From: Alphaproteobacteria bacterium
GTDB lineage: Bacteria > Pseudomonadota > Alphaproteobacteria > Kiloniellales > DSM-21159
Assembly: GCA_030433005.1 (NCBI GenBank)
Contig: JAUILQ010000008.1
Coordinates: forward strand, 17,106 to 81,105
Length of the DNA stretch: 64,000 nt
Direction of reading: 5' to 3'
Shown: piece by piece, positions 1 through 64,000 of the stretch
Layout of the letters: every line of letters begins with the position of its first letter
Position numbering within the stretch: the stretch's first letter is position 1
Notes under the pieces: generated by a model
The model's input: the letters and a program-made list of their open reading frames with translations, nothing else
What the model was told of the DNA's origin: nothing
Databases searched by the model: none
Translations under genes and position numbers: made by a program

Positions 1-912
1 GGAATCGCGCTGCCCGACCTGGCGACGCTCGCGCGTCCGCTGGTCGGCCCCTCGGTGACCCTGCTGCTGCTGCTCGCGCTGCTGCGCGTCGAGTGGCAGG
101 CGATGGGCGCGGTGGTGCGTCGCCCGCTGCTCTGCGGCGGCCTGATCGCCTGGATGCTGCTGGCCTCGCCGCTGCTGATGTCGGCGGTGCTGGCGCTGCT
201 CGCGGAGGTCGGCCTGACCGTCCCCCAGCCGCTGACCATCGGGCTGGTGCTGATGAGCGCGGCGCCGCCGATCGTCGGCGGCGCCGCGGTCGCCATGCTG
301 ATCGGCCTGGAGGGCCCGCTGGCGATCGTCATCGCCCTGGTCTCGACGCTGATCTCGCCGCTGACCATCCCGCCGCTGGCGCTGCTGCTGCTCGGCCTCG
401 AGCTCGACATCGGCCTGCTCGAGCTGATGGCCCGCCTGTCCCTGGTCGTCGTGCCCGCGTTCCTGGGCGCCTGGCTGCTGCGCCGGCTGCTCGGCCTGGA
501 GCGGCTGCGCGGCCTGGCGAGCCAGATCGACGGCCTCGTCGTCGTCTTCATGCTGGTCTTCGCCGTCGCCATCATGGACGGCGTCACCGCGACGATCTTC
601 GCTCGCCCGGACGTCGTGGCGCTCTGGCTGTTCGCCGCCTTCCTGGCGAATCCGGGGCTGCAGCTGGTCACCGCACTGCTGTTCCGCCGACTCGGCCTGC
701 GCCGCGCCCTCACCGCCGGGCTGCTCGCCGGCAACTGCAACATGGGCATGATGCTGGCCGCTCTGCCCGAAGGCTCCGACTACGACATCCTGCTGTACTT
801 CGCGCTGGCCCAGCTCCCGATGTTCATGCTGCCGGCCCTGGTCCTGCCGCTCTACCGACGGCTGCTCGCGGGCCGCGACGGCGCCGCGGAAGGCGGCGGG
901 TCCGGGAGCTGA
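1..912 (+). CDS. BASS/SBF-like (bile acid:Na+ symporter family) polytopic membrane protein; 5' end probably outside the window
   Basis: Frame 1 is open from nt 1 with no upstream stop. The product is a Leu/Ala/Gly-rich multi-TM protein whose segments (SAAPPIVGGAAVAML, GNCNMGMMLA) resemble SBF-like transporters. Family call by eye only. Confidence 0.6.
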   Translation, partial: GIALPDLATLARPLVGPSVTLLLLLALLRVEWQAMGAVVRRPLLCGGLIAWMLLASPLLMSAVLALLAEVGLTVPQPLTIGLVLMSAAPPIVGGAAVAMLIGLEGPLAIVIALVSTLISPLTIPPLALLLLGLELDIGLLELMARLSLVVVPAFLGAWLLRRLLGLERLRGLASQIDGLVVVFMLVFAVAIMDGVTATIFARPDVVALWLFAAFLANPGLQLVTALLFRRLGLRRALTAGLLAGNCNMGMMLAALPEGSDYDILLYFALAQLPMFMLPALVLPLYRRLLAGRDGAAEGGGSGS

Positions 913-1213
913 GGTCACGGATCTGTGATCGACGGGCAACTGCGGCATTTGTGCCACAGGCCTGTGGCGCTGCGGCGTCGCCGGTCCCGGCCGTCTGGCG
1001 TCGCAGCCGGTCCTATGATATCCGCAATCCCGCTAAGGTCGGGACAGGGGCGTGCGGGCGGGACCCCGACGCCCCGGGGGCTCCGGTATCCCCTGAGACT
1101 AAGGGGCCTTTAAGACTTTTGGCGGAGAGTCCCCCGGCAGCGCGGCATTGGCAGGGTGCCGGCAGCGCTGCGATACTCGGGAGATCGAGCAAGAGGGCGG
1201 ATCGGGACGTAGC

Positions 1214-2134
1214 ATGCTCTGGCAAGTCGAACACGGCCTCGCGCCGAAGGGAATCCGTGCCCCGCGGTGGGCGCTGGCGGCTGCGGCCGCCCTGTCGCTC
1301 GCGGCGCTCGGCGGCTGCGCGCAGCCCGGCGCCCACGACACCTACCGCGGCGCCACCGGCGGGCTGATCGAGGCGGCGTCGCCGGGCGACCAGCCGCAGC
1401 TGGCGCAGAGCGCGCTGTCGGACATCTATGCCGACGACGGCGGCAGCTACGGCGCGATCTGGGACCCGCTCGAGCCGGTCAACCGCTTCGTCTTCGCGAT
1501 CAACGACGCGCTCGACACCTTCATCATCAAGCCGATCGCCGTGACCTACAGCTTCTGGACGCCCGACGGCGTCAAGAAGAGCGTCACCAACTTCGTGCGC
1601 AACCTCGACGCGCCGGTGGTCCTGGCGAACGACCTGATGCAGGGCGAGTGGGAGCGCGCCGAGACCACGGCCAGCCGCTTCTTCATCAACTCGATCGCCG
1701 GCTTCGGCGGGCTGTTCGACGTGGCGTCGGCCTCGGGATACCCCTACCACGAGGAGGATTTCGGCCAGACGCTCGGCAGCTATGGCGTCGGCCCGGGCCT
1801 CTACATCGTGCTGCCGCTGTTCGGTCCCTCGAACGCCCGCGATGCCGTCGGCCTGATGGTCGACTCCTACCTCGACCCCTGGAACAACTACGCCCGGATC
1901 GAGGATACCGAGGAGTTCATCTACGCTCGCGGTGCGCTCAAGGGCCTGGACCTGCGCGCCCGCAACATCGAGACTCTGGACGAGATCAAGCGCGACGCGA
2001 TCGACTACTACGCGCGCCTGCGCTCGCTCTACACCCAGCGCCGGGAGGAGCAGATCCGCAACGCCTCGGACGACGAGGACGCGGGGACCGGCACGGTGAT
2101 CTCCGAGGTCGAAGAACAGCGCACGTCGCTCTGA
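1214..2134 (+). CDS. mlaA: MlaA/VacJ family outer-membrane lipoprotein
   Basis: Signal peptide ends in the lipobox LAALGGC. Conserved VacJ core is present (DPLEPVNRFVFAINDALD, INSIAGFGGLFDVA, EDFGQTLG, LPLFGPSNARD). Start chosen at ATG 1214; the track ORF begins at 1148. Confidence 0.85.
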   Translation: MLWQVEHGLAPKGIRAPRWALAAAAALSLAALGGCAQPGAHDTYRGATGGLIEAASPGDQPQLAQSALSDIYADDGGSYGAIWDPLEPVNRFVFAINDALDTFIIKPIAVTYSFWTPDGVKKSVTNFVRNLDAPVVLANDLMQGEWERAETTASRFFINSIAGFGGLFDVASASGYPYHEEDFGQTLGSYGVGPGLYIVLPLFGPSNARDAVGLMVDSYLDPWNNYARIEDTEEFIYARGALKGLDLRARNIETLDEIKRDAIDYYARLRSLYTQRREEQIRNASDDEDAGTGTVISEVEEQRTSL

Positions 2135-2186
2135 TCCGCCACTGCGCTCTGATCCATAGCTGTCGCCACTTCCAAGGGGAGCTTTG

Positions 2187-2855
2187 ATGCGAAGCCTGCT
2201 CGCTCGACTCCGGTTTCCGTTCGCGGCGACGACCCGGCGGTCGCTGCCCACCCTCGCCCTGCTGGTCGCCGCCGTGCTGGCGCTGTCGCCGGCCGCCTCG
2301 GCCGCTCAGTCGGCCGACCAGTTCCTGCAGCAGTTCGGCAAGGAGGCCCTCGGCCAGCTGACCGAATCGGATCTGACCGAGGAGCAGCGCCGCGATCGCT
2401 TCGAGACGCTGCTCAGCCAGGGCTTCGACGTGCCGGCCATCGGCCAGTTCGTCGTCGCGCGCTACTGGCGTACGGCCAGCGAGGCTGAGCGCGCCGAGTT
2501 CATCGAGGTCTTCCGCGACTATCTCACCCAGCGTTTCCTGCCGCTGTTCAGCGCCTACAAGGGCGAGGCCTTCGATACCCAGCCGGCGCGCCCGACCGAC
2601 CGCGAGGATCTGGTCTGGGTACCGCTCACCCTGGATCAGGCGAGCGGCGAGGCGGTCAAGACCGAGTGGCTGCTCAAGGCGGCCGACGGCGGCGCTTACA
2701 AGATCCTGGACATCAAGGCCGAGGGCACCTCGATGGCGATCACGCTGCGCGACGAGTACGCCAGCGTGATCCGGCGCGAGGGCAGCCTCGACGGCCTGAC
2801 CAAGGAGATCAAGCGGCTGCTGGCCCAGGGCGCCTTCACGCCGAAGAAGAGCTGA
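2187..2855 (+). CDS. mlaC: MlaC/Ttg2D-type periplasmic phospholipid-binding protein
   Basis: Signal peptide (LALLVAAVLALSPAASAAQ). Toluene-tolerance Ttg2D-like segments (FVVARYWRTASEAERAEFIEVFRDYLTQRF, YKILDIKAEGTSM). Lies immediately downstream of mlaA. GGGGA Shine-Dalgarno 6 nt before ATG 2187. Confidence 0.75.
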   Translation: MRSLLARLRFPFAATTRRSLPTLALLVAAVLALSPAASAAQSADQFLQQFGKEALGQLTESDLTEEQRRDRFETLLSQGFDVPAIGQFVVARYWRTASEAERAEFIEVFRDYLTQRFLPLFSAYKGEAFDTQPARPTDREDLVWVPLTLDQASGEAVKTEWLLKAADGGAYKILDIKAEGTSMAITLRDEYASVIRREGSLDGLTKEIKRLLAQGAFTPKKS

Positions 2856-2883
2856 CCGCGCCCGTCCCGGCGGCGACGCGACG

Positions 2884-2917
2884 AGCCCCGGCCGGCGACG
2901 GCCGGGGCTTCTTCGTT
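2884..2917. terminator. GC-rich hairpin plus T-rich tail between convergent mlaC and the DAO-family gene
   Basis: agccccggccg / GCGA loop / cggccggggct, followed by tcttcgtt. Sits in the 76 nt convergent gap. Confidence 0.6.
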
Positions 2918-2931
2918 GCGCGGCCCGGCGC

Positions 2932-4179
2932 TCAGCGGGCGCTCCGGCCGAAGCGGGCGATCGAGAAGGGCGCCGGATCGAAGGGCGGCGGCGCGCCGGT
3001 GACCAGGTCGGCGATCAGCCGCCCCGTCGGGGCGGCCTGGGTCAGGCCGAGGTGGCCGTGGCCGAAGGCGTGGAACAGGCCGGGGGTCGAGGGGCTGCTG
3101 CCGATCACCGGGAGGCTGTCGGGCGTCGCGGGGCGATGGCCCATCCAGGCCCGGCCGCCGTCGGTGCGCAGGCCGGGCAGGGCGCGTGTCGCCAGGGTCA
3201 GCAAGGCCTCCGCGCGCCGCAGGTTGGCCGGCGCCTCGAGGCCGGCGAACTCGGCCCCGCCGCCGATGCGCAGGCCGAGGGCGAGCGGCGTCGCCACGAA
3301 CTTCTCGGCACCGAAGATCAGCTCGCGGCCGACCTCGACACCCGGGTCGGGCAGGGTCGTGTTGTAGCCGCGCTCGCTCTCCAGGCGCACCGGGTCGCCG
3401 GCGAGCCGCGCCGACCAGGCGCCGGCCGCGATCACCACCGCCTCGCCCTGGAGCCGGCGGCCGCCGGCCAGCTCGACGCCGGTCGCCCGCCCCTCCGCGC
3501 GGGTCACCGCGCTGGCCTCGCCGGTCTCGAAGGCGACGCCGCGCTCGGCCAGACGGGCGCGCAGGGCGCGGACGATCGCTCCCGGTTCGTCGACGTGGGC
3601 CCAGTCGGGCTGGAAGACGCCGCAGGTCATCGCCGGGCCGACCGCCGGCTCGAGCTCGGCGATCTCGGCGCGTCCGACCGGCTCGGCCCGGACGCCCCGC
3701 GCGCGCTTCATCTCCCATTCCAGGGCGTCGGCAGCGCGCGCCGCCTCGTCGCGATAGAGCACCAGGGCGCCGACGCGGTGCAGCTGCCCGGCGAGACCGA
3801 GTTCGACGAGCAGCGGCTCGAGCTCGGCGAAGACCTGGCTGTTGAGCGCCGACAGCGCGTCGGCGATGGCGCGCACGCGCTCCGGCCGCCCGGCGCGCAG
3901 GAAGGCGGCCAGCCAGGGCGCGAGGCGCGGCAGCTGGGCGGGCCGCAGGTGCAGCGGTCCGAGCGGATCGAGCAGCCAGCCCGGCACCCGGCGCCACAGG
4001 CCGGGCACCGAGGCCGGCACGCATTCGGTGACGGCGATGCCGCCGGCGTTGCCGAACGAGGCGCCGGGCGGCGCCTCGGCGCCGCCGCGGTCGACGACCA
4101 CGACCTTCCGTCCGCGCTGCGCCAGGTGATGGGCGCAGCACAGACCGACGATGCCGCCGCCGACGACGATCACCGCCAC
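2932..4179 (-). CDS. FAD-dependent oxidoreductase, DAO family (D-amino-acid / D-hydroxyproline dehydrogenase-like)
   Basis: N-terminal Rossmann motif MAVIVVGGGIVGLCCAHHLAQRG. 415 aa, typical for DadA/DAO-like enzymes. Lies 16 nt downstream of the DHDPS-family gene. Confidence 0.85.
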   Translation of the reverse strand: MAVIVVGGGIVGLCCAHHLAQRGRKVVVVDRGGAEAPPGASFGNAGGIAVTECVPASVPGLWRRVPGWLLDPLGPLHLRPAQLPRLAPWLAAFLRAGRPERVRAIADALSALNSQVFAELEPLLVELGLAGQLHRVGALVLYRDEAARAADALEWEMKRARGVRAEPVGRAEIAELEPAVGPAMTCGVFQPDWAHVDEPGAIVRALRARLAERGVAFETGEASAVTRAEGRATGVELAGGRRLQGEAVVIAAGAWSARLAGDPVRLESERGYNTTLPDPGVEVGRELIFGAEKFVATPLALGLRIGGGAEFAGLEAPANLRRAEALLTLATRALPGLRTDGGRAWMGHRPATPDSLPVIGSSPSTPGLFHAFGHGHLGLTQAAPTGRLIADLVTGAPPPFDPAPFSIARFGRSAR

Positions 4180-4195
4180 GGCGGACGCCGCCCGG

Positions 4196-5092
4196 TCAGA
4201 CCGACGGGCGCTCGTCGATGCCGGCCTGGATGATCGCGGCGATCCGCTCGCGCTCCTCGCCGGCCAGCGGCAGGCGCGGCGCCCGCACCCACTCGGCGCC
4301 CTCGCCGGTCATCTGGTTGGCCAGCTTGATGTACTGGACCAGCTTGACCGCGACGTCGAGGTGCAGCAGCGGCATGAACCAGCGGTAGAGCGCCAGCGCC
4401 TCCTCGGTCTTGCCCGCGCGGGCCAGGCGATAGAGCTGCACCGACTCCCTGGGGAAGCAGTTGGCCATGCCGGAGACCCAGCCGACGGCGCCGAACAGCA
4501 GGTTCTCCAGCACCAGGTCGTCGACTCCGCAGAACAGCGTGAAGCGGTCGCCCAGGCGGTTGATCATGTCGGTGATGCGCCGGCTGTCGTGGCTCGACTC
4601 CTTGACCGCGACGATGTTGGCCTCCTCGGCCAGGGCGGCGAAGCCCTCGGGGCTGAGGTCGACCTTGTAGGCCACCGGGTTGTTGTAGATCATGATCGGC
4701 AGGTCGACGGCGCGCGCCAGCGTGCGGAAATGGGTGACCGCCTCGCGCTCGTCCTGCTGGTAGACCATGCAGGGCAGCGCCATCAGCCCGTCGGCGCCGG
4801 CCTGCTTCGCGCGCTGGGCCGCCTCGATCGCGAAGGGCGTGGTGTATTCGGCGATGCCGGCCAGCACCGGGACGCGGCCCTTCGCCGCCTCGACAGCGCA
4901 GCGCACGACCTCGACCTTCTCGTCGGCCGTGAGCGAGGCATTCTCGCCGAGCGTGCCGAGCACGATCACGCCCTCGCAGCCGGCGTCCAGACAGGACTCG
5001 ATGTGACGCGCCGTCGCCGGCAGGTCGAGGCTGCCGTCCTGCTTCATCTCCGTCATCAGCGCCGGCATGACGCCCTTCCAGTCAACCTTCAT
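4196..5092 (-). CDS. DapA/DHDPS-family lyase (pyrroline-4-hydroxy-2-carboxylate deaminase-like or keto-deoxy-acid aldolase-like)
   Basis: 298 aa. DHDPS-like segments (GVIVLGTLGENASLTADEK, IMIYNNP, active-site-type Lys in VAVKESS). GGAGA Shine-Dalgarno 7 nt upstream of ATG 5092. The longer track ORF (to 5344) has an Arg/Pro-rich, non-protein-like N-terminus. Confidence 0.85.
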   Translation of the reverse strand: MKVDWKGVMPALMTEMKQDGSLDLPATARHIESCLDAGCEGVIVLGTLGENASLTADEKVEVVRCAVEAAKGRVPVLAGIAEYTTPFAIEAAQRAKQAGADGLMALPCMVYQQDEREAVTHFRTLARAVDLPIMIYNNPVAYKVDLSPEGFAALAEEANIVAVKESSHDSRRITDMINRLGDRFTLFCGVDDLVLENLLFGAVGWVSGMANCFPRESVQLYRLARAGKTEEALALYRWFMPLLHLDVAVKLVQYIKLANQMTGEGAEWVRAPRLPLAGEERERIAAIIQAGIDERPSV

Positions 5093-5140
5093 CCGTTTTT
5101 CTCCCGATGGCCGGCGCGCCCGGCGCCAGAGCGCGCAAGA

Positions 5141-5150
5141 TCGTATAAAG
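5141..5150. promoter_or_regulatory. Candidate GntR half/operator site (TCGTATAaag) in the divergent DHDPS/GntR intergenic region
   Basis: Shares the CGTATA core with sites at 5387-5397 and 7360-7369. These are AT-rich islands in otherwise very GC-rich spacers. Confidence 0.35.
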
Positions 5151-5386
5151 TAGCGGCGCCCGTCAATGCGCCGCCGCGGTCCGCCGCCGCCGGGCCGGGA
5201 CCGGGCCGGGAAGGGGCGGCGGCCGGGCCGCGACCCCGCCGGGGGTCGCCCGCTTCCCGTGGGGGGGCTTGCGCAGGCAGGTCCGAGCCGGGCTCGGCGC
5301 GGCGCGGTCCCGACGCCGCCCCGAGGCTGGCAGCTGACCCGCACCGGCCTCGGCCGGGCCGGGGAGGGCTGGAACGACGCCGGTAT

Positions 5387-5397
5387 ATTGTATACGC
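5387..5397. promoter_or_regulatory. Candidate GntR operator (aTTGTATACGc, GTATAC palindromic core) about 60 nt upstream of the GntR gene
   Basis: GT-N2-AC palindrome of the kind bound by GntR/FadR-type regulators. Preceded by a second GTATA copy (ggtatattgtatac). Confidence 0.45.
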
Positions 5398-5457
5398 TTT
5401 GTGCCGGCGGCGCCGCGGCGCGGCCTTTCGCAACCGACCCCGAGGCCGGCCCGACCG

Positions 5458-6150
5458 ATGAGCCTGCAACTGGAGAAGGACATCGTCCTGTCGCGCCGGA
5501 CCGTGGCGGCCGAGCTGGTCGACAAGCTGCGCCAGCGCATTCTCAGCCTGGAGATCCCGGAGGGCGCGCCGCTGCGCCAGGACTGGCTGGCCGCCGAGTT
5601 CGGGGTCAGCCGGATCCCGGTGCGCGAGGCGCTGCTGCAGCTCGAGGGCGAGGGCCTGGTCACCCAGACCGCGCACAAGGGCTACGCCGTCAGCGTGCTG
5701 TCGCCCGGCGAGGTCGCCGAGGCCTTCGACCTGCGCGCCCTGCTGGAGGTCGACCTGCTGCGCCGCGCGCTACCCTTGATGACCGAGCGCGACCTGGAGG
5801 CGGCGCGCGGCGTCGTCGACACCTTCGACGCCGTGCTCGCGCGCGGCGAGGAGGAGCAGAACTGGGGCCAGCTGAACTGGCGCCTGCACGCCGCGCTCTA
5901 TGCGCCGGCCCAGCGCCCGCGCAGCATGCGGATCCTGCAGAACCTGCACCGCAACGGCGACCGCTACCTGCGCCTGCAGCTGACCCTGACCCGGCGCAGC
6001 AACGAGCGCGCCCGCGAGGAGCACCGGCGCCTCGTCGAGCTCTGCGCCGAGCGCGACCTCGCCGAGGCGACGCGCCTGCTCAACGAGCACATCCTCCACG
6101 CCCGCGACGAGCTCGTCGCCTTCCTGGCCGAGCGCCGGGCAGGAGCCTGA
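5458..6150 (+). CDS. GntR-family transcriptional regulator with FCD-type C-terminal domain
   Basis: Winged-helix N-terminus (LRQRILSLEIPEGAPLRQDWLAAEFGVSRIPVREALLQLEGEGLV) and a helical FCD-like C-terminus. Start at ATG 5458. Confidence 0.9.
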   Translation: MSLQLEKDIVLSRRTVAAELVDKLRQRILSLEIPEGAPLRQDWLAAEFGVSRIPVREALLQLEGEGLVTQTAHKGYAVSVLSPGEVAEAFDLRALLEVDLLRRALPLMTERDLEAARGVVDTFDAVLARGEEEQNWGQLNWRLHAALYAPAQRPRSMRILQNLHRNGDRYLRLQLTLTRRSNERAREEHRRLVELCAERDLAEATRLLNEHILHARDELVAFLAERRAGA

Positions 6151-6210
6151 CGCCCTTTCGCGACACCGTACCTGCCCGGCCCCGCCGGGTGCCTGCCACC
6201 GGGAGCCGCC

Positions 6211-7317
6211 ATGCGCATCACCGCCATCTCCGTCTACCAGGTCGACCTGCCGCTCCACGAGGGCAGCTACAAGTGGTCGGGCGGCAACCGGGTCGACGTC
6301 TTCGACTCGACGCTGGTCGAGATCGAGACCGACGAGGGCCTGACCGGCGTCGGCGAGGTCTGCCCGCTCGGCCCGGCCTACCTGCCGGCCTTCGCCGCCG
6401 GCGCGCGCACGGCGATCGCCGAGCTGGCGCCGCGCCTGATCGGCCTCGACCCGACGCGGCCGGGCGAGATCAGCCACGCCATGGACCGCCTGCTGCGCGG
6501 CCACAACTACGCCAAGTCGCCGATCGACGTCGCCTGCTGGGACCTGCTCGGCAAGGCGACCGGCCAGCCGGTCTGCGTGCTGCTGGGCGGGCGCTACGGC
6601 GAGGAGGTGGCCCTCTACCGCGCGATCTCGCAGGAGCCGGCCGAGGCGATGCGCGACAGCTGCCGGCGCTATCGCAGCGAGGGCTACACCAAGTTCCAGC
6701 TCAAGGTCGGCGGCGACCCGGACGAGGACATCGCGCGCATCGAGGCCTGCGCCGCCGAACTCGAGCGCGGCGAGGTGCTGGTCGCCGACGCCAACACCGG
6801 CTGGTCGCAGCACCAGGCGCTGCGGGTCGCGGCGGCGGTGCGCGACCTCGACGTCTACATCGAGCAGCCCTGCATGAGCTACGAGGAGAGCCTGGTCGTG
6901 CGCCGCCACACCGACCGGCCCTTCGTGCTCGACGAGGTGATCGACGGCTTCGCGCCGCTGGTCCGCGCCCACGCCGACCGGGCCATGGACGTCGTCAACC
7001 TCAAGATCTCCAAGGTCGGCGGGCTGACCCGGGCCGGGCGCCTGCGCGACTTCTGCGTCGAGGCCGGGATCGCGATGACCCTGGAGGACAGCTGGGGCGG
7101 CGACGTCGCGACCGCGGCGATCGCCCACCTGGCGCACTCGACGCCGGCCGAGGCGCGCTTCTCGGTCACCGACTTCAACAGCTACGTCACGATCTCGACC
7201 GCCGAGGGCGCGCCGCAGCGCAAGGAGGGCCGGATGGCCGCACCGCTGACGCCGGGCCTCGGCGTCGAGCTGCGGCGCGACGTGATCGGCGCCCCGGTGG
7301 CGCGCTACACGGCCTGA
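6211..7317 (+). CDS. Enolase-superfamily enzyme, mandelate racemase/muconate lactonizing (MR/MLE) subgroup; hydroxyproline(-betaine) epimerase or hydroxyproline dehydratase-like
   Basis: 368 aa. Typical MR/MLE capping and barrel segments ([52 protein letters not shown]). Confidence 0.85.
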
Positions 7318-7359
7318 GCAGGCAGGGCGAAGGTGGCGAGGGTGTCGCCGGTCTGTTTT

Positions 7360-7369
7360 TCGTATACGA
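7360..7369. promoter_or_regulatory. Perfect 10-bp palindrome TCGTATACGA upstream of the ABC-transporter genes; candidate GntR operator
   Basis: Self-complementary 10-mer in the 173 nt gap between the enolase-superfamily gene and the binding-protein gene. Same GTATAC core as 5387-5397. Confidence 0.5.
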
Positions 7370-7490
7370 TATCCAGGATCGGTCGCCGTCTCGCTCGGCA
7401 CCCGTCCAGGAAGCCTCCGCGGCCCTCCGGCCGCGGAGCGATCCGCAAGCCGCGCCAAGCGGCAGCAACGGCACAGAGGAGGTAGCAACG

Positions 7491-8621
7491 ATGCGCATCA
7501 CCCGCAGAACCCTGGCCCTGACGGCCTTCGCCGGCGCGGCCCTGGGCGGCCTGTCGCTGGCGAGCCTGCCGGCGGCGGCCCAGGACAGCATCACGATCGG
7601 CGTCCAGGTGCCGACCACCGGGCCCGAGGCGACCTACGGCAACGACATGTTCAACGCCGTCAAGATCGCCGCCCAGGAGATCAACGAGAAGGGCGGCCTG
7701 CTCGGCCGCCAGATCGAGCTGACCGCCGGCGATTCGGCCTGCGACCCGCAGCAGGCGGTCAACGCGGCCAGCAAGCTGGCCTCGCAGGACGTCGTCGGCG
7801 TCGTCGGCGGCTACTGCTCGGGCGCCACCCTGCCGACCCTGAAGATCTACGGCGACGCCAACATCCCCTTCGTGATCACGGCGTCGAACTCGACCAAGCT
7901 GATCCCGGCCAACCCGGGCAACGCCTTCATGATCAACTCGACCGGCGCCGACCAGACGACGAAGGCCGTCGAGTTCATGGAGTCGAAGGGCATCGAGAGC
8001 GTGGCCATCGTCAACCAGGGCGACGCCTATTCGCAGGACCTCGCGAACCTGACCCGCGACGCCTGGGAGCAGGCCGGCAAGAAGGTCGCCGCCTTCGAGA
8101 CGGTCAACAAGGGCGAGCAGGACTATTCGGCCCTGGTCACCAAGATCAAGGCGGCCGATCCCGACGCCGTCTTCTGGACCGCCTACTACGCCGACGGCGG
8201 CCTCTTGATCCGCCAGCTGCGCCAGGGCGGCTACCGCGGCACCATCGCGGTCGGCGACGGCTCGAACTCGCCCAAGCTGTTCGAGATCGCGGGGCGCGCC
8301 GCCGAGGGCGTCTACGCCTTCTCCAACCCGACGGCCGAGTTCCTGCCGAAGGCGAAGTCGTTCAGCGAGACCTACAAGAAGCAGTTCGGCAACGCCCCCG
8401 GCCCCTACGCGCCGCTGACCTACGACGGCATGATGCTGCTGGCCTGGGCGATCGAGAAGGCCGGCACCACCGACCACGGCCCGATCATCGAGGCGCTGGC
8501 CTCGGCGGATGGCCAGGAGTGGTTGAGCGGCCCGATCTCCTTCACCGACGAGAACACCCTGGCCCGCTCGAACTTCATCGTGCTCGAGGGCAAGGGCGGA
8601 GAATGGGCCCTGGCCGAGTAG
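7491..8621 (+). CDS. Periplasmic substrate-binding protein, LivJ/LivK (branched-chain amino acid type) ABC family
   Basis: Real start is ATG 7491, preceded by AGAGGAGG. Signal peptide ends in AAAQD. Type I PBP segments (ITIGVQVPTTGPEATYG, VVGVVGGYCSGAT). The first ~770 codons of track ORF 5166..8621 are artefact. Confidence 0.9.
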   Translation: MRITRRTLALTAFAGAALGGLSLASLPAAAQDSITIGVQVPTTGPEATYGNDMFNAVKIAAQEINEKGGLLGRQIELTAGDSACDPQQAVNAASKLASQDVVGVVGGYCSGATLPTLKIYGDANIPFVITASNSTKLIPANPGNAFMINSTGADQTTKAVEFMESKGIESVAIVNQGDAYSQDLANLTRDAWEQAGKKVAAFETVNKGEQDYSALVTKIKAADPDAVFWTAYYADGGLLIRQLRQGGYRGTIAVGDGSNSPKLFEIAGRAAEGVYAFSNPTAEFLPKAKSFSETYKKQFGNAPGPYAPLTYDGMMLLAWAIEKAGTTDHGPIIEALASADGQEWLSGPISFTDENTLARSNFIVLEGKGGEWALAE

Positions 8622-8765
8622 GCCCGGCCCGGTCCCTGAGGCAGGCGGCGCCCCGGCGGCGCCGCCTGCCGCTCTCTTCCTTCCGATGAAAAACCTGTCG
8701 TCTGCCCGCCGTTGCGTCCCCGCGTCTTTCCATCCCCGGGGGCGCGCCCGAGCCGGAGGCCGCCG

Positions 8766-9680
8766 ATGTCCCTGACCGACATCCTGATGCAGCAGCTCGT
8801 CAACGGGCTGGTGCTGGGATCCTTCTACGCCCTGGTGGCGCTCGGCTACACGATGATCTTCGGGGTCATCAAGCTGCTGAACTTCGCCCACGGCGACGTC
8901 TACATGGTCGGCGGCTTCGTCGGCTTCGGCGTGCTCTCGGCGGTCGGCGGCACGCTCGGCGCCGACTGGGGCGGCATCGCCGTCGCGATGTTCCTCTCGA
9001 TGATCGCGATGGGCTGCCTGGGCGTCGTGATCGAGCGCGTCGCCTACCATCCGATGCTGGCGGCGCCGCGCCTGTCCATCCTGATCACGGCGCTCGCCGT
9101 CTCCCTGGTCCTTCAGAACTCCGTGCTGACCCTGACCGACGGCCAGATCACCGCCTTCCGCACCGACCTCGGCTTCGGCGGCCTGGAGATCGGCCACGTC
9201 TTCATCACCTACAACCAGATGGTGCTGGTCGGCACCGCGGCCCTGCTGATGATCGCGCTCGAGACCTTCGTCTCGCGCACCCAGTACGGCCGCGCCATGC
9301 GCGCCGTGTCGATCGACAAGGACATGTGCCGGCTGATGGGCATCGACGTCGCCAAGGTGATCGCCATCACCTTCTTCATCGGTTCGGCGCTGGCGGCCGC
9401 GGCCGGCACCATGGCCGGCGCCTACTACGGCTCGATCTGGTACTTCATGGGCTTCCTGATCGGCCTCAAGGCCTTCACCGCCGCGGTCATCGGCGGCATC
9501 GGCTCGATTCCCGGCGCCATGGCCGGCGGCCTGATTCTCGGACTGCTCGAGGCCTTCGGCACGCAGATCCCCGGCATCGGCAGCGAGTGGAAGGACGTCT
9601 TCTCCTTCTCGATCCTGATCCTGGTGCTGGTGTTCAAGCCGACCGGGCTGTTCGGCAAGTCGGAAACGGAGCGCATGTGA
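8766..9680 (+). CDS. livH: Branched-chain amino acid-type ABC transporter permease (LivH family)
   Basis: N-terminus LMQQLVNGLVLGSFYALVALGYTMIFGVIKLLNFAHGD is canonical LivH. Polytopic. Confidence 0.9.
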   Translation: MSLTDILMQQLVNGLVLGSFYALVALGYTMIFGVIKLLNFAHGDVYMVGGFVGFGVLSAVGGTLGADWGGIAVAMFLSMIAMGCLGVVIERVAYHPMLAAPRLSILITALAVSLVLQNSVLTLTDGQITAFRTDLGFGGLEIGHVFITYNQMVLVGTAALLMIALETFVSRTQYGRAMRAVSIDKDMCRLMGIDVAKVIAITFFIGSALAAAAGTMAGAYYGSIWYFMGFLIGLKAFTAAVIGGIGSIPGAMAGGLILGLLEAFGTQIPGIGSEWKDVFSFSILILVLVFKPTGLFGKSETERM

Positions 9681-10681
9681 TGGCCGACGACGCCGCCTCG
9701 CGCCGCCGCCGCGATCCCGCGCCCTCGCGCCCGAACACCGGCGTCGCCCAGCTGCTCGCGGTCTTCGACGATCCGCGCAAGTTCTGGCTGGCGATCGCCG
9801 TGGTCCTGGTCGCGGTCGCCGTGGCGCCGCTGCTGTTCGGCCAGTACGCGACGGTGATCCTGACCAACGCGCTGCTCTACGTCGTGCTCTGCCTCGGCCT
9901 CAACATCGTGGTCGGCTACGCCGGCCTGCTCGACCTCGGCTACGCCGCCTTCTTCGCGGTCGGCGCCTACGCCGTGGCGATCCTCGGCCAGCAGACCGCG
10001 CTCGGCTTCTGGGCGGCGATCCCCTTCGCGCTGGTTGCCGCGGCCGCGGCCGGCGTGATCATCGGCGGCCCGACGCTCAGGCTGCGCTCCGACTACCTGG
10101 CGATCGTCACGCTCGGCTTCGGCGAGATCGTGCGCTTCTCGGCGCGCAACCTGGAGATCACCGGCGCGGCCAGCGGCATCTCCGGCATCGAGCAGCCCTC
10201 GCTGTTCGGCTGGCACATCGATTCGCCGACCGAGTTCTACTACGTCTTCGCGCTGCTCTCGGTGTTCGCCGTGATCGCCAGCGTGCGCCTCGCCAACTCT
10301 CGGCTCGGGCGCGCCTGGCTCTACGTGCGCCACGACGAGGACGCCGCGGAGGCGATGGGCATCGACCGCGTGCGGGTCAAGCTCGCCGCCTATGTCATCG
10401 GCTCGATCTACGGCGCGATCGGCGGCATCTTCTTCGCCGTCAACCTCGGCGCGATCTCGCCGGAGAGCTTCAGCTTCGAGCAGTCGGTGCTGATCCTGAT
10501 GGCGGTGATCCTGGGCGGCATGGGCAAGATTCCCGGCGTGATTCTGGGCGCCTTCATCATCGTGCTCGGCCCGGAGCTGCTGCGCGACCTCGGCGAGCTG
10601 CGCCTGCTGGTCTTCGCCGTCGGCCTGCTGCTGATCATGCTGTTCCGGCCGAGCGGCATCTGGCCGAGCCGGAAGTCCTGA
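9680..10681 (+). CDS. livM: Branched-chain amino acid-type ABC transporter permease (LivM family)
   Basis: ATG 9680 overlaps the livH TGA by 1 nt. LivM-like core (NIVVGYAGLLDLGYAAFFAVGAY, LRLRSDYLAIVTLGFGEIVR). Confidence 0.9.
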   Translation: MADDAASRRRRDPAPSRPNTGVAQLLAVFDDPRKFWLAIAVVLVAVAVAPLLFGQYATVILTNALLYVVLCLGLNIVVGYAGLLDLGYAAFFAVGAYAVAILGQQTALGFWAAIPFALVAAAAAGVIIGGPTLRLRSDYLAIVTLGFGEIVRFSARNLEITGAASGISGIEQPSLFGWHIDSPTEFYYVFALLSVFAVIASVRLANSRLGRAWLYVRHDEDAAEAMGIDRVRVKLAAYVIGSIYGAIGGIFFAVNLGAISPESFSFEQSVLILMAVILGGMGKIPGVILGAFIIVLGPELLRDLGELRLLVFAVGLLLIMLFRPSGIWPSRKS

Positions 10682-10695
10682 GAGGAGAGGGGTCC

Positions 10696-11472
10696 GTGCT
10701 GCTCAAACTGTCCGACGTGCAGCTGCGCTTCGCCGGCAACACGGTGCTCCACGACGTCAACTTCGGCGTCGCCGAGTCCGCGCTGACCAGCCTGATCGGC
10801 CCCAACGGGGCCGGCAAGACCTCGCTGTTCAACTGCATCACCGGCTTCTACAAGCCGCAGGGCGGCTCGGTCGTGTTCGACGGCCACGAGCTGCTGCGCC
10901 TGAAGCCGCACCGCGTGACCAAGCTGGGCATCGCGCGGACCTTCCAGAACCTGCGGCTGTTCCGCGAGATGACCGTGCTGGAGAACGTCATGGCCGGCAT
11001 GCACTGCCGGACCCATGCCGGCGCCTTCGCCGCCGTCTTCCGCACCCCCGGTCAGCGCCGCGAGGAGGCCGAGATCCGCGCCGAGGCCGAGGACTGCCTG
11101 CGCTTCGTCGGCATCCTCGACGAGAAGGACCGCATCGCCACGACCCTGGCCTACGGCCACCAGCGCCGCGTCGAGATCGCCCGGGCGCTGGCCACCCGGC
11201 CCAAGCTGATGCTGCTCGACGAGCCGGCGGCCGGCCTCAACAGCGGCGAGAAGGACGAGCTGATCGGGCTGATCCGGCGCATCCGCGACGAGCGCGGCGT
11301 CGCGGTGCTGCTGATCGAGCACGACATGGGCCTGGTCATGAAGGTGTCCGAACGCATCACCGTGCTCGACCACGGCCGCCTGATCGCCGAGGGCACGGCC
11401 GACGAGGTGCGCCGGGACCCGAAGGTCATCGAGGCCTATCTCGGCCAGGAGGAAGGGGAGGCGGCCCTGTGA
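10696..11472 (+). CDS. livG: ABC transporter ATP-binding protein (LivG family)
   Basis: Walker A GPNGAGKTS, signature LAYGHQRRVEIARAL, Walker B LMLLDEPAAG. LivG-specific insertion after the Q-loop. Confidence 0.92.
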   Translation: MLLKLSDVQLRFAGNTVLHDVNFGVAESALTSLIGPNGAGKTSLFNCITGFYKPQGGSVVFDGHELLRLKPHRVTKLGIARTFQNLRLFREMTVLENVMAGMHCRTHAGAFAAVFRTPGQRREEAEIRAEAEDCLRFVGILDEKDRIATTLAYGHQRRVEIARALATRPKLMLLDEPAAGLNSGEKDELIGLIRRIRDERGVAVLLIEHDMGLVMKVSERITVLDHGRLIAEGTADEVRRDPKVIEAYLGQEEGEAAL

Positions 11473-12224
11473 GCGCGCAGCCTGACGAAGGGCGCACGGC
11501 CAGCGATGCCGAGCTGCTGCTCGAGGTCGAGGCGGTCGAGGCGGCCTACGGCGAGATCCACGCCCTGCGCGGCATCGACCTGGCGGTGCGGCGCGGCCAG
11601 ATCGTCACGCTGCTCGGCGCCAACGGCGCCGGCAAGACCACGACGCTCAAGACCATCTCCGGCCTGGTGCGGGCGCTGTCCGGCCGGATCCGCCTGGCCG
11701 GGCGCGACATCACCGGCCTGAAGGCGCACGAGATCGCCCGCCTCGGCCTGGTCCACGTGCCCGAGGGCCGGCACATCCTGCGCGGCCTGACGGTCGAGGA
11801 GAACCTGGAGCTCGGCGCCTTCACCGTAAGGGACGCGGCGACCCGGCGGCGCCGGCTGCGCGAGGTCTACGAGCAGTTCCCGATCCTCGGCGAGCGACGC
11901 GGCCAGGACGGCTCGCTGCTGTCCGGCGGCGAGCAGCAGATGCTGGCGATCGGCCGGGCGCTGATGCAGGAGCCGCAGATCCTGCTGCTCGACGAGCCCT
12001 CGATGGGCCTGGCGCCGAAGCTGGTGACCGAGACCATGGGCATCATCCGGCGCCTCAACGAGGGCGGGACGACGATCCTGCTGGTCGAGCAGAACGCCCG
12101 CCTGGCGCTGCAGCTGGCCGACTACGGCTACGTCCTGGAGAACGGCGAGATCCGCCTGGAGAACTCCGCCGAGGCCCTGCGCGCCGACCGCTCGATCGTC
12201 GAGGCCTACATGGGCAGCGGCTGA
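11469..12224 (+). CDS. livF: ABC transporter ATP-binding protein (LivF family)
   Basis: Walker A GANGAGKTT, signature LSGGEQQMLAIGRAL, Walker B ILLLDEPSMGL. 4-nt overlap with livG. Confidence 0.92.
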   Translation: MSAQPDEGRTASDAELLLEVEAVEAAYGEIHALRGIDLAVRRGQIVTLLGANGAGKTTTLKTISGLVRALSGRIRLAGRDITGLKAHEIARLGLVHVPEGRHILRGLTVEENLELGAFTVRDAATRRRRLREVYEQFPILGERRGQDGSLLSGGEQQMLAIGRALMQEPQILLLDEPSMGLAPKLVTETMGIIRRLNEGGTTILLVEQNARLALQLADYGYVLENGEIRLENSAEALRADRSIVEAYMGSG

Positions 12225-12243
12225 ACGCCGTGGCGCCCGCCGG

Positions 12244-12705
12244 TCAGCCCGGCAGATTGGTCACGACCTCGCTGGTCACCGAGTTGGCGATGAAGCAGCG
12301 GGCGTGGGCCTCCTCGTGCAGCGCCGCCAGGGCGGCGGCGTCGGGCGCATCGCCCTGCCAGTCGATGCGCGGGTTGAGCTCGACCCGCTCGATCCAGTAG
12401 CGCCCCGCCGCCTTGCGCGCCATGAAGCCGACCGCCTCGTCCTCGTAGCGCTCGACGACCAGGCCGCGCTGCCGGGCGAGGTCCAGGAACCAGAGCATGT
12501 GGCAGGACGACAGCGCGGCGACGAAGGCCTCCTCCGGGTCGACCGCCTCCGGCGACGACATCGGCGGCGGCACGACGTGGGGCGAGGGCGAGCCCGGCAC
12601 GCTCAGGCCGCCGTCGAAGCGCCACTCGTGGGCGCGCGAATAGCGGTTGTCCGAAAAGACCTGGTCGCCGCGGCTCCAGCGGATCGTCGCCCGGTGTTCC
12701 GACAT
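12244..12705 (-). CDS. OsmC-family protein
   Basis: 153 aa with an OsmC/Ohr-fold pattern, including the paired Cys contexts (LSSCHMLWF and HARCFIANS). Confidence 0.8.
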   Translation of the reverse strand: MSEHRATIRWSRGDQVFSDNRYSRAHEWRFDGGLSVPGSPSPHVVPPPMSSPEAVDPEEAFVAALSSCHMLWFLDLARQRGLVVERYEDEAVGFMARKAAGRYWIERVELNPRIDWQGDAPDAAALAALHEEAHARCFIANSVTSEVVTNLPG

Positions 12706-12744
12706 CGTCGTCCTTCCTCCTGGGGTCTCGGGGCAGCGCGCCCG

Positions 12745-12961
12745 CTCGGCGGGTCGCCTGGGCCTGCCACAGCAGGCGCGCGCCGAACAGGATGAGCGCG
12801 CCGCCGCAGGCCCGGTCTATCCAGTTCTTGCGGCGCCGGAAAGCGGCCTCGAGCCGCGGCTGCGAGAGCAGCAGCGCGACGGCGACCAGCCACGGCGCCT
12901 CGGCGCGCGAGCGGGTCACGGCGCGCCGGGTCGCCGCGACGACGCTCGGGCCGGGGCTCAT
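12745..12961 (-). pseudogene. Possible C-terminal remnant of a LysE/RhtB-family exporter
   Basis: Translation APWLVAVALLLSQPRLEAAFRRRKNWIDRACGGALILFGARLLWQ resembles the last TM helices of LysE-type translocators. There is no N-terminal 3/4 of the protein, and the frame then runs on over osmC without a stop. Confidence 0.3.
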
Positions 12962-13248
12962 GACGCCGAGCGCTTAGAGCAGGGCGCTCGAGACCAGTGC
13001 GGAGAGGTCGAGCGACATGGCCGGCAGTCTGCCCGCCCCGGCGGCGGCGGCCAAGCCGGGGTCGCGGTCGCCCCCGGGGTGGGCGCAACGCCGGCAACGC
13101 CGCTGGTGACGCGCCGCGCCGTTGGCAGTAGGCTCGCGCGCGTCGCGGCGGGGGCCCTGGGCATCCGCCCCGGCCCGGCGCCGCCGGCCTTCCGCCCCTC
13201 CGACCCCTTCCGCCCCTTCGACCACAGCCCCTGCCCGAGCCGAGTCCG

Positions 13249-13836
13249 ATGAACATCCTGCGACGCCTCTACGACTGGGCGCTGGCCCGGGCCGGCTCGA
13301 AGCACGCCCTGCCGTCGCTGTTCGGCATCTCCTTCATCGAGTCGTCGGTCTTTCCGATCCCGCCGGACGTGCTGATCCTGCCGATGGTGCTGGCGCGGCG
13401 CGACCGGGCCTGGATCATCGCGACGGTCGCGACCGTCGGCTCGGTGCTGGGCGGCCTCGCCGGCTACGCCATCGGCTACTTCTTCTTCGAGGCGATCGGC
13501 GAGCAGATCCTCGCCTTCTACGGCTATCTCTCGAAGTTCAAGGAGTTCACCGCCTACTACAACGAGTGGGGCGCGTGGATCGTCGCCGGCGCCGGCTTCA
13601 CGCCCTTTCCCTACAAGGTCATCACCATCGCCAGCGGCGTCACCAAGCTCGACTTCGCGGTCTTCATGATCGCCTCGCTGGTCTCGCGCGGCGCCCGCTT
13701 CTTCCTGCTGGCGGGGCTGCTGTGGTGGTTCGGCCCGCCGATCCGTCGCTTCGTCGAGGCCTACCTGCCGCAGCTGACCCTGCTGTTCTTCCTGCTGCTG
13801 GTCGGCGGCTTCGTCGCCCTGAAATACCTCTTCTGA
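13249..13836 (+). CDS. YqaA/DedA-related (SNARE-associated domain) membrane protein
   Basis: FGISFIESSVFPIPPDVLILPM and GFTPFPYKVITIASG are typical YqaA-family segments. 195 aa, 4-5 TM helices. Confidence 0.8.
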   Translation: MNILRRLYDWALARAGSKHALPSLFGISFIESSVFPIPPDVLILPMVLARRDRAWIIATVATVGSVLGGLAGYAIGYFFFEAIGEQILAFYGYLSKFKEFTAYYNEWGAWIVAGAGFTPFPYKVITIASGVTKLDFAVFMIASLVSRGARFFLLAGLLWWFGPPIRRFVEAYLPQLTLLFFLLLVGGFVALKYLF

Positions 13837-13856
13837 CCGGCGGTCGGGCGGCCTAC

Positions 13857-14384
13857 ATGAGCGCCATGAGCGATCTCTTCCGCCGCCGGCCATTGCTGGC
13901 CCCGCTGCTCGGCGTGCTGGCCGGGGCCGGCGCCATCGCCGTCGCCCTGGTCGCGCAGCACGGCTTCGGCCTGGAACCCTGCGTGCTCTGCATCTGGCAG
14001 CGCTGGGCGCTCGGCATCGCCGCCGCCCTGGCGGTGCCGGCGCTGTTCCTGCGCGGCCGGGCGCGCGCGGCTTCGCTCGTCGCCGCGGCGCTCGGCTACC
14101 TGGGCAGCGCCGGCCTCGCCGGCTTCCACGGCGGGGTCGAGCGCAAGTGGTGGGAAGGCACCTCCGGCTGCCAGGCACCCGACTTCGGCAGCGCCGCCTC
14201 GGTCGACCAGCTGCGCGACGCGCTGATGGGCACCGAGGTCGTCGCCTGCGACGAAGTCGCCTGGTCGCTGTTCGGCCTGTCGATGGCCGACTACAATCTC
14301 TTCTACAGCCTGGGCGTCGCGCTGATCCTTCTGCTCGCCGCCCGGGCCCTGGCCACCGGGGCAAGCGGAGCGACCGCGCGATGA
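13857..14384 (+). CDS. dsbB: DsbB-family disulfide bond formation protein
   Basis: CVLCIWQRW (CxxC in TM1-proximal position) and a second Cys pair (GCQAPD ... VVACDEVAWS). Four TM helices. Start ATG 13857 inside a longer artefactual ORF. Confidence 0.8.
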   Translation: MSAMSDLFRRRPLLAPLLGVLAGAGAIAVALVAQHGFGLEPCVLCIWQRWALGIAAALAVPALFLRGRARAASLVAAALGYLGSAGLAGFHGGVERKWWEGTSGCQAPDFGSAASVDQLRDALMGTEVVACDEVAWSLFGLSMADYNLFYSLGVALILLLAARALATGASGATAR

Positions 14385-14977
14385 TCGACGACGAAGGCGG
14401 CCTGCCGGGCCGCGCCGGCAAGAAGCGCAAGCACCGGCGCCGGCTGCCGGGCGACCCGGCGGCCCCGGCATCGGTCTCGCGCATGCTGCGTGTCGACCAG
14501 GCCGGCGAGTACGGCGCCCGGCGCATCTACGAGGGCCAGCTGGCGGTGCTCGGGCGCAGCAGGTCGGGCCCGGCGCTGCGCCGCATGTGGGAGCAGGAGA
14601 AGGTGCACCTCGACACCTTCGACGGCCTGCTGCCGGCGCGGCGCGTGCGCCCCACCGTCCTGTCGCCGCTGTGGCACGTCGCCGGCTTCGCGCTCGGCGC
14701 CGGCACCGCGCTCATGGGCGAGCGCGCGGCCATGGCCTGCACCGTGGCGGTCGAGGAGACCATCGACCGGCACTACGCGGCCCAGGCCGAGGCGCTGGAG
14801 GAGCGCCCCGAGGAGGCGCCGCTGCGCGAGACGATCGAGCGCTTCCGCGCCGAGGAGCTCGAGCACCGCGACACCGCCCTGGAGCACGAGGCCGAGCAGG
14901 CGCCCGGGTATCCGCTGCTCTCGGCGGCGATCCGCGCCGGCTCGAAGGCGGCGATCTGGCTGAGCGAGCGCTTCTGA
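14381..14977 (+). CDS. coq7: Demethoxyubiquinone hydroxylase (Coq7 family di-iron carboxylate protein)
   Basis: Coq7 segments (RVDQAGEYGARRIYEGQL, EKVHLDTF, AVEETIDRHY, FRAEELEHRD). ATGA overlap with the dsbB stop. Confidence 0.9.
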   Translation: MIDDEGGLPGRAGKKRKHRRRLPGDPAAPASVSRMLRVDQAGEYGARRIYEGQLAVLGRSRSGPALRRMWEQEKVHLDTFDGLLPARRVRPTVLSPLWHVAGFALGAGTALMGERAAMACTVAVEETIDRHYAAQAEALEERPEEAPLRETIERFRAEELEHRDTALEHEAEQAPGYPLLSAAIRAGSKAAIWLSERF

Positions 14978-15110
14978 AGCCGCCGGGAAATCCGGCATTC
15001 GCTTCGCAAGCTTCTGAAAACTAACTGAAAATTAAGCCTGCTCGCTAACCGATTCTTGGCTTTTGCGGGCTATACGGGAAGGGCACAGCTCCCTCTCGAA
15101 GGCCCAGGCC

Positions 15111-15299
15111 ATGTCGACCCTGCCGTTCAAAGCGTCGCCCAAGCTGCCGCCGCGTCAGCCGGCCTGGTGGCCGGAGCTGAAGCGCATTGCCGCCCTGGTC
15201 ATCCTCGGCCCCAAGACGGCACCCGCGCGGCCGCCGCTGCCGGACACCGTCGAGCTGGCCCGCGACGGCAAGATCTCGGGCTGGCTGCGCATGGACTGA
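15111..15299 (+). CDS. Small hypothetical protein (62 aa)
   Basis: High third-position GC consistent with coding. Sits after the most AT-rich spacer of this part of the window. No family recognised (MSTLPFKASPKLPPRQPAWWPELKRIAALVILGPK...). Confidence 0.35.
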   Translation: MSTLPFKASPKLPPRQPAWWPELKRIAALVILGPKTAPARPPLPDTVELARDGKISGWLRMD

Positions 15300-15402
15300 G
15301 CGGGCCGCTTCCCGGCGGCACGGGCTTGACGGCGGCCACGGGGAAGGCTTCCCTGCGCGCGGCGCGCCCGTGGCGGCGCGACCGTTCCTTTCGGCCAGCC
15401 GC

Positions 15403-16350
15403 GTGGGTTCCTTCGTGACTTCCTTCATCCGCAAGCAGGACGCCCAGGGCCGGATCGGCTGGACGGCGATCGCCGACGCCATCGAGGCCGGGCACCGCCT
15501 GCCCAGGGCCGTGCTGCGCGACGCCTTCATCGAGGGCGGCCACGGCACGCTGCTCAACCGCGCGGCCTGGGTCGACGGCCTGGGCTTCTGCGTCAAGGCG
15601 GCCTCGATCATGGGCGGCAACGCCGCCAAGGGCCTGCCGACGGTGCACAGCGCGGTGATGCTGTTCGGCGACCGGGAGGGCCAGGTCGAGGCGGTCATCG
15701 AGGGCGACCTGGTCACCGACTTCAAGACCGCCGGCGACTCCGCGCTCGGGGCGCGCCTGCTGGCGCGGCCCGACAGCCGGCATCTGCTTCTGGTCGGCGC
15801 CGGCACCGTGGCCGAGAACCTGGCCCGCGCCTATTCGGAGATCTTCCCCGGGCTGGCGCGCATCTCGATCTGGAACCGCTCGCCGGAGCGCGCCCGCGGC
15901 CTGGCCGAGCGCCTGGCCGGCGAGGGCTACCCGGCGGTGCCGGTCGCCGACCTGCCGGCCGCCGCCGGCGAGGCCGACATGATCGGCTGCGCGACCATGG
16001 CGCGCGAGCCGGTGCTGCTCGGCGAGTGGGTGCGGCCCGGCACCCACGTCGACCTGATCGGCGCCTTCAAGGCCGACATGCGCGAGGCCGACGACGCGCT
16101 GCTGCAGAAGGGCCGCCTGTTCGTCGACAGCCGCGAGTCGACGATCGGCCACATCGGCGAGCTGATGATCCCCCTGGCTTCCGGCGCGATCTCGGAAGAC
16201 GACGTGCTCGGCGATCTCTACGACCTGGTCGGCGGCGCGGCCGGGCGGCGCGACGCCGAGGAGATCACGGTCTACAAGAACGGCGGCGGCGGCCACCTCG
16301 ACCTGATGACCGCCAAGGCGATCCTGCGCCTGGTCGAGGGCGGGGACTGA
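15403..16350 (+). CDS. Ornithine cyclodeaminase/mu-crystallin family protein
   Basis: OCD-family segments (KTAGDSALGARLLARPDSRHLLLVGAGTVA, GTHVDLIGAF, EITVYKNGGGGHLD). No in-frame ATG near the N-terminus. GTG 15403 or GTG 15415 is the likely start. Confidence 0.85.
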   Translation: MGSFVTSFIRKQDAQGRIGWTAIADAIEAGHRLPRAVLRDAFIEGGHGTLLNRAAWVDGLGFCVKAASIMGGNAAKGLPTVHSAVMLFGDREGQVEAVIEGDLVTDFKTAGDSALGARLLARPDSRHLLLVGAGTVAENLARAYSEIFPGLARISIWNRSPERARGLAERLAGEGYPAVPVADLPAAAGEADMIGCATMAREPVLLGEWVRPGTHVDLIGAFKADMREADDALLQKGRLFVDSRESTIGHIGELMIPLASGAISEDDVLGDLYDLVGGAAGRRDAEEITVYKNGGGGHLDLMTAKAILRLVEGGD

Positions 16351-16399
16351 GTTCGAGCGACCGCTGGGAGATGCCCGCCCGTCCACGCAGCCGCCGTCC

Positions 16400-16957
16400 C
16401 TACGACTCCAGCTCGGTGTCCCAGTAGAGGAAGTCGTTCCAGCTCTCGTGCAGGTAGCCCGGCGGGAAGCCGCGGCCGTTTTCCTGCAGGCGGTAGGTCG
16501 AGGGCATGTCCGGCGGCTCGAGCGGCAGCATGTGGCAGTCGCGCGGCATGCGGTTGCCCTTGCGCAGGTTGCAGGTCTGGCAGGCCGTCACGACGTTCTG
16601 CCAGGTCGTTCGGCCGCCGCGCGAGCGCGGCACCACGTGGTCGAAGGTCAGGTCCTCTGAGGGAAAGCCCTCCCCGCAGTACTGGCACTGGAAGCGGTCG
16701 CGCAGGAAGACGTTGAAGCGGGTGAAGGCCGGCCGCCGGTCCATCGTGACGTACTCCTTGAGGGAGATCACGCTGGGCAGCTTCATCGAGAAGCTCGGCG
16801 AGTGGATGACCCGGTCGTACTGCGAGATGACGTTGACCCGGTCGAGGAAGACCGCCTTGATCGAGTCCTGCCAGGACCAGAGAGACAACGGGAAGTAGCT
16901 CAGCGGGCGGAAGTCCGCGTTCAAGACAAGAGAAGGAAAACTCTCTCCGGGGCTCAA
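16400..16957 (-). CDS. HNH endonuclease-domain protein (stand-alone, 185 aa)
   Basis: CQYCG ... FDHVVPRSRGGRTTWQNVVTACQTCNLRKG is a classical HNH/Cys-box motif. Confidence 0.85.
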   Translation of the reverse strand: MSPGESFPSLVLNADFRPLSYFPLSLWSWQDSIKAVFLDRVNVISQYDRVIHSPSFSMKLPSVISLKEYVTMDRRPAFTRFNVFLRDRFQCQYCGEGFPSEDLTFDHVVPRSRGGRTTWQNVVTACQTCNLRKGNRMPRDCHMLPLEPPDMPSTYRLQENGRGFPPGYLHESWNDFLYWDTELES

Positions 16958-17226
16958 GTGCCTCTCCCCCTTTACTGAGTTCTTGCGACTCGAAGACCGT
17001 TCAAGGTTGGGTGCTGGATAGCCCGGCTCCGGCCCAAAGACAAGATCCGGGGCGCGGACCCGCAGAAAACTTCACCATTTTGTCACGGCCCGGCCGCTCT
17101 CGCAAAACCGGCCATCACGTTTCGGTGCGCGGGGCCACGTTCGCCGCCCCGACTCCCAATCTAGGGGAAGGGCGCTGGCAGGCGACCTGCGCGCTCGAGA
17201 ACCATGACCGGAAGCGAGGAACCAGG

Positions 17227-17742
17227 ATGACCGACAAGCCCAAGGCCGGCGAGACCACCCCGGAGCTGAGGCTGCCGCTGGTCGGCGGCGGCGAGGCCCG
17301 TTTCGGCGGGGAAGGCCGCTGGCAGCTGGCGATCGTCTACCGCGGCAAGCACTGCCCGCTGTGCCGCAAGTATCTCGGGCGCCTTGAAGAGGTGAAGCAG
17401 CGCTACGCCGAGCTCGGCACCGAGATCCTGCTGGTCTCCGGCGATCCCGAGGACAAGGCGGCCGCGACGCGCGAGGAGTGGGGCGTCAGCCTGCCGCTCG
17501 CCTACGGCCTGACGGTCGAGCAGATGCAGGGCCTCGGGCTCTACGTCTCCGAGCCGCGCAGCCCGCAGGAGACCGACCGCCCCTTCGCCGAGCCCGGCGT
17601 CTTCGTCACCCGCCCCGACGGCCGGCTGCAGATCGTCGACATCTCCAACGCGCCCTTCGCCCGGCCGGACCTCGAGGGCCTGGCCAACGGCCTGGCCTTC
17701 GTCCAGGACAAGGACTACCCGATCCGCGGCACGCTGGGCTGA
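17227..17742 (+). CDS. AhpC/TSA (redoxin) family peroxiredoxin-like protein
   Basis: Thioredoxin-fold pattern with WQLAIVYRGKHCPLCRKYL. Start at ATG 17227. Confidence 0.75.
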   Translation: MTDKPKAGETTPELRLPLVGGGEARFGGEGRWQLAIVYRGKHCPLCRKYLGRLEEVKQRYAELGTEILLVSGDPEDKAAATREEWGVSLPLAYGLTVEQMQGLGLYVSEPRSPQETDRPFAEPGVFVTRPDGRLQIVDISNAPFARPDLEGLANGLAFVQDKDYPIRGTLG

Positions 17743-17789
17743 GGCGCCGGCCCGCGGCCGGGTTCCCCGGGGCCGCGGGCCGGCGCCGC

Positions 17790-18476
17790 TCAGGGCTGCT
17801 CGGCGTCGAGCGGGTGGCCGGCGAAGCGCAGCGCCAGGAACTTGATCGCCGCCAGCAGGCCCTCCTCGTCGATCGAATGCTCGAGGCCGGGACGCGGCAG
17901 CGCCTCGACCGGCACCTCCAGCAGCTCCAGCCCGCGCTGGCTGGCCGCGAGCATCTGGAAGGGCACCACCGGGTCGGCCTCGCCGTGGATCAGCAGCACC
18001 GGCGGGCGGCTGGCGATCTCCTTGCCCAGCCGCTCGGGATCGATCAGCGCGCCGGAGAAGCCGACGATCGCCGCCGCGGGGTTCGGCCGCCGCAGCGCGG
18101 TGTGGAGCGCCACCATCGTGCCCTGGGAGAAGCCGACCAGCGCCAGCTCGGCGTCGCTCAGCCCGTGGCGCTCGAGCTCGGCGTCGATGAAGCGGTCGAG
18201 CGGCCCGCGCGCGCCCTCGGCGCCCCAGTAGAGCTGCTCGGGATCGCTCTGCTGCAGGCTGAACCACTGGTAGCCCATCGGCGCCATGTCGCTGGGGAAG
18301 GGGGCGTTGGGCGCGACGAAGGCGGCGTCGGGCATGACCTGGGCGAGGTAGGGCGACAGGCCGATCAGGTCCTCGCCGTCGGCGCCCAGTCCGTGCAGCA
18401 GCACGATCAGCTGCTTGGCCGGGCCGCCGCTGGCGGGTTCCTTGCGCGGTCCGTCGAGTCCGGTCGTCTGGTTCAT
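17790..18476 (-). CDS. Alpha/beta hydrolase, phospholipase/carboxylesterase family
   Basis: LIVLLHGLGADGEDL, nucleophile elbow GFSQGT, LLIHGEADPVVP. Only the last 228 codons of the 1164-codon track ORF look like protein. Confidence 0.85.
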   Translation of the reverse strand: MNQTTGLDGPRKEPASGGPAKQLIVLLHGLGADGEDLIGLSPYLAQVMPDAAFVAPNAPFPSDMAPMGYQWFSLQQSDPEQLYWGAEGARGPLDRFIDAELERHGLSDAELALVGFSQGTMVALHTALRRPNPAAAIVGFSGALIDPERLGKEIASRPPVLLIHGEADPVVPFQMLAASQRGLELLEVPVEALPRPGLEHSIDEEGLLAAIKFLALRFAGHPLDAEQP

Positions 18477-18499
18477 GAAGTCTCCCTTGGAAGATGGAG

Positions 18500-19228
18500 T
18501 CAGGGCAGGATCTCGGCGGACCCTGCCGCGCTGCGGTGTCCGGGCGCGCGGTCGCCGTCGCCGACGGCCGGCCCGTGCGTGCGGTAGTGCCAGAGGCAGC
18601 GGGCGGCGACCGCCCGCCAGGGGCGCCAGGGCTCGGCCAGCGCCCGCATGGCCCGGGCGTCGGGGCGCTCGGGGAGGCGCTTGAGCTTCTGCGCGCCCAT
18701 CATCAGGCCGACGTCGTCGGCCGGCCAGACGTCGGGCCGGCCCAGCGAGAACAGCAGGTAGACCTCGGCCGACCAGCGGCCCAGGCCCTTGACCGCGGTG
18801 ACAGCTTCGATGGCCGACTCGTCGTCGAGGCCCTGCAGCTGCGCCTCGTCGAGCTGTCCCGAGAGCAGGGTCTCGGCCAGCGAGCGCGCGTAGCGGGCCT
18901 TCTGCCGGGACAGGCCGGCGACGCGCAGCGCCGCCTCGTCGAGGGCGAGCAGGCGCCCGGGCTCGAGCGGCCGGCAGGCGGCCTCGAGCCGCGCCCAGAT
19001 CGCGGCCGCCGAGGCCAGCGAGACCTGCTGCGCCACGATGATGCGCAGCAGGGTCGCGAAGCCGGGCGGGCGGTAGCGCAGCGGCGGCGGGCCGACCTCC
19101 TTGAGCGCGCGGGCGAAATCGCCGTCGAGCCGGCCGAGCGCCTGCAGCGCTTCGGGCAGGCTGCGCTCGTCGATGCGCGGGGCGTGGGCGACGGTGGACT
19201 CGTCCGGGCGCGGGGCGGCGGAAGCCAT
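18500..19228 (-). CDS. alkA: DNA-3-methyladenine glycosylase II (HhH-GPD superfamily, AlkA-like)
   Basis: HhH-GPD segments (IVAQQVSLASAAAIWARL, AVKGLGRWSAEVYLLFSLGRPDVWPADDVGL). Confidence 0.8.
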   Translation of the reverse strand: MASAAPRPDESTVAHAPRIDERSLPEALQALGRLDGDFARALKEVGPPPLRYRPPGFATLLRIIVAQQVSLASAAAIWARLEAACRPLEPGRLLALDEAALRVAGLSRQKARYARSLAETLLSGQLDEAQLQGLDDESAIEAVTAVKGLGRWSAEVYLLFSLGRPDVWPADDVGLMMGAQKLKRLPERPDARAMRALAEPWRPWRAVAARCLWHYRTHGPAVGDGDRAPGHRSAAGSAEILP

Positions 19229-19267
19229 GGGCTGGACAATAGCGGATGAGCCGGCTACCGCCACCCC

Positions 19268-20164
19268 ATGACTGGAGAATCCGCGCCGCGCGGCGCAGGG
19301 GCTTCCGAAGGCGGCGAGACCACGCGCTTCGCGCCCTCGCCCACGGGCCGCCTGCACCTGGGCCACGTGCACTCGGCGCTGTTCGCCGCGGCCGCAGCGC
19401 GGCGGGCGGCCGGCGGCCGCTTCCTGCTGCGCATCGAGGACATCGACGCGGCGCGCTGCCGGCCCGAGTACGAGGCCGGGATCCTGGAGGACCTGGGCTG
19501 GCTCGGCCTGGCCTGGGAGCAGCCGGTGCGCCGCCAGTCGCAGCACCTCGCCGAGCACGCCGCGGCCCTCGAGCGGCTGGAGGCGGCCGGGCTGCTCTAT
19601 CCCTGCTTCTGCACGCGCCGGGAGATCGCCGAGGAGATTGCGCGCAGCGCCCGTGCGCCGCACGGGCCGGAAGGGCCGCTCTATCCCGGCACCTGCCGCC
19701 GGCTCTCGGCGGACCAGCGAAGGGCGCGGCGCGCGGCGGGCGAGGCCTTCGCTCTGCGCCTCGACGTCGCCGCGGCGCTGGCGGCCAGCGGACCGCTGAG
19801 CTGGCGCGACCTGGGGCGCGGCGAGATCCGCGCGGCGCCCGAGGAGCTGGGCGACGTGGTGCTGGCGCGCCGCGACATCGGCACCAGCTACCACCTGGCG
19901 GTGACGCTCGACGACGCGGTCCAGGGCGTGACCCTGGTGACCCGCGGCGAGGACCTGTTCCACGCGACCCACGTGCACCGCCTGCTGCAGGCCCTGCTCG
20001 GGCTGCCGGTGCCGCGCTGGCACCACCACGGCCTGCTTGCCGACGAGAGCGGCAAGCGCCTCGCCAAGCGCCACGACTCCCTCGCCGTCGCGGCCCTGCG
20101 CGAGGCCGGCCGGGCGCCCGCGGAGGTGCGGGAGATGGCCGGCTTTCCGGGCCCGGCACCCTGA
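19268..20164 (+). CDS. gluQ: tRNA glutamyl-Q(34) synthetase (GluRS paralogue)
   Basis: RFAPSPTGRLHLGHVHSAL (HIGH region), FLLRIEDID, GTSYHLAVTLDD, and KLAKR in place of KMSKS. 298 aa truncated-GluRS size. Confidence 0.9.
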   Translation: MTGESAPRGAGASEGGETTRFAPSPTGRLHLGHVHSALFAAAAARRAAGGRFLLRIEDIDAARCRPEYEAGILEDLGWLGLAWEQPVRRQSQHLAEHAAALERLEAAGLLYPCFCTRREIAEEIARSARAPHGPEGPLYPGTCRRLSADQRRARRAAGEAFALRLDVAAALAASGPLSWRDLGRGEIRAAPEELGDVVLARRDIGTSYHLAVTLDDAVQGVTLVTRGEDLFHATHVHRLLQALLGLPVPRWHHHGLLADESGKRLAKRHDSLAVAALREAGRAPAEVREMAGFPGPAP

Positions 20165-20188
20165 CCGGCCGACCGGGCCGGACGCGCG

Positions 20189-20219
20189 AAGCCCGCCGGC
20201 CGAGGTGGCCGGCGGGCTT
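20189..20219. terminator. 13-bp-stem hairpin between convergent gluQ and the PEP-CTERM gene
   Basis: aagcccgccggcc / GAGGT / ggccggcgggctt. Strong GC stem but no clear U-tract on either side. Confidence 0.5.
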
Positions 20220-20254
20220 GTCCCGCGTCGCGTCCTCGCGTCGCGGCGCCGCGG

Positions 20255-21184
20255 TCAGGCCCGGCGGGCCCGGCGGCCGACCAGGGTGCCGGCGCCGGCC
20301 AGTCCGCCGGCGACCAGCGCCAGCGTCATCGGCTCGGGCACCGGCGTGCCCGGCGTCGGCTGGGTCGAGATCTCCTCGACCTTGATGTCGACGAAGGCGT
20401 TGGTGAAGGCGGTGGCGGCGTCGCCCCCGGCGCGCAGGTTGTTGAGGTCCCACGCGGCCCCGCCGGTGTCGAAGGCGAGCTCGACGTAGTCGTCGTCGGT
20501 GTTGCCGTCGCCCGAGCCAACGAACCCGACGGGCTCGTTCGTGAAGCCCGTGCCGTCCTGCACGTAGGCGGTCCGCTCGCTGTCCATGCCGAGTGCCTGG
20601 TTCTCGCTGCCGTCGAAGAAGCTGTTGTCGACGATGGCGTTGAGCAGGATGCCCTGGTCGACCAGGGCGCTGCGGGTCGAGGCGTAGGTCAGGCTCGGCA
20701 CCTCGTCGTCCCGGTCCTCGTCGGTGACGAAGATGAAGTTGACCGCGGCGTCGGGGCGGAAGCTGTAGTTGGCGAGCGTATGGTCCATCGCCGCGTAGCC
20801 GTCCTCGTCGGAGCCGTTGGTGATCAGCGAGCCGGACGCGGCGTCGAACTCGCTGGCCGAGCCGAAGTCGGAGCCGCCGACCTGGATCGAGCGGCCGAGC
20901 TCGCCGGCGCCGCTCGAGCCGAAGCCGACCAGGCCGTAGCGGGCATCGGTGACGCCGGCCGCCTGCAGCTGGGAATCCAGCGTGCCGATGGTCGGGCCGA
21001 TCCAGGCCTGCTCGGTATCCATCGAGCCCGACTCGTCCATGATGACCACGACGTCGGCCTTGCTGTTGGTCGGCCCGGCCAGGGCGGCCGGGGCGAGCAG
21101 GGCGGCCGCGCCGAGAACGCCGGCGGCCGTCGCTCCCTGTCGGAGCGCCCTCTGTCGGAGCGCCCTCTGTCGAATCGCTGTCAT
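20255..21184 (-). CDS. Secreted von Willebrand factor A (VWA) domain protein with C-terminal PEP-CTERM sorting signal
   Basis: Signal peptide. VWA MIDAS-like DVVVIMDESGSMD. C-terminus is VPEPMTLALVAGGLAGAGTLVGRRARRA (PEP motif + TM helix + Arg cluster). Start ATG 21184. Confidence 0.85.
   Translation of the reverse strand: MTAIRQRALRQRALRQGATAAGVLGAAALLAPAALAGPTNSKADVVVIMDESGSMDTEQAWIGPTIGTLDSQLQAAGVTDARYGLVGFGSSGAGELGRSIQVGGSDFGSASEFDAASGSLITNGSDEDGYAAMDHTLANYSFRPDAAVNFIFVTDEDRDDEVPSLTYASTRSALVDQGILLNAIVDNSFFDGSENQALGMDSERTAYVQDGTGFTNEPVGFVGSGDGNTDDDYVELAFDTGGAAWDLNNLRAGGDAATAFTNAFVDIKVEEISTQPTPGTPVPEPMTLALVAGGLAGAGTLVGRRARRA
21137..21166. repeat. Perfect 15-bp tandem duplication (ctgtcggagcgccct x2, degenerate flanking copies) inside the signal-peptide n-region of the PEP-CTERM gene
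   Basis: Read directly. Encodes RQRALRQRAL on the minus strand. Confidence 0.9.
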
Positions 21185-21514
21185 GCGTGCCTCCTGTAGA
21201 CAACTTCTTCGCGCCCGCGACCTCGCCTGGGTTCGCCCGTAGGGCGATCGCGGGGCGGCCGTATTCGACCGCACGACAGAACAAGCAACGACCATGCCGG
21301 GCGACGCCGCGGCGGCGGATGCCGCCGCCCGGCCCGACTCCTCGTCGGATCGCCGCCGGGCCGTCAGTCGGCCGCGACTGTCAGCACGGCTGACGGTCCT
21401 TGTCAGTCGGGCGTCAACTCGGCCGACTCCCCTGACGCGGCGCGCGCCGGGCCGGCGTGCGGCCGCGCGTAGCGGGTCGCGAGCGGGGACCGCCGCCGAC
21501 GCCGCGGACGGCCG

Positions 21515-21835
21515 TCAGCCGAAACGCTTCTCGGAGGTCAGCACCGTCTCGACGCCGTGGATCTGGCGCAGGCAGCGGGCGATGTAGTCGCCCAGTTCCG
21601 GCGCCAGGGCGGTGACCTGGATGTCGATGGCCAGCGATTCGTGGCCGCGGCCGGCGGCCGGGTCCAGGCGGTCGCTGTGCCAGCGCAGCGGCACGAGGTT
21701 GCGCTTGGCGAAGAGCTCGAGCACGCGCGGCATGACGCCGGGCTCGGCGGCGGCGGCGACTGAGAAGCAGAAGACCGGCTCGCGGCCGGCGGAGGTGCGG
21801 GGGAGGGAGGAGTCGCTAAGCGGACTGGTCGACAT
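21515..21835 (-). CDS. Small hypothetical protein, ACT-like fold suspected (106 aa)
   Basis: Coding-like codon bias. The pattern FCFSVAAAAEPGVMPRVLELFAKRNLVP ... IDIQV resembles small ACT-type regulatory domains. No firm family. Confidence 0.5.
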   Translation of the reverse strand: MSTSPLSDSSLPRTSAGREPVFCFSVAAAAEPGVMPRVLELFAKRNLVPLRWHSDRLDPAAGRGHESLAIDIQVTALAPELGDYIARCLRQIHGVETVLTSEKRFG

Positions 21836-21988
21836 GAGACGCGGTCTCCGGACGGGAACAGGCAGGCGAACAGGCACGACCCGGCAGCCACAGGGGCGCC
21901 GGGCGGCTAATTCGAATGCCGTTGGTCCGCAGATGCGTCATTGCGGGAAGCTTAGGGGCCGTTTCGCGAAGCGGTCAAGCGTGGTGCA

Positions 21989-22495
21989 TCAGGCGAGCGG
22001 GCAGCGTTTCGAGATGCGGTCGACGGGCGTGCCGTCGGCGAGCGGCACCGCCTTCGCCACCCGGTAGTCCTCGAAGCCCATCCGGGCATAGTAGGCGAGT
22101 CCGCCCGCGTTGTCGGCGCGGATGGTCGCGTTGATCGCGATCAGGCCGAGGGCGCGGGCGCGCGCTCGGGTGGCGGCGAAGAGAGCGGTCCCGACGCCCG
22201 GCAGCTTCGGCTCGGGGCGCGCGAAGGTCGCGATGTCGCCCCAGCCCTCGGGCAGCTCCGGGTTCGTCTCCAGGGCCTGGAAGCCGCAAGGGGCGCCCTC
22301 GGCGTCCTCGGCGACGAAGCAGCAGAGCACGCGCGGACCGGTCAGGAAGTGCTCCGCGAACTCGGCCGTCTCAAGCGGGGTCTCGTAGGCCGTGGTGCCG
22401 CCGATCCGGATGATCGCGTTGAGCAGCCGGCAAAGCGCGGGCGCGTCCCCGCCGTGAGCCGGGCGGACGCTGGGGCGGGCGGCGGGGTCGGTCAC
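21989..22495 (-). CDS. GNAT-family N-acetyltransferase
   Basis: GNAT motif A region (LPGVGTALFAATRARARALGLIAINATIRADNAGGLAYYARMGF). GTG 22495 chosen as start; an upstream ATG at 22573 is possible. Confidence 0.8.
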   Translation of the reverse strand: MTDPAARPSVRPAHGGDAPALCRLLNAIIRIGGTTAYETPLETAEFAEHFLTGPRVLCCFVAEDAEGAPCGFQALETNPELPEGWGDIATFARPEPKLPGVGTALFAATRARARALGLIAINATIRADNAGGLAYYARMGFEDYRVAKAVPLADGTPVDRISKRCPLA

Positions 22496-22622
22496 GGTCT
22501 GGCTCCGGATAGCGGCGGTTGCGGTCCGGATAGTCCGGGCGCGGGCCGCGATCAACCGGCTTCCGCCGTGCACGGCGCCGCCCCGCTGCTGGAGGCGGGG
22601 CGGCGCGTCGCTCGGGCCCTGG

Positions 22623-23228
22623 TCAGCTCGCCGGGCGGGTCGCCTCGACGTCGATGAAGATGTCGACCTGGTCGCCGATCGCCGGGACGCCGTAGCTCAT
22701 GCCCCAGTCCGAGCGCTGGATCGAGGTCGTCGCGGTGAAGCCGGCGACCAGCAGGTTCGGGTCGCGCGGATGCGGGGCGGCCTTGTTGAGCGTGGCGGCC
22801 AGGACGACCGGCTTGGTCACGCCCAGCATGGTCAGGTCGCCGGTGATGTTGGCCGTGTTCTCGCCGGTCACCTCGATGGCGGTGGACTTGAAGGTGACCT
22901 CGGGGAACTCCTCGACCTTGAAGAAGTCGCCGCTGCGCAGGTGCTCGTCGCGCTTGGCCAGGTTGGTGTCGATCGAGACGGCCGCCATGGTCGCCTCGAC
23001 CGAGGCGTTGGCGGCGTCCTCGCCGTCGAAGACGATGACCCCGTCGACGTCGCCGAAGCGGCCCCAGGTGTTGGAGTAGCCCAGGTGGTTGATGCGGAAG
23101 ACGACGTCGGCATGGGTCTTGTCGAAGGTCCAGGTGTCGTCCTGGGCCGCCGCCGGCGCGGGCGAGAAGGCGGCGGTGGCCAGCAGCAGGGCGCCGGCGG
23201 CGGCGGTCGTCAGGCTACGCAGCAGCAT
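22623..23228 (-). CDS. YceI-family periplasmic polyisoprenoid-binding protein
   Basis: Signal peptide plus YceI segments (WTFDKTHADVVFRINHLGYSNTWGRF, KRDEHLRSGDFF, GDLTMLGVTKPV). Confidence 0.88.
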   Translation of the reverse strand: MLLRSLTTAAAGALLLATAAFSPAPAAAQDDTWTFDKTHADVVFRINHLGYSNTWGRFGDVDGVIVFDGEDAANASVEATMAAVSIDTNLAKRDEHLRSGDFFKVEEFPEVTFKSTAIEVTGENTANITGDLTMLGVTKPVVLAATLNKAAPHPRDPNLLVAGFTATTSIQRSDWGMSYGVPAIGDQVDIFIDVEATRPAS

Positions 23229-23282
23229 GAAAGGATCTCCGTCGTTGTGGGAAAGGCGGAAAGGGGGTGCCGACGCGCGCGC

Positions 23283-23849
23283 TCACTCGGCGCGGTCGGC
23301 GCGGATCTCGAAGCGGATGGCGACCGGGTCGGCGACCATCGAGGTATCGGCCCACTGGCCCTGGCCGACGCCGTAGTCGAGCCGCTCGATGTCGAGCCGG
23401 CCCTCGGCCTCGGCGACGCCCTCGTCGATCGTCAGGGTGAAGGGCAGGGCGACGTCGCGGGTCACGTCGCGCAGCGTCAGCCGGCCCCGAGCCTCGTAGG
23501 CGCCCTCGCCGGTCTCGACGATCTCGTCCGACTCGAAGCGGCCCTCCGGGTAGGCCTCGACGTCGAACAGCGGCGCGGTGCGCAGCAGCTGGTCGCGGTC
23601 GTCGGAGCCGGTCTCGGCGCTCGCCATGTCGATCGTCACGGCGATCGCGCTGCCCGCCAGGTTCTCGGGGTCGAAGGCGATGTCGGCGGTCCAGGCCTGG
23701 AACACCCCCTCGTACTCGCTGCCGGACTGGGTGAACAGGAAGGCGAGCTCGGAGGTCTCGTGATCGACGCTCCAGCGCGGCGCCTCCTGGGCGGCCGCGG
23801 GCGACGCGGCGACGGCGAGCAGCAGGGCAAGGGGTTTCAGCAGGCGCAT
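23283..23849 (-). CDS. YceI-family protein (second copy)
   Basis: Signal peptide. LRTAPLFDVEAYPEGRFES and GRLTLRDVTRDVALPF are YceI-like. ATG overlaps the stop of the cytochrome b561 gene by 1 nt. Confidence 0.85.
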   Translation of the reverse strand: MRLLKPLALLLAVAASPAAAQEAPRWSVDHETSELAFLFTQSGSEYEGVFQAWTADIAFDPENLAGSAIAVTIDMASAETGSDDRDQLLRTAPLFDVEAYPEGRFESDEIVETGEGAYEARGRLTLRDVTRDVALPFTLTIDEGVAEAEGRLDIERLDYGVGQGQWADTSMVADPVAIRFEIRADRAE

Positions 23850-24442
23850 CAGCGGGCTCCGGGAAGCATGCGGCTCAGGACCTGGTCCTTGAGCAGGAAA
23901 TGGTGGCGCAGGGCGGCGCCGACGTGGACGGCTATCAGCGCCAGGAAGGCCCAGCCGAGGTAGACGTGCAGGGCGCCGAACAGCCGCGTCAGCTGCTCGT
24001 CGGCGGCCAGCGGGCTGGGCAGCGTGAAGGCGAAGAACAGGACCGTCGGATAGCCCGAGGTGAAGCCGTGCAGCAGCCCGATGACCGGCTGCGCCAGCAG
24101 CAGCAGGTAGAGCGCGGCATGGCCGGCGTGGGCGGCGGCCTTCTCCCAGCGCGGCATCGCCGCGGGCAGCGGCGGCGGCGGCGAGGCGAGGCGCCAGGCG
24201 ATGCGCGCCAGGACCAGAACCAGGATCGAGACGCCGACGGTCTTGTGCAGGTTCACGGCCTGGAACTGGGCCTGCGAGAAGGGCTCGACGAAATTCTCCA
24301 TGTAGATGGCCAGCGGGAACTGCAGCAGCACCAGGGCGGCGACCAGCCAGTGCAGGCTGCGCGCCACCGCGCCGTAGCGGGCGGCCTCGGTACCGCTGGA
24401 GTGCGCCGGCGCGCTCATGGAGGCTCCTTTCATCGCAGACAT
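23849..24442 (-). CDS. Cytochrome b561 family (CybB-like) membrane protein
   Basis: Four TM helices with conserved His positions (SLHWLVA, LHKTVG, HAGHAALY, ALHVYLGW). The classic cybB-yceI pairing is present. Confidence 0.85.
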   Translation of the reverse strand: MSAMKGASMSAPAHSSGTEAARYGAVARSLHWLVAALVLLQFPLAIYMENFVEPFSQAQFQAVNLHKTVGVSILVLVLARIAWRLASPPPPLPAAMPRWEKAAAHAGHAALYLLLLAQPVIGLLHGFTSGYPTVLFFAFTLPSPLAADEQLTRLFGALHVYLGWAFLALIAVHVGAALRHHFLLKDQVLSRMLPGAR

Positions 24443-24508
24443 CTGTGGGGTCGCCGGGTGTCCGACCAGCGCGACCGCGGGAAACGATGCGTTTCCGCAG
24501 TTCGCCGC

Positions 24509-25480
24509 TCAGTCGCGGCCGTGCGGCTCCGCGAAGTCGATCTCGGGGCCGAGCGGCACGATGCCGGTCGGATTCACCGACGGGTGGCTGCGGTAGTAGT
24601 GGTTCTTGATGTGCAGCATGTCGACCGTCTCGGCGACGCCGGGCTGCTGGTAGAGCTCGCGGGCGTAGGGCCAGAGGTTGGGGTAGTCGACCAGCCGTCG
24701 CAGGTTGCACTTGAAGTGGCCGTGGTAGACCGGGTCGAAGCGCAGCAGCGTGGTGAACAGCCGCCAGTCGGCCTCGGTGATGCGGTCGCCGGCGAGGTAG
24801 CGCCGCTCGGCGAGCAGCCCGTCGAGCCAGGCCAGGCTCTCGAACAGCGGCATGACCGCCTGCTCGTAGGCCTTCTGGCTGGTCGCGAAGCCGGCCTTGT
24901 AGACGCCGTTGTTGACCGTCTCGTAGACGCGGGCGTTGATCCGGTCGATCTCGTCGCGCAGCGGCTCGGGATAGTAGTCGCCTTCGGCCGCGCCGACGCC
25001 GTCGAAGGCCGAATTGAACATGCGCACGATCTCCGCCGACTCGTTGGTGACGATGGTCTCGCGCTGCTTGTCCCAGATCGTCGGCACGGTGACCCGGCCG
25101 GTATAGTCGGGCTTGGCCTTGACGTAGAGCTGCCACAGGTGGTCCAGGCCGAACAGCCGGTCGCCGGTCGCGCCGTCCTCCTCCAGGAAGCTCCAGCCCT
25201 GGTCGCCCATGTGCCAGTGCACGACCGAGACGCCGATCGCCTCCTCCAGGCCCTTGAGCTTGCGGAAGATCAGCGTGCGGTGCGCCCAGGGGCAGGCGAG
25301 CGAGACATAGAGGTGGTAGCGGCCCGGCTCGGCCGCGAATCCGCCCTCGCCGCTCGGGCCGGGTTCGCCGTCGGCGGTGATCCAGTTGCGGAAGACGCTG
25401 TCCTGCCGCTTGAACTCGCCGCCGCTCGACTTGGTGTCGTACCACTGGTCGTGCCACTGCCCGTCGATCAGCAGGCCCAT
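24509..25480 (-). CDS. yqjG: Glutathionyl-hydroquinone reductase (Xi-class GST, YqjG family)
   Basis: GRYHLYVSLACPWAHRTLIFRKLKGL (Cys-Pro-Trp-Ala active site), VPTIWDK. Start at ATG 25480 (MGLLIDGQWHD). Confidence 0.88.
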   Translation of the reverse strand: MGLLIDGQWHDQWYDTKSSGGEFKRQDSVFRNWITADGEPGPSGEGGFAAEPGRYHLYVSLACPWAHRTLIFRKLKGLEEAIGVSVVHWHMGDQGWSFLEEDGATGDRLFGLDHLWQLYVKAKPDYTGRVTVPTIWDKQRETIVTNESAEIVRMFNSAFDGVGAAEGDYYPEPLRDEIDRINARVYETVNNGVYKAGFATSQKAYEQAVMPLFESLAWLDGLLAERRYLAGDRITEADWRLFTTLLRFDPVYHGHFKCNLRRLVDYPNLWPYARELYQQPGVAETVDMLHIKNHYYRSHPSVNPTGIVPLGPEIDFAEPHGRD

Positions 25481-25574
25481 CGTTTCGGCTCCTCTCGGTC
25501 GGTTCGTCGATCCCTCGGCGCGGGGGGAACGGGCCGGCAAGCGGCCCGTTCCCGTCGTCACGCAAGCTTCGCGG

Positions 25575-26291
25575 TCAGGCCCGGACGTCGGCGAGGACGA
25601 TCTCGGCGTCCTCTTCCGCCGTCACCGTCAGGCCCTCGGTGGCGCTCAGGACCGCTCCGTCGCGCGGGCCCAGGGTGACGCTGTCGCCCTCGGCATCGGC
25701 GACCGTCACCGTGCCGAGCGCGGCCACCAGGTAGGCCTGGCGGTCGGAACCGAGCCGGTGCTCGACGCTCTGGCCCTTGGCCAGGGTCGCGCCGAGCACC
25801 GCGGCGTCGGCGTGGATCGGCAGCGCCTCCTCGTGGCCCTTGCGGCCCGAGGCCAGGGCGACCAGCTCGCCGGCCCGCCCGCTCTTCGGGAAGCTGCGGG
25901 CGTCCCAGCGCGGCGCGACGCCGGCGACCTCGGGCCGGATCCAGATCTGGTAGATCTGGGTCGGCTCGTCCTCCAGGTTGAACTCGGCGTGCATGATGCC
26001 CTTGCCCGCCGACATCACCTGCACGTCGCCGGCCTCCGTGCGCCCCTCGTTGCCGAGGTGGTCGCGGTGGCTGATCGCGCCGTTCCGCACGTAGGTGATG
26101 ATCTCCATGTCGCGGTGGCCGTGCAGGTCGAAGCCGCGCTGCGGCTGGATCGTGTCGTCGTTCCACACCAGCAGCGGCCCGACTCCGCTGCGCGCGGGAT
26201 CGAAGTAGTTGGCGAAGCTGAAGTGGTAGCGGGCCGCCAGCCAGTCGTTGTCGAAGCGACCCAGCGACTCGAAGGGACGAAGGTCGATCAT
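25575..26291 (-). CDS. Pirin-family (bicupin) protein
   Basis: HGHRDMEIITYVRNGAISHRDHLGN and VQVMSAGKGIMHAEFN are pirin N-domain metal-site segments. Confidence 0.88.
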   Translation of the reverse strand: MIDLRPFESLGRFDNDWLAARYHFSFANYFDPARSGVGPLLVWNDDTIQPQRGFDLHGHRDMEIITYVRNGAISHRDHLGNEGRTEAGDVQVMSAGKGIMHAEFNLEDEPTQIYQIWIRPEVAGVAPRWDARSFPKSGRAGELVALASGRKGHEEALPIHADAAVLGATLAKGQSVEHRLGSDRQAYLVAALGTVTVADAEGDSVTLGPRDGAVLSATEGLTVTAEEDAEIVLADVRA

Positions 26292-26315
26292 GGTCCGGCT
26301 CCTCGTGTTGACGGT

Positions 26316-26915
26316 TCAGCCGTGCAGCTTGCGCGCGATCTCCGCGACATGCTTGCCCTGGAAGCGCGCCAGCGAGAGCTCCTTCTCGCTCGGCCGGCGG
26401 CTGCCGTCGGGTCCGGCGTAGGTCGCCGCGCCGTAGGGGCTGCCGCCGCGCAGCTCACTGATGTCGGTCAGCTCGGGCGCGGAATAGGGCAGGCCGACGA
26501 TGACGAAGCCCTGGTGCGCCAGGGTGTTCCAGAAGCTGGTGATGGTCGTCTCGTTGCCGGCGCCGGTGGCGCTGGAGGTGAAGACGCTGCCGACCTTGCC
26601 GATCAGCGCGCCCTTGGCCCAGTGGCCGCCGGTCTGGTCGAGGAAGGTGCGCATCTGCCCGCTCATGTTGCCGAAGCGCGTCGGCGAGCCGAAGACGATG
26701 GCGTCGTAGTCGGTCAGCTCGGCGACCGTCGCCTCCGGGGCCTGCTGGTCCAGCTTCGCGCCGGCCTGCTCCAGGGCCTCCCGGGACATCGTCTCCGGCA
26801 CCCGCTTGACGGTCACCTCGACGCCCTCGACGCCGCGCGCGCCCTCGGCGACGCTGTTCGCCAGCGTCTCGATATGGCCGTACATGGAATGGTAGAGCAC
26901 CAGCACTTTGGTCAT
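26316..26915 (-). CDS. wrbA: NAD(P)H:quinone oxidoreductase, WrbA type (flavodoxin-like)
   Basis: [38 protein letters not shown], and the GGSPYGA insertion typical of WrbA. Confidence 0.92.
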
Positions 26916-27041
26916 CGTTCGCTCCTAGGGGTCGGTCTTGAGAGGCGGCCCGGCGAAGGCCGCCGGGAAGCCCTGCGTCACTGTTCGTGAAATAGGTCGT
27001 GTGTTTCCCGAGAAAGATAATAGGCTTGCGGAGAACCGGAT

Positions 27042-27059
27042 CGTTTCCTGATGGAAACG
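27042..27059. promoter_or_regulatory. Perfect inverted repeat CGTTTCC-TGAT-GGAAACG (T-N11-A compatible) in the wrbA/LysR divergent promoter region; candidate LysR-type regulator box
   Basis: Read directly. Lies 26 nt upstream of the LysR GTG start and 127 nt upstream of wrbA. Confidence 0.55.
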
Positions 27060-27084
27060 TCTGGCCGAGCCGAGGAGATCGCGG

Positions 27085-28011
27085 GTGCAGGACCAGCTGG
27101 CCGCCATGGCGGTGTTCGCGGAGGTCGTCGAGGCCGGCAGCTTCTCCGGCGCCGGGCGTGCGCTCGGCGTCTCGAAGTCGGCGGTCTCGAAGGCGGTGGC
27201 GCGGCTCGAGGACCATCTCGGCACGCGCCTGATCAACCGCACCACCCGCAAGCTGTCGCTGACCGAGGCGGGGCGCTCCTTCTACGAGGGCTGCCGGCGC
27301 ATGCTCGCCGAGGCCGAGGCGGCGGAGCGCGCGGTCACCCACCTGACCGACGCGCCGCGCGGCGTGCTCAGGGTCAACGCGCCGATGTCCTTCGGCGTGC
27401 GCCATCTCTCGGCCTGCCTGGGCGCCTTCATGGAGCGCTGGCCCGAGCTGGAGATCGACCTGACGCTGGAGGACCGGCGCGCCGACCTGATCGCCGAAGG
27501 CTACGACGTCGCGGTGCGCATCGGCGTGATGCCGGATTCCAGCCTGATCGCCAAGCGCCTGGGGCCGAACCCGCGGATCATCTGCGCCGCCCCCGCCTAC
27601 CTCGAGCGGCGCGGCGTGCCGCAGCGGCCCGAGGCGCTGAGCGAGCACGACTGCCTGCTCTACCACTACCAGACCTCGGGGGACTCCTGGCGCCTGCGCG
27701 CGCGCGGCGGCGAGGGCCCGGGGACCGGCGTGCGCGTGCGCGGCCGGCTCAAGGTCAACAACGGCGACAGCATCCGGGAAGCGGCGCTGTCCGGGCTCGG
27801 CATCGCCGCCCTGCCGGCCTTCATCGTGCGCGACGACATCGAGAGCGGGCGACTGGTGCCGCTGCTCACGGACTACGACGACGTCACCGACGGCGGCGTC
27901 TATGCGGTCTACCCGGCGAGCCGCAACCTGACGCCGAAGGTGCGCGTGTTCATCGACTTCCTGCTCGAGCACTTCACCCGGCACCCCTATTGGCGGGACG
28001 GCGCGGTGTAA
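27085..28011 (+). CDS. LysR-family transcriptional regulator
   Basis: HTH region MAVFAEVVEAGSFSGAGRALGVSKSAVSKAVARLEDHLGTRLINRTTRKLSLTEAG followed by a LysR substrate-binding domain. Confidence 0.92.
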   Translation: MQDQLAAMAVFAEVVEAGSFSGAGRALGVSKSAVSKAVARLEDHLGTRLINRTTRKLSLTEAGRSFYEGCRRMLAEAEAAERAVTHLTDAPRGVLRVNAPMSFGVRHLSACLGAFMERWPELEIDLTLEDRRADLIAEGYDVAVRIGVMPDSSLIAKRLGPNPRIICAAPAYLERRGVPQRPEALSEHDCLLYHYQTSGDSWRLRARGGEGPGTGVRVRGRLKVNNGDSIREAALSGLGIAALPAFIVRDDIESGRLVPLLTDYDDVTDGGVYAVYPASRNLTPKVRVFIDFLLEHFTRHPYWRDGAV

Positions 28012-28095
28012 GGCTTTGCCGTCGCCCTGGCGCGAGTGGTATAAATCTTCGGCAATTCTTGGATTGCGCAAGCTGCCGAGCCAGGGGGACCGTCG

Positions 28096-29925
28096 ATGGC
28101 CTTAGCCGCCGAGCCAGCAGCACCGGACCAGGAAGCGACCGCGAAGTCGGCCGCGACCCGCACCTTCCGTGTGGTCCTGATCAAGCCCTCGCACTACGAC
28201 GACGACGGCTACGTCATCCAGTGGTGGAAGGCCTGGATCCCCTCGAACTCCCTGGCCTCGCTCTACGCCCTGGCCCAGGATCTGGGCGCGCGGCGGGCGC
28301 TCGGCGACGACGTCGAGGTCGTCATCGAGGCCTACGACGAGATGAACACGGTGCTGCCGATCGCGAAGATCGCGGAGCGCCTGCTCGCCGAGGGCAACAT
28401 CGGCCTGGTCTGCCTGACCGGCGTGCAGTCCAACCAGTTCCCGCGGGCCCTCGACATCGCCCGGCGCTTCCGGGAGCGCGGCGTCCAGGTCGCGGTCGGC
28501 GGCTTCCACGTCTCCGGCTGCCTGTCGATGCTGCCCGAGCCGCCGGACGACCTGAAGGAGGCCATGGCGCTCGGCGTCTCGATCTTCGCCGGCGAGGCCG
28601 AGCACCGCCTGGACGAGGTCTTCGCCGACGCCCTGAAGCGCGACCTCAAGCCGGTCTACAACTACCTCTCCGACCTGCCCGGCCTGCAGCAGGCGATCAC
28701 GCCCTTCCTGCCGGCCGAGCTGGTGCAGAAGTACGACGGCGTGATCTCCTCCTTCGACGCCGGGCGCGGCTGCCCCTTCCAGTGCTCCTTCTGCACGATC
28801 ATCAACGTCCAGGGCCGCAAGTCGCGCTGGCGCGACGCCGACGACATCGAGCGGCTGGTCCGCCAGAACCGCGAGCAGGGCATCTGGCGCTTCTTCATCA
28901 CCGACGACAACTTCGCCCGGAACAAGAACTGGGAGGCGATCTTCGACCGCCTGATCGAGCTGAAGGAGCGGGAGGGGCTGGAAGTCCGCTTCCTGATCCA
29001 GGTCGACACGCTCTGCCACAAGTCGCCGGGCTTCGTGGAGAAGGCGGCCAGGGCCGGCTGCACCCACGTCTTCATCGGACTGGAGAACATCAATCCGGAC
29101 AATCTGGTCGCGATGAAGAAGAACCAGAACCGGATCACCGAGTACCGGCGCATGTTCCAGATGTGGAAGGAGGCCGGCGTCATCACCTACGCCGGCTACA
29201 TCCTGGGCCTGCCCGGCGACACCCCGGAGACCATCCGGCGCGACATCGAGATCGTCCAGCGCGAGATCCCGGTCGACCTGCTCGAGTTCACCATCCTGAC
29301 GCCGCTGCCCGGCTCCGAGGACCACCAGCGCCTGTCCCGCGAGGGCATCTGGATGGACCCGGACATGAACAAGTACGACCTGGAGCACGTCACCACCGAG
29401 CATCCGAAGATGTCGAAGGAGGTCTGGCAGCGGACCTACCGGGACGTCTGGCGCTGGTACTACACCGACGAGCACGTCGCGCGCATGATGCGGCGCAACG
29501 TGCGCTACGGCATCAAGCCGGTGCGCATCTGGCACGGCGTGCTGCAGATCTACTGCGCCATGCGCTACGAGGGCGTGCATCCGCAGCAGTGCGGCTACTT
29601 CCGCCACAAGGTCCGGCGCGAGCGCCGCTCCGGCCTGCCGCGCGAGTCGGTCCTGGCCTTCTATCCCAAGCGGGCCTGGGAGATTCTCTCGACCTACGGC
29701 GGCATGGGCCTCTACCTCTGGCGCATCCATCGCATCCGCAAGCGCATCCAGAAGGACCCGGCGAGCCGGAGCTACACGGACCTCGCGATCACCCACGTCG
29801 AGGACGCCGAGGGCGAGGCGCTCGAGATGTTCGAGCTCAACGACTCCTCGCGGGCCGCGGTCGAGAAGGCCCGGCGCAGCGCCGCCGGCCGCAAGCAGAA
29901 GGTGCCGGCGACCGCGGCGGAGTAG
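28096..29925 (+). CDS. B12-binding-domain radical SAM protein (about 610 aa, unknown substrate)
   Basis: N-terminal cobalamin-binding-like domain (RVVLIKPSHYDDDGYVIQWW ... CLTGVQSNQ). CxxxCxxC cluster GRGCPFQCSFC encoded at 28771-28794. Long conserved C-terminal extension. Confidence 0.85.
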   Translation: MALAAEPAAPDQEATAKSAATRTFRVVLIKPSHYDDDGYVIQWWKAWIPSNSLASLYALAQDLGARRALGDDVEVVIEAYDEMNTVLPIAKIAERLLAEGNIGLVCLTGVQSNQFPRALDIARRFRERGVQVAVGGFHVSGCLSMLPEPPDDLKEAMALGVSIFAGEAEHRLDEVFADALKRDLKPVYNYLSDLPGLQQAITPFLPAELVQKYDGVISSFDAGRGCPFQCSFCTIINVQGRKSRWRDADDIERLVRQNREQGIWRFFITDDNFARNKNWEAIFDRLIELKEREGLEVRFLIQVDTLCHKSPGFVEKAARAGCTHVFIGLENINPDNLVAMKKNQNRITEYRRMFQMWKEAGVITYAGYILGLPGDTPETIRRDIEIVQREIPVDLLEFTILTPLPGSEDHQRLSREGIWMDPDMNKYDLEHVTTEHPKMSKEVWQRTYRDVWRWYYTDEHVARMMRRNVRYGIKPVRIWHGVLQIYCAMRYEGVHPQQCGYFRHKVRRERRSGLPRESVLAFYPKRAWEILSTYGGMGLYLWRIHRIRKRIQKDPASRSYTDLAITHVEDAEGEALEMFELNDSSRAAVEKARRSAAGRKQKVPATAAE

Positions 29926-30030
29926 TCGGCGCGCCGCGGCCGCGCCGGCCGCCTTGAGGCACCGCAAGGCGGGTCCTGCGGCGGACGCTAGTCTAAGGCG
30001 TTCCCCCCGGGCGACCGGCAGATAGCGGGC

Positions 30031-32715
30031 ATGACGAAGATGGAAGGCTCGACCCTCGGCGGCGAGCGGCACTGGCACGCCCTGAGCCCCGAGGAGGCCG
30101 CGGATGCGCTCGACTGCGGCCTGGAAGGGCTGGGCACGGCCGCCGCCGAATCCCGGCTCGCCGAAGCCGGCCCGAACCGCCTGCCCGAGGCGCGCGGCCC
30201 GGGCGTGGCGCGCATCCTGCTGCGCCAGTTCGCCAGCCCGCTGATCTACCTGCTGCTCGCCGCCGCCGCGATCTCGCTGCTGATCGGCGAGCTCGACGAT
30301 GCGCTCTTCATCCTCGCGGTGCTGCTGCTCAACGCCGTGATCGGCGCCTATCAGGAGTACCGCTCGGAGCAGGGCGCCGCGGCCCTTCGCCACCTCGTGG
30401 CGGTGCAGGCGCGGGTGCTGCGCGACGGGCGGGCGGCGTCGATCCCGGCCGACCGGCTGGTGCCAGGCGACCTCGTGCTGCTGGAGTCGGGCATGGCGGT
30501 GCCGGCCGACCTGCGCTTGGTCGAGGCGCAGGGCCTCAGCCTCGACGAGTCCCTGCTGACCGGCGAATCCGAGACCGTCGAGAAGAGCAGCGGCCCGCGC
30601 TGCGCCGCCGACGCGCCGCTCGCCGAGCGCTACACCCTGGCGCACGCCGGCACCCAGGTCGCCGGCGGCCGCGGCCGCGGCCTGGTGGTGGCGACCGGAG
30701 CGGCGACCGCGGTCGGCAGCATCGCCAGCGCGCTCGCCCGCGAGGATTCGCCGCCGCCGCTGGTGCTGCGCCTCGAGCGCTTCACCCGCCAGCTGAGCTG
30801 GCTCGCCATCCTCGGCATGGTCGGCTTCGGCGCCCTGCTGCTGGCGCGCGGCGAGGCCTGGCAGGAGGTCTTCCTGGTCGTCGTCGCCCTGGCCGTGGCG
30901 GCGATTCCCGAGGGCCTGCCCGTGGCGGTCACGGTCGCGCTGTCGATCGGCCGGGCGCGCATGGCCCGGCGCAACGTCATCGTGCGCTCGCTGCCGGCGG
31001 TCGAGGGCCTGGGTGCCTGCACGCTGATCGCCTCGGACAAGACCGGGACCCTGACCCAGAACAGCCTGGCGGTCGCCCGGCTGGTGCTGCCGGACGGCAG
31101 CCGCCTGTCGGTGACCGGCGAGGGCTACGCGCCGGAAGGCGAGGTCGCGCACGGCGACGCGCCGCCGGATGCCGCGCGCGAGGCGGCGGCGCGCGGCCTT
31201 GCGCGCACCGCGGCCGCGACCTGCGAGGCCAGCCTGCACCACGACGGCGAGGCCTGGCGGCACTTCGGCGACACGGTCGACGTCGCCTTCCTCGCGCTGG
31301 CCGGCAAGCTCGGGCTCGACTGGCAGGCTGAGCAGGCCCCGCCCGGCCGCCTGGGCGCCATCCCCTACGAGCCGCAGCGCCGCTACGCCGCCGTCTGCGA
31401 CCAAGCGGCCGAGTCTGGGGGCGGGCATTGCCGGATCGCGGTCAAGGGCGCGGCGGAGACGGTCTTTGCGATGTGCCGGGAGGTGCCGGCCGCGCTGCGC
31501 CACGAGGCCGAGCGACTGGCCGGCGAGGGCTACCGGGTGATCGCCGTCGCCGGGGCCGAGCGCGCCCGCCCGGACGCGCCGGGCCTGCCCGCCCATGCCC
31601 TGGACGGGCTGGAGATCCTCGGTCTCGCCGGGCTGATCGACCCGGTGCGCCCGGAGGTGCCGGCCGCGCTCGAGGCCTGCCGGCGGGCCGGCGTCGAGGT
31701 GCGCATGCTGACCGGCGACCATCCCGAGACGGCGCTGGCGATCGCGCGCCAGCTGGGTCTTGCCGAAGCCGGGGACCGCGCCGTCACCGGCCAGCAGCTG
31801 GCGGCGGCAGAGGAGGATCCCGAGGCGATGCGCGCGCTGGTCGCTGCGGCCCCGGTCTTCGCCCGGGTCGAGCCGCTGCAGAAGCTGCGCCTGGTCGAGG
31901 CCCTGCAGGAGGCCGGCCACTTCGTCGCGGTCACCGGCGACGGCGTCAACGACGCGCCGGCGCTGCGCCGGGCCAACATCGGCGTCGCCATGGGGCGCTC
32001 GGGAACCGACGTCGCGCGCGGCGCGGCCGACCTGATCCTGACCGACGACAACTTCGCCTCGATCGTCGGCGGCGTCGAGGAGGGCCGGCGCGCCTACGCC
32101 AACGTGCGCAAGGTGATCCTCTTCCTGATCTCCATGGGGTTCGGCGAGATCCTGCTGTTCGCGCTGTCGATCGCCTTCGCGCTGCCGATCCCGCTGTTCG
32201 CGGTGCAGCTGCTGTGGCTCAACCTGGTGACCAACGGCATCCAGGACGTCGCCCTGGCCTTCGAGCGCGGCGAGGCCGGGGCCCTCGACCGGCCGCCGCG
32301 GCCGCCCAGCGAGGCGCTGTTCGACCGGCGCATGGTCCGCTCGACCCTGCTCTACGGCGGCCTCGTGGGCCTGTTCGGTTTCGGCTTCTTCTGGCTGGCG
32401 CTGCGGGCCGGCGTGCCCGAGGCGGAGGCGCGCAGCGCGCTGCTGCTCGCCCTGGTGCTGTTCGGCAACGGCCTGGCGCTGGCCTGCCGCTCGGAGCGGC
32501 GCTCGCTGGTCAGGGTCTCGCTGGCCGACAATCCGCTGCTGGTCGGCTCGGTCGCCGCGGCCCTGCTGCTGCACCTGGCCGCGATGCAGCTGCCCGGCTT
32601 CTCGGCGCTGCTCTCGGCGATGCCGCTGCCGCCGGCGCTGTGGCTGCCCGGCCTCGCCCTGGCCCTGCTCCTGCTGCTCGCCAGCGAGGCGGCGAAGGGG
32701 CTGGCGCGGCGGTAG
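30031..32715 (+). CDS. Cation-transporting P-type ATPase (type II-like, Ca2+/Mg2+-type architecture)
   Basis: N-terminal cation-ATPase domain. TGES, phosphorylation site IASDKTGTLT, MLTGDH, hinge VTGDGVNDAPAL. 894 aa. Confidence 0.92.
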   Translation: MTKMEGSTLGGERHWHALSPEEAADALDCGLEGLGTAAAESRLAEAGPNRLPEARGPGVARILLRQFASPLIYLLLAAAAISLLIGELDDALFILAVLLLNAVIGAYQEYRSEQGAAALRHLVAVQARVLRDGRAASIPADRLVPGDLVLLESGMAVPADLRLVEAQGLSLDESLLTGESETVEKSSGPRCAADAPLAERYTLAHAGTQVAGGRGRGLVVATGAATAVGSIASALAREDSPPPLVLRLERFTRQLSWLAILGMVGFGALLLARGEAWQEVFLVVVALAVAAIPEGLPVAVTVALSIGRARMARRNVIVRSLPAVEGLGACTLIASDKTGTLTQNSLAVARLVLPDGSRLSVTGEGYAPEGEVAHGDAPPDAAREAAARGLARTAAATCEASLHHDGEAWRHFGDTVDVAFLALAGKLGLDWQAEQAPPGRLGAIPYEPQRRYAAVCDQAAESGGGHCRIAVKGAAETVFAMCREVPAALRHEAERLAGEGYRVIAVAGAERARPDAPGLPAHALDGLEILGLAGLIDPVRPEVPAALEACRRAGVEVRMLTGDHPETALAIARQLGLAEAGDRAVTGQQLAAAEEDPEAMRALVAAAPVFARVEPLQKLRLVEALQEAGHFVAVTGDGVNDAPALRRANIGVAMGRSGTDVARGAADLILTDDNFASIVGGVEEGRRAYANVRKVILFLISMGFGEILLFALSIAFALPIPLFAVQLLWLNLVTNGIQDVALAFERGEAGALDRPPRPPSEALFDRRMVRSTLLYGGLVGLFGFGFFWLALRAGVPEAEARSALLLALVLFGNGLALACRSERRSLVRVSLADNPLLVGSVAAALLLHLAAMQLPGFSALLSAMPLPPALWLPGLALALLLLLASEAAKGLARR

Positions 32716-32742
32716 TCGAAGGGCGGGGCAGCGCGAAACCCG

Positions 32743-34164
32743 CTAGTTGCGCCCGTAGTGGTCCTCGAAGCGCACGATGTCGTCCTCGCCCAGGTAGGCG
32801 CCGGACTGCACCTCGATCATCTCCAGCTGCACCCGCCCGGGGTTCGTCAGGCGGTGGCGCTGGCCGAGCGGGATGAAGGTGCTCTCGTTCTCGGCGAGCA
32901 GGAAGGTCTCGTTCTCGCGGTGCACCTCGGCGGTGCCGCTGACCACGACCCAGTGCTCGGCGCGGTGATGGTGCATCTGCATCGAGAGGCTGGCGCCGGG
33001 ATTGACCGAGATGCGCTTGACCTGGAAGCGCCGGCCCATGTCCAGGGTCTGGAACCAGCCCCAGGGGCGGTGCCACTTGCTGCCCTGGGTCGCCTCGGAG
33101 AAGTCCTCCTCCTTCAGCTTCTCGACCAGCGTCTTGACGTCCTGGGCGCGGGCGCGGTCGGCGACCAGCACGGCGTCGTCGGTCTCGACCACCAGCACGT
33201 TGTCGAGCCCGAGCACCGAGACCAGGCGGCCGTTCGAGCGGACGTGGCAGTTGTGCGCGTCGACCGTCGCGGTGCGCCCGACCAGGGCGTTGCCGTCGGC
33301 GTCGGTCTCGGTGACCTCGTAGAGCGCCTCGAAGCCGCCGAGGTCGGACCAGCCCATCTCGACGGCGACCGTGCCGACCGCCTCGACGCGCTCGACCAGC
33401 GCGTAGTCGATGGAGATCGACTTGGCCTGGCCGAAGGACTCCGGGTCCAGGCGGCAGAAGTCGATGTCGCTCTCGGCCTTCTCCAGCGCCGCGCGGCAGT
33501 GCGCGACCAGCTCCGGCTCCAGGCGCTCCAGCTCGGCGACGACGCGGCCGGCGGGCAGCACGAAGATGCCGGCGTTCCAGAGGTGGCGGCCGTCGGCGAA
33601 CATCGCCTCGGCGGTCGCCGCGTCCGGCTTCTCCTTGAAGCGGGCGACCTCGAAGCCGCCGCTGAGGCCGTCGAGCGCGCCGCCCTTCTCGATCCAGCCG
33701 TAGCCGGTCTCCGGCCGGTCGGGGGTGATGCCGAGCGTCATGATGCGGCCCGAGGCGGCCGCCTCGCTGGCCGTCGCCACCGCGGCATGGAAGGCCTTGG
33801 TGTCGCGGATCAGGTGGTCGGAGGGCAGCACCAGCATGACCGCCTCGGGATCCTCGGCGAGCAGGTCGAGGGCGGCGCAGGCGATCGCCGGGGCGGTGTT
33901 GCGCCCGACCGCCTCGAGCAGGATGGCGCGCGGCGCGACCCCGGCCAGCCGCGCCTGCTCGGCGACCGCGAAGCGGTGCTCGGCGTTGACCACCAGGGTC
34001 GGCGCCTGGAAGGCCTTGGGCGCCGAGACGCGACGCAGCGTCGCCTCCAGCAGGGTCTGCTCGCCGACCAGCGGCAGCAGCTGCTTGGGGTTCGACTGCC
34101 GGGACAGCGGCCAGAGGCGGCTGCCCGAGCCGCCCGAAAGAATCACCGGATAGAGCCGCTGCAT
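32743..34164 (-). CDS. manC: Bifunctional mannose-1-phosphate guanylyltransferase / mannose-6-phosphate isomerase (ManC/XanB/AlgA type)
   Basis: YPVILSGGSGSRLWPLSR N-terminus. C-terminal cupin with VKRISVNPGASLSMQMHHHRAEHWVVVSG. Start ATG 34164. Confidence 0.92.
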   Translation of the reverse strand: MQRLYPVILSGGSGSRLWPLSRQSNPKQLLPLVGEQTLLEATLRRVSAPKAFQAPTLVVNAEHRFAVAEQARLAGVAPRAILLEAVGRNTAPAIACAALDLLAEDPEAVMLVLPSDHLIRDTKAFHAAVATASEAAASGRIMTLGITPDRPETGYGWIEKGGALDGLSGGFEVARFKEKPDAATAEAMFADGRHLWNAGIFVLPAGRVVAELERLEPELVAHCRAALEKAESDIDFCRLDPESFGQAKSISIDYALVERVEAVGTVAVEMGWSDLGGFEALYEVTETDADGNALVGRTATVDAHNCHVRSNGRLVSVLGLDNVLVVETDDAVLVADRARAQDVKTLVEKLKEEDFSEATQGSKWHRPWGWFQTLDMGRRFQVKRISVNPGASLSMQMHHHRAEHWVVVSGTAEVHRENETFLLAENESTFIPLGQRHRLTNPGRVQLEMIEVQSGAYLGEDDIVRFEDHYGRN

Positions 34165-34397
34165 GACCTCGGTCCTTGCCCCTTGTTGCATCGCACGGAG
34201 TACCTGCGCGAATCCTTCGCAGACTGACGGCGGGCCCCGAGAAGTCAAGGGTTTCGGCCGGCAGGGACGGCGCGCGGGCCGCCCTGTTCCGGCGCCGCAC
34301 AGGTGGTATGCCGCTCCGCCGTCGGCCCGGCGCTTGTCCGCCGGCCCCGGCCGTCGTATCGGAGGCGTCCCAGCGTCCGCCCGCGAGGAGCGAAGCC

Positions 34398-35630
34398 ATG
34401 GCCACCATCGTCGAACCGCGCCCCGCCGGCGGCTGGCGCACGCCGCTGGTCGTCATCGTCGCCGGCTGCCTGATCGCCATGGTCGGCTTCGGCGTGCGCT
34501 CGGTCTTCGGCCTGTTCCTGGAGCCGATGACCGAGGCCCAGGGCTGGAGCCGCGAGACCTTCGGCCTGGCGCTGGCGATCCAGAACCTGCTGTGGGGCAT
34601 CGGCGTGCCGATCGCCGGGGCGCTCGCCGACCGCTACGGCTCGCCGCGCGTGCTGGCCGCCGGCGCCGTCGTCTACGCGCTCGGCGTCTGGGGCATGGCG
34701 AGCTCGGATTCGGCGAGCCTGCTGCACCTGACCGCCGGCGTGCTGACCGGAGTCGGCGTGGCCTTCACGGCCTTCTCGCTCGCCATGGCCGCGATGGCCA
34801 AGGCGGTCGGCCCGGAGCGGCGCTCGCTCGCGCTCGGCCTGGGCACGGCCGCCGGCTCCTTCGGCCAGGTCGTGTTCTCGCCGCTCGGCCAGACCTTCAT
34901 CAGCAGCTACGGCTGGCATGACGCCCTGCTGCTGCTCGCCGCCAGCACGCTGGTCATCATCCCGCTCGCCTTCATCCTGCCCAAGGCGACCACGGCGAGC
35001 GGCGAGCCGCAGTTCGAGCAGAGCCTCGGCCAGGCGCTGCGCGAGGCCGCCGGCCACCGCGGCTTCCTGCTGCTGACCCTCGGCTTCTTCGTCTGCGGCT
35101 TTCACGTCGCCTTCATCACCGTGCACTTCCCGGCCTACATCAAGGACCTCGGCCTCGGCGGCTCGGTCGCGGCGGTGGCGCTGGCGCTGATCGGCGCCTT
35201 CAACATCGTCGGCTCCTTCGGCTCGGGCGCCTTCGGCCAGCGCTGGAGCAAGAAGTGCGGCCTGTCCGGCATCTACTTTCTGCGCGCCATCGCGATCACC
35301 GGCCTGATGCTGGCACCCAAGACCGACTGGACGATCTACCTCTTCTCGGCCTCGATGGGCCTGCTCTGGCTGTCGACCGTGCCGCTGACCACCGGCATCG
35401 TCGGCCAGGTCTTCGGCGTGCGCTACATGGCGACGCTGTTCGGCGTGGTCTTCTTCAGCCACCAGCTCGGCAGCTTCTCGGGCGTCTGGCTCGGCGGCTA
35501 TCTCTACGACACGACCGGCAGCTACGACCCGGTCTGGTGGGCCGGCGTCGCCTTCGGCCTGCTGGCCGCCGTGGTGCACCTGCCGATCGACGAGAAGCCG
35601 CTGCCGCGCCTCGCCGGCGCCAGGTCGTAG
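34398..35630 (+). CDS. MFS transporter
   Basis: 12-TM layout with an MFS loop motif (GALADRYGSPRV). Start ATG 34398. Confidence 0.85.
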   Translation: MATIVEPRPAGGWRTPLVVIVAGCLIAMVGFGVRSVFGLFLEPMTEAQGWSRETFGLALAIQNLLWGIGVPIAGALADRYGSPRVLAAGAVVYALGVWGMASSDSASLLHLTAGVLTGVGVAFTAFSLAMAAMAKAVGPERRSLALGLGTAAGSFGQVVFSPLGQTFISSYGWHDALLLLAASTLVIIPLAFILPKATTASGEPQFEQSLGQALREAAGHRGFLLLTLGFFVCGFHVAFITVHFPAYIKDLGLGGSVAAVALALIGAFNIVGSFGSGAFGQRWSKKCGLSGIYFLRAIAITGLMLAPKTDWTIYLFSASMGLLWLSTVPLTTGIVGQVFGVRYMATLFGVVFFSHQLGSFSGVWLGGYLYDTTGSYDPVWWAGVAFGLLAAVVHLPIDEKPLPRLAGARS

Positions 35631-35825
35631 GACGGAGGCCGGCGCCAACCATCGGACGACCGAGGTGCCGGCGATTCCCGCCTGAGTATACCGTTCCTGC
35701 GGATTGCTCTATACTCGCGCGAATGGCGGAAACGGCGCGGTCGAGGCTGGAACGCGGACCGGGGCCCTGGGCCTCGCAGCGCTCGTCGTCCGTTCCCGCA
35801 GTGCGGCGCGCGCCGGCCTGAGGCC

Positions 35826-36434
35826 ATGCGCCCGCTGCCGCCACGCCTGCTGGACTGGCTGTCACACTGGTCGTCGCTGCGCGGCGAACGGCGGGTGCCG
35901 TTGCGCGCGGCCTTCGATCCCACCGCCGTGCCGGCCCTGCTGCCGCACATTCACCTGCTCTGCTGGGAGACGCCGCAGCGGCTGGTGTTCCGGCTCAACG
36001 GCACGGCCGAGGAGCAGCGCCTCGGGCGCTCCCTGGTCGGCGTCGACTACCTGGAGGTGCTGCAGGGCGCGGCGGCGGAGACCATCCGCCAGCACCTCTT
36101 CGAGTGGAGCCTGTGGCCGAGCGGCGTGCTGATCGACGCCGACGAGGTGCGCGCCGACGGCCGCATGCACCAGACGGTGGCGCTCAGCCTGCCGCTGGTC
36201 TCGGAGGGCGGCGGATCCTTCATGATGACCGTCGTCGAGGCCGACCCGGACCCGGCCTTCCTGCCGCAGTGGGGCGACGGCGCCGGCTGGCGCGACCAGA
36301 TCGTCGGCCTGACGCTGCTCGACCTCGGCCAGGGGCTGCCGGCGAGCTGGCGGCGCGCGGCACCCGACGGCCGGCTCGGCCGCCTGCGCACCGACCCGGC
36401 CGTGGCCCCCGCCGCCGACCGGGGGAGGGATTAA
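35826..36434 (+). CDS. PAS-like domain protein (DUF1457/PAS_5 type common in alphaproteobacteria)
   Basis: LLDWLSHWSSLRGERRVPLRAAFDPTAVPALLPHIHLL ... FRLNGTAEEQRLG matches the pattern of that family as I remember it. Not verified by search. Confidence 0.6.
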   Translation: MRPLPPRLLDWLSHWSSLRGERRVPLRAAFDPTAVPALLPHIHLLCWETPQRLVFRLNGTAEEQRLGRSLVGVDYLEVLQGAAAETIRQHLFEWSLWPSGVLIDADEVRADGRMHQTVALSLPLVSEGGGSFMMTVVEADPDPAFLPQWGDGAGWRDQIVGLTLLDLGQGLPASWRRAAPDGRLGRLRTDPAVAPAADRGRD

Positions 36435-36499
36435 GCTCGACGGTGCGGCACCGCGCGCCGATGCTGGGCCGTTCCACAGCAGAGGAGCGACGAGACGTC

Positions 36500-36880
36500 A
36501 TGACCGACGACTTCGCTGGCGTGCGCGAGACGCTGCAGCGCTACTTCGACGGGCTCTACAACAGCGACGCCGAGGGCCTGGCGCGGGTCTTCCACCCGCA
36601 GGCGCGCTATGTCTGCGCGACAGAGGACGAGCTGGTGAACCTCGGCATGGAGGAGTACCTGCCGATCGTCGCCGCACGCGAGTCGCCGGCGACCCGCGGC
36701 GAGCCGCGCCGCGACCGGGTGGTCTCGATCGAGTTCGCCGGGCCGAAGACGGCCTTCGCCCGGGTCCACTGCGCGATCGGGCCGAAGCGCTTCACCGACC
36801 TGCTGACCCTGATCCGCGACGGCGGCGACTGGCGGGTGATCTCCAAGGTCTTCCACTTCGACCTGGAAACGGCCGGCTAG
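36500..36880 (+). CDS. NTF2-like (SnoaL / putative lumazine-binding) small protein
   Basis: 126 aa. LQRYFDGLYNSDAEGLARVFHPQARY ... DGGDWRVISKVFH fits a cone-shaped NTF2 fold pattern. Confidence 0.65.
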   Translation: MTDDFAGVRETLQRYFDGLYNSDAEGLARVFHPQARYVCATEDELVNLGMEEYLPIVAARESPATRGEPRRDRVVSIEFAGPKTAFARVHCAIGPKRFTDLLTLIRDGGDWRVISKVFHFDLETAG

Positions 36881-36951
36881 GCCCGTCCGCATCCTGTGTC
36901 CGCGCTGCGCCCGGGTGTAGACTGGCGCGGCGGGAACACTCCGACGGGGAG

Positions 36952-37509
36952 ATGGCGATGGCATTGAGCCAGGCGCAGGGCGGCGTGTTGCGCGGCATGC
37001 TGGGCGCCGTTGCCGTGTCCCTCGCGGTGCTGGCCCTGGCGCTCTGGTGGGCGCCCGCTGCGCTCCAGCCGCCGGCGGCGCTGGCCGAGCGCCTGGCCGC
37101 GGCCTTGCGCTGGGAGGCCGGCGTGCTGCTCTGCCTGGTTCTGACGATCGGCAGCCTGGCCCGGCACCGCTTCTTCACCCCCGCCGATATCGACGGCAGC
37201 GGCCTGACCGCCGGCACGGACCGGGCACGCGTGCTGCAGGCGGTGCTGCAGAACACCCTGGAGCAGGCGGTCATCGCGGCGCTGGCGCACCTGCTGTGGG
37301 TCGCGGCGACGCCGGCGGCCTGGTTCGCCGCGATGCCCGCGGCGGTGCTGCTGTTCGTCGTCGGACGGCTCTGCTTCGTCGCCGGCTACGCGCGGGGCGC
37401 CCCGGCGCGGGCCTTCGGCTTCGCCCTGACCTTCTATCCGACGGTGCTGCTGACGCTCGGCGCCCTGGCCGCGCTGGCCTGGCGGGGCCTCGGCGGCGAG
37501 GGCTCCTGA
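36952..37509 (+). CDS. MAPEG-like membrane protein
   Basis: Four TM helices. The loop ARHRFFTPADIDGS and QNTLEQ resemble MAPEG-family signatures. By eye only. Confidence 0.5.
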   Translation: MAMALSQAQGGVLRGMLGAVAVSLAVLALALWWAPAALQPPAALAERLAAALRWEAGVLLCLVLTIGSLARHRFFTPADIDGSGLTAGTDRARVLQAVLQNTLEQAVIAALAHLLWVAATPAAWFAAMPAAVLLFVVGRLCFVAGYARGAPARAFGFALTFYPTVLLTLGALAALAWRGLGGEGS

Positions 37510-37520
37510 GGCCGGCGCCG

Positions 37521-38684
37521 TCAGCCCGCCTCGGGGTCCGGCGCGGGCGGGGCCGCCGGCTGCTCCAGCAGCTGCTGGGCGAAGCCGACGTAGAGCCCGG
37601 CCAGGCTGTCCCAGGACTTCGGCCCCAGCGCCGTCTCGACCGCGGCCTCGGAGCAGCGGCTGTAGAGCCGCGGCGACTCGATCAGCTCCATGACCGCCTG
37701 GGCGAAGGCCTCGCCGCTCAGCGCCTTGGCGACCACGCCGGTGCCGTAGCCGGCGATCTCCTCGGCCAGGCCGCCGACCGGCGTCGAGACCGCGGGCAGG
37801 GCGGCGAACTCGGCCGCCGCCAGGGCGCCCGACTGGCTGGCCTCGCGGTAGGGCAGCAGCAGCATGTCGGCCTCGGCCAGCATGTCGCCGATCTCCTCCT
37901 CGCCGATCCAGCGGTTCTCCCACTGCAGGCCCGGCAGGTTGCGCAGGCCGGCGCCGTAGAGGCTCTCGTCGCCGCGCCCGGCGATGTTGAGGCGCACCCG
38001 CGTGCCGTAGCGCCGGCGCAGCAGCTTGTAGGCGTCGGCCAGGATGTCGATGCCCTTGTACTCCAGCACCCGGCCGAAGAAGAGCAGCTCGATGGCGCGG
38101 TTCTCCGGCAGGCTGCGCACCGGATGCGGGGTTTCGCCGAAGGAGAAGCTGCCGTGCGGGATCACCGCGCTGCGCTCGGGCGGCAGGTCGGGCCGCCGGG
38201 CCTGGAGCTGGCCGGCGACGTGGTGGGTCAGCGCGATCAGCGCGTCGGCCTGGGCGATGTCGCGGGTGAGGGTCCAGCGCCTGAGCCGGCTGCTCTCGCC
38301 GGGATGCGGCTCGGCGTCGTGCGCGACCAGACAGTAGGGCAGGCCGGCGCGCTTCAGGGTCGGGGCCACGAAGGGCGACCAGAGATGGCTCATGGTCGAG
38401 ATCACCAGGTCGACCTGCTGCTCGCGCAGGAACTGCACGAAGCGCCGGCGCAGCAGCGGCAGGCGCAGGAAGCCGGCGGCGTAGCCGCGCGCGCTGCTGT
38501 AGGTGTCGACCTCGTAGGACGGCAGGCCGAGCTCGCGCATCGGCTCGGCGTAGTCGCTCTGCCGCGAGAAGCTGAGCGCCAGCTCGACGTCGTCGCGCCG
38601 CTGCAGCGCGCGCGCCAGCTCCCAGGTGTAGCGCGGGCCGCCGCCCTTGCGGTTCCAGTGCCAGAGCAGGATGCGCGGGGTCAT
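37521..38684 (-). CDS. Glycosyltransferase, GT-B fold, GT4-like
   Basis: C-terminal half has the EX7E-type region (LLLPYREASQSGALAAAEFAALPAVSTPVGGLAEEI). LLFFGRVLEYKGID. 4-nt overlap with the upstream gene. Confidence 0.88.
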   Translation of the reverse strand: MTPRILLWHWNRKGGGPRYTWELARALQRRDDVELALSFSRQSDYAEPMRELGLPSYEVDTYSSARGYAAGFLRLPLLRRRFVQFLREQQVDLVISTMSHLWSPFVAPTLKRAGLPYCLVAHDAEPHPGESSRLRRWTLTRDIAQADALIALTHHVAGQLQARRPDLPPERSAVIPHGSFSFGETPHPVRSLPENRAIELLFFGRVLEYKGIDILADAYKLLRRRYGTRVRLNIAGRGDESLYGAGLRNLPGLQWENRWIGEEEIGDMLAEADMLLLPYREASQSGALAAAEFAALPAVSTPVGGLAEEIAGYGTGVVAKALSGEAFAQAVMELIESPRLYSRCSEAAVETALGPKSWDSLAGLYVGFAQQLLEQPAAPPAPDPEAG

Positions 38685-40438
38685 CGCGCCTCCGCGGGCG
38701 CCCGGGTGGCGGCCTGGGGGGCGACGGGCTGCCGCTCGGCCGGGAAGACGAAGGGCCGGCGCTTGAGAATGCCGTCGCAGATCGTGTCGAGGCCGGGCGT
38801 GGCGCCGGGCCGCAGGGCGGCGAGCCCGTCGAGCCGGGGCCGGTAGGGCGGCCAGGCGCCGGTCGGTTCCATGAAGGGCAGGGGAATCATCCGTCGGAAG
38901 AAGAAGTGATAGGCGTAGCGCCGGGCGCGCGCCACCGTGTCGCCGTCGAGCCGCCGGCCGGCCGGCAGCTCGGCGAGCAGCTCGCGGTAGTGCGACGGAC
39001 TGGCGGCGTCGCGGGTCAGGCCCTTGTTGCGGATCCAGGCCTCGCCGGCAACGATCGTCGGTATGCCCATGGCCGTCAGCTCGACTCCCATCTTGGTGCC
39101 GTAGATCAACGCGCTGTCGCAGAGCTCCAGCAGGGCGTAGGTGCTAACCGGACTTTCTGGCGGGACGATGAAAACATTGCCGGGCAAACGGGGAAACCGC
39201 CTTGCGAGTTCGTCGGCGACACGCTCGCGCGAGGCCGGGGTGCCCTTGAGCTCGGCCGGGTGCACGCGGATCGCCAGCTGCAGGTCCGGCCGCTCGGCGA
39301 AGGCGCGGATGCTGTCCTCGACCCAGTCCATCATCGAGGCGAAGGCGTTGGCCGGATAGTGCAGCTGGGCGTCCCAGACGACGTTGGTCAGCAGCCCGAC
39401 GGTCGGCTTGCCGGGATCGAGCCCGAGCTGCCCGGCGATCCAGCCGCTCTCGAAGCGCGGCGCCTCGTGGAACCAGATCCAGTCGCCGGCGCCGGTCCAG
39501 CGGCTCTTCAGGTAGTCCAGGATCTCGGCCTCGCGGCCGGCCTCGAGCGGCAGCGCGTCCCAGGCCTCGGTCGGCTCGTCCATCAGCGTGTGGTGGTAGG
39601 TGTCGTCGTGGCTGAAGATGAAGCAGTGCCGGCGGTAGGCCGGGTTCCAGGTGACGACCTTGGCGCCGGCGGCGCGCGCGCCCAGCACCGCCGGCCCCTG
39701 GGGCACGTAGATGCCGTGATGGGCGACGACGATTTCGAAGCCCTGTTCGGCGACCAGGCGGCGCACCGCCAGGAAGGTCAGCAGCGCGGCGTGCAGGTAG
39801 CGGCGCAGCACCGCCTCGCCGCTCGGCTCGTCGTCGAGCGAGCCCTTGGCGAAGAAGCGCAGGGCGCCGGCCAGCGCCTGCTCGCCGAGCGGCGCGCCCT
39901 CGAAGCGCAGCGCCGGGATCTCGGCGGCCGGCGTCTCGGCGGCGAGGTCCGCGGCGCGGCCGCGGTCCTCGGCGGACAGCCACTGGCCGTAGGTAAGGAC
40001 CGGCAATCCGCTGGTCGCGAAGCCGTCGGCGGCGGGCGCGTAGCACTGTCCGCAGAGCTCCGAGGGGCCCTTGCGCACGAAGCGGCCGGGATCGGGGTAC
40101 CAGCCCGCCTCGGCCATCTGGCAGGCCGGCAGCGCCGAGTCGCACAGCAGGGTCGAGACGCGCGCGCCGCGCAGCGTCAGCGCGACGCCGAGCATCGAAT
40201 CGAAGCCGGCGAGGCCGAGGTGCCCGCCGATGCCGGTGGCGACCAGCACCTTCGGGCCGCCTGCCGACTCGCGGGCGGACTCCCAGGCCGGCCAGTCGTC
40301 GCCGAGCAGCGCGCGCCAGTCGGGGTGGCCGCCGTGCCGCGCGATGCGGCGCAGCCGCGCCATGCGTAGCGGCCGCACGACCGGCAGGCCGCGCAGCCGC
40401 GCCTTCAGGGCCTTTCGGAGCTCTCCCGCAACGGCCAT
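38681..40438 (-). CDS. Capsule polysaccharide biosynthesis-type protein (Capsule_synth / KpsC-KpsS-like fold suspected)
   Basis: 585 aa. IRVHPAE plus CDSALIYGTKMGVELTAMGIPTIVAGEAW resemble the HP and nucleotide-sugar-binding segments of KpsS/KpsC-type transferases. Basic N-terminus. Start ATG 40438. Confidence 0.6.
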   Translation of the reverse strand: MAVAGELRKALKARLRGLPVVRPLRMARLRRIARHGGHPDWRALLGDDWPAWESARESAGGPKVLVATGIGGHLGLAGFDSMLGVALTLRGARVSTLLCDSALPACQMAEAGWYPDPGRFVRKGPSELCGQCYAPAADGFATSGLPVLTYGQWLSAEDRGRAADLAAETPAAEIPALRFEGAPLGEQALAGALRFFAKGSLDDEPSGEAVLRRYLHAALLTFLAVRRLVAEQGFEIVVAHHGIYVPQGPAVLGARAAGAKVVTWNPAYRRHCFIFSHDDTYHHTLMDEPTEAWDALPLEAGREAEILDYLKSRWTGAGDWIWFHEAPRFESGWIAGQLGLDPGKPTVGLLTNVVWDAQLHYPANAFASMMDWVEDSIRAFAERPDLQLAIRVHPAELKGTPASRERVADELARRFPRLPGNVFIVPPESPVSTYALLELCDSALIYGTKMGVELTAMGIPTIVAGEAWIRNKGLTRDAASPSHYRELLAELPAGRRLDGDTVARARRYAYHFFFRRMIPLPFMEPTGAWPPYRPRLDGLAALRPGATPGLDTICDGILKRRPFVFPAERQPVAPQAATRAPAEAR

Positions 40439-40452
40439 CGCCGTCGCGGCCG

Positions 40453-42384
40453 CTAGTGCGACAGCGTGGCGGCGATGCCCGCGGCCAGGCTCTCGGCGTC
40501 GAGGCCGGCGTGCTTCAGCACGTCGGCGTGGGTGCCGGAGGCCGGCACCTCGGTGAGGCCGAAGCGCCGGGCCTTGAGGCCGCCCAGGCCCTGCTCGAAG
40601 GCCGCGGTCATGATGCGCTCGCCCTGGCCGCCGTCGAGGTAGTGGTTGTCGAGCGTGAAGAGCGCCGACTTGCCGGCCAGGGTCTTGGCCAGCCAGGCGC
40701 CGTCGACGCGGTTCAGCCAGGGCAGGTTGACGACCTCCAGTCCGATGCCGCGCTCCTTCAGCAGGTCGGCGGCGGCGCAGGCCTGGGCCAGCATGACCAT
40801 GCCGTAGGCGATGATCACCGCCTCGCCGTCGTGGCCGCCGACGCGCACGCCGTGGCCGAGCGAGGGCTTGTAGCCGGCCGGCAGCGAGAAGGGCAGCGGC
40901 CAGGGCACCGAGGTCATGCGGAAGTAGCTCGAGCCCTCGGTCTCCTCGACCGCCCAGTCGACCAGCGGGCCGACCTCCTCGGGGCAGGAGGGCTCGACGA
41001 TGGTCAGGCCGGGCATGCCGCCGACCGCGGCGATGTCGCGCACCGACTGGTGCGAGTGGCCCGGGCCGCCGGGGACCATGCCGGCCAGCCAGCCGACGTA
41101 GATGACCTTCGTGTGCTCGGTGGCGTTGTTGTAGATCTGCTCGTTCGGCCGGGTCGACAGGAAGCAGGCGAAGGAGTTGCAGACCGGGATCATGCCCTTC
41201 AGCGCCATGCCGCCGGCCTGGCTGACCATGTCCATCTCGGCGATGCCGCACTCGACCGTGCGCTCCGGGAAGCGCTCGCGGAAGGGGATCAGGCCGGTGT
41301 CGAGCAGCAGGTCGGCGTCGAGCGCGACCAGGTTGTCGTGGCGCTCGGCGGCCTTGATCAGCGCCTCGGTGTAGGCCGGCAGCAGCCGCTTGGTCTCGCC
41401 CGGCTGCGGTGCCGGCTTGTTCTGGACGGTCTCCAGCTCCAGCTTCTCGGCGCCGGCGGCGTCGAGCTGCGCGTTGATGCTGTCGATCAGCTCCTGCGCC
41501 GCCTTGGTGTACTGGTCGGCCTTGGGCGCGCCGGAATGGAAGGTGTACTGGGCGGCGTCCGACTCCATGGCGGTGTGCTCCATGAAGGAGACGCCCTTGC
41601 CCTTGATGGTGTCGCAGATGATGACCTGCGGCACCTCGGCCTTCTTGCAGCGCTCCAGCGCCGCGGCGAGCTGGCCGAGGTCGTGGCCGTCGATGCGCTC
41701 GACGTGCCAGCCGAAGGCGGCGAACTTGGCCGGCAGGTCGCCGAGGTCGCTGGTCTGGGTCAGCAGGTAGTCGGACTGCAGCTTGTTGTGGTCGACGACC
41801 ACGGTGATCTCGCTCAGCTTGTGGTTCGCCGCCGAGACCAGCGACTCCCAGATCTGGCCCTCCTGCAGCTCGCCGTCGCCGGTCATCACGTAGATCCGCG
41901 CGTCGATGCCGCGCCGGCGGTGCGCGAAGGCCATGCCCTTGGCCTTGGAGATGCCCATGCCGAGCGCGCCGGTGTTGGTCACCATGTTCGGCGTGCGCAC
42001 GTCGGGGTGGCCGGGCAGGCCGTCGACCTGGCGCAGCTTGTGGACGAACTCGGCCGGCAGCTTGCCGAGCGCGATCATCACGGCGTAGAGGCCGGGCGCG
42101 TCGTGGCCCTTGGACGAGAAGTAGAGGTCGCGGTTGCTGCCGTCGTCGTTGGCGCGCATGTCGTTGAGGTGCAGCCAGGAAACGATGTCCATCGACGAGA
42201 AGCTGGAGCCGATGTGGCCCGAGCCGGCGCGCGCGATCATGTAGAGCGCGTTGAGCCGGGCCATGTCCGAGAAGATGCGCGTGCGCACCGCCGGCTCGGC
42301 GTTGAGGCTGCGGATCCGGTCGAACTCCTTGGTCTCCGCGTAGTAAAGCGCGCCCTCGACGGCCTTGCCGATCAACTCACCCAC
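40453..42384 (-). CDS. Transketolase-family ThDP enzyme, N- and C-terminal halves fused (643 aa)
   Basis: GSGHIGSSFSSMDIVSWL, ThDP motif GDGELQEGQIWES, Pyr-domain CGIAEMDMVSQAGGMA, and a C-terminal transketolase domain. Confidence 0.88.
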   Translation of the reverse strand: MGELIGKAVEGALYYAETKEFDRIRSLNAEPAVRTRIFSDMARLNALYMIARAGSGHIGSSFSSMDIVSWLHLNDMRANDDGSNRDLYFSSKGHDAPGLYAVMIALGKLPAEFVHKLRQVDGLPGHPDVRTPNMVTNTGALGMGISKAKGMAFAHRRRGIDARIYVMTGDGELQEGQIWESLVSAANHKLSEITVVVDHNKLQSDYLLTQTSDLGDLPAKFAAFGWHVERIDGHDLGQLAAALERCKKAEVPQVIICDTIKGKGVSFMEHTAMESDAAQYTFHSGAPKADQYTKAAQELIDSINAQLDAAGAEKLELETVQNKPAPQPGETKRLLPAYTEALIKAAERHDNLVALDADLLLDTGLIPFRERFPERTVECGIAEMDMVSQAGGMALKGMIPVCNSFACFLSTRPNEQIYNNATEHTKVIYVGWLAGMVPGGPGHSHQSVRDIAAVGGMPGLTIVEPSCPEEVGPLVDWAVEETEGSSYFRMTSVPWPLPFSLPAGYKPSLGHGVRVGGHDGEAVIIAYGMVMLAQACAAADLLKERGIGLEVVNLPWLNRVDGAWLAKTLAGKSALFTLDNHYLDGGQGERIMTAAFEQGLGGLKARRFGLTEVPASGTHADVLKHAGLDAESLAAGIAATLSH

Positions 42385-42424
42385 GGTCTTCGCTCCCTCG
42401 TTCTGTCAGGTCCGGGCAGGGTCC

Positions 42425-43186
42425 TCAGGACCCTGCCCAGGGCTCCACGGCGACCGGCGGCAGCGTCGCCTGGCCCTCGGCCAGCAGGTGCTGCGCGTAC
42501 CACCAGTCTTCCATGTCGTTGATGTCGAAGCCCTCCATCGCGTCGGTCAGGAAGGGCATCAGGACGGTGCCCGCGATCGTGCCGCCCTCCAGGGCGACCC
42601 GGGTCCAGGCGATCTCCAGGCTGGCGTTCTGCACGTGGACCGTCGGCAGGCTGGCCATCTGGCTGGAGTGCCAGGGCGTCTCGCCTTCCTTGGTCAGCGG
42701 CATCAGAGGGTACATGCGGCGGCCGCGCACGACCCACATCTTGCCGGGGTGCTGGCGGACCTTCTCGACCGCGCGCAGGGAATCGACGCCCTCCTCGGCC
42801 AGGAACTCCTGCCAGGCGCGCCGGATCGTCTCCGGCTGGCGGAACGGGCTGGTCGGCCGCAGGATCGAGAAGGCGTCGCGGCCGCGGCCCTGCTCGGACA
42901 GCATCTTCAGGGTGTAGACGATCCACTCGATGTCGGGCGAGGTCGAGGAGGCGAACTCCGCCGGCCGCAGGCCCGGCACCTCGGCGCCGTAGTGGCGGGC
43001 GATCTCGGCGTAGGCCTCGCTGTCGGTCGAGACCAGCACCTCGGAGAAGACGCCGGACTCGATCGCGGCGCGGATCGTGTAGGCCATGACCGGGTGGTCG
43101 CCGAGGCGCCGGATGTTCTTGTCGGCGACCCGCTTGGAGCCTGAGCGGGCCGGGATCAGCGCGACGCAGCGGGGGGTGTCGGTCAT
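42425..43186 (-). CDS. Acylneuraminate cytidylyltransferase-family CMP-ulosonic acid synthetase (NeuA/CTP_transf_3)
   Basis: ALIPARSGSKRVADKNIRRLGDHPVMAYTI is the canonical NeuA/KdsB-like N-terminus. 253 aa. Confidence 0.85.
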   Translation of the reverse strand: MTDTPRCVALIPARSGSKRVADKNIRRLGDHPVMAYTIRAAIESGVFSEVLVSTDSEAYAEIARHYGAEVPGLRPAEFASSTSPDIEWIVYTLKMLSEQGRGRDAFSILRPTSPFRQPETIRRAWQEFLAEEGVDSLRAVEKVRQHPGKMWVVRGRRMYPLMPLTKEGETPWHSSQMASLPTVHVQNASLEIAWTRVALEGGTIAGTVLMPFLTDAMEGFDINDMEDWWYAQHLLAEGQATLPPVAVEPWAGS

Positions 43187-43204
43187 GGCGGCGCGGGCGA
43201 GGTT

Positions 43205-44659
43205 CTAGAGCTTGGCGGGATCGACGTTGAGGTAGATGTCCTTGAGCTCGCTGTAGACGTCCAGCGCCTCGGTGCCCGGCTCGCGGCTGCCGTTGCCCGA
43301 CTGCTTGGGGCCGCCGAAGGGCATGTGCGGCTCCGAGCCGTAGGTGCCGGCATTGACCACCGTGGCGCCGGCCTGGACCGCGTGGCTGAACGCCAGGGCG
43401 CGGTCGACGCTGCGCGTGTGGATGCAGGCGGTCAGGCCGTAGGGGTGGTTGTTCGCCGCCGCCAGGGCGTGGGCGAAGTCGCGCACCCGGTAGAGGCAGG
43501 CGACCGGGCCGAACAGCTCGACCTGGGAGATCTCGTCGTCGGGGGCGGCGCCCTCGACCACGGTCGGCGCCAGGTAGCAGCCCTTGTCGCCGACCCGCTT
43601 TCCGCCGGTCAGCACCTTGGCGCCCTTCTTGGCGGCCCGGTCGATGGCGCCCAGCATGTTGCCGAGCTGGCGCTCGTTGATCACCGGGCCGAGGTCGCAG
43701 TCCTCCTCGACGCCCAGCTTCTGCTGCTCGGTCGCCGCGACCAGCTTGTCGCGGAAGGCCTCGTAGACGCTCTCGAAGACCAGGAAGCGGCTGCCGGCGG
43801 CGCAGCGCTGGCCGGCGTTCGAATAGGCCGACAGGCAGGCCCACTTGACCGCGTGGTCGATGTCGGCGTCGTCGCAGACCACGAAGGGGTTCTTGCCGCC
43901 GAGCTCGAGCGACAGCTTCTTGAGCTGCCGGCCGCAGGACTCGGCGATGCGCCGGCCGACCGCGGTCGAGCCGGTGAACGACAGGACGTCGACGCCCGGG
44001 TGGTCGACCAGCGGCTGGCCGGCCTCTGCGCCCAGGCCGTGGACGACGTTGAGCACGCCCCTGGGCAGCCCGGCCTCCTCGGCGATCTTAGCCATCAGCC
44101 AGGCCGAGACCGGCGTGTCCTCGGCCGACTTCAGCACCACGCCGTTGCCGCAGATCAGCGCCGGGAAGACCTTCCAGGCGAAGTTCGGGGCGGGCGTGTT
44201 GGCGGCGATGATCAGGCCGGCGACGCCGCAGGGCTGGCGCACCGTCATGTTGTACTTGTTGGGCGTGCCGCTCGGCATGGTGCGGCCGAACAGGCGCTGG
44301 CCCTCGCCGGCGAAGAAGCGGCCGCACTGGATGGCGCCGCCGACCTCGCCCTTGGAGTCCTTCAGGCGCTTGCCGGCCTCGGCCGCGACCGCCGCGGCGA
44401 TCTCGTCGGCGCGCGCCTCCAGGGCGTTCATCACCTGGTGCAGGATGTGGCCGCGCTGCACGGCCGGCATCGCCGCCCAGGCCGGCTGCGCCGCGCGCGC
44501 CGCGGCGACCGCCTCGGAGACGTCGTGCGCCTCGGAGGCGGCGACCTGGCAGATCTCGCTGCCGTCGTGAGGATTGACGTTGGCGAAGCTGCGGCCGCTC
44601 TCGGCCGGCCGCTCTTCGCCACCGATCAGGTTCGGCAGGATCGAAGGCAGGTCGGTCAT
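43205..44659 (-). CDS. NAD(P)+-dependent aldehyde dehydrogenase
   Basis: Catalytic Glu and Cys contexts (LELGGKNP, GQRCAAGSR), FTGSTAVGR. 484 aa. Confidence 0.9.
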   Translation of the reverse strand: MTDLPSILPNLIGGEERPAESGRSFANVNPHDGSEICQVAASEAHDVSEAVAAARAAQPAWAAMPAVQRGHILHQVMNALEARADEIAAAVAAEAGKRLKDSKGEVGGAIQCGRFFAGEGQRLFGRTMPSGTPNKYNMTVRQPCGVAGLIIAANTPAPNFAWKVFPALICGNGVVLKSAEDTPVSAWLMAKIAEEAGLPRGVLNVVHGLGAEAGQPLVDHPGVDVLSFTGSTAVGRRIAESCGRQLKKLSLELGGKNPFVVCDDADIDHAVKWACLSAYSNAGQRCAAGSRFLVFESVYEAFRDKLVAATEQQKLGVEEDCDLGPVINERQLGNMLGAIDRAAKKGAKVLTGGKRVGDKGCYLAPTVVEGAAPDDEISQVELFGPVACLYRVRDFAHALAAANNHPYGLTACIHTRSVDRALAFSHAVQAGATVVNAGTYGSEPHMPFGGPKQSGNGSREPGTEALDVYSELKDIYLNVDPAKL

Positions 44660-44782
44660 GTCGGGTCGATGGCCTTGCTGGGGCTGGTCGGGAAAGGGCG
44701 GGAGTCGCTTCCGGAGGGCCTCAGGAAGGTGCCGCTCGCACGCTCGGGCAGGGCTTCCGGAGGCCGGGACCGCGGGCGGCCG

Positions 44783-45610
44783 CTACCAGGCCGTGAAACC
44801 GCCGTCGATCGTGAGATTGGCCCCGGTCATATAGCCCGAGGCCTTGGACATCAAGAAGATAATCGTGCCGTTGTAGTCGCCCTCGTCGGCCATCCGGCCG
44901 AGCGGCACCTTGGCGCAGTAGCGGTCCAGGAAGGCCGCGTCCTGGTTGTTGAAGACGCCGGCGAAGGTCACCGTGTTGACCCGCACGCCCTTCGGTCCCC
45001 AGTAGGTCGCGAGGTAGCGCGTCAGGTTGTAGAGCGAGGACTTGCTGGCGGAGTAGGCGACCGGCTTGAAGAAGGTCTCGCCGCGCTGGCGACGGTACTC
45101 GTAGAGGTTCTGGTCGGGCGAGACCAGGCCGTAGATCGAGGCGACGTTGACGATTGAGCCGCCGCCGGCCTCGGCCATGGCGCCGCCGAACACCTGGCAG
45201 CACAGGAAGGGGCCCTTGGCGTTGACCTCCATGACCTTGTCCCAGGAGGACTCGGGATAGGTCTCGAAGGGACCGGTCTCCTCGGCCGGCGAATCGGGGG
45301 GCGAGTCGAGCGCGGCGTTGTTGACCAGGCCGCTCGGGGTGGCCCAGCGCTCGGCGATGTGCCGGCGCGCCGCCTCCAGCGAGGCGCGGTCGGTAACGTC
45401 GGCGCCGACGAACAGCAGGTTCGGGTCCTCGGCCTGGTCGCCGAAGCGCTTGCGCACCAGCTCGGCGTCGAGCTCGAGGCCCGGGCCGCGGTCGAGCACC
45501 GCGACGCGCGCGCCGTGGGCGAGCAGCGCCAGGCTGAACTGCCGGCCGAGCTGGCCGAGGCCGCCGGTGACGACCACGACGTGGCCGTCGAGATCGAAGA
45601 GTCCGCTCAT
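44783..45610 (-). CDS. Classical short-chain dehydrogenase/reductase (SDR)
   Basis: VVVVTGGLGQLG cofactor motif, NNAA, catalytic YSASK. 275 aa. Confidence 0.9.
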   Translation of the reverse strand: MSGLFDLDGHVVVVTGGLGQLGRQFSLALLAHGARVAVLDRGPGLELDAELVRKRFGDQAEDPNLLFVGADVTDRASLEAARRHIAERWATPSGLVNNAALDSPPDSPAEETGPFETYPESSWDKVMEVNAKGPFLCCQVFGGAMAEAGGGSIVNVASIYGLVSPDQNLYEYRRQRGETFFKPVAYSASKSSLYNLTRYLATYWGPKGVRVNTVTFAGVFNNQDAAFLDRYCAKVPLGRMADEGDYNGTIIFLMSKASGYMTGANLTIDGGFTAW

Positions 45611-45649
45611 GCTTGCACCTTCTCCAGGGCTTCGAAGGACGGGCTGCCG

Positions 45650-46201
45650 TCAGGGATAGCGCGGCTCGACACCGCGCGCCGCGCCGATCGCGTCGCAGAC
45701 CTCGCGCACCGCGCCGTGGCCGCCGGTGCGGCGGGTCAGCCAGCGCACGTAGGGATGGATGTCCTCGTGGGCGTCGGCGACGCCGAGCGGCAGGCCGACC
45801 GCCTGCAGCAGCGGGATGTCGTTGACGTCGTTGCCGACGAAGCCGCAGTCGGCCAGCGCCAGGCCGCGCTCGGCGGCGACCTCGCGGGCCGCGGCGATCT
45901 TGTCGGACAGGCCCTGGCGGCAGCCGATCTTGAGCTTGCCGGCGCGCGCGGTGACCACAGGGTTGACCTCGGTCGAGAGGATGAAGCCCTCGACGCCGGC
46001 GCGCTCCAGCCGGCGCAGGCCGATGCCGTCGAAGCGGCTGGCGCGCACCGCCTCGCGGCCGTCCTCGAAGACGAAGACCGCGTTGTCGGTGAACACGCCG
46101 TCGAAGTCGAAGAACAGGAGGCGGATCGGCGCCTGCTGCTCGGCGAAGCGGGGGTCGGCCGGATCGATGGCGGCGGGAGGCGCCGAGGACATGGCGGGCA
46201 T
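45650..46201 (-). CDS. HAD-IIIA phosphatase, KdsC family (ulosonate-phosphate phosphatase type)
   Basis: IRLLFFDFDGVFTDN (DxD motif), RDG-type segment FDGIGLRRL, GNDVNDIPLLQAVG. Capless C0 size of 183 aa. Confidence 0.85.
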   Translation of the reverse strand: MPAMSSAPPAAIDPADPRFAEQQAPIRLLFFDFDGVFTDNAVFVFEDGREAVRASRFDGIGLRRLERAGVEGFILSTEVNPVVTARAGKLKIGCRQGLSDKIAAAREVAAERGLALADCGFVGNDVNDIPLLQAVGLPLGVADAHEDIHPYVRWLTRRTGGHGAVREVCDAIGAARGVEPRYP

Positions 46202-46274
46202 CGGGTCCCTGGGATGAGCGGCGACGCGAGGAATCGGAAGAGTGGCCGCCCCGGCTCGGGACGGGGCCGGCGCC

Positions 46275-46304
46275 CTTATAGGTCAGGGCCGAGCGCGCTG
46301 TCAT
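46275..46304 (-). promoter_or_regulatory. Candidate sigma70-type promoter of the KdsC-SDR-ALDH-NeuA-transketolase operon
   Basis: Minus strand reads ATGACA - 18 nt - TATAAG, about 75 nt upstream of the KdsC-like start. The -10 part belongs to a 15-mer repeated at 53802-53816. Confidence 0.3.
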
Positions 46305-46352
46305 CCCCGCCGGCCGCGCCGACGAGGCCGGGTACCGACCCGGGGCGAGGAC

Positions 46353-46378
46353 GCGCGGCGACAACGCGCGGCGACAAC
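46353..46378. repeat. Perfect 13-bp tandem duplication gcgcggcgacaac x2 in the divergent intergenic region
   Basis: Read directly. Confidence 0.9.
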
Positions 46379-46643
46379 TCGGGGGGCGACCTGCAGGCTG
46401 CCTCGGAAACCCGCAGAACGGGTGCGTGGTGCGGGCGTCGGGAAGTGTATTTTGGATTAGTGCAAGATTAGGTCGCCGCGAGTAAGCGATTTCTTGCCCG
46501 GAAAAACTCATTCTCGAATCGGATCTTCCGAAAGTCGGGATCGCTTGACTGTCTGGCGGCCACAGATAGCATGCGAATGTCTGTGCAGGATAGAAACGCA
46601 AGCAACGATCTGCCGGCGGACCAGGGGCGGGGGGCAGAAGAGA

Positions 46644-48332
46644 ATGAAACACAAGCTGTCGTGGGGCGCCTGCGCCCTGGTCGCCGCGGGCTGCGTCGCG
46701 ACGCCGGCGGCCGCGCAGAACTTCGACACGATCCTGAGCATCTTCAGCCTCGGGCAGTTCCTTTCGAACGACAATCCCGAGGCCAACTTCGATCCGGACG
46801 GCGGCGACAGCTCGACGACCGGCACCTTCAACGGCCAGAGGATCACGATCACGGCGACCGACGGCACGACGCTCGACCAGGTGCCCGGCCGCCAGTCGAT
46901 CCGCCTGACGGTCAACGGCGACGCGGTCACGATCACCACCGACGCCTCAAGCTTCGGGGCGACCGGCTCGGGCTCGACGACGACCATCGAGGGCAACTTG
47001 CAGGGCGTCTCGATCGACGCCTCGGTCCAGGGCAACCTGCAGAGCATCCCGGATTCCTCGCGGATCTCGGGCACGCTCAACGGCGAGTCGATCGTCATCG
47101 AGCTGCCCTCCGGCGTCACCTTCCGCCAGCTGCAGCCCGGCAACACCCAGGTCGACCTGACGGTCGACGGCGAGTACCTCGGCGAGTTCTCGATCTTCGT
47201 GAACGACGAGCTGGTGTTCAGCGGCACGGTCGCGGAGCTCGAGGGCGACGCCATGACCGCCCTGCGCCTGGTCAGCGTGCTCAACCTGCTCAATCCGGTG
47301 ACCAACCTCAGCTACGAGGCCCAGCAGGTGCAGACCGGCCTGGTCCTGCAGTCGGTCAGCGAGCGCATCGCGACGGTCTTCGGCGCGCCGGGCGGAAGCG
47401 CGCTGCTGCCCAGCTTCGAGGCGGCAAGCCTCGGCCTGCGCCCGGACGAGCCGACGCAGCTCGCCATGGACCGGGACCGCTCGCTGACCGATCTCGGGAC
47501 CTTCGTCTCCGCCGTCGCCCAGTCGGCGAACGGCGAGCGCGTCGGCGACCGCCGCGCCTCCTTCGGGCTGTGGGCCGACTTCGCCTACACGGCCTTCGAG
47601 AACGGCAACGACCGCTACCGCTCGGACGGCGACATCTACGGCTTCCGGGTCGGCGGCGACGCGCTGCTCCAGCGCCGCTACCTCGTCGGCCTGGCTCTGG
47701 GCTTCGACCGCCTGCAGTCGGACGCCGGCGTCTCGAACCGCGGCCACCTGGAGCTCGACGCCTTCAACGTCTCGCCCTACGCCGCGGTCTCGCTGTTCGA
47801 CGGGCTGCTGGTCTCGGAGCTGGTGCTCAACTACGCCCGGCTCGACGTCTCGACGATCACCGGCCGCGGCCTCGCGACGCGCGCGGACGGCGAGACCCAG
47901 GGCGACAGCTACTCCGGGCGCCTGGGCGCGACGGTCAACCATGCGGTGCTCGACGGCTCGGTCCTGCTCAGCGGCATCGTCGGCCTGCAGGGCGGCTACC
48001 AGTCGATCGACGGCTTCACCGACAGCCGCGGCATCGAGATCGACCGCAGCCAGACGCCGATGGCAGAGGCCGATGTCGGCGCGCGGGCGAGCGCCCGCCT
48101 GCTGCCGTCGCTCGCGGTCTCCGGCCGCGCCGCCTACGTCTTCGACTTCAGCGACAGCTTCGACGACAGCCCCTACCTCGCCGAGCTCAGCGAGAACTAC
48201 GTCGAGCTCGGCGGCGGCGTGACCTGGAGCCCGCTGCCGGCGGCCTCGCTCGGCGCCGGCGGCTCGGTCAAGCTCGGCCTCGACGACCGCGAGGAGTACA
48301 CCCTGCGGCTCGACGCCAGCTACCGCTTCTAG
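46644..48332 (+). CDS. Autotransporter (type Va) outer-membrane protein with short passenger domain
   Basis: Signal peptide (ACALVAAGCVATPAAAQ). Repetitive beta-rich passenger (ITITATDG, VTITTDAS). C-terminal ~280 aa alternating beta-barrel pattern ending in YTLRLDASYRF. Confidence 0.85.
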   Translation: MKHKLSWGACALVAAGCVATPAAAQNFDTILSIFSLGQFLSNDNPEANFDPDGGDSSTTGTFNGQRITITATDGTTLDQVPGRQSIRLTVNGDAVTITTDASSFGATGSGSTTTIEGNLQGVSIDASVQGNLQSIPDSSRISGTLNGESIVIELPSGVTFRQLQPGNTQVDLTVDGEYLGEFSIFVNDELVFSGTVAELEGDAMTALRLVSVLNLLNPVTNLSYEAQQVQTGLVLQSVSERIATVFGAPGGSALLPSFEAASLGLRPDEPTQLAMDRDRSLTDLGTFVSAVAQSANGERVGDRRASFGLWADFAYTAFENGNDRYRSDGDIYGFRVGGDALLQRRYLVGLALGFDRLQSDAGVSNRGHLELDAFNVSPYAAVSLFDGLLVSELVLNYARLDVSTITGRGLATRADGETQGDSYSGRLGATVNHAVLDGSVLLSGIVGLQGGYQSIDGFTDSRGIEIDRSQTPMAEADVGARASARLLPSLAVSGRAAYVFDFSDSFDDSPYLAELSENYVELGGGVTWSPLPAASLGAGGSVKLGLDDREEYTLRLDASYRF

Positions 48333-48346
48333 GGTCCGGACCCTAG
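48329..48346. terminator. Perfect 18-bp palindrome CTAGGGTCC|GGACCCTAG between convergent autotransporter and mmuM genes; possible bidirectional hairpin
   Basis: Read directly. It includes the TAG stop of the autotransporter gene. No U-tract. Confidence 0.3.
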
Positions 48347-48352
48347 GCTGCG

Positions 48353-49276
48353 TCAAACCCGCGCGAAGGCGCGGGCGAGCTCGGCGATGTGCGCCGAGCC
48401 GATGCCGCAGCAGCCGCCGAGAATGCTCGCGCCGCCGGCGTGCCACTGCCGGGCGTAGGCCGCGTAGCGCTCGGGCGTCAGCTCCTCGCGCAGCGGATCC
48501 AGACCCGCGTTGGCCCGGCCAGGCGTGCGCTTCGGCACGAAGGCATTGGCGTAGACGCCGATCGGCAGCCGTCGGCCCGCCGCCTCGAAGGCGGCGACGG
48601 CCTGGCGGACCGCGCGCTCCATGACCTCGGGGCGGCTGCAGTTGAACAGCAGCGCCTCGACGCTGGCCGAGAGCGCCCAGTCCGCCGCCTGCTCGATGGT
48701 CTCGCCCGAGCGCAGGCGCGCCTCCGGGGCCGCCAGCGCCGCCTCGCCGTCATCGAGCGAAAAGGCGATCCAGAGCGGCCGTGGCGCGGCGCGGACCGTT
48801 TCGGCGACGGCCTCGGCCTCGGCGATCAGGCTCAGCGTCTCGCCGAGCCAGAGGTCCACCGAGGGCGCCAGCGCCTCGACCAGGACCGAGAGGATCGCCT
48901 GCGCCCGGCCGGTCTCGAAACCCGCAGGATCGTAGGCCCCGAAGGGCGGCGGCAGGCAGCCGGCGACGCGCACCGGCCGTCCGCTCGCCGTGTCGGCGGC
49001 CCGGCGGGCCAGCTCGCCGGACAGGCGGGCGAGAGCGGCACCGCTTTCGCGGAAGCGCGCCTCGCCGATGTGGAAGGGCACCAGCGCGAAGCTGTTGGTG
49101 GTGATCACCTCGGCGCCGGCCTCGACGAAGGCGCGGTGCGCGCGTTCCACGATCTCCGGCGTCTCGAGCAGCGCCAGCGCCGACCACTCCGGCTGGCGCA
49201 GCGGGGCGCCCAGGCGGGTCAGCTCGCGGCTCATGCCGCCGTCGAGAAGGATCGGGGAGGGGCGGGTCGTGGGCAT
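48353..49276 (-). CDS. mmuM: Homocysteine S-methyltransferase
   Basis: ILLDGGMSRELTRLG N-terminus, ITTNSF, and C-terminal zinc-site GGCCGIGSAHI. Confidence 0.88.
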   Translation of the reverse strand: MPTTRPSPILLDGGMSRELTRLGAPLRQPEWSALALLETPEIVERAHRAFVEAGAEVITTNSFALVPFHIGEARFRESGAALARLSGELARRAADTASGRPVRVAGCLPPPFGAYDPAGFETGRAQAILSVLVEALAPSVDLWLGETLSLIAEAEAVAETVRAAPRPLWIAFSLDDGEAALAAPEARLRSGETIEQAADWALSASVEALLFNCSRPEVMERAVRQAVAAFEAAGRRLPIGVYANAFVPKRTPGRANAGLDPLREELTPERYAAYARQWHAGGASILGGCCGIGSAHIAELARAFARV

Positions 49277-49302
49277 GGCGAAGCCGGGCTCTGGAACGGC
49301 AA

Positions 49303-49330
49303 CGGCCGGGCCCCGTTCGGGACCCGGCCG
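49303..49330 (-). terminator. Imperfect GC hairpin downstream of the NeuB-like gene
   Basis: cggccgggccccg / tt / cgggacccggccg (one mismatch), 31 nt after the stop at 49361. Weak T-rich run follows on the minus strand (ttgccgtt). Confidence 0.4.
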
Positions 49331-49360
49331 GTCGCTAGGTCGCGGCGAGGCGGTCTCGGC

Positions 49361-50410
49361 TCAGTCGAGGTCCTCGAAGGCGTAGTTCTCGTCTTCCTTG
49401 AGGGCGCGCTTCAGCTTGCGCCCGACGACCTTGTCGAACTCGTAGGGCGGCACGCCGTCGTTCGGCACCTTGATCGCGATGTCGTCGGCGGTGATCGTGT
49501 GGCCGGCCGGCAGGTCGCGCGCCGCGACCAGCTTCTTGGCCATCTTGAACAGCGGCTTGGCCTCGCTCGGGTAGGCGCGCTTCTTGCCGTCGCCCAGCGC
49601 CGTGCGGGTGCGCTCGAGGTCGCGGATCATCTTGCGCAGGCCGGTCGGCTCCAGCGAGAAGGCCTGGTCCGTGCCCTTCCAGGCGCGGTTCAGGGTGAAG
49701 TGCTTCTCGATCATCCGGGCGCCCAGCATGTAGGCGACCAGCGGCATGGCGATGCCGTTGTCGTGGGCCGAGAAGCCGATGACGATGTCGGGGAAGGCCT
49801 CGCGGAAGGTCTCGATGACCTTGAGGTTCAGCTCCGACCACTCCGGCGGATAGCCGCTGGTGCACTGCATGATGCAGACGTTCGGGTTGATCGGCATGAC
49901 CGCGTCGTAGGCGCGCTGGGCGTCTTCCATCGTGCCGCCGCCGGTCGAGAGGACCATCGGCTTGCCGATCTCGGCGACGTACTTGATCAGGGGGATGTTG
50001 GTCAGATCGCCCGAGGCGATCTTGTAGGCCGGCATGTCGAGCTCGGCCAGGAAGTCGGCGCTCTTGTGGTCGAAGGCCGTGGAGAAGAAGGTGATGCCGA
50101 GCTCCTTGGCGGTCGCCTGAAGCTCCTTGTAGGCGTCACGGCCGAACTCCAGGAACTCGCGGTGGGCGCCGTAGGTGTCCGCGTAGGCGTTCTCGCTGTT
50201 GTACGGGCTGTCGTACATCTCCTTGGTGAAGAGCGCACGGTTGTCGCGCTTCTGCAGCTTGACCGCCTGGGCGCCGCACTCCGCCGCCGCCCTGAACATC
50301 TCCTTGCACTTCTCCAGGTCGCCCTGGTGGTTGTGCCCGATCTCGGCGATCACGTAGGCATCGCTGTCGTCGGAGATCTCGATACCGTCAATCGTGAGCG
50401 TACGCGCCAT
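49361..50410 (-). CDS. neuB: NeuB-family ulosonic acid (phosphate) synthase with SAF domain; closer to the NANS / KDN-9-P synthase type than to classical bacterial NeuB
   Basis: VIAEIGHNHQGDLEKCKEM, KLQKRD...YDSPYNSENAYADTYGAHREFLEF, WKGTDQAFSLEP, and a C-terminal SAF-like domain. Start ATG 50410. Confidence 0.88.
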   Translation of the reverse strand: MARTLTIDGIEISDDSDAYVIAEIGHNHQGDLEKCKEMFRAAAECGAQAVKLQKRDNRALFTKEMYDSPYNSENAYADTYGAHREFLEFGRDAYKELQATAKELGITFFSTAFDHKSADFLAELDMPAYKIASGDLTNIPLIKYVAEIGKPMVLSTGGGTMEDAQRAYDAVMPINPNVCIMQCTSGYPPEWSELNLKVIETFREAFPDIVIGFSAHDNGIAMPLVAYMLGARMIEKHFTLNRAWKGTDQAFSLEPTGLRKMIRDLERTRTALGDGKKRAYPSEAKPLFKMAKKLVAARDLPAGHTITADDIAIKVPNDGVPPYEFDKVVGRKLKRALKEDENYAFEDLD

Positions 50411-50556
50411 CGTGGATCCGATCGGTGACTTGGAGGATTGGGGGGTGCCGGAGTCGGGCATCGGCTGGGGCCCTTCTGACGTCGCTGGGGTAGTGGCTTG
50501 GCGCCGGCTTGTCCACAGAATTTGTCGGCGGACGGCTGCGGCACTTTCCCGGGGTT

Positions 50557-51659
<1,103 letters not shown>

Positions 51660-51668
<9 letters not shown>

Positions 51669-52598
51669 AATGTCCTCGCGCCCGCGCAGCATCTCGACCA
51701 GCGGCTGCCAGCCGCGGCCCTCGGCGACCGCCCGTCCGCGCTCGGCGATGCCCTCGAGCGTCGCCTTGTCGAGCGGCAGCTCGCCGTGGCACTGGCGGAT
51801 GTCGACCAGGCTGTCGAGGTGCACGAAGTCGTGCGGCGAGTGCTCGTCGAGGTTGGTCAGCACTACCGCGCCGCACTGCATGGCGGTGTTGACCGAGGTG
51901 TTGTTGGCGCGCACGCCGCTGCCGAAGAAGGCCGCGAAGAAGGTGCAGCGCCGCAGGTAGTTGTAGAGCCCGGTGTCCGAGATGAAGCCGAGGAAGAAGA
52001 TCTTGTCGCCGAAGACCCGCTTCAGCTCCTCGTAGGCCGAGGTGAAGGAGTCGTCGAGGCTCTTGCCCTCGTGGATCGCCGCCGAGATGTAGAGGCAGTA
52101 GGACTTGCCGGTCGCCTCCAGCAGGTCGTGCAGCTCGTAGTAGTAGTCGGCGCGCACCTTGTGCGCCATGCCGAAGGTGTAGATCGAGATCTCGACGTCC
52201 TCGGGGAAGGGCACGGCATCGAACAGGTAGCCCGGGCACCAGGCCTCGACGACGTCGTCGTGCAGCGCCTCCAGCTCCTGGGCCAGCGCCTCGTTGCCGC
52301 AGTAGACCGTGCTGGCGCGGCGCAGCAGCTTGGCCTCGACCGGAGTCGCCGAGTAGTCGTGGAAGAACAGCCGCGGCTCGACCTGCGGGCCCCAGCCGTC
52401 GACCAGCGCCTCGAGGCGCTCGGCGTCGCCCTCGGCGAACTCGGAGAGCTTGAGCGACAGCAGCGGCCTGCGGCAGCGCGCCGCCTCCTCGGTGAACAGC
52501 TGGTGCATCGGCAGGCGGAGCTGATCGGCGAGCGCGCGGTTGAAGCGCGCGACGCCGCAGGTCAGCGGGTTCATGTGGTAGCTGAGAATCGAGTCCAT
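51660..52598 (-). CDS. Hypothetical protein, compact divergent GT-B/GT4-like glycosyltransferase suspected
   Basis: N-terminal NPLTCGVARFNRALADQL resembles the GGxxxxxxxLAxxL start of GT4 enzymes. The C-terminal FFAAFFGSGVRANNTSVNTAMQCGAVVLTN resembles the sugar-donor binding half. No firm family. Confidence 0.45.
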
Positions 52599-52614
52599 GT
52601 CGTGCGCGCCCCGC

Positions 52615-53724
52615 TCAGGCCCGCTCGGGCTTCTCGTAGACCAGGACCCGGCGCTTATCGAGCCAGTCCATGGCCTTCTCGAGGTCGGGGCGGCGCTTCA
52701 TGCCCTGCATGACGAACAGCAGGCGCAGCAGGTCCATGTTCATCAGCGTGATGTGGGTGGGGTCGACCTCGAACTCCGTGGTGACGTCGAACAGCGTCGG
52801 CGGCGCCGGATGGAAGCGGGTCGTCAGGTAGATGTACTTCGAGGTGATTCGGCAGAGGTTCTCGACGGCCTTCTGGACGTCGAGCACGCGCAGGTGCTCG
52901 AAGACCTCGCGGCAGATCACCAGCTCGTAGCCGTCGCTCGGCAGGTCGATGTCGGTGATCGAGCCGATGTGGATGCGCTCGCGGATCTCCGGCGGCGCGG
53001 TGTCCTTGCTGGCCTGGGAGAAGTCGACGCCGTCGGCCTTAACGCCCAGCTCGTGCAGCAGGTAGATCAGGTTGCCCGGGCCGCAGCCCATGTCGACGAT
53101 GCTCTTGGCCTGGAAGACGTCGCGGATCAGCTCGGGATTGCGGCCCTCGCGCTTGCGCCGCGCCTCCAGCTGGTAGGAGTTGGCCTCGTCGCGCCATTCG
53201 GCGTGGAAGTAGTCGGCGTCGTAGGCGTCGGCGCCCTCGGCCGACTGGTTCTGGACGAAGTCCTCGAACTTCGAGACCTGCTCGGTCAGGGAGTCGACGT
53301 CCAGGAACTCCCGCACGCGCTTGGTCGAGGAATCGGTCACCGTGTCGAGATAGACGATCTCGATGCCGTGCTTCTCGCAGACCGCGACCTCCTCGGCGGG
53401 CAGTCGGCCTTCCCAGTCCTTGCCCTTGACGTAGTACTTCGGCTGCAGCGCCTCGAGCACCGCGGCGGTCGTGCCCTCGGAGATGTGCACGTAGGAGATC
53501 GGCTTCAGCGCGGCGATGACCCGGGCGCGGGCGTCCTGCGGCAGCAGCACCCGGTGCTTCTTCGAGACGTAGGCGTCGCCGGTCAGGTTGCAGAGCACCG
53601 GCACGCCCAGCTTGGCGGCTTCCTCGAAGTAGGCGACGTGGCCGGCATGCAGGGGATCGAAGCCGCCGTCGACCATGGCGACGGCCTGACGGTGAGCGCT
53701 CAGCGCATCGGTCGAGAGAATCAC
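52615..53724 (-). CDS. Fusion protein: cytidylyl/adenylyl-transferase (HxGH nucleotidyltransferase, RfaE-II/TagD-like) + class I SAM-dependent methyltransferase
   Basis: N-terminal VDGGFDPLHAGHVAYFEEAAKLG ... YVKGKDW. C-terminal motif I IVDMGCGPGNLI and post-I DGVDFS. GTG 53724 is preceded by GGAG at -11. The upstream part of the track ORF is not protein-like. Confidence 0.75.
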   Translation of the reverse strand: MILSTDALSAHRQAVAMVDGGFDPLHAGHVAYFEEAAKLGVPVLCNLTGDAYVSKKHRVLLPQDARARVIAALKPISYVHISEGTTAAVLEALQPKYYVKGKDWEGRLPAEEVAVCEKHGIEIVYLDTVTDSSTKRVREFLDVDSLTEQVSKFEDFVQNQSAEGADAYDADYFHAEWRDEANSYQLEARRKREGRNPELIRDVFQAKSIVDMGCGPGNLIYLLHELGVKADGVDFSQASKDTAPPEIRERIHIGSITDIDLPSDGYELVICREVFEHLRVLDVQKAVENLCRITSKYIYLTTRFHPAPPTLFDVTTEFEVDPTHITLMNMDLLRLLFVMQGMKRRPDLEKAMDWLDKRRVLVYEKPERA

Positions 53725-53845
53725 GAAGTCACTCCGAACGGGAAGCCGCGCCAGGATTCGGCGCGAGAACGGCGGCGCAGGGTGCAGCTGCGAAAAGACA
53801 GCGGCGCCCTTATAGGAAAAAGCACCGGCCCGCGCCACCCGTCCG

Positions 53846-54604
53846 TCAGGGCTGCCCGGCGGAAAAGCCGTCGGCCCGGCCCGGCGCCAGCAGGCCCTTG
53901 CGGGCGAAGGCGATCTGGCGGCCGTCGCCGGTCACGTGGACCGGCTCCAGCCCGTCCTCCGCGAGCCGCTCGATCAGCGCCAGCGCGAGATCGCGCGGCG
54001 CCTCGCCGTCGTCCCCCGCGGGCGGCTCGCCGTCCTGCGGTTCGGTCAGCACCAGCAGCAGCGGCGCGCGCTCGCGCAGGGCCTGCAGGTCGCTGCGGCC
54101 GTCGCGCAGGTCGCGGGCCGAGACCACGCCGGCGGCGCCCTGCGCCAGCTCGGCCGGCAAGGGCTGCCCCGGGGCATGGAAGCGCTCGATCGGCAGGGCC
54201 AGCAGCTCGGCGGCGAAGCCGGGCAGGGGATGGGACTCCGGGGCGCCGACGAGCAGGATCCGCCGGATCTCGGCGCCGGCCGACCGTCCGTCGCGGACCA
54301 GCGCGATCAGCAGCCCCTCGTAGGACGCCTCGACCGCCGCCTCGGCGAGGTCGTAGGGTTCGGCGCCGAGCGCAGCGAGGCTCTCGCCGTGGCGCCGGCG
54401 CAGCAGGGCGGCGGTCAGGGCGAGCAGCCGGTGGCGGTGGCCGTTCGCGGTCTCGACGCGGCTGCGCAGCCGGCGCAGCGTGCGCCGCGTCGCCTCCTGG
54501 CCCTCCTCCAGCTCCAGCAGCTGATCGGCGAGGCGGGTCAGTGCCCGGCCCGGCCCGCGGCGGTCGTCGTCGGGGGAGGGGGCAACGTCGCGCTCGTCGG
54601 CCAT
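53846..54604 (-). CDS. Hypothetical protein (252 aa) with helical Arg/Glu/Leu-rich N-terminus
   Basis: Coding-like bias. Lies between two operon genes with 2-nt spacing to the upstream stop. N-terminal LTRLADQLLELEEGQEATRRTLRRLRSRVE is coiled-coil-like. No family recognised. Confidence 0.55.
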   Translation of the reverse strand: MADERDVAPSPDDDRRGPGRALTRLADQLLELEEGQEATRRTLRRLRSRVETANGHRHRLLALTAALLRRRHGESLAALGAEPYDLAEAAVEASYEGLLIALVRDGRSAGAEIRRILLVGAPESHPLPGFAAELLALPIERFHAPGQPLPAELAQGAAGVVSARDLRDGRSDLQALRERAPLLLVLTEPQDGEPPAGDDGEAPRDLALALIERLAEDGLEPVHVTGDGRQIAFARKGLLAPGRADGFSAGQP

Positions 54605-54606
54605 CG

Positions 54607-55644
54607 CTAGACCTCCTCCAGGGCGAAGCCGTCTGCCCGGAGCTCGTCCACGAAGGCCGCGCCCATGGTGTCGGCGCGGCGGCTCTCGTTGGGACGGAAG
54701 GCCTCCTCCGGCCGACGCGTCGGCAGGTCGGGGGCCAGGCCTTGGCGGACGAAGAAGGCGTTGGTCCCGGAGCTGTCGCAGGCGACGAGTCGGTAGCCGC
54801 GCTCGGCGGCCAGGGCCTCGAGCGCCGCCAGCGAGGCGCCGAAGCAGTGGCGCCGGCGGTCGAGCGGCGCGCCCAGCGGAACCGTCACCCGCGCCTCCGG
54901 GCCGAAGCGGTCGTTGTATTCCAGGACCAGCACGCGCGGGGTGCAGGCAGTCATCGCGCGCAGCACCCAGTAGTCGTAGGAGTCGATGTCGAGCGAGAAG
55001 AGATCGAGCTCGCCGGCGAGGCCCGCCTCCTCGATCAGCCGGTCGACGTTGTCGGGCGTGACCAGCGCGGTGACCACGCGCACCCGGCCGGTCGCGCCGA
55101 AGCGGGCGGCGGCGACCGGCGTCGCCTCGGGGTTGGCGTCGACCATCAGGCCGGACCAGCCGGCGCTGTGCGCCAGCAGCCCGCTGTTGCCGCCGGTACG
55201 GCCCGAGCCGAGCTCGACGAAGCGGCGATTCGGTGCGCCGCACAGCGAGAGCAGGGCGAGGACGTAGCCGTCCTCCTCGTTCTGGCTCATCAGGCTGAAG
55301 CGCCGGGCGTCGAGGGCCAGGCGGTCGGGCGCCTCGCCGGACAGCGCCTCGATCTCCTGGCGCAGCAGCGCGCGCAGGCCGCTCTCGGTCTTGCGCAGGC
55401 GCTTGGCCATCACCCAGGTCTCGGCCTCGAGCCGCTCCAGCTCCTTCTGCATCTCGGCCTGGCGCTTGGCGGCGCGGCCGGCGGCCTGGGTCAGCAGCGC
55501 CAGCTGCTCGGCGGTCGCCGCCGGCGGCCGCGGCCGGCGCAGCCGGGCGCGCAGGCCCGCCGAGCCTTCGGCGGTCGAACGGCCGAGCTCGGCCAGGCGG
55601 GCCAGCAGGCCGGCGCGGCGCGCCTCGGGCGTCTCCCTGCTCAC
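54607..55644 (-). CDS. FkbM-type methyltransferase-like protein with ~110 aa coiled-coil-like N-terminal extension
   Basis: C-terminal FVELGSGRTGGNSGLLA ... DLFSLDIDSYDYWVLRAM resembles FkbM/Methyltransf_21-type domains. N-terminal KRQAEMQKELERLEAETWVMAKRLRKTE. GTGA overlap with the upstream gene. Confidence 0.6.
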   Translation of the reverse strand: MSRETPEARRAGLLARLAELGRSTAEGSAGLRARLRRPRPPAATAEQLALLTQAAGRAAKRQAEMQKELERLEAETWVMAKRLRKTESGLRALLRQEIEALSGEAPDRLALDARRFSLMSQNEEDGYVLALLSLCGAPNRRFVELGSGRTGGNSGLLAHSAGWSGLMVDANPEATPVAAARFGATGRVRVVTALVTPDNVDRLIEEAGLAGELDLFSLDIDSYDYWVLRAMTACTPRVLVLEYNDRFGPEARVTVPLGAPLDRRRHCFGASLAALEALAAERGYRLVACDSSGTNAFFVRQGLAPDLPTRRPEEAFRPNESRRADTMGAAFVDELRADGFALEEV

Positions 55645-56921
55645 GAGGCCTCGGCCCGGCCGGAGGGGCCGAGCGCCAGCGGCGCCGAGATCGGCTGCAC
55701 GCCGAGCAGCCCGCGCTTCGGATCGAGATGGCGGATCGCGAGATCCAGGTGGGTGCCGACGAAGTTGGGCTCGGTGAAGTAGCAGGTCGTCGGCACCTTG
55801 AGCAGCGGACCCAGGTAGGCGAAGCCGCCGTAGGTGCAGTGCAGGGCGCTGGCGTGGGCGACCAGGGCCGACTGGACCGCCAGGTTGTCGCGCGGCTCGT
55901 AGAGCTGCGAGGCGTCGAAGACGTTGGGATGGCCACGGCCGAGCGCGTCGCTGTGGTCGTCGAGCCGGGTGCCGGTATTGAGCAGCACGACCTTCTGGCG
56001 CTCGGCCAGGCCCTCGATCAGCCGCGACAGGAAGGCGTCGGTCTCGGGCCCCTGGGTGAAGCAGCTGGAGTGGTAGAACTTGAGCGCGACGTAGGGCCCC
56101 TCGAAGGGCAGGGCGGGGCGCTCGTAGGTCGCGCTGATCGGCTGGATGTCGATGTGCTTCATCAGGCGGTCGGCCGAGTAGCGGCCGCGCCAGATGTTGC
56201 GGAACAGCGTGTACATGACGCTGGGCGAGAGGAAGGCATAGTCTTCCAGGCCCAGCTTCTCGGCCGCGCGGCGGTAGATCTCGCGCTCGAAGTCGTTGGG
56301 CAGCACGCCGAAGCCCTTCTTGCCGCCGGCCTGGGCCTCCTGGGCCGTCGTCTTCTCGACGAACTCCTCGACCGTGATCAGGTCGAAGAGGTCCAGGTAG
56401 CCGTCGCAGACGCCGTGGTACCAGCTGGCGGCGCCGCCGCGCGAGATCGCGATCATGCGCCGGGACGGCACGCCGCGGCGGCGCGCGAAGTAGCGAAGGA
56501 AGGGGATCCAGTAGAGGATCTCGAAGCCGATCTCGGTGGTCCAGGGGCCGATCAGGATCGGCCGCTCGGGGGGCGGCGCCCCCTCGCTCTCCGGTGTCGG
56601 CTCGGCGAAGGCGTCGCGCACCACCAGCCGGCAGATCCGCGGCGTGACGACCTCGGCCTCCTGCAGCGTCTGGAAAGAGGTCTTCTCGGTGTTGGTCAGG
56701 CGCGTCGGGAAGCGCAACAGGTAGCGCCCGCCGATAAGCCGGCGCAGGGTCACCAGGTTCTCGCGCGCCTGGTTGAGCCGTGCCAGCTGCTCGTACTGCC
56801 GCTCCGCGTAGCGCCGCTCGCTGCCCTGCAGCGAGGGATCGAGCAGCTTGCGGGTCCGCCAGACGGCGCGCTTGACCAGGCGCAGGGCGCGCTCGCCGGG
56901 GGACAGCTTGACCAGGGCCAT
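55641..56921 (-). CDS. Uncharacterised protein, family Q copy 1 (GT9/heptosyltransferase-like GT-B architecture suspected)
   Basis: 426 aa. Paralogue of 60372-61796 (shared ILIGPWTTEIGFEILYWIPFLR, FEGPYVALKFY, VVLLNTG, DNLAVQSALVAHA, YGGFAYLGPLL). The layout of these blocks mirrors GT9 enzymes. By eye only. Confidence 0.7.
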   Translation of the reverse strand: MALVKLSPGERALRLVKRAVWRTRKLLDPSLQGSERRYAERQYEQLARLNQARENLVTLRRLIGGRYLLRFPTRLTNTEKTSFQTLQEAEVVTPRICRLVVRDAFAEPTPESEGAPPPERPILIGPWTTEIGFEILYWIPFLRYFARRRGVPSRRMIAISRGGAASWYHGVCDGYLDLFDLITVEEFVEKTTAQEAQAGGKKGFGVLPNDFEREIYRRAAEKLGLEDYAFLSPSVMYTLFRNIWRGRYSADRLMKHIDIQPISATYERPALPFEGPYVALKFYHSSCFTQGPETDAFLSRLIEGLAERQKVVLLNTGTRLDDHSDALGRGHPNVFDASQLYEPRDNLAVQSALVAHASALHCTYGGFAYLGPLLKVPTTCYFTEPNFVGTHLDLAIRHLDPKRGLLGVQPISAPLALGPSGRAEAS

Positions 56922-56953
56922 GAGAGGGTCCGATTCCCGGATTGAAGGGTGGC

Positions 56954-58681
56954 TCAGCGCCGTGACGAGGAGCGCAGGCGGGAAAGCGCCCGCCGGCCGC
57001 GCTTGTCTAGTCGCTTGAGGCGGCCGCGGGCAAGGCGCAGGGCGTTGCCGGCGACGATCGAGGTCGCCCGCGCCGGCCGGCGGACCAGCCGGCTGTGCAG
57101 CCAGCGGGCGCCGCGCCCGGTCGCGCGCAGGGCCCGGCCGCTGAGGCTGACCTTGTCCCACTTCTTGGCGTTGCGCCCGGCGCCGACGGCCAGCAGGTAG
57201 AGCGCCGGCGGCAAGAGCAGGGGCTGCAGCAGGCGCGGCCAGGCCGGCAGGCGCGCGGGCTGCAGCGCGGCCGCCGAGACCAGCGCGTCGACGGCGAGCG
57301 GCGTCGAGGGCCGGTCGAGGCCCTGCGGGCGCAGGAAGTCGCCCACGAAGCGCCGGATGCTGGCCAGCTCCTCGGGCGTCTGCTCGATGCCCGCGGAGAG
57401 CTGGGCGAGATGCTCCTCGAAGTCGGCCGCGGTCATCAGGAAGCCGTCGCGGGTCAGGTGGGCGAAGTGCACCATGCCCTCCTGGCTCTCGGCGATCTCG
57501 GGATCGAGCACGGTGTAGCAGCGCTTGCCCAGGATGCCGGCCTCCAGCATGGCGCTGGTGTTGATGCCGACGACGGCGGCGGCGTGGTGCAGCGAGTCGA
57601 AGTAGTCGGCGCGCGCCGTCTCGTTCACCGGGTAGCCGCCGAGCCGGGGGTGCACCGCGAGGTTCTCGGCGTCGCGGATCTCCGGCGCGTTCCACTGCTC
57701 GGCGAACTTGGCGCTGCCGGGGTGCGGGCGAATCAGCACGCCGATGCTGCGCAGCCGCGGGTCCTCGGCCGCGCGCAGCGCGGCCAGCCAGCGCTTGAGG
57801 AAGACCGACTCGGTGCGCGCGATGAACACCGACGAGCAGGTGTAGAGGATGAAGGGGCGGTCGGGATCGAGGCCGACCTGGGCGCAAAAGGTCGCGCGGT
57901 CACGGCTCGGACGGCGCTCGAACCAGGGGTCGAACAGCTGGGCGCCGGTGATCGCCACCCTGTCCGGCGCGACGCCGTGCAGCTCGACCGCCTCGTCGCG
58001 CTGGAAGGCGTTCCAGACCAGCATGCGGTCGGGATCGAGCGGCACCACGCCCTTGTTGGTCAGGTTGTCCCAGCTGGCGACGCAGTGCACGGCCGGCACG
58101 CCCAGGCGGCGCGCGATCTTCAGGTATTCGGCCTGCATCGAGTTGTGGTCGACCAGCGGCGTCACGGCGACCAGGTCCGGCCGCGTCGCCTGGACCGCGC
58201 GCAGCAGGCGGCGATCGAGCGGCAGCGCCAGCTCTGCCCAGTAGAGCAGCCGCGAGAAGCGTACCGCGAGGCGTTCCCGGGTCGCCTGCGGCAGCGCGCC
58301 GAAGCGGCGGAACGGCGGGTAGAGGAAGCCCTCGGCGCGGCGCGCGCACTTGACGGCGTGGCGCAGCCGCGGCGTCAGGTAGCGCAGGTAGTTGCGCAGC
58401 GCCCGGACCTGGTAGGCGAGCTGGGTCCAGAGATCGTTGCGCGGCGGCAGCGCCAGCAGCTCCAGGGACGGCAGCTCGGCGACCAGGCGGTCGGCCAGCG
58501 CGGCGACGTCTGCCGTGACCTTCTCGTGGGCCTCCTCGTAGCCGAGCACCACGGTGTGGCCGCGCGCCGTCAGCTCGCGCAGCGTCGTCTCGTAGTTCCG
58601 CAGGTACATGAAGTGGCGGACCACGAAGAGGATGCGCAGCGGCCGCGGCGCCTCAGGGCGCGCGGGGGAGGACTCGGTCAT
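56954..58681 (-). CDS. Uncharacterised protein, family P copy 1 (GT-B-like, Capsule_synth-like C-terminal half, Arg-rich tail)
   Basis: 575 aa. Paralogue of 58678-60375 and 63011-64000+ (shared ASWDNLTNKG, ITGAQLFD, FILYTCSS, IRPHPGS, GINTSAMLEAGILG, MVHFAHL). ATGA overlap with the upstream paralogue. Confidence 0.75.
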   Translation of the reverse strand: MTESSPARPEAPRPLRILFVVRHFMYLRNYETTLRELTARGHTVVLGYEEAHEKVTADVAALADRLVAELPSLELLALPPRNDLWTQLAYQVRALRNYLRYLTPRLRHAVKCARRAEGFLYPPFRRFGALPQATRERLAVRFSRLLYWAELALPLDRRLLRAVQATRPDLVAVTPLVDHNSMQAEYLKIARRLGVPAVHCVASWDNLTNKGVVPLDPDRMLVWNAFQRDEAVELHGVAPDRVAITGAQLFDPWFERRPSRDRATFCAQVGLDPDRPFILYTCSSVFIARTESVFLKRWLAALRAAEDPRLRSIGVLIRPHPGSAKFAEQWNAPEIRDAENLAVHPRLGGYPVNETARADYFDSLHHAAAVVGINTSAMLEAGILGKRCYTVLDPEIAESQEGMVHFAHLTRDGFLMTAADFEEHLAQLSAGIEQTPEELASIRRFVGDFLRPQGLDRPSTPLAVDALVSAAALQPARLPAWPRLLQPLLLPPALYLLAVGAGRNAKKWDKVSLSGRALRATGRGARWLHSRLVRRPARATSIVAGNALRLARGRLKRLDKRGRRALSRLRSSSRR

Positions 58682-60375
58682 TTGCCGCCCTTCTCCTGGG
58701 TCGCCCGGCGGCCGAGCAGGTGGCGTGCGCGCTGCACGATGTGGCGCCGCGCCAGTTGGTTCGTACGCTTCGCCGCCCGGCGCGCCCGGTTGCCGACCCA
58801 GCGCGCGGGGCGTCGCCAGAGGTGCTTGCGCAGCCGCAGGCCGAGCTCGTGCAGCTGGCGCAGGCGGTGCTCGCGCAGCGACATCTCCGACCAGCGCTTG
58901 CGCGCGCGCAGGTCCTCGACCGACAGCAGGTAGAGCGCCAGCGGGTAGTAGAGCGCGCGCAGCAGCGGCGCCGTCACGCCGGCCCGCTGCGGCCGGGGCC
59001 GCAGCGCGGCGACCTCCCCGATCGCCGCGGCGAGCTGCGGGGTCGCCGGCCGATCGATGCCGTTGGGACGCAGGAAGTCGGCGACGAAGTCGCGCTCCGC
59101 CTGGCTCTGGCCGGGATGCTCGACGGCATCGGCGAGCTGCCGGAAGTGCTCCTCGAAGCTGTCGGCGGTCTTCAGGAAGCCGCCGCGCAGCAGGTGCGCG
59201 AAGTGCAGCATGCCGCCCTGGCTCTCGGCGACCTCGGGGTCGAGGATGGTGAAGCAGCGCCGGCCGAGGATCGCCGCTTCCAGCATGGCGCTGGTGTTGA
59301 TGCCGACGAGGCCCGCCGAGTGATGGAGCGAGTCGTAGTAGTCGTCCTGCGCCTGCGGCGTCACCGGATAGCCGCCGGCGCGCGGGAACAGCACGGCCTG
59401 ATCGGGGAAGCGCGCGATCAGCTCGGCGACCTGCTGGGCGAACTTGCTGCTGCCCGGATGCGGGCGGACCAGCACGCCGATGCCGCGCAGCGCCGGCGGC
59501 GGGTCGTCGCGCAGGCGGGTCAGCCAGCGCTCCAGGAAAACCGCCTCGTAGCGCGAGATGAAGATCGAGGAGCAGGTGTAGAGCAGGAAGGGACGGGTCG
59601 GGTCGAGGCCGACCTGGCGGCAGAAGCTCTCGCGATCCCGGCTCGGCCGCCGGTCGAACCACTGGTCGAACAGCTGCGCGCCGGTCACCGCGATGCGCTC
59701 GGCCGGCACGCCGTGCAGCGCGCGCGCCTCCTCGGCCTGGTGGCGGTTCCAGACCACGACGCGGTCGGGGCAGACCTGGATCAGGCCCTTGTTGGTCAGG
59801 TTGTCCCAGCTGGCGACCAGCAGGGCCGAGGGCACGCCTTCGCGGCGGGCCTGCTTGATGTACTCGGTCTGGTTCGGGCCGAAGTCGAGCAGCGGCGTGA
59901 CCAGCAGGCAGTCGGGCCGCTCGGCCTCGAACAGCGCCTCGATCGGCCGCGCCGGCGGCAGCGCGCCCTCGATCGACTCGGCGAGGCCGCGGATGCGCGG
60001 CAGCAGGCGGCGGCGCCAGGCCTCGGACAGCCGGGCGAGGCGGCGCAGCGGCGGGAAGACGAAGGATTCGGCGCGCGCCGCGCAGCGCCGGGCGCCCTCG
60101 AGGCGCGGATCGCAGTAGCGCAGGAAGTCGTTGAGCACGCGCACCTGGGAGGCCAGCGAGGCCCAGCGATCGTCGCGTGCCGGGGCCTGGATCAGGCGGA
60201 TGCGCGGCTGCTCGCGCAGCAGGGCCTGGGTCGCCTGCTCGATCTCGGGCGGCAGCAGGTTGCGGCTGCTCTCGTAGGCCAGGACCACCTCGTGGCCCTG
60301 CTCGGCGAGCAGCGCCAGGGTCGAGCCGTAGTTGCGCAGGTACAGCAGGTTGCGCATGACGAAGAGGATCTTCAC
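58678..60375 (-). CDS. Uncharacterised protein, family P copy 2
   Basis: 565 aa. N-terminus MKILFVMRNLLYLRNY is GT-B-like. Same conserved blocks as copy 1. ATGA overlaps at both ends. Confidence 0.75.
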   Translation of the reverse strand: MKILFVMRNLLYLRNYGSTLALLAEQGHEVVLAYESSRNLLPPEIEQATQALLREQPRIRLIQAPARDDRWASLASQVRVLNDFLRYCDPRLEGARRCAARAESFVFPPLRRLARLSEAWRRRLLPRIRGLAESIEGALPPARPIEALFEAERPDCLLVTPLLDFGPNQTEYIKQARREGVPSALLVASWDNLTNKGLIQVCPDRVVVWNRHQAEEARALHGVPAERIAVTGAQLFDQWFDRRPSRDRESFCRQVGLDPTRPFLLYTCSSIFISRYEAVFLERWLTRLRDDPPPALRGIGVLVRPHPGSSKFAQQVAELIARFPDQAVLFPRAGGYPVTPQAQDDYYDSLHHSAGLVGINTSAMLEAAILGRRCFTILDPEVAESQGGMLHFAHLLRGGFLKTADSFEEHFRQLADAVEHPGQSQAERDFVADFLRPNGIDRPATPQLAAAIGEVAALRPRPQRAGVTAPLLRALYYPLALYLLSVEDLRARKRWSEMSLREHRLRQLHELGLRLRKHLWRRPARWVGNRARRAAKRTNQLARRHIVQRARHLLGRRATQEKGGK

Positions 60376-61796
60376 GGCCGCGCCCCCGAATCGGCTCCCG
60401 CGCCCGGGCCGGCGACCGCCGCCGTCGCCGCCTCGTCCATCGCCGCCACCGGCAGGAAGGCCAGGGCGCCGTAGCCCTCGCGGTTGAAGGCGCGCAGCGC
60501 CAGGTCGAGGTGGCTGGAGACGAAGTGCGTGTGGGTGAAGAAGCTCAGGGTGTCGACGCCGAGCAGCGGCCCCAGGTAGCTGAAGCCGCCGAAGGTGCAG
60601 TAGAGCTTGTCGGCGTGGGCGACCAGCGCGGTCTGGACCGCCAGGTTGTCGCTCGCCCCGAGCAGCGGCGTCGCGTCGACCAGGCGGTCGCGGGGAATGC
60701 CCGGCAGCAGCTCGGCGGCGTCGCTGTGGTCGTCGACACGCAGGCCGGTATTGAGCAGCACGACGCGGTGCCGCTCGGTCAGCCGCCGCAGCAGCCGCTC
60801 GACGAAGGGCGCGACGCGCTCGCCCTCGAAGAACTCCGAGCGGTAGAACTTGACCGCGACGTAGGGGCCCTCGAAGGGCAGGCCCTCGGGACGCGGCAGG
60901 TCGCGCGGCAGCGGCGCGTAGTCGAGCGCCGGCAGGAAGATCTCGCCGCCGAAGCGCTTCAGCCAGGTCGTGCGGAACAGGCCGTAGAGCGCCGCCGGGT
61001 AGAGCGTCCGGTGTCCTTCCAGGCCGAGCTCTTCTGCGATGTCGGCGACCAGCCGGCGCTCCGGCTCGGTCGGGCGGAACGGCTTCTTGCCCTCGTGCTC
61101 CTGCTCGATCTCTTCGCCGAGCGCCCGGAACGCGTCCGGGCTCAGGCGGTCGAACAGCTCGACGTAGCGGCCGGCGATGTCCTGGTACCAGGCGCCGACG
61201 CCGCCGCGCGAGATCGCCACGACCCGCTCGCGCGGGATCCCGGCCTCGCGCAGGTAGCGGCGCAGCAGCGGGATCCAGTAGAGCAGCTCGAAGCCGACCT
61301 CCATGGTCCAGGGGCCGAGCACGATGGGATGGTCGCCGGGACCCAGCACCTCGGCGAGGTCGGGCTGCTCCAGGCCGCGGTCGATGGCCAGCAGCTCGAT
61401 CAGCCGGGCGTCGGCCGACTGGCGGTCCGCCGGGTCCAGCGGGCCGAGGCCGCGGGCCAGGGTGTCGCGCAGCGTCGCGATGTAGGGCTTGGGGCGGAGC
61501 TCGGCGCCGAGCCGCTCCAGCCAGCGCGCCGGCAGCCCGCGCCTGGCCTCGCCGGAGAGCTTGGCGGCGGCGCTGTCGACGAGCCGCCAGAAGGCCTCGC
61601 CGCGCCCGGCTTCCGGCGTCTCGGCGACGGCCGGCGGCAGGCTGCGCTCCAGGAAGTCCAGGCGCTCGGCCGGCGCCAGCCGGCCGTAGCCGGCCTTGGC
61701 CAGGGCGCGCGCGCGCGCCGGCGTGTCGGCCCGACGCTCCAGGTCGCGCAGCCTGGCCTGGAAGCGCCGTTCGGCGAGCTGCTTCAGGAGGTCCAC
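60372..61796 (-). CDS. Uncharacterised protein, family Q copy 2
   Basis: 474 aa. Same blocks as copy 1 (IVLGPWTMEVGFELLYWIPLLR, FEGPYVAVKFY, VVLLNTG, DNLAVQTALVAHA, FGGFSYLGPLL), with a longer helical N-terminus. Confidence 0.7.
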   Translation of the reverse strand: MDLLKQLAERRFQARLRDLERRADTPARARALAKAGYGRLAPAERLDFLERSLPPAVAETPEAGRGEAFWRLVDSAAAKLSGEARRGLPARWLERLGAELRPKPYIATLRDTLARGLGPLDPADRQSADARLIELLAIDRGLEQPDLAEVLGPGDHPIVLGPWTMEVGFELLYWIPLLRRYLREAGIPRERVVAISRGGVGAWYQDIAGRYVELFDRLSPDAFRALGEEIEQEHEGKKPFRPTEPERRLVADIAEELGLEGHRTLYPAALYGLFRTTWLKRFGGEIFLPALDYAPLPRDLPRPEGLPFEGPYVAVKFYRSEFFEGERVAPFVERLLRRLTERHRVVLLNTGLRVDDHSDAAELLPGIPRDRLVDATPLLGASDNLAVQTALVAHADKLYCTFGGFSYLGPLLGVDTLSFFTHTHFVSSHLDLALRAFNREGYGALAFLPVAAMDEAATAAVAGPGAGADSGARP

Positions 61797-61854
61797 CCGC
61801 TGGTCCCTTCGGTTGCGGCGCGCCGTCCGCTGCGCCGCGCCGCCGGATCGGCCA

Positions 61855-62847
61855 TTATCGCCCGACCGTCAAGCCCTCGAAAGCCTCGGCCGGCAGCGCC
61901 TCGGGGTCGCGGGCGTAGAGGCCGTACCAGCAGCGCTCGGCCTCGCCGTGGGCGGTCGGCTTGCGGAACTCCCGGGCCTTGGTCAGGCCGCGCTCCGCGA
62001 AGAAGCGGTCGACCCCGCCGCTGATCTCCTCGGTCGCGGTGATCTCGATCATGACGGTCTTGAGGCCCGGATCGGCGAAGCACGTGCCGCCGCCCGCCAG
62101 CACCTCCAGCTCGCCCCCGTCGACGTCGATCTTGACGTGGGTCGGCCGCGGCAGCCCGAGCGCCTCGATCGTCGAATCGAGAGGCCGGCCGACGACCGGC
62201 AGCACGTGTGCCGCGCCCTCGTCGCCCTTGCCGGCGAGCTCCTCGCTGCCGTGCATCGCCGAGCCGGCCTCCAGGTTGCGGAAGCCGAAGGAGAGCAGCC
62301 GGTCGGCGTCGGACAGGGCGTAGGGCAGCGGCACGACCTGCGCCTCGACGCCGTTGAGCACCAGGTTGCGGTTGAGGTCCGTGTAGTTGGCGAAGGCCGG
62401 CTCGAAGGCCACGACCTTCAGCTCCGGCCCGTGCAGCTTCGCGGCGAGCAGGCTGTAGACGCCGGTATTGGCGCCGATGTCGTACAGCACCTCGCCCGGC
62501 GCCAGGCAGGATTCGATCCAGGCGATGGTCCAGGGCTCCTTCAGGGCCGCGCGGTGCCGCAGGTAGGACGAGCGCGTCTCGGCGTGCAGCAGCACCTCGG
62601 CGCGCTCGTACTCCAGGCGCTTGACCATGCGGATGCCCTGGAGGGCGTCGATCTTGTCGCGCTCGGTCATCGAATCGAGCGCGGTCCGGATCACCTCGTG
62701 GCGCTTGTCGATGTGCAGCTTGCGCACGCTCTTGAGCAGCCGGGCGTAGGCCTTCTCGGGATCCTCGACGATCGCGCGCACCGGCTCGCCGCCGCCGGCG
62801 AGCCGCTTCAGCTTCTTCATGGCCTTCGTCGCCGACAGCTCTTTCAT
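61855..62847 (-). CDS. FkbM-family methyltransferase with ~100 aa helical N-terminal extension
   Basis: VLYDIGANTGVYSL (FkbM motif), VVAFEP, HVKIDVDGGELEVL. Start ATG 62847. Confidence 0.8.
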   Translation of the reverse strand: MKELSATKAMKKLKRLAGGGEPVRAIVEDPEKAYARLLKSVRKLHIDKRHEVIRTALDSMTERDKIDALQGIRMVKRLEYERAEVLLHAETRSSYLRHRAALKEPWTIAWIESCLAPGEVLYDIGANTGVYSLLAAKLHGPELKVVAFEPAFANYTDLNRNLVLNGVEAQVVPLPYALSDADRLLSFGFRNLEAGSAMHGSEELAGKGDEGAAHVLPVVGRPLDSTIEALGLPRPTHVKIDVDGGELEVLAGGGTCFADPGLKTVMIEITATEEISGGVDRFFAERGLTKAREFRKPTAHGEAERCWYGLYARDPEALPAEAFEGLTVGR

Positions 62848-63010
62848 CGGGGGATCCTGGAATGCGGGACGGCGCCGACGGCCCGGAAGAAGCCGGCCGC
62901 ACGCCACGCGCGCCCGCTCCCCCCGTGCCCTGCGGCAAGGCCGGCTGAGATAGCAGATTTCACCGTGGTGCGGTCAAGCGACAGGCGTGCGCGCCGACCG
63001 GTGGCTTGCA

Positions 63011-64000
63011 TCAGCCGCCGCCGGCCCGACCGCCGCTCGGCGGGTCTCCCGAGGCCGGGCCGGCCCGGGCCACCGCCTCGCGCTTGGCGGCGTCGAGCGA
63101 ACGGTGGCGCAGCAGGGCGCCCGGCAGCCGGGCGGCGATCGCCAGCAGCCGGCCGCCACGGCGCCGCAGCCGGCGCAACCGGTACCAGAGGTTGCCGCTG
63201 TGGCCGTCCTGCGCCGGCGACAGGCCGCGGCTCAGGCGCTGCAGCAGGGGATGCTGGCGCAGCCACTTCTTGCCGGTGCGCTGGGCGTCGAGCAGCAGGA
63301 ACAGCCGGGCCAGCGGCCACAGCAGCAGCCGCAGCCCGCGGCTCGCGGTCGGCAGGCCCTGGTCCAGCGGCTTCGCAACGGCCAGGCGCTCGACCGCATC
63401 GGCGAGCAGCGGGGTCGCCGGGCGCTCGAGCCCGTGCGGCCGCAGGAAGGCCTCGACCGAGGCGGCGCGCGCCTGGTTTCCGGGGCCGCCATCGTCCGGG
63501 TCGCCATCGTCCGGGCTGCCATCGTCCGGGCTGCCATCGCCCGGCTCGGCGCGCAGGGTCGCCGCCAGCTGCGCCAGGTGCTCGTCCAGCGTCTCGGCCG
63601 GGCGCACGAAGCCGTAGCGGGTCAGGTAGGCGAAATGCAGCATGCCATCCTGGGCCTGCTCGGTCTCGGCGTCGCGGATGGTGAAGCAGGGCCGGCCGAT
63701 GATCGCCGCCTCCAGCATCGCGCTCGTGTTGATGCCGACGACGGCGGCCGCGTGATGGATGGAGTCGAAGTAGAGCCGGCGGTTCTCCTCGGTCACCGGA
63801 TAGCCGCCGCTGGCCGGCCGCACGACGACCCGGTCGAAGGCGGCGATGCGCGGGTCGTTCCACTGCGCCGCCCGCTTGGTGCTGCCCGGGTGCGGCCGGA
63901 TGATCACGCCGGCCTCGCGCAGCTGCGGATCGTCGCTGGCGCGCAGCGCCGTCAGCCAGCGCACCAGGAAGGCGGACTCCAGGCGCGAGATGAAGATCGA
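63011..64000 (-). CDS. Uncharacterised protein, family P copy 3 (C-terminal 329 aa; N-terminus beyond window end)
   Basis: Frame is open to nt 64000 (…SIFISRLESAFLVRWLTALR aligns with SSIFISRYEAVFLERWLTRLR of copy 2). Shares IIRPHPGS, GINTSAMLEAAIIG, MLHFAYL. Confidence 0.75.
   Translation of the reverse strand, partial: SIFISRLESAFLVRWLTALRASDDPQLREAGVIIRPHPGSTKRAAQWNDPRIAAFDRVVVRPASGGYPVTEENRRLYFDSIHHAAAVVGINTSAMLEAAIIGRPCFTIRDAETEQAQDGMLHFAYLTRYGFVRPAETLDEHLAQLAATLRAEPGDGSPDDGSPDDGDPDDGGPGNQARAASVEAFLRPHGLERPATPLLADAVERLAVAKPLDQGLPTASRGLRLLLWPLARLFLLLDAQRTGKKWLRQHPLLQRLSRGLSPAQDGHSGNLWYRLRRLRRRGGRLLAIAARLPGALLRHRSLDAAKREAVARAGPASGDPPSGGRAGGG
63488..63547. repeat. In-frame 15-bp tandem repeat x4 (gccatcgtccgggyy) inside family P copy 3
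   Basis: Read directly. Encodes GDGSPDDGSPDDGDPDDGGP on the minus strand. The insert is absent from copies 1 and 2. Confidence 0.9.

Follow-up and report, generated by a model that had tools for sequence, protein, structure and literature searches.

A stretch of 64,000 nucleotides (the window) was found to carry a sugar-polymer cluster of a Tistlia-like alphaproteobacterium, in which one conserved six-gene cassette encodes a NeuB-type synthase, a KdsC-type phosphatase, an SDR, an aldehyde dehydrogenase (ALDH), a CMP-transferase and a transketolase-like enzyme. The reading we favor, at a probability of about 0.55, is that glycan assembly at this locus is lipid-primed and a variant of the ABC-transporter-dependent type, the exporter being encoded in trans, and that the product is a methylated polymer in which one constituent is a tailored ulosonic acid, possibly a dicarboxylic one.

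Because the DNA is approximately 72% GC, genes were called by codon-position GC. This recovered the 19 minus-strand genes in two blocks that had been proposed, with seven genes in 37521-46201 and 12 in 49361-64000+, the last being cut by the window end. The cluster occupies ~27 kb here and ~33 kb in full. The description of "many" start/stop overlaps was generous, since overlaps, of 4 nt each, occur at only 4 of the 18 junctions (g01/g02, g14/g15, g16/g17, and g17/g18); the operon-like packing is real, with the remaining intergenic gaps inside both blocks measuring 2–123 nt. A co-oriented homocysteine S-methyltransferase gene (g08, 48353..49276, 307 aa; PF02574, 192 bits) lies immediately downstream of the NeuB gene. 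The Tistlia locus has no counterpart of g08, with ~0.6 kb separating NeuB from KdsC there, and g08 is an uncertain member of the cluster. ManC (GDP-mannose pyrophosphorylase/PMI; PF00483 and PF01050) was located on the minus strand at 32743..34248, 3.3 kb outside the locus as predicted, and probably supplies Gmd with its substrate. HMM searches bore out the families named in the original prediction, namely GT4, CMP-transferase, KdsC-type phosphatase, NeuB, Gmd and a nucleotidyltransferase-methyltransferase fusion, and its count of eight glycosyltransferase-like genes was likewise supported.

The cassette includes the NeuB-family ulosonic-acid synthase g09 (49361..50461, 366 aa; PF03102, 264 bits, and SAF), which falls under both equivalog cut-offs (NeuB, 295 vs 400; PseI, 249 vs 340) and, among PDB entries, is about as close to SpsE as to PseI and NmB NeuB. 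The KdsC-type sugar-acid phosphate phosphatase of the HAD type (g07, 45650..46201, 183 aa) scored 104.2 bits against TIGR01670 (cut-off 106.95), 105 bits against KdsC and 86 bits against the Kdn-9-P phosphatase model. The CMP-ulosonate synthetase g04 (42425..43186, 253 aa) matched PF02348 (CTP_transf_3) with an E value of 1.6e-19, and scored 125 bits against PseF, under the cut-off of 205.7. For the classical SDR oxidoreductase g06 (44783..45610, 275 aa; PF13561/PF00106), the nearest models were the sugar-acid enzymes gluconate 5-dehydrogenase, mannonate oxidoreductase and KduD; for the aldehyde dehydrogenase g05 (43205..44659, 484 aa; PF00171, 525 bits), they were the alpha-ketoglutaric semialdehyde and 2,5-dioxovalerate dehydrogenases, all of them under cut-off in both cases. 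The nearest NCBIfam models of this pair are enzymes acting on 2-keto-3-deoxy sugar acids and 2-keto-acid semialdehydes. The genes for these two enzymes and the transketolase-like g03 had been left unnamed in the text of the original prediction.

The ThDP enzyme g03 (40453..42384, 643 aa) contains all three transketolase domains, and its top PDB match was human TK, for which a list of active-site residues is available (PMC8016368). The equivalents of the catalytic residues H37, H77, H110, H258 and E366 (human TK numbering) are invariant in g03 and seven orthologues. Other positions are replaced in the same eight sequences: R318 by L, I, V, Q or A, H416 by L, Y or F, D424 by P, R474 by S or I, and S345 by an Asp that is invariant in all eight. 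In human TK, R318, S345, H416 and R474 are presumably the phosphate-binding residues. Judged from the alignment, g03 keeps its catalytic residues in a remodelled substrate pocket, with all four putative phosphate-binding residues replaced.

Co-occurrence counts in metagenome loci sampled via the transketolase indicate a sugar cassette that is conserved and does not depend on the transferases. Across the 38 such loci with a length of 10 kb or more, the partners were the CMP-transferase (34/38), ALDH (30/38), SDR (26/38), NeuB (25/38) and KdsC (13/38), and of 80 metagenome loci, 47 had the CMP-transferase directly adjoining the transketolase. The same cassette was present in Planctomycetota, Fibrobacterota, Alphaproteobacteria, Chloroflexota and one cyanobacterium. 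The compact Gemmatales locus lacks the ALDH, and KdsC occurs in about one-third of the cassettes; therefore, the full five-step tailoring is not universal.

A second group of genes centers on Gmd. The GDP-mannose 4,6-dehydratase g10 (50557..51588, 343 aa) scored 446 bits against TIGR01472 (cut-off 415), and forms a conserved trio with g11 and g12. The short GT4-like glycosyltransferase g11 (51660..52598, 312 aa) has no direct Pfam match and was assigned via its family, 11 of whose 43 members match Glyco_trans_1_4. The fusion protein g12 (52615..53838, 407 aa) joins an RfaE-domain-II-like nucleotidyltransferase (PF01467, CTP_transf_like; rfaE_dom_II 71.5 bits, under cut-off) to a class-I SAM methyltransferase (Methyltransf_11/23/25), and its halves are two separate genes in Gemmatales. 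Besides Gmd, the locus has no 4-reductase or epimerase/reductase that would act on the product of that enzyme, and the suggested 6-deoxy sugar is unproven. Of the two proposed FkbM-type methyltransferases, g19 (61855..62907, 350 aa) was clear-cut (PF05050, 46 bits; TIGR01444, 82 bits, cut-off 37.7). The divergent FkbM-like g14 (54607..55644, 345 aa) was weakly supported, through homologues: PF05050 was matched weakly by 10 of 17 (best E value 1e-4) and not by g14 itself. The 252-aa protein g13 (53846..54604), of unknown function, matched no family, and a homologue was seen only in Tistlia.

The remaining genes encode putative transferases. The GT4 glycosyltransferase g01 (37521..38684, 387 aa; PF13439/PF13692/PF00534, E ~1e-17) has its counterpart in the last gene of the Tistlia locus. 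The predicted Capsule_synth-like protein, g02 (38681..40438, 585 aa), did match PF05159, if weakly (21 bits vs a cut-off of 20), and is a KpsC/KpsS-like GT-B enzyme. Its family shares ~55% identity across phyla, and an R-x-H-P-A-E motif and four Cys are invariant in it; the name 'capsule biosynthesis protein' is attached to some members, and precomputed PF05159 matches exist for some. The g02 gene directly follows the transketolase gene in Tistlia and in loci L017 and L007, and its product is a candidate ulosonic-acid transferase and lipid primer that could prime on lipid itself, as in group-2 capsules.

Structure models place two further unannotated families, P and Q, among the GT-B enzymes and predict this fold with confidence. 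The family P protein g15 (55641..56921, 426 aa; AF2 pLDDT 84) had no Pfam match and no PDB sequence match, and its top Foldseek matches were the GT9 heptosyltransferases TibC, WaaC and WaaF, at TM values of only 0.3–0.4. Its paralogue g18 (60372..61796, 474 aa) is 45% identical, and some family P homologues are fused to GT2 domains. Family Q comprises g16 (56954..58681, 575 aa; AF2 pLDDT 92), g17 (58678..60375, 565 aa; 52% identity to g16) and g20 (63011..64000; 46–51% identity to g16 and g17), which is 5'-truncated by the window end and has a full length of 598 aa (P0042) on the same 123,856-bp contig. Foldseek matches of g16 were generic GT-B, and so do not fix the donor chemistry. Sequence motifs are more suggestive: R318-P319-(H320)-P321 and SWDNLTNKG are invariant in Q, and Q and g02 align across an invariant His-Pro motif that is common to beta-Kdo transferases and CMP-sialic acid transferases (PMC10148158). 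In addition, g16 and g17 weakly matched the model of BFO_1060, whose family comprises Tannerella nonulosonic-acid transferases (PMC5420450). The sequences of solved KpsC or WbbB did not match g02 or Q, which, like the marginal PF05159 score of g02, counts against our preferred reading. The Q tails are strongly basic, with 25 K or R in the last 90 residues of g16, in a C-terminal helix.

The reported absence of export, polymerase, priming, aminotransferase, acetyltransferase and NeuC genes was confirmed: no HMM for Wzx/Wzy, ABC-2, OPX/PCP, initiator, aminotransferase, acetyltransferase or NeuC families matched in the locus, and the locus proteins include no polytopic membrane protein and none with the kind of hydrophobic 19-residue stretch that membrane spans typically show. 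Nor do the missing genes just lie beyond nucleotide 64000, since unrelated genes border the syntenic locus of Tistlia consotensis at either end (a TRAP transporter at one, MAPEG and housekeeping genes at the other); neither the window nor that complete locus with its flanks yielded an exporter. By contrast, loci sampled through Q (n = 79) contained an ABC-2 permease in 30 and an ATPase in 25, and the permease/ATPase pair lies inside the same sugar cassette in two alphaproteobacterial loci, L017 and L009. One Fibrobacteria relative has Wzx/Wza in place of the ABC-2 exporter. Together with the KpsC/KpsS likeness and HP motif of g02, the Wzm/Wzt-like ABC-2 exporters speak against the claim of an assembly system outside the standard Wzy, ABC and synthase types; most likely, the exporter absent here is an ABC transporter whose genes lie elsewhere in the genome.

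An unlikely alternative is an LOS-like product, a non-repeating oligosaccharide built on lipid A-core or another glycolipid and flipped by the inner-membrane flippase MsbA, so that no dedicated exporter, polymerase or initiator would be needed. The exporter-free Tistlia locus fits this, as does a diderm organism with MlaA and MlaC in the window. At least eight (~11 in Tistlia) distinct soluble or peripheral glycosyltransferases with basic membrane-binding tails are also easier to reconcile with a separate enzyme for each linkage than with a polymerase. Against it, Q loci in other lineages often have Wzm/Wzt-like exporters, pointing to ABC-transporter export of a polymer or glycolipid, and g02 is closer to the capsule primers KpsC/KpsS than to the core transferase WaaA.

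Somewhat less likely still, Q could be TagF-like phosphotransferases that polymerize a CDP-activated alcohol or sugar phosphate, produced by the cytidylyltransferase-like domain of g12, into a teichoic-acid-like phosphodiester polymer decorated with ulosonic acid. TagF-like enzymes function in Gram-negative ABC-dependent capsules (PMC11666461), the Tistlia Q orthologue is named 'CDP-glycerol:poly(glycerophosphate) glycerophosphotransferase' in UniRef, TagF appeared at rank 36 of the g16 fold matches, g12 has its PF01467 domain, and ABC ATPases adjoining Q score best against TagH models. However, PF04464 was unmatched by the locus proteins, the WHG motif of TagF (PMC11666461) is an invariant SWDN in Q, Q loci with the CMP-transferase (23/79) outnumber those with g12 (19/79), and for g12, heptose-1-P adenylyltransferase (71.5 bits) is a nearer match than TagD (28.6 bits).

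The locus could also be a protein glycosylation island for flagellin, pilin or S-layer, in which cytoplasmic transferases add ulosonic-acid glycans directly to protein and no export genes are therefore needed. This is improbable. It would agree with the lack of membrane proteins, with the weak similarity of Q to a Pse/Leg transferase family of protein O-glycosylation in Tannerella forsythia (PMC5420450), and with the general pattern that flagellin glycosylation islands typically combine NeuB and CMP-transferase genes with methyltransferases. Neither the 64-kb window nor the Tistlia flanks contain a Maf (PF01973), flagellar, pilin or S-layer gene, Q is associated elsewhere with ABC-2 exporters, and g02 is of capsule type. 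The least probable alternative, a polymethylated polysaccharide that stays inside the cell like the mycobacterial MGLP and MMP, would suit the three to four methyltransferase domains, soluble proteins and absent exporter, but relatives have exporters in cis, and to our knowledge CMP-ulosonic acids and KpsC/KpsS-like enzymes occur only in surface glycoconjugates.

For the preferred ABC-dependent reading, we infer a cytoplasmic-face assembly line of three modules. In the first, the NeuB-type synthase would join PEP and a sugar phosphate, and the KdsC-type phosphatase would then strip the phosphate. The free ulosonic acid may next be tailored: the SDR would oxidize the penultimate carbon to a ketol, the transketolase-like enzyme, without a phosphate pocket, would take off the terminal C2 unit to leave an aldehyde, and the ALDH would oxidize this to a second carboxylate, giving a 3-deoxy-ulosaric (Dha-like) acid for activation as a CMP-sugar. 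In the second, Gmd, g11 and g12 would supply and transfer a GDP-mannose-derived sugar. In the third, soluble or peripheral GT-B enzymes would build the glycan on a lipid acceptor, with g02 and Q, which have the HP motif of CMP-sugar transferases, adding ulosonic-type residues, P and GT4 enzymes adding other sugars, and FkbM-type enzymes methylating. Export would proceed via an ABC-2 (Wzm/Wzt- or KpsMT-like) transporter, in cis in many relatives and elsewhere in this genome. The predicted acidic, methylated glycan with a CMP-activated 3-deoxy-ulosonic acid is plausible. The transketolase, SDR and ALDH tailoring steps, which the original prediction missed, are the most unusual feature of the locus, and the pathway for a modified acidic 3-deoxy sugar is a previously undescribed one.

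The GC content is ~72% across the window, which crowds a mechanical ORF list with spurious frames, so genes were called by codon-position GC. The original prediction of nineteen co-oriented minus-strand genes was borne out, with seven at 37521-46201 (g01-g07) and twelve at 49361-64000+ (g09-g20), the last one truncated, and the overall observation of a glycan locus was confirmed. Overlaps of 4 nt occur at four junctions, the remaining within-block gaps are 2-123 nt, and no locus protein has a hydrophobic segment of the membrane-span type. Two genes between the blocks constitute an insertion relative to the syntenic relative Tistlia consotensis, where both blocks adjoin. The first (46644-48332, plus strand) encodes a 562-aa protein with the signal peptide MKHKLSWGACALVAAGCVATPAAAQ and no Pfam match, and its C-terminus (...LDASYRF) looks like that typical of an outer-membrane beta-barrel or autotransporter; a plus-strand ORF at 46571-48346 in the mechanical list was rejected as a wrong frame with an Arg-rich nonsense translation. 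The second, g08 (48353-49276, minus strand), encodes a homocysteine S-methyltransferase (PF02574), lies 84 nt downstream of the co-oriented NeuB gene, and is absent from the Tistlia locus; it could recycle methyl donors for the three or four methyltransferases of the locus. GC is 0.67-0.68 at 50001-54000 (NeuB, Gmd, g11 and g12) versus ~0.72 elsewhere, and this stretch may be a sub-module of different origin. The remaining window is housekeeping (Mla genes, a branched-chain amino-acid ABC importer, a P-type ATPase, a radical-SAM protein and an MFS transporter), with no glycan export genes; ManC (32743-34248) lies in the same window, outside the locus. The radical-SAM protein (609 aa, 28096-29925, plus strand) adjoins the P-type cation ATPase (30031-32715, plus strand) downstream of a LysR regulator, and this pair appears unconnected with the glycan locus.

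The families of the locus proteins were searched using Pfam and NCBIfam. The first block encodes a GT4 glycosyltransferase (g01), a complete three-domain transketolase (g03), a CTP_transf_3 CMP-transferase (g04), an aldehyde dehydrogenase (ALDH, g05) and a classical short-chain dehydrogenase (SDR, g06); the transketolase, ALDH and SDR had been left out of the original prediction. The NCBIfam models nearest to the ALDH are alpha-ketoglutaric semialdehyde and 2,5-dioxovalerate dehydrogenases, and those nearest to the SDR are gluconate 5-dehydrogenase and KduD, models whose substrates are 2-keto-3-deoxy sugar acids and their semialdehydes. On TIGR01670, the KdsC-type phosphatase g07 falls just short of the cut-off (104.2 vs 106.95 bits), and its gene adjoins NeuB in Tistlia and several other loci. 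The NeuB+SAF protein g09 has a NeuB domain (PF03102, 264 bits) and falls under the equivalog cut-offs of TIGR03569 (295 vs 400) and TIGR03586 (249 vs 340). As had been predicted, no NeuC-type epimerase, aminotransferase or N-acetyltransferase was detected among the 20 locus proteins.

Bacteroides thetaiotaomicron has a Kdn pathway made up of a Kdn-9-P synthase, a Kdn-9-P phosphatase and a CMP-Kdn synthetase, and animals have NANS/NANP. The locus resembles these systems in combining a NeuB-family synthase, a KdsC/HAD-type phosphatase and a CMP-transferase, a set that points to a phosphorylated aldose substrate and calls for no NeuC, aminotransferase or acetyltransferase. It differs in that g07 reaches 86 bits on the Kdn-9-P phosphatase model against a cut-off of 180, and in that the SDR, transketolase-like and ALDH steps have no counterpart there. 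The Gmd (g10) is a true Gmd, above the NCBIfam cut-off, with no accompanying reductase in the locus. A reading in which Gmd feeds the NeuB step, giving a 9-deoxy sugar, was rejected, since a phosphatase of the KdsC type points to a substrate with a terminal phosphate.

An alignment of eight transketolase orthologues was used to sample 80 metagenome loci, 38 of them at least 10 kb long, and at least 569 relatives were confirmed in the metagenome scan. The CMP-transferase was found in 34 of the 38 longer loci, the ALDH in 30, the SDR in 26 and NeuB in 25, with KdsC and the KpsC/KpsS-like g02 in 13 each and family Q (g16, g17 and g20) in 6-7; the transketolase gene lies directly beside that of the CMP-transferase in 47/80. 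These counts indicate that the cassette is self-standing and widespread, and that its transketolase, SDR and ALDH are components of the CMP-sugar pathway and not chance neighbours. Among loci sampled through Q, the whole cassette turns up again in Gemmatales, Fibrobacteria, several Alphaproteobacteria, Chloroflexota and one cyanobacterium. The planctomycete (Gemmatales) locus L080, which has neither an ALDH nor an exporter, carries two sulfotransferase genes (6743-7867 and 15433-16620 of that locus), a hint that its glycan may be sulfated. The walls of prasinophyte algae contain polymers of Kdo, 5-O-methyl-Kdo and Dha, a 3-deoxy-ulosaric-type sugar, in sulfated form (PMC3355719).

The alignment of g03 with human transketolase spans the full length (~229 bits), and g03 stays below the cut-off on all transketolase equivalog models of NCBIfam. 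The residues compared here are all in the active site of human transketolase (PMC8016368). A MAFFT alignment of g03 with seven orthologues, drawn from different phyla, shows the counterparts of the ThDP-binding or catalytic residues H37, H77, H110, H258 and E366 to be invariant in all eight sequences, and human Gln428 to be replaced by His, as in microbial enzymes. By contrast with these retained residues, R318 is replaced by L/I/V/Q/A, H416 by L/Y/F and R474 by S/I in all eight, with S345 invariantly Asp and D424 invariantly Pro; in the signature of this transketolase, GPGHSHQ takes the place of GEDGPSQ. We take R318, S345, H416 and R474 to hold the substrate phosphate, and D424 to read the C2 hydroxyl of the acceptor. 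With the catalytic residues kept and the pocket residues replaced, g03 is predicted to be catalytically competent and should not bind ordinary sugar phosphates, and the loss of the phosphate pocket is in keeping with a substrate that arises after the KdsC-type phosphatase step. The g03 protein resembles transketolase (EC 2.2.1.1; human 4KXU/3MOS and the Carboxydothermus split-chain enzyme) in its three domains and retained ThDP/catalytic His and Glu residues, but differs in that its gene lies in a CMP-sugar operon and not in the pentose-phosphate pathway, and in the replacement of the pocket residues across phyla.

The pocket changes of g03, together with the substrates of the nearest SDR and ALDH models, suggest a hypothetical reaction sequence. 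The SDR would oxidise the penultimate carbon to give a HOCH2-CO-CHOH ketol, from which the transketolase would take off the C2 unit to leave an aldehyde; the ALDH would convert this aldehyde into a second carboxylate, and the CMP-transferase would activate the resulting sugar, a 3-deoxy-ulosaric acid of the Dha type. Possibly the transketolase runs in the opposite direction, as a C2 extension, and the full SDR-transketolase-ALDH sequence has against it that the ALDH is missing from the compact Gemmatales locus. We put at somewhat less than one in five the chance that the NeuB-KdsC-SDR-transketolase-ALDH-CMP-transferase cassette is the first route to a CMP-activated 3-deoxy-ulosaric acid, in which a phosphate-independent transketolase would clip two terminal carbons from a longer ulosonic acid and the ALDH would make the second carboxylate, with Q and family P (g15 and g18) as new glycosyltransferase families for such sugars. 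A literature search returned nothing relevant on transketolase in nonulosonic or NeuB clusters, or on bacterial ulosaric acid biosynthesis.

Neither P nor Q gave a significant match by Pfam, NCBIfam or PDB sequence search, g11, g13 and g14 likewise had no Pfam or NCBIfam match, and searches of PDB sequences with P, Q, g02 and g11, using single sequences and profiles, returned spurious matches only. Structure prediction with AlphaFold2 and Foldseek, which the original prediction had proposed, placed both P and Q in the GT-B fold. Q has more than 2,000 homologues, none with a Pfam domain. Its model (pLDDT 92, from a 52-sequence alignment) has a GT-B fold with long helices after it at the C-terminus, and the last 90 residues contain 25-26 Lys or Arg; SWDNLTNKG and R-P-H-P are invariant. 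Foldseek retrieved generic GT-B relatives only, including UDP-GlcNAc 2-epimerases, WaaG and, at rank 36, TagF. The likeness to TagF is confined to this fold similarity: Q does not match PF04464 (TagF-like) and has the invariant SWDN where a WHG-type motif is expected (motif from PMC11666461). Tandem arrays of 7-9 Q paralogues in ~21 kb occur in L046 (a Gaiellaceae MAG, with the maximum of nine) and in L035, L061, L023 and L042 (Acidobacteriota MAGs), and show how extremely this single unannotated GT-B family has expanded there.

P has more than 450 homologues, and its model is also GT-B (pLDDT 84). The best structural matches are GT9 heptosyltransferases (WaaC, WaaF, TibC), and the neighbouring g12 has an RfaE-domain-II-like domain; unlike GT9, P reaches TM values of only 0.3-0.4 and has no PF01075 match, and of the genes for ADP-heptose supply, GmhA, HldE kinase and GmhB were not found in the window. 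Profile-profile comparison revealed no relationship between P and Q. In proteins of ~730 aa (P0178, P0181-P0183, P0186 and similar), a P-family domain is fused to GT2 (PF00535), which points independently to a role of P in making glycans.

The KpsC/KpsS-like protein g02 (585 aa; 38681-40438) belongs to a very conserved family, with ~55% identity between proteins of Alphaproteobacteria and Chloroflexota; some of its proteins bear the name 'capsule biosynthesis protein' or have a PF05159 domain. g02 itself matches PF05159 marginally (21 bits vs cut-off 20) and does not match the solved KpsC sequences. Four cysteines (C99, C106, C129 and C132), invariant across 38 homologues from many phyla, suggest a structural zinc site in the N-terminal part; we know of no such site described for KpsC or KpsS. 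An R-x-H-P-A-E motif is invariant in the family, and g02 and Q align weakly over the His-Pro region. A His-Pro motif is common to beta-Kdo transferases and CMP-sialic acid transferases (PMC10148158), and BFO_1060, the Pse/Leg transferase family of Tannerella, has one too (PMC5420450); on the NCBIfam model of that family Q scores weakly (~27 bits vs cut-off 200). At the level of motifs, the leading candidates for CMP-ulosonate transferases are g02 and Q. Q shares with GT99 (WbbB), GT107 (KpsC), bacterial sialyltransferases and BFO_1060 a GT-B two-Rossmann architecture with a His-Pro motif in the C-terminal domain (PMC10148158, PMC5420450), and genes linked to CMP-sugar synthesis; it differs from them in having no significant sequence match to any solved member, and in its own invariant SWDNLTNKG and long basic C-terminal helix.

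The g11 family (368 representatives) is GT4-like judging from its sequences, with Glyco_trans_1_4 matches in 11 of 43 members. Together, the GT4 enzyme, g02, g11, P and Q support the predicted eight glycosyltransferase-like genes. Two FkbM-type methyltransferases had also been predicted: g19 is FkbM by Pfam/NCBIfam, and the call for g14, which has no detectable relationship to g19, finds weak support in the weak FkbM matches of 10/17 of its homologues, its sole basis. The g12 protein is a fusion of the RfaE-domain-II-like nucleotidyltransferase to a class-I methyltransferase.

The limits of the locus were examined in Tistlia consotensis, which carries the same locus (g16 is 82% identical to a Tistlia protein). 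The order there is a Q-like gene (913 aa, divergent strand), Q (541 aa), a methyltransferase (224 aa), P (371 aa, opposite strand), Q (574 aa) and FkbM, followed by P, Q, Q, P, g14, g13, g12, g11, Gmd and NeuB, and finally KdsC, SDR, ALDH, CMP-transferase, transketolase, g02 and GT4. One flank consists of a cupin gene and a TRAP transporter; in the other, MAPEG comes first, just as it does in the window, and genes of unrelated function come after it. Since both flanks are unrelated, the locus is ~33 kb and closed on either side. The possibility that export and priming genes lie just beyond the locus edge was not borne out, and no exporter, polymerase or initiator was found inside the ~33-kb locus by this synteny. 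Neither ABC2_membrane nor an exporter ATPase was detected in 37521-64000 or in either Tistlia flank, nor Poly_export or Wzz-type proteins (KpsE/KpsD, PCP-3/OPX) in the window or the Tistlia flanks; Polysacc_synt, O-antigen polymerase and Bac_transf had no match in the locus, which also encodes no polytopic membrane protein.

Related loci were surveyed by using Q to retrieve 79 loci, from one genome per species, and searching them with every window protein by tblastn. P was found in 47/79, followed by the CMP-transferase (23), FkbM (20), g12 (19), g14 (18), NeuB (17), SDR (13), g11 (12), transketolase (11) and Gmd (10). An ABC-2 permease was present in 30 of these loci and an ATPase in 25, and 22/68 of the membrane-rich ORFs beside Q were ABC2_membrane. 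Two loci of Alphaproteobacteria (L017 and L009) encode a Wzm-like permease together with a TagH/Wzt-like ATPase inside the cassette, between g02 and Q; a Fibrobacteria locus has Wzx and Wza instead. An exporter was found in only 2/80 transketolase-sampled loci, which argues that it tracks with Q and not with the sugar cassette.

A flagellin-glycosylation reading was rejected for want of a defining gene, neither Maf (PF01973) nor flagellar genes being found in the 64-kb window or the Tistlia flanks. A Wzy-dependent reading was likewise rejected, as none of its defining genes (Wzx, Wzy and a WbaP/WecA-type initiator) was found in the locus. In the current model of ABC-dependent capsules, KpsS and KpsC make a lipid-linked beta-Kdo primer, on which transition transferases and then polymerases act, and a WbaP/WecA-type initiator is not needed (PMC11666461). 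The window locus appears to fit this ABC-dependent logic, with a KpsC/KpsS-like enzyme, only soluble or peripheral transferases and an exporter that would be encoded elsewhere. Like the group 2/3 KpsMT capsules of E. coli and Neisseria, it combines a CMP-activated 3-deoxy-ulosonic acid pathway with the candidate KpsC/KpsS-like HP-motif protein g02 and all-cytoplasmic assembly by soluble or peripheral glycosyltransferases, has no Wzx/Wzy or phosphoglycosyl initiator, and has relatives with ABC-2 exporters. Unlike them, it has no KpsM/T, KpsE/D, KpsF or KpsU in the locus, g02 is a single protein that has a Cys4 motif and barely reaches the PF05159 cut-off, the synthase is of the NeuB type and not KdsA, and SDR, transketolase and ALDH steps are added. 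The original prediction of a non-standard assembly system holds only in part: the export genes are really missing from the locus, but the comparative evidence points to an ABC-transporter-dependent variant and not to new machinery. The novelty lies in the sugar cassette, whose transketolase lacks a phosphate pocket, and in two unannotated GT-B families.

P and Q are unannotated glycosyltransferase-like families of hundreds to thousands of members that dominate glycan loci of poorly studied soil and aquatic phyla. The cassette is common across environmental bacteria of many phyla and contains three enzymes with no known part in the ulosonic-acid pathways described so far; its elucidation would probably bring to light a new acidic monosaccharide, and a new use of transketolase chemistry, on a sugar acid that carries no phosphate. 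Experiments are feasible in Tistlia consotensis USBA 355, which is cultured and has the same locus. In plants and green algae, the Dha pathway and the activated form of this sugar are still unknown (PMC12168206, PMC3355719). If the product of the cassette is an ulosaric acid, Dha would gain a candidate route that can be tested; how this sugar is made has long been a gap in the biology of plant cell walls.

Follow-up and report, generated by a model that had tools for sequence, protein, structure and literature searches.

What are a transketolase, an aldehyde dehydrogenase (ALDH) and an SDR doing in an operon for activation of an ulosonic acid? The question is raised by a locus in the window analyzed here (64,000 nucleotides of contig JAUILQ010000008.1 from an alphaproteobacterium), where five intact ORFs at 40453-46201 on the minus strand encode a KdsC-like phosphatase, an SDR, an ALDH, a NeuA-type cytidylyltransferase and a fused transketolase, with a NeuB-type synthase encoded upstream and a KpsS/Capsule_synth-type transferase downstream. 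The third-position GC content of the five ORFs (0.92-0.99) is as expected of coding sequence in this genome, and the gene calls of the initial annotation agree with our ORFs, domains and coordinates. The genes are separated by 40 nt (transketolase/NeuA), 18 nt (NeuA/ALDH), 123 nt (ALDH/SDR) and 39 nt (SDR/KdsC), and the 123-nt gap contains no terminator-like site. The initial annotation had stated that no established ulosonic-acid pathway uses a transketolase or an ALDH, and this holds, also with the SDR included: our literature search found no paper with this combination and none describing the cassette, which is apparently new to the literature.

The genes form a real conserved set, in which a sialic-acid/Kdn-type pathway is combined with the SDR, the ALDH and a remodelled transketolase. 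The transketolase family is a single clade (SH-aLRT 100) spanning 13 phyla, with ulosonate context in all its major subclades. Among 38 well-flanked family loci, also from 13 phyla, the SDR is found in 33, NeuB and NeuA in 29 each and the ALDH in 27, with all four together in 22, while none of these genes occurs at 18 control loci with ordinary split transketolases. The gene order recurs unchanged in loci from 13 phyla, which is far beyond chance. The neighbourhood comparison that had been proposed as a check thus finds transketolase, ALDH and SDR syntenic with NeuA, KdsC and NeuB in many genomes, which speaks clearly for a real module. There is also a second architecture, in which the SDR, transketolase and ALDH genes are contiguous and paired with much more divergent NeuB and NeuA; here the trio retains 45-50% identity and NeuB/NeuA 30-38%, and this better conservation of the trio suggests a tailoring unit that acts on the ulosonate. 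Within the order the cassette occurs in 4 of 127 genomes, a scattered distribution of the kind that surface-glycan loci typically show. The ALDH is not always part of the set: some cassettes, in Chloroflexota (L050 and L063) and Rokubacteria (L019), are complete but for this gene, and no substitute for it was seen beside the two Chloroflexota cassettes, hence the oxidation step is not shared by all of them. In Myxococcota, some genes of the transketolase family lack ulosonate genes in their neighbourhood.

The ulosonate core comprises three enzymes. The NeuB-family PEP-condensing synthase (49361..50461, minus strand) combines a NeuB domain (Pfam, 264 bits) with a SAF domain; it scores 295 bits against NCBIfam NeuB_NnaB, under the 400-bit cut-off, and its orthologues, with 52-78% identity, head the cassette in other phyla. 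It would make the C9 ulosonate, probably as the 9-phosphate. The KdsC/YrbI-type HAD phosphatase (45650..46201, minus strand) exhibits the HAD motif FDFDGVFTD and matches the NCBIfam models of KdsC (105 bits), the YrbI family (104 bits, cut-off 107) and KDN-9-P phosphatase (86 bits); it is predicted to dephosphorylate the ulosonate 9-phosphate, and it is encoded in the cassette at 12 of the 62 loci of the family, among them the two Chloroflexota cassettes L050 and L063. The NeuA/PseF-family CMP-ulosonate synthetase (42425..43186, minus strand), present at 45 of the 62 loci, matches Pfam CTP_transf_3 with 71 bits, has PseF as its best NCBIfam match (125 bits, under the 206-bit cut-off) and carries the motif IPARSGSKRVADKN. 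The Capsule_synth (KpsS/KpsC/LipB-like) protein (38681..40438, minus strand), whose ATG lies 14 nt past the transketolase stop, shows a weak Pfam Capsule_synth match and an Atlas feature search value of 0.99 to Capsule_synth/KpsS clusters. In Tistlia consotensis and Rhizobium laguerreae, too, this gene comes directly after that of the transketolase, and the protein is probably a glycosyltransferase that uses the CMP-sugar.

The fused transketolase-like ThDP enzyme (40453..42384, minus strand) contains Transketolase_N, Transket_pyr and Transketolase_C in one short chain of 643 aa. It scores under all NCBIfam transketolase and DXS cut-offs, among solved structures human TKT comes closest to it (229 bits), and it is an extra paralogue, as a canonical transketolase is encoded elsewhere in the same genome. 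The catalytic motifs that had been described as intact are indeed present in all three additional enzymes, here as TGDGELQEG, in the ALDH as ELGGK and GQRC, and in the SDR as YSASK. Residues H57, H94, H126, D170, N200, H283, E383 and H445 are invariant in all 54 family sequences, and since they include the His residues that hold the donor C1-OH, the ketol chemistry appears to be retained. On the other hand, the phosphate binders of the E. coli enzyme, R358, S385, H461 and R520, are replaced in 54 of 54 sequences by V/I/L, D, L/Y and S/N/I/T, respectively, and D469, which reads the C4-OH, is replaced by P, again in every sequence, which argues against an ordinary sugar phosphate as the substrate. 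In a pyranose ulosonate the position of the donor C4-OH would be taken by the C6 oxygen, i.e. the ring oxygen, which would fit the loss of the Asp. The family has acquired new invariant residues (D362, H/K443 and R449). The residues now found at the phosphate site are hydrophobic or acidic rather than basic, so by themselves they do not point to a carboxylate substrate. The enzyme is predicted to cleave the C7-C8 bond of an 8-oxo-ulosonate.

The classical SDR (44783..45610, minus strand; Pfam adh_short_C2, 142 bits) is found near the family transketolase at 49 of 62 loci. In addition to YSASK it has the glycine-rich motif VTGGLGQLG, and the catalytic Ser and Tyr are spaced by 26-27 residues throughout its family. 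Its best NCBIfam matches are gluconate 5-dehydrogenase, D-mannonate oxidoreductase, GolD/DthD and KduD, and the nearest named relatives act on sugar acids or polyols, which they oxidise at the penultimate carbon; we predict an 8-dehydrogenase that would turn the glycerol-like tail into a terminal ketol. The NAD(P)-dependent aldehyde dehydrogenase (43205..44659, minus strand; Pfam Aldedh, 525 bits), encoded at 43 of the 62 loci, is most similar in NCBIfam to alpha-ketoglutaric semialdehyde dehydrogenase (417 bits) and 2,5-dioxovalerate dehydrogenase (396 bits), and also resembles lactaldehyde/glycolaldehyde dehydrogenases (~316 bits). Its nearest named relatives convert keto-acid semialdehydes into diacids, and its predicted role is to turn the C7 aldehyde that the cleavage leaves behind into a carboxylate. 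For both enzymes, however, the matches to named families are far under the curated cut-offs and hence weak guides to the substrate.

Taken together, these predictions suggest a pathway leading to a CMP-activated, two-carbon-shortened, doubly acidic ulosonic acid for a surface glycan, a proposal based on sequence analysis whose probability we put at about one half. The genes with their families and intact catalytic motifs, their co-location across phyla and the remodelled site of the transketolase are observed; which substrate is used, in what order the steps run, which way the transketolase works and what product results are inferred. The NeuB-type synthase would condense PEP with a hexose 6-phosphate (in the simplest case mannose 6-phosphate) to Kdn 9-phosphate, from which the KdsC-type phosphatase would liberate the C9 hydroxyl. 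The SDR would then oxidise the penultimate C8-OH to yield HOCH2-CO-CHOH at the chain end, a ketol whose 3S,4R configuration is that of a transketolase donor; penultimate-carbon oxidation of a D-gluco- or D-manno-derived chain gives precisely such a ketol, of the L-sorbose type. The transketolase-like enzyme would cut between C7 and C8, so that C8-C9 leave as a glycolaldehyde unit and a C7 aldehyde remains on the pyranose ring, and the ALDH would convert this aldehyde to the second carboxylate of a 3-deoxy-hept-2-ulosaric acid, which with Kdn as precursor would have the L-arabino configuration. Finally, the NeuA-type enzyme would form the CMP-sugar, to be installed by the adjoining KpsS-like transferase. 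There is a chemical precedent: transketolase cleaves 5-keto-D-gluconate, and a semialdehyde dehydrogenase converts the C4 aldehyde to tartrate, a route proposed earlier (PMC7970118) and reconstituted in vitro (PMC13527115). By parsimony, this oxidise-cleave-oxidise scheme is the sole ordering we found that gives a role to all six conserved genes. It is counted against it that the two-carbon unit has no evident acceptor and that KdsC is encoded at just 12 loci. The initial annotation had suggested oxidation or reduction of the ulosonic acid to a non-canonical sugar acid; the direction of that idea stands, but it was incomplete, and shortening of the tail by oxidation, cleavage and oxidation fits best.

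Cleavage might instead come early, with the SDR and transketolase acting before NeuB on a free sugar acid, e.g. a C5-oxidised hexonate, and NeuB joining the four-carbon aldehyde-acid to PEP to give the heptulosaric acid directly. Such an order shares the 5-ketogluconate precedent (PMC13527115) and agrees with the named families closest to the SDR (gluconate 5-dehydrogenase and mannonate oxidoreductase), with the missing phosphate site of the transketolase and with the lack of an encoded phosphatase in most cassettes. However, neither the ALDH nor the KdsC-type phosphatase would have a function in it, and the latter is kept in the Chloroflexota cassettes, where it has no other obvious use if, as expected, no Kdo is made; we regard early cleavage as unlikely. 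One of the two possibilities named in the initial annotation was the opposite direction, in which the transketolase adds a two-carbon ketol to make an unusual aldose(-phosphate) acceptor for NeuB; in a variant, an oxidised ulosonate would be extended by the ketol and the new ketone reduced by the SDR. Transketolases do work in both directions, and the His residues that bind the donor are intact, but loss of the four phosphate binders in all 54 sequences disfavours sugar-phosphate substrates, and there is no place for the widespread ALDH, which is effectively irreversible towards the acid, so that chain building seems quite improbable.

Still less probable is that the transketolase-like enzyme supplies a glycolaldehyde or glycolyl unit, converted by the ALDH to glycolate, for decoration of an ordinary nonulosonic acid, e.g. 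by O-glycolylation. ThDP enzymes of the same fold provide glycolyl units in some natural-product pathways, and the ALDH's likeness to lactaldehyde/glycolaldehyde dehydrogenases would suit this role, but no acyltransferase, carrier protein or ligase is conserved alongside the cassette and the SDR has no clear role. As the family names are generic, the three enzymes could also be of central metabolism and sit in a glycan locus by accident, but this is hardly credible given the same order in 13 phyla, the lack of these genes at all control loci, the separate canonical transketolase, the remodelled substrate site and a patchy presence typical of surface-glycan loci; for practical purposes, the synteny data refute chance adjacency.

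Compared with canonical transketolases (E. coli TktA, yeast TKL1, human TKT and the split bacterial enzymes), the cluster enzyme shares the three-domain fold, the GDG...N ThDP/Mg motif, the cofactor-activating Glu and the catalytic His residues, and human TKT is its best solved match over the full length, but the phosphate binders and the hydroxyl-reading Asp are replaced and the scores fall below the curated cut-offs. Tailoring of an ulosonic acid at its tail end after synthesis, via an aldehyde intermediate, is known from Shewanella Kdo8N, where KdnB oxidises C8 of Kdo and KdnA transaminates the product; that route, however, involves neither C-C cleavage nor a ThDP enzyme, and employs a metal-dependent alcohol dehydrogenase and an aminotransferase instead of an SDR, a transketolase and an ALDH. 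The enzyme classes of the trio match those of the route from 5-keto-D-gluconate to L-tartrate, i.e. gluconate 5-dehydrogenase, transketolase and succinate/tartrate semialdehyde dehydrogenase (PMC13527115, PMC7970118), and the proposed logic is alike: a ketol is made on a sugar acid, two carbons are removed by a ThDP enzyme and the aldehyde becomes a second carboxylate. The tartrate route, however, leads to a metabolite, and in it a free C6 acid is cleaved by promiscuous housekeeping transketolases, whereas the cassette has a dedicated, remodelled paralogue in a nucleotide-sugar operon, which would act on a C9 pyranose ulosonate.

The predicted product belongs to the same compound class, 3-deoxy-heptulosaric acids, as Dha (3-deoxy-D-lyxo-hept-2-ulosaric acid) of plant rhamnogalacturonan II, prasinophyte thecae and Rhizobiaceae LPS, whose biosynthetic enzymes are still unknown (PMC12168206, PMC3355719). 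On stereochemical grounds, the C4 configuration set by a NeuB-type synthase is the opposite of that in Kdo and Dha, and the product would be L-arabino if derived from Kdn or L-lyxo if derived from glucose 6-phosphate; as neither is D-lyxo, identity with Dha is not supported. The Kdn/sialic acid 9-phosphate route, represented by Kdn-9-P synthase, Kdn-9-P phosphatase and CMP-Kdn synthetase of Bacteroides thetaiotaomicron and by vertebrate NANS/NANP/CMAS, runs through the same three enzyme types in the same logical succession as the cassette: first a NeuB-family synthase, then a HAD phosphatase of the KdsC family and last a CTP_transf_3 cytidylyltransferase. The cassette differs in that none of its core proteins reaches an NCBIfam equivalog cut-off and in that its operon includes three extra conserved enzymes, the SDR, the transketolase-like enzyme and the ALDH; its predicted product is a C7 diacid instead of a C9 mono-acid and, if the pathway is true, would be a new doubly acidic surface sugar.

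The gene run on the minus strand of the window, which has a GC content of about 72%, was called from frame-specific GC3 together with Pfam and NCBIfam matches. It comprises a NeuB-family synthase with NeuB and SAF domains (49361-50461), a KdsC/YrbI-type HAD phosphatase (45650-46201), a classical SDR (44783-45610), an aldehyde dehydrogenase (ALDH; 43205-44659), a NeuA/PseF-family cytidylyltransferase (42425-43186), a fused transketolase of 643 aa (40453-42384) and a Capsule_synth/KpsS-like protein (38681-40438), whose ATG lies 14 nt past the transketolase stop. The five genes described in the initial annotation (40453-46201) are present as it stated, separated by gaps of 40, 18, 123 and 39 nt, and no terminator-like site was found in the 123-nt gap between the SDR and ALDH genes. 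The motifs on which it had relied were likewise all recovered: GDGELQEG in the transketolase, ELGGK and GQRC in the ALDH, YSASK in the SDR, DxDG in the HAD phosphatase and IPARSGSK in the NeuA-type enzyme. In the window the NeuB and phosphatase genes are about 3.1 kb apart, and the stretch between them (46202-49360) harbours a plus-strand ORF of 612 aa that has no Pfam match (46494-48332) and a minus-strand homocysteine S-methyltransferase gene (48353-49276). In Tistlia consotensis (locus L086) the same pair is only 626 nt apart, with no gene called between, so that the cassette of the window seems to have been interrupted by an insertion here.

A scan in which each species was represented by a single genome yielded 80 loci, on all of which the proteins of the window were mapped with tblastn and phmmer. 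A member of the family of fused, remodelled transketolases to which the enzyme from the window belongs (henceforth the TK family) was found in 62 of them, and ordinary split transketolases (29-36% identity) in the other 18, which were used as controls. Among the 38 TK-family loci with at least 5 kb of upstream and at least 3 kb of downstream sequence, the SDR was present in 33, NeuB and the NeuA-type enzyme in 29 each, ALDH in 27 and KdsC in 8, with NeuB, SDR, ALDH and NeuA all together in 22; not one of these genes was found at any control locus. Gene adjacency in the cassette exceeds chance. The KdsC gene is its least constant part, being present in only 12 of all 62 TK-family loci, and some cassettes that are complete in other respects, in Chloroflexota and in one Rokubacterium, lack ALDH; no reductase or aminotransferase gene that might substitute for ALDH was found adjacent to the two ALDH-less Chloroflexota cassettes.

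In a maximum-likelihood tree the TK family forms one clade (SH-aLRT 100), separated by a long branch from the split transketolases and represented in 13 phyla: Pseudomonadota, Thermodesulfobacteriota, Planctomycetota, Actinomycetota, Acidobacteriota, Rokubacteria, Gemmatimonadota, Bdellovibrionota, Chloroflexota, Melainabacteria, Saccharimonadota, Cyanobacteriota and Myxococcota. The ulosonate gene context is present in each major subclade, in two architectures. One, found in the window, is NeuB-(KdsC)-SDR-ALDH-NeuA-TK; the other combines a contiguous SDR-TK-ALDH block with far more divergent NeuB and NeuA (30-38% identity, as compared to 45-50% for the trio), which suggests that the three enzymes work on the ulosonate as a unit. 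Within the order of the host the TK gene was found in only 4 of 127 genomes and 3 of 47 genera, a patchy spread that is typical of surface-glycan loci. A Myxococcota subclade of the TK family (L003, L009, L011, L015 and L013) has no ulosonate genes nearby and polyphosphate kinase genes beside it (PPK2 in L003, PPK1 in L013), and may represent a second use of the enzyme; in L013 a gene of the fatty-acid-hydroxylase family lies between NeuB and TK.

The transketolase-like enzyme exhibits the three-domain architecture in one chain, with Pfam scores of 113 bits for Transketolase_N, 93 for Transket_pyr and 62 for Transketolase_C. It remains under all transketolase and DXS cut-offs of NCBIfam, the best match being NF004559 (375 bits, cut-off 488); the DXS model TIGR00204 gives 155 bits (cut-off 466) and TIGR00232 139 (cut-off 682). 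Among solved structures human TKT comes closest (229 bits, full-length alignment). The enzyme shares 91% identity with that from T. consotensis and 81% with that from a Roseospira MAG, which marks the host as an alphaproteobacterium of the Rhodospirillales. A canonical transketolase is encoded on another contig of the same genome (Transketolase_N 463 bits), and the enzyme of the cluster is therefore an extra paralogue.

For the comparison of residues, 54 members of the TK family were aligned with the 18 split transketolases and with the canonical enzyme of the same genome. H57, H94, H126, H283 and H445, for which the catalytic histidines of E. coli transketolase are H26, H66, H100, H261 and H473, are invariant in all 54 sequences, and so are D170 and N200 of the GDG...N ThDP/Mg2+ motif and the cofactor-activating E383. 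All five substrate-binding positions, whose roles we take to be established from yeast and E. coli structures, are substituted in each of the 54. Among the phosphate-binding residues, R358 of the E. coli enzyme (human R318) is replaced by V/I/L335, S385 (human S345) by D362, H461 (human H416) by L/Y433 and R520 (human R474) by S/N/I/T492, and D469 (human D424), which reads a substrate hydroxyl, is replaced by P441. The canonical transketolase of the genome and most of the 18 split enzymes keep R, S, H, R and D, and a few depart from this at single sites. Nearby, the TK family has acquired conserved residues of its own, H/K443 and R449, the latter in 51 of 54 members, where canonical enzymes have Glu. 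Because the catalytic residues are invariant and the five binders are replaced, we infer that the family retains ketol-transfer chemistry and would be unable to bind common sugar phosphates as canonical transketolases do. The proposal of the initial annotation that the transketolase builds an aldose-phosphate acceptor for NeuB is thus disfavoured by the loss of the phosphate site in all 54 sequences. A DXS-like reaction (acetyl transfer from pyruvate) was also considered and set aside, as the enzyme scores far higher with transketolase models than with those of DXS and has retained the two His residues by which the C1 hydroxyl of the donor is held.

The remaining enzymes can be placed in families, the phosphatase tentatively, and their scores stay short of any particular substrate. 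The NeuB synthase has both domains of its family (PF03102, 264 bits; C-terminal SAF domain PF08666, 44 bits), reaches 295 bits with the NeuB_NnaB model (cut-off 400) and 249 with PseI (cut-off 340), and its nearest solved structures score only 140-153 bits. The phosphatase carries the HAD motif I FDFDGV and scores 104.2 against the subfamily model TIGR01670 (cut-off 106.95), 105 against the KdsC equivalog (cut-off 208) and 86 against that of KDN-9-P phosphatase (cut-off 180). The NeuA-type enzyme is a CTP_transf_3 member (PF02348, 71 bits vs cut-off 22.6), in which the N-terminal nucleotide-binding motif (IPARxGSKxxxxKN) reads IPARSGSKRVADKN from residue 11; it reaches no sugar-specific equivalog, scoring 125 bits with PseF (cut-off 206) and at most 40 with the KdsB models. 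The ALDH (PF00171, 525 bits), with its catalytic Glu motif ELGGK at residue 252 and Cys motif GQRC at residue 283, has no equivalog-level match, the best being GucD (417 vs cut-off 770), and returned no match from the PDB at the overly strict threshold of 1e-100. The SDR contains, besides YSASK, the glycine-rich NAD(P) motif VTGGLGQLG. In classical SDRs the catalytic Ser precedes the Tyr of YxxxK by about 12 residues; in 36 of the 39 scorable members of the cassette family the spacing is 26-27, which points to a conserved insertion of ~14 residues in the substrate-binding region. The nearest named relatives of the SDR in NCBIfam are gluconate 5-dehydrogenase, mannonate oxidoreductase, KduD and GolD/DthD, which oxidize the penultimate carbon of sugar acids or polyols, and those of the ALDH are enzymes turning keto-acid semialdehydes into diacids; every one of these matches is below its cut-off and gives weak guidance.

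Taken as a whole, the genes of the cassette very probably serve a single conserved pathway, which leads to a modified CMP-ulosonic acid. The interpretation given in the initial annotation is partly supported: the module it recognized stands, and acceptor building is disfavoured by the replaced phosphate site. For the pathway itself we propose a model, to which we give roughly even chances, in which the tail of a C9 ulosonate is trimmed. The order of steps was chosen because each conserved gene then has a job: NeuB would form a C9 ulosonate 9-phosphate, the phosphatase would free the C9 hydroxyl, the SDR would oxidize C8, the transketolase-like enzyme would cut the C7-C8 bond, ALDH would oxidize the resulting C7 aldehyde, and the product would be activated by NeuA and transferred by the KpsS-like enzyme. 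The SDR and ALDH steps are weakly supported by the reactions of the nearest named relatives. Oxidation of the penultimate carbon in a D-mannose- or D-glucose-derived chain yields an L-sorbose-type 3S,4R ketol, i.e. the configuration of a transketolase donor. In the pyranose form the 'C4 oxygen' of the donor would be the ring oxygen, consistent with the lost hydroxyl-reading Asp. Several points speak against the model: ALDH and KdsC are not constant parts of the cassette, Myxococcota members of the TK family occur away from ulosonate genes, and there is no evident acceptor to take up the two-carbon unit. With Kdn as precursor, the pathway would yield 3-deoxy-L-arabino-hept-2-ulosaric acid; formation of an L-lyxo product starting from glucose 6-phosphate is a speculation. 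NeuC, aminotransferase and dehydratase genes, which mark the Neu5Ac, Leg and Pse pathways, were not found in the examined flanks of SDR-TK-ALDH loci.

The loci of cultured carriers were examined via the TK proteins of T. consotensis and Rhizobium laguerreae. Both carry the cassette. In R. laguerreae it forms part of an O-antigen locus of the ABC-transporter type, which encodes Wzm and a Wzt with a Wzt_C domain, and here too the KpsS-like gene comes next. One may speculate, from the example of beta-Kdo caps, that the C-terminal domain of Wzt recognizes the sugar as a terminal cap. Several methyltransferase genes and genes for rhamnose and GDP-sugars also lie in the R. laguerreae locus (L084/L085, ~5.7-14 kb). 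A gene for GDP-mannose 4,6-dehydratase, at 50557-51588 in the window, is often found less than 10 kb from the cassette, in about ten related loci (among them L005, L008, L014, L018, L026, L029, L039, L055 and L057), and thereby hints at a 6-deoxyhexose in the same glycan. Two further genes accompany the cassette in loci from Vicinamibacterales and Alphaproteobacteria (51660-53838 in the window; L014, L027, L028, L045 and L068): one encodes an RfaE-domain-II-like nucleotidyltransferase fused to a methyltransferase (52615-53838), the other an unnamed 312-aa protein of an uncharacterized family (51660-52598), for which a language-model search gave a weak lead to GT4-like glycosyltransferases. In a Xanthobacteraceae locus (L006, 7457-9992) the NeuA-like gene and TK are separated by two inserted genes, one for an aldolase of the DHDPS/N-acetylneuraminate-lyase family and one for a Capsule_synth-like protein, and L010 has a similar layout.

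The cassette is a real and conserved variant of the Kdn/sialic-acid-type pathway with a dedicated transketolase-like enzyme devoid of the phosphate site. It has apparently not been described before, as a literature search found no paper on it. More tentatively, and with the balance slightly against it, it may be both the first known route to a 3-deoxy-heptulosaric (Dha-type) sugar and the first case of ThDP-dependent, transketolase-like C-C cleavage tailoring a sialic-acid-like sugar, by which a C9 ulosonate would become a C7 diacid that a KpsS-like transferase would install after CMP activation. To our knowledge, all routes described for sialic-acid-like sugars stop at the product of PEP condensation or at simple N- or O-modifications, and we know of no enzyme for any ulosaric acid. 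If the proposal is true, nucleotide-sugar biosynthesis would include a new type of step, chain cutting by a repurposed transketolase, the ThDP enzymes would gain in the TK family a new functional subfamily without a phosphate site, and an undescribed acidic surface sugar would be predicted in more than 12 phyla, including many uncultured soil and water lineages. Sialic-acid-like sugars shape the recognition of bacterial surfaces by hosts, phages and the immune system. The cassette could then also account for the heptulosaric acid reported from Rhizobiaceae lipopolysaccharide, provide a template for locating the Dha pathway of plants and algae and, as a worked example of an ulosaric acid, make the question of Dha biosynthesis testable. 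Its occurrence in cultured R. laguerreae and T. consotensis makes genetics and glycan chemistry feasible and the proposal directly testable.

With regard to known systems, the cassette shares its three core enzymes with the 9-phosphate route to Kdn and sialic acid, although none of the three in the window reaches an equivalog cut-off. Its predicted product belongs to the same compound class as 3-deoxy-D-lyxo-hept-2-ulosaric acid (Dha). NeuB-type synthases set C4 opposite to Kdo-type synthases, and identity of the product with the D-lyxo Dha of plants and rhizobia was therefore rejected on stereochemical grounds. The enzymes of Dha biosynthesis are still listed as unknown (PMC12168206, a review from 2025; PMC3355719). 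The tailoring trio, finally, would mirror the conversion of 5-ketogluconate to tartrate, a precedent that lends support to the proposed model: transketolase splits 5-keto-D-gluconate, and a semialdehyde dehydrogenase turns the aldehyde into tartrate. This route had been proposed (PMC7970118) before it was reconstituted in vitro (PMC13527115).

Follow-up and report, generated by a model that had tools for sequence, protein, structure and literature searches.

Genes at the locus

The window, a stretch of 64,000 nucleotides of alphaproteobacterial DNA, ends in a minus-strand run of genes for two protein families, here called P and Q: Q1, P1, P2, Q2, an FkbM methyltransferase gene and P3, of which only the final 329 codons fall inside the window, transcribed in the order P3, FkbM, Q2, P2, P1, Q1 (Table 1). 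A sequence-only reading had proposed this paralogous array, and it is borne out by the open reading frames, by GC3 values of 0.95–0.97 and by paralogue identities of 52% (P1/P2, over 549 aa, E 3e-179) and 45% (Q1/Q2, C-terminal 311 aa). The 4-nt overlaps it described are present at Q2/P2 (GTGA, the Q2 stop codon lying on the P2 start), at P2/P1 (ATGA) and between the Q1 stop and the start of the downstream gene at 54607–55644 (GTGA); between P1 and the downstream Q1 there is a gap of 32 nt. The length of 565–575 aa given for all three P proteins holds for P1 and P2; P3 runs off the window end, and its full length is thus not readable from the window. More copies of P and Q probably lie past this end, and the FkbM gene may have its true start at an internal ATG around 62847.

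Table 1. Coordinates of the P/Q run and its neighbours in the window
Feature	Coordinates	Strand	Description and basis
CMP-ulosonate cassette	38681..50461	-	NeuB, HcyMT, KdsC-like phosphatase, SDR, ALDH, PseF-like CMP-transferase, fused transketolase, Capsule_synth-like "C"; context of the P/Q run
312-aa protein	51660-52598	-	GT-B C-terminal-like NNTS motif; second half of accessory pair 51660..53724
HldC/TagD-like nucleotidyltransferase fused to class I methyltransferase	52615-53724	-	PF01467 and methyltransferase domains
345-aa protein	54607..55644	-	C-terminal half methyltransferase-like by eye only; companion recurring at P/Q loci
Q1	55641..56921	-	426 aa; Q-family GT-B protein; ORF and GC3
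P1	56954..58681	-	575 aa; P-family GT-B protein; HMM match E 3e-220
P2	58678..60375	-	565 aa; P-family GT-B protein; AF2, Foldseek and motif conservation
Q2	60372..61796	-	474 aa; Q-family paralogue; HMM match E 3e-132
FkbM-family SAM-dependent methyltransferase	61855..62907	-	PF05050 E 7e-12, TIGR01444 E 6e-23, both over cut-offs
P3	63011..64000	-	C-terminal 329 residues of third P paralogue; frame open to base 64000

The core DNA of the P genes is alignable, as claimed (72% identity across 1294 nt for P1 and P2), and the P3 fragment is 46% identical to P2. A regex search located all the quoted P and Q blocks at equivalent positions, the sole departure being VTGAQ rather than ITGAQ in P2. Tistlia holds orthologues of Q1 (SAMN06265365_107177, 87% identity), P1 (82%), Q2 (78%), the P3 fragment (72%, to a protein of 574 aa) and the 345-aa protein (72%). 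These 1:1 orthologues are thus 72–87% identical, against about 50% among paralogues, which suggests that the P and Q paralogues are non-redundant and diverged anciently.

The gene downstream of Q1 had been called FkbM-like, a likeness seen by eye only; its product has a coiled region at the N-terminus and no Pfam match, FkbM included, and homologues occur in 15–16 of 73 P loci. The nucleotidyltransferase-methyltransferase fusion matches RfaE domain II (E 5e-20) and PDB 5x9q and 2b7l. An autotransporter-like gene on the plus strand (46644–48332) breaks up the cassette. The same block adjoins P genes in one unclassified bacterial MAG and in MAGs assigned to Alphaproteobacteria, Fibrobacteria, Gemmatales and Vicinamibacterales. 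Genes for Gmd and ManC are present in the locus, and a search of the window for a Wzm/Wzt gene found none.

Fold and relatives of P and Q

Neither family has its own model in Pfam or NCBIfam, in line with the suggestion that both are undescribed. The AF2 model of P2 (pLDDT 91, pTM 0.87) has two Rossmann domains and, as modelled, P is a canonical GT-B glycosyltransferase fold, in agreement with the GT-B likeness proposed earlier. Foldseek returns NeuC-type epimerases together with GT4, GT28 and GT1 enzymes (E 4e-10). The best matches are NeuC and other UDP-GlcNAc 2-epimerases (TM 0.66 on target), and PF02350 is matched by two of the 60 P members searched (E 3e-5), as would suit a P that is no transferase and, like NeuC, supplies the NeuB step as a nucleotide-sugar 2-epimerase or hydrolase; the genomic evidence below makes this highly improbable. 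Near folds also include GT4 MshA/BshA/WaaG and GT28 MGD1 and, with sub-threshold Glyco_transf_4 matches in 19/60 members, these are what one would expect if P were an ordinary GT4/GT28-type enzyme using NDP-hexose (UDP or GDP) to build a neutral methylated backbone, the ulosonic acid being added by C or Q. P, however, is without the EX7E motif.

The signature motifs of P are SWDxLTxK, RPHP and NTSxxxE, found in P2 as SWDNLTNKG (188–197), RPHP (304–307) and NTSAMLEA (360–367), followed by a basic helical tail (~469–554). The HP...NTSxxLEA half singled out by the sequence-only reading is real and nearly invariant: among 157 P domains, R304-P305-H306-P307 is kept in 152–156, T361-S362 in ~98% and E366 in 153. 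We take RPHP, from its sequence, to be the (K/R)XHP cytidine/CMP-binding motif, which is the CMP-binding motif of sialyl- and Kdo-transferases; in KrkA its His, two Ser and a Glu four residues on bind the phosphate and ribose of CMP (PMC12887879). Its invariant Arg corresponds to the cytosine-contacting residue in CMP-dependent enzymes, which argues further against an NDP-hexose donor. It counts against P as a CMP-sugar enzyme that (K/R)XHP fits CDP-polyol donors equally. P could then be a TagF/TagB-like phosphotransferase that builds or decorates a polymer with phosphodiester linkages, akin to teichoic acid; its donor, an alcohol phosphate activated with CDP, would come from the HldC/TagD-like fusion. 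The TagD-like gene lies within the locus, and PF04464 is matched by one P member (E 0.012), although it is undetected in the other 59/60. UniRef names two Tistlia P copies CDP-glycerol glycerophosphotransferases, a label propagated between databases that would accord with such a role.

The sole significant family match of P is NF046086, the BFO_1060 family, matched by 56/60 members over P residues ~165–325 (best E 1e-10), with scores of ~26 bits that are far under the 200-bit family cut-off; no other NCBIfam model matches among the 60. Knock-out of members of this family in Tannerella leads to loss of the terminal Pse/Leg residue (PMC5420450), and P thus appears, from sequence, to be distantly homologous to a family of candidate nonulosonic acid transferases, a relationship that speaks against the NDP-hexose alternative. 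BFO_1060 proteins also have a TagB-type domain in CDD, as a TagF/TagB-like role would have it. P has no conserved copy of the [DE][DE]G motif that marks GT-B sialyltransferases, a point against it as an ulosonate transferase.

The kinship of P to KpsC/KpsS Capsule_synth enzymes proposed earlier did not hold, and P is not a member of that family: in a search of 60 P members PF05159 gave no match, even with the threshold relaxed to E<=10, and P has no conserved QxxxD, the motif that marks retaining Kdo transferases. Neither KpsC, WbbB and KrkA nor sialyl-, Kdo- and TagF-type structures are in the top 50 Foldseek matches, which, like the missing QxxxD, also weighs against P as an ulosonate transferase; hhalign of P against the family of the Capsule_synth-like gene in the window is marginal (E 8e-5, probability 62%, HP aligned).

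For Q1, the AF2 model (pLDDT 87) shows an N-terminal helical region (residues ~1–104) before a GT9-like core of two-Rossmann GT-B fold. The best Foldseek matches are GT9 TibC/WaaC/WaaF (E ~1e-6), so that the GT9 likeness noted from sequence stands at the level of nearest structures; as a family assignment by HMM it fails, PF01075 matching 4/70 members (E>=0.046) and TIGR02193 faintly 2/70. With all HMM E-values >=0.008 and TM-scores of 0.31–0.45, the model places Q weakly closest to GT9 heptosyltransferases. Its invariant residues are E130, G132, E134, YW, RG, DDH, N346 and Q350.

Distribution and genomic neighbourhood

The P family comprises about 7,000 cluster representatives spread over many phyla, and hosts of P/Q are bacteria of soil and water, for the most part uncultured. 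Arrays contain 1–8 copies of P, which is also found in P-Q, P-P, P-P-P, P-FkbM (outside the window) and P-GT2 fusions. P-Q fusions make up 33 of 139 top representatives, and P and Q share a single ORF in 12/80 Q-centred loci; P1 and Q1, 32 nt apart, are the split equivalent of these natural fusion proteins. Such arrays and fusions argue against a NeuC-like role for P, as do a bona fide Epimerase_2 gene beside the P genes of locus L075, the many P loci without NeuB and the retention of four paralogues as 1:1 orthologues, against which stands the lack of NeuC in the window cassette.

The locus counts that follow draw on the best-scoring loci, a few of which share a contig and overlap, and are therefore not fully independent. 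Within 10 kb, 31/39 fully flanked P loci (79%) have Q, 21/39 (54%) NeuB or a CMP-transferase, leaving about half with neither, and 17/39 (44%) ABC-2 permease and ATPase genes (Wzm/Wzt exporters). P is near Q in 32/43 Q loci, and NeuB is present in 25/43. The predicted co-occurrence with ulosonate genes is thus found across phyla, with three different types of cassette, NeuB+NeuC+NeuA among them. The fusions (P-Q, P-P and P-FkbM), the exporter link, the BFO_1060 homology and the copies past the window had escaped the earlier reading.

Which protein uses the ulosonate is a further matter. NeuB is commoner in P-centred loci having Q (18/47) than in those without (3/26; OR 4.8, p=0.017), whereas every P-centred locus contains P and so permits no comparable test for P. 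Furthermore, C carries RVHP and always travels with the transketolase-type cassette; C, not P, could thus be the ulosonate transferase. Both points, together with Gmd and ManC, suit an NDP-hexose donor for P. The minimal loci L025 and L037, on the other hand, hold only P, C and an ulosonate cassette, besides Wzm/Wzt (L025) or FkbM (L037), and have no other donor pathway. Taken with the motif evidence, we regard an NDP-hexose-dependent P as unlikely, though it is the rival to be taken most seriously. The nucleotidyltransferase-methyltransferase gene accompanies Q in 16/17 loci (p=0.003) and associates with NeuB (OR 37, p=4e-6); it follows these rather than P, and is missing from 56/73 P loci, L025 and L037 included, which renders a TagF/TagB-like P a shade less credible still.

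Proposed role and known systems

On balance we lean towards P and Q being undescribed soluble or peripheral GT-B families that act as paired modules in the cytoplasmic assembly of an ulosonic-acid-containing, methylated surface glycan; more broadly, the two large, unnamed families of sugar-adding enzymes appear to work jointly, probably on sialic-acid-like surface polymers. With folds, motifs, fusions, co-occurrence and orthology as the observations, we infer the following about donors and acceptors, about polymerase behaviour, about what methylation does and about how this organism exports the product. First, P would be a cytidine-nucleotide-dependent module in which RPHP and the (T/S)S-x3-E elements hold CMP, while the N-terminal domain contributes the catalytic or acceptor side through its invariant SWD...K loop; P most likely transfers a CMP-activated ulosonic acid from the neighbouring NeuB/phosphatase/CMP-transferase cassette. 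Second, Q, a distant GT9-like module, most likely attaches the partner sugar, possibly to the ulosonate, much as heptosyltransferases act on Kdo. Third, the multiple paralogues (P1–P3, Q1–Q2 and more past the window) may serve different linkages or residues of the repeat. Finally, FkbM-type methyltransferases could cap the chain or add O-methyl groups to the product, and in relatives export would proceed via a Wzm/Wzt-type ABC-2 exporter.

Among known systems, the BFO_1060 family (represented in Tannerella forsythia by Tanf_01245 and TFUB4_00887, both candidate Pse/Leg transferases) shares with P a GT-B/TagB-like domain and the HP motif, and its genes lie beside those for a methyltransferase and a CMP-nonulosonate pathway (PMC5420450). 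P differs in being longer (480–580 vs 445 aa) and in its basic tail, multi-copy arrays, fusions and other phyla. The retaining beta-Kdo/Pse transferases KpsC, KpsS, WbbB, KrkA and KpsS1 (GT107, GT99, GT140, GT118) are linked to P by the marginal profile match to the PF05159-like gene of the window, and have a highly modified architecture where that of P is canonical. TagF/TagB enzymes resemble P in being GT-B-like and, as is proposed for P, cytidine-nucleotide dependent, yet are set apart by the rarity of PF04464 in P and by the fold matches. WaaC, WaaF and TibC, the nearest structures to Q, belong to a family for which Kdo serves as acceptor, and an HldC-like nucleotidyltransferase accompanies Q; unlike GT9, Q has its own invariant residue set and the additional helical region.

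In the bifunctional capsule polymerases found in serogroups W and Y of Neisseria meningitidis, a hexosyltransferase and a sialyltransferase domain lie in one chain and make an alternating hexose/ulosonate polymer, which is exported by an ABC transporter. The domain families differ from P and Q, the likeness is one of module layout only and polymerase activity of P-Q is presumed; with these bounds, the meningococcal enzymes offer a model for P-Q, in which two glycosyltransferase modules work from one polypeptide or from translationally coupled genes.

The P and Q array and its glycan locus

The window has a G+C content of about 72%, which gives long spurious ORFs in every frame, and genes were therefore chosen by third-position GC, which lies at 0.95–0.97 in all array genes. 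The genes so defined bear out the repeated array of two paralogous families, P and Q, that the sequence-only reading had described, and every sequence block quoted there is located in the proteins. P1 and P2 are 52% identical over 549 residues, with 72% identity over 1294 nt of DNA, the P3 fragment is 46% identical to P2, and Q1 and Q2 share 45% identity across their C-terminal 311 residues. Overlaps of 4 nt occur at Q2/P2 (GTGA), P2/P1 (ATGA) and Q1/next gene (GTGA). Two details of that reading needed correction: P3, for which a full length had been given, runs off the window end, so that its length is not readable from the window, and the gene overlapping Q1, described as FkbM-like, has no FkbM match. 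Antisense ORFs of up to 1061 codons (for example 52597–55782, plus strand) encode low-complexity sequence rich in Arg, Ala and Pro and, given the 72% G+C, are artefacts rather than genes.

A single glycan locus on the minus strand, interrupted by one plus-strand gene, runs from 37521 to beyond 64000. Its order is GT4, the Capsule_synth-like gene C, transketolase, PseF-like CMP-transferase, ALDH, SDR and KdsC-like phosphatase; then the autotransporter-like gene, homocysteine methyltransferase, NeuB, Gmd and a 312-aa GT-like protein; and finally a nucleotidyltransferase-methyltransferase fusion, the 252-aa and 345-aa proteins, Q1, P1, P2, Q2, FkbM and P3. No Wzm/Wzt gene was found within the window. 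Tistlia consotensis has the same gene order, with 1:1 orthologues that are 72–87% identical while paralogues are about 50% identical; the duplications are thus old, with each copy kept, and recent duplication is ruled out. Upstream of P3, the Tistlia locus (L001, 2113–5568) carries a further P (P4, 541 aa), a small methyltransferase and, on the opposite strand, a third Q (Q3), so the window end probably cuts the array.

Coordinates of the features discussed
Feature	Position	Strand	Remark
C, Capsule_synth-like	38681-40438	-	barely reaches PF05159 (21 bits; cut-off 20 bits)
Ulosonate block	40453-50461, with C 38681-40438	-	conserved as a unit
Autotransporter-like gene	46644-48332	+	562 aa
Homocysteine S-methyltransferase	48353-49276	-	PF02574, E 2e-56
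312-aa protein with the fusion gene	51660-53724 (pair)	-	
HldC/TagD-like nucleotidyltransferase + class I methyltransferase fusion	52615-53724	-	co-occurs with Q and NeuB
252-aa protein	53846-54604	-	no family match
345-aa protein	54607-55644	-	no family match
Q1	55641-56921	-	426 aa
P1	56954-58681	-	575 aa
P2	58678-60375	-	565 aa
Q2	60372-61796	-	474 aa
FkbM methyltransferase	61855-62907	-	above cut-offs: PF05050 46.2 bits (22.7), TIGR01444 82 bits (37.7)
P3	63011-64000	-	C-terminal 329 codons, cut by window end

The block of NeuB, KdsC-like phosphatase, SDR, ALDH, PseF-like CMP-transferase, fused transketolase and C looks like an uncharacterised CMP-ulosonate pathway, and it is kept together in MAGs of Alphaproteobacteria, Fibrobacteria, Gemmatales and Vicinamibacterales and in one unclassified bacterial MAG (loci L025, L037, L008, L019, L043 and L065). 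It is speculation that its product is a 3-deoxy-ulosonate, of which SDR and ALDH would oxidise the terminal carbon to give an ulosaric acid such as Dha. The C family has at least 4,095 matches and retains about 55% identity across phyla; in addition to an RVHP motif, C has invariant C99, C106, C129 and C132, and these four cysteines possibly form a metal site. Some sources call members of this family 'predicted nucleic acid-binding protein'.

Several other genes of the locus deserve mention. The product of the sole plus-strand gene inside it has a signal peptide and finishes in YRF at its C terminus; it has the appearance of an autotransporter or an outer-membrane beta-barrel protein, and neither Pfam nor NCBIfam gives a match. 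The homocysteine S-methyltransferase, with at least three methyltransferase genes alongside, hints at a pathway that consumes many methyl groups or recycles methionine. The 312-aa protein has no Pfam match and a GT-B C-terminal-like 'NNTSVNTAM', and its PDB matches are to designed repeat proteins only, which is noise. The 345-aa protein appears methyltransferase-like by eye and occurs in 15–16 of 73 P loci, and the 252-aa protein has a homologue in the Tistlia locus only, among the loci examined.

Predicted folds and family relationships

Both families have GT-B folds in confident AlphaFold2 models, which for P agrees with the GT-B-like N-terminus read from sequence alone. The models were built from alignments of 60 sequences for P (pLDDT 91, pTM 0.87) and 70 for Q (pLDDT 87), and each contains two Rossmann-like domains with the C-terminal one nucleotide-binding, as defines the GT-B superfamily. 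P is modelled as a canonical two-Rossmann GT-B followed by long basic helices (about 469–554), with no membrane span by hydropathy, and Q as a GT-B core preceded by helices at the N terminus. Foldseek returned 273 PDB matches for P and 91 for Q at E≤1e-3, and the best 50 of each are GT-B enzymes. For Q, the closest are the GT9 heptosyltransferases TibC, WaaC and WaaF, along with a GT9 enzyme from Veillonella, in line with the earlier suggestion of a GT9-like enzyme, at E of about 1e-6 and TM of only 0.31–0.45. Q resembles GT9 but by HMM is no member: PF01075 (Glyco_transf_9) is matched by 4 of 70 Q members at E≥0.046 in a scan at E≤10, and TIGR02193 by two at E 0.008. No relationship between P and Q emerged when their profiles were compared, and sequence searches of PDB chains with the P, Q and C profiles gave noise only.

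The closest PDB neighbours of P are NeuC-type UDP-GlcNAc 2-epimerases (E 4e-10, TM 0.66 on target), which share the best 50 matches with GT4, GT28 and GT1 enzymes, and Epimerase_2 faintly matches 2 of 60 P members in Pfam at E≤10. We nonetheless rejected a NeuC-like epimerase as highly improbable, since arrays of up to eight P copies and the fusions of P count against it.

Conservation was scored on 157 P domains from representatives of 50%-identity clusters (residue numbers as in P2). Conserved at 95–100% are S189-W190-D191, K196, N210, E216, H221, D237, S269, E277, R304-P305-H306-P307, N360, E366, Q386 and H391; T361 and S362 are at 91–93%, or about 99% if Ser/Thr exchange is allowed. The half of P in which the sequence-only reading had seen an HP motif and an NTS..E element thus holds as a signature, with RPHP kept in 152–156 of the 157 domains and T361-S362...E366 near-invariant. 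RPHP is an instance of the CMP-binding (K/R)XHP motif, which in the Kdo-transferases KrkA, WbbB and KpsC and in sialyltransferases touches cytosine and the CMP phosphate, while two serines at a helix N terminus and a glutamate four residues on bind phosphate and ribose (PMC12887879). The T361-S362...E366 spacing of P is that of this Ser-Ser...Glu element. By these motifs P has a conserved cytidine-type nucleotide site; since sialyltransferases have (K/R)XHP too, the motif is not specific to the Capsule_synth enzymes KpsC and KpsS.

P1, P2, P3 and Q have no Pfam match even at E≤1, and placement of P relies on comparison with individual families. First of all, the proposed membership of the KpsC/KpsS family did not survive. 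PF05159 (Capsule_synth) has no match in P1–P3 at E≤1 or in 60 P members at E≤10; WbbB, KpsC and KrkA are absent from the best 50 Foldseek matches; and P lacks QXXXD, the feature of retaining Kdo transferases that comprises a nucleophilic Asp and a carboxylate-binding Gln, with no i, i+4 pair having both Q and D at 60% or more in the 157 domains. Profile-profile comparison with the C family gave a probability of 62% (E 8e-5, 278 columns, IRPHP opposite IRVHP), which is suggestive only of a relationship. Second, P has HP but no conserved [DE][DE]G, the motif of GT-B sialyltransferases (GT38/GT52/GT80), and no sialyltransferase family is among the 15 Pfam families listed for the 60 members at E≤10. 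Third, P could be an NDP-hexose glycosyltransferase, with the ulosonate added by C or Q. Glyco_transf_4 (PF13439) faintly matches 19 of 60 P members, the best E of 1.4e-4 being below cut-off, PF00534 matches none of them, and the EX7E feature of GT4 is not conserved in P; this reading appears unlikely. Fourth, a cytidine-type site would suit a CDP donor too, yet we consider it quite unlikely that P is a TagF-like CDP-polyol phosphotransferase: PF04464 (Glyphos_transf) is matched by 1 of 60 members, at E 0.012.

Finally, NF046086, the 'BFO_1060 family glycosyltransferase', matches 56 of the 60 members at E≤0.01 (best E 1e-10) and is the only NCBIfam model that they match. P1 and P2 score 26–27 bits (E 2e-6 to 5e-6), far under the curated 200-bit cut-off, which makes P a distant homologue of the family and no member of it. 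The Tannerella forsythia proteins Tanf_01245 and TFUB4_00887 of this family are encoded beside CMP-Pse/CMP-Leg pathways, and strains in which they are knocked out no longer carry the terminal nonulosonic acid, with in vitro proof still pending there (PMC5420450); by remote homology, P is thus related to candidate NulO transferases. Taken together, P resembles a CMP-dependent GT-B transferase in its predicted features, yet fails membership of the Capsule_synth/GT107-type, GT-B sialyltransferase, TagF, GT4 and BFO_1060 groups.

Distribution, fusions and gene neighbourhoods

An exhaustive HMM search with P yielded 6,974 cluster representatives at E≤1e-3, of which 2,152 also pass E≤1e-30, and P relatives occur in at least 570 loci, counting one genome per species. 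The best 73 of these are from Acidobacteriota (mainly Vicinamibacterales), Alphaproteobacteria, Actinomycetota, Planctomycetota, Chloroflexota, Nitrospinota, Verrucomicrobiota, Elusimicrobia and Fibrobacteria, and nearly all are from MAGs; Tistlia consotensis USBA 355 (78% identity) is the sole cultured organism. A tblastn search of 72,556 plasmids found no P2 homologue, and so gave no annotated relative from a cultured organism.

Many organisms make fusion proteins of P and Q. Of the 139 new top representatives examined, P stands alone in 56 and is found as P-Q in 33, P-P in about 22, P-P-P in one, P-FkbM in four and with other extensions, including GT2 and Methyltransf_24, in 20. In P-Q fusions P precedes the Q module, the same arrangement as P1-Q1 in the window, and Q is also fused downstream of GT2 domains. 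Very long relatives (P0361, 1546 aa; P0365, 1429 aa; P0433, 1685 aa; locus L052, 9946–15231) include P-P-P, P-Q-P and P-GT2-P-x, together with an open frame of 1762 codons on a chromosome of Vicinamibacterales, and these point to assembly-line-like glycan synthases.

Because single-linkage clustering of neighbour ORFs lumped P, Q and GC-rich antisense ORFs together, neighbours were called from HMM and phmmer matches, and clusters with antisense-looking representatives were set aside as presumed artefacts. P-centred counts come from 39 loci with full ±10 kb flanks. Here and in the Q-centred counts the loci are the best-scoring ones, a few of them overlap on one contig, and a gene missing within 10 kb may still lie elsewhere in the genome. 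P is present in 1–8 copies per locus (median 4), Q in 31 of 39 loci, NeuB in 15 and a CMP-transferase in 16 (at least one of these two in 21), a Pfam-confirmed Wzm/Wzt-like ABC-2 permease and ATPase in 17, the nucleotidyltransferase-methyltransferase fusion in 12 and FkbM in 11. Of the 43 metagenome loci centred on Q that span 8 kb or more, 32 contain P, 25 NeuB and 25 the fusion, and P and Q are in one ORF in 12 of 80 Q-centred metagenome loci. P and Q are thus linked to CMP-ulosonate pathways, as had been anticipated, as well as to methyltransferases and ABC-2 exporters. Furthermore, the nucleotidyltransferase-methyltransferase gene accompanies Q in 16 of 17 loci (p=0.003) and tracks NeuB (OR 37, p=4e-6).

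At least three kinds of ulosonate gene set lie near P: the NeuB/KdsC-like/SDR/ALDH/CMP-transferase/transketolase/C block, shared by the window and very distant taxa; NeuB with a CMP-transferase-methyltransferase fusion; and classical NeuB, Epimerase_2 (NeuC) and CTP_transf_3. Two minimal loci consist only of P, Wzt, Wzm, C and the ulosonate block (L025), or of P, FkbM and the block with C (L037).

Proposed role and known systems

We consider it likely that, in general terms, P and Q are paired glycosyltransferase modules of an ulosonate-associated glycan pathway, and we lean towards the fuller statement in which P, judged by motif, remote homology and gene neighbourhood, would transfer a CMP-activated ulosonic acid. 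The GT9-like Q may add the partner sugar, perhaps to the ulosonate itself, in the way that WaaC acts on Kdo. The paralogues may differ in the residues or linkages that they place in a repeat, and FkbM enzymes may O-methylate the chain or cap it. The product would be built on a lipid acceptor at the inner membrane face and then exported by an ABC transporter. More tentatively, P and Q could be the founders of two new CAZy-level GT families, with coupled genes or P-Q, P-P and P-P-P fusions forming a widespread modular polymerase for methylated, ABC-exported ulosonic-acid heteropolymers, dominant in uncultured Acidobacteriota (Vicinamibacterales), Alphaproteobacteria, Actinomycetota and other soil and freshwater phyla; P would then represent a class of transferases, unrecognised before, that use CMP-ulosonates (of nonulosonic or related acids) and have a canonical GT-B fold.

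The transferases identified so far for bacterial nonulosonic and related acids are few: knowledge of them was called scarce in a 2017 paper on Tannerella (PMC5420450), and new families, GT118 and GT140, were still being defined in 2025–2026 (PMC12887879). P offers about 7,000 cluster representatives with a predicted CMP-type site, located beside three kinds of CMP-ulosonate pathway and fused to a second GT family. If P is the ulosonate transferase, it would become clear how a large, uncultured share of the soil and freshwater microbiome makes sialic-acid-like surface polymers, genome annotation would gain two new glycosyltransferase models, and glycoengineering new enzymes. Tistlia consotensis USBA 355 is the sole named isolate, rather than MAG, among the 73 loci, and its syntenic locus appears to make the question of P directly testable.

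As far as the 2025 copy of Pfam and the June 2026 NCBIfam go, P, Q, their signature motifs and their pairing appear to be undescribed; neither family has a model of its own there, a possibility that the sequence-only reading had raised. Streptomyces teichuronic-acid loci with TarS-like GTs, reached via teichulosonic acid, are unrelated. Systems of this kind are already known, namely GT-B glycosyltransferases and glycan polymerases with several modules that belong to ABC-transporter-dependent pathways, for instance the dual-module KpsC and the bifunctional meningococcal W/Y polymerases.
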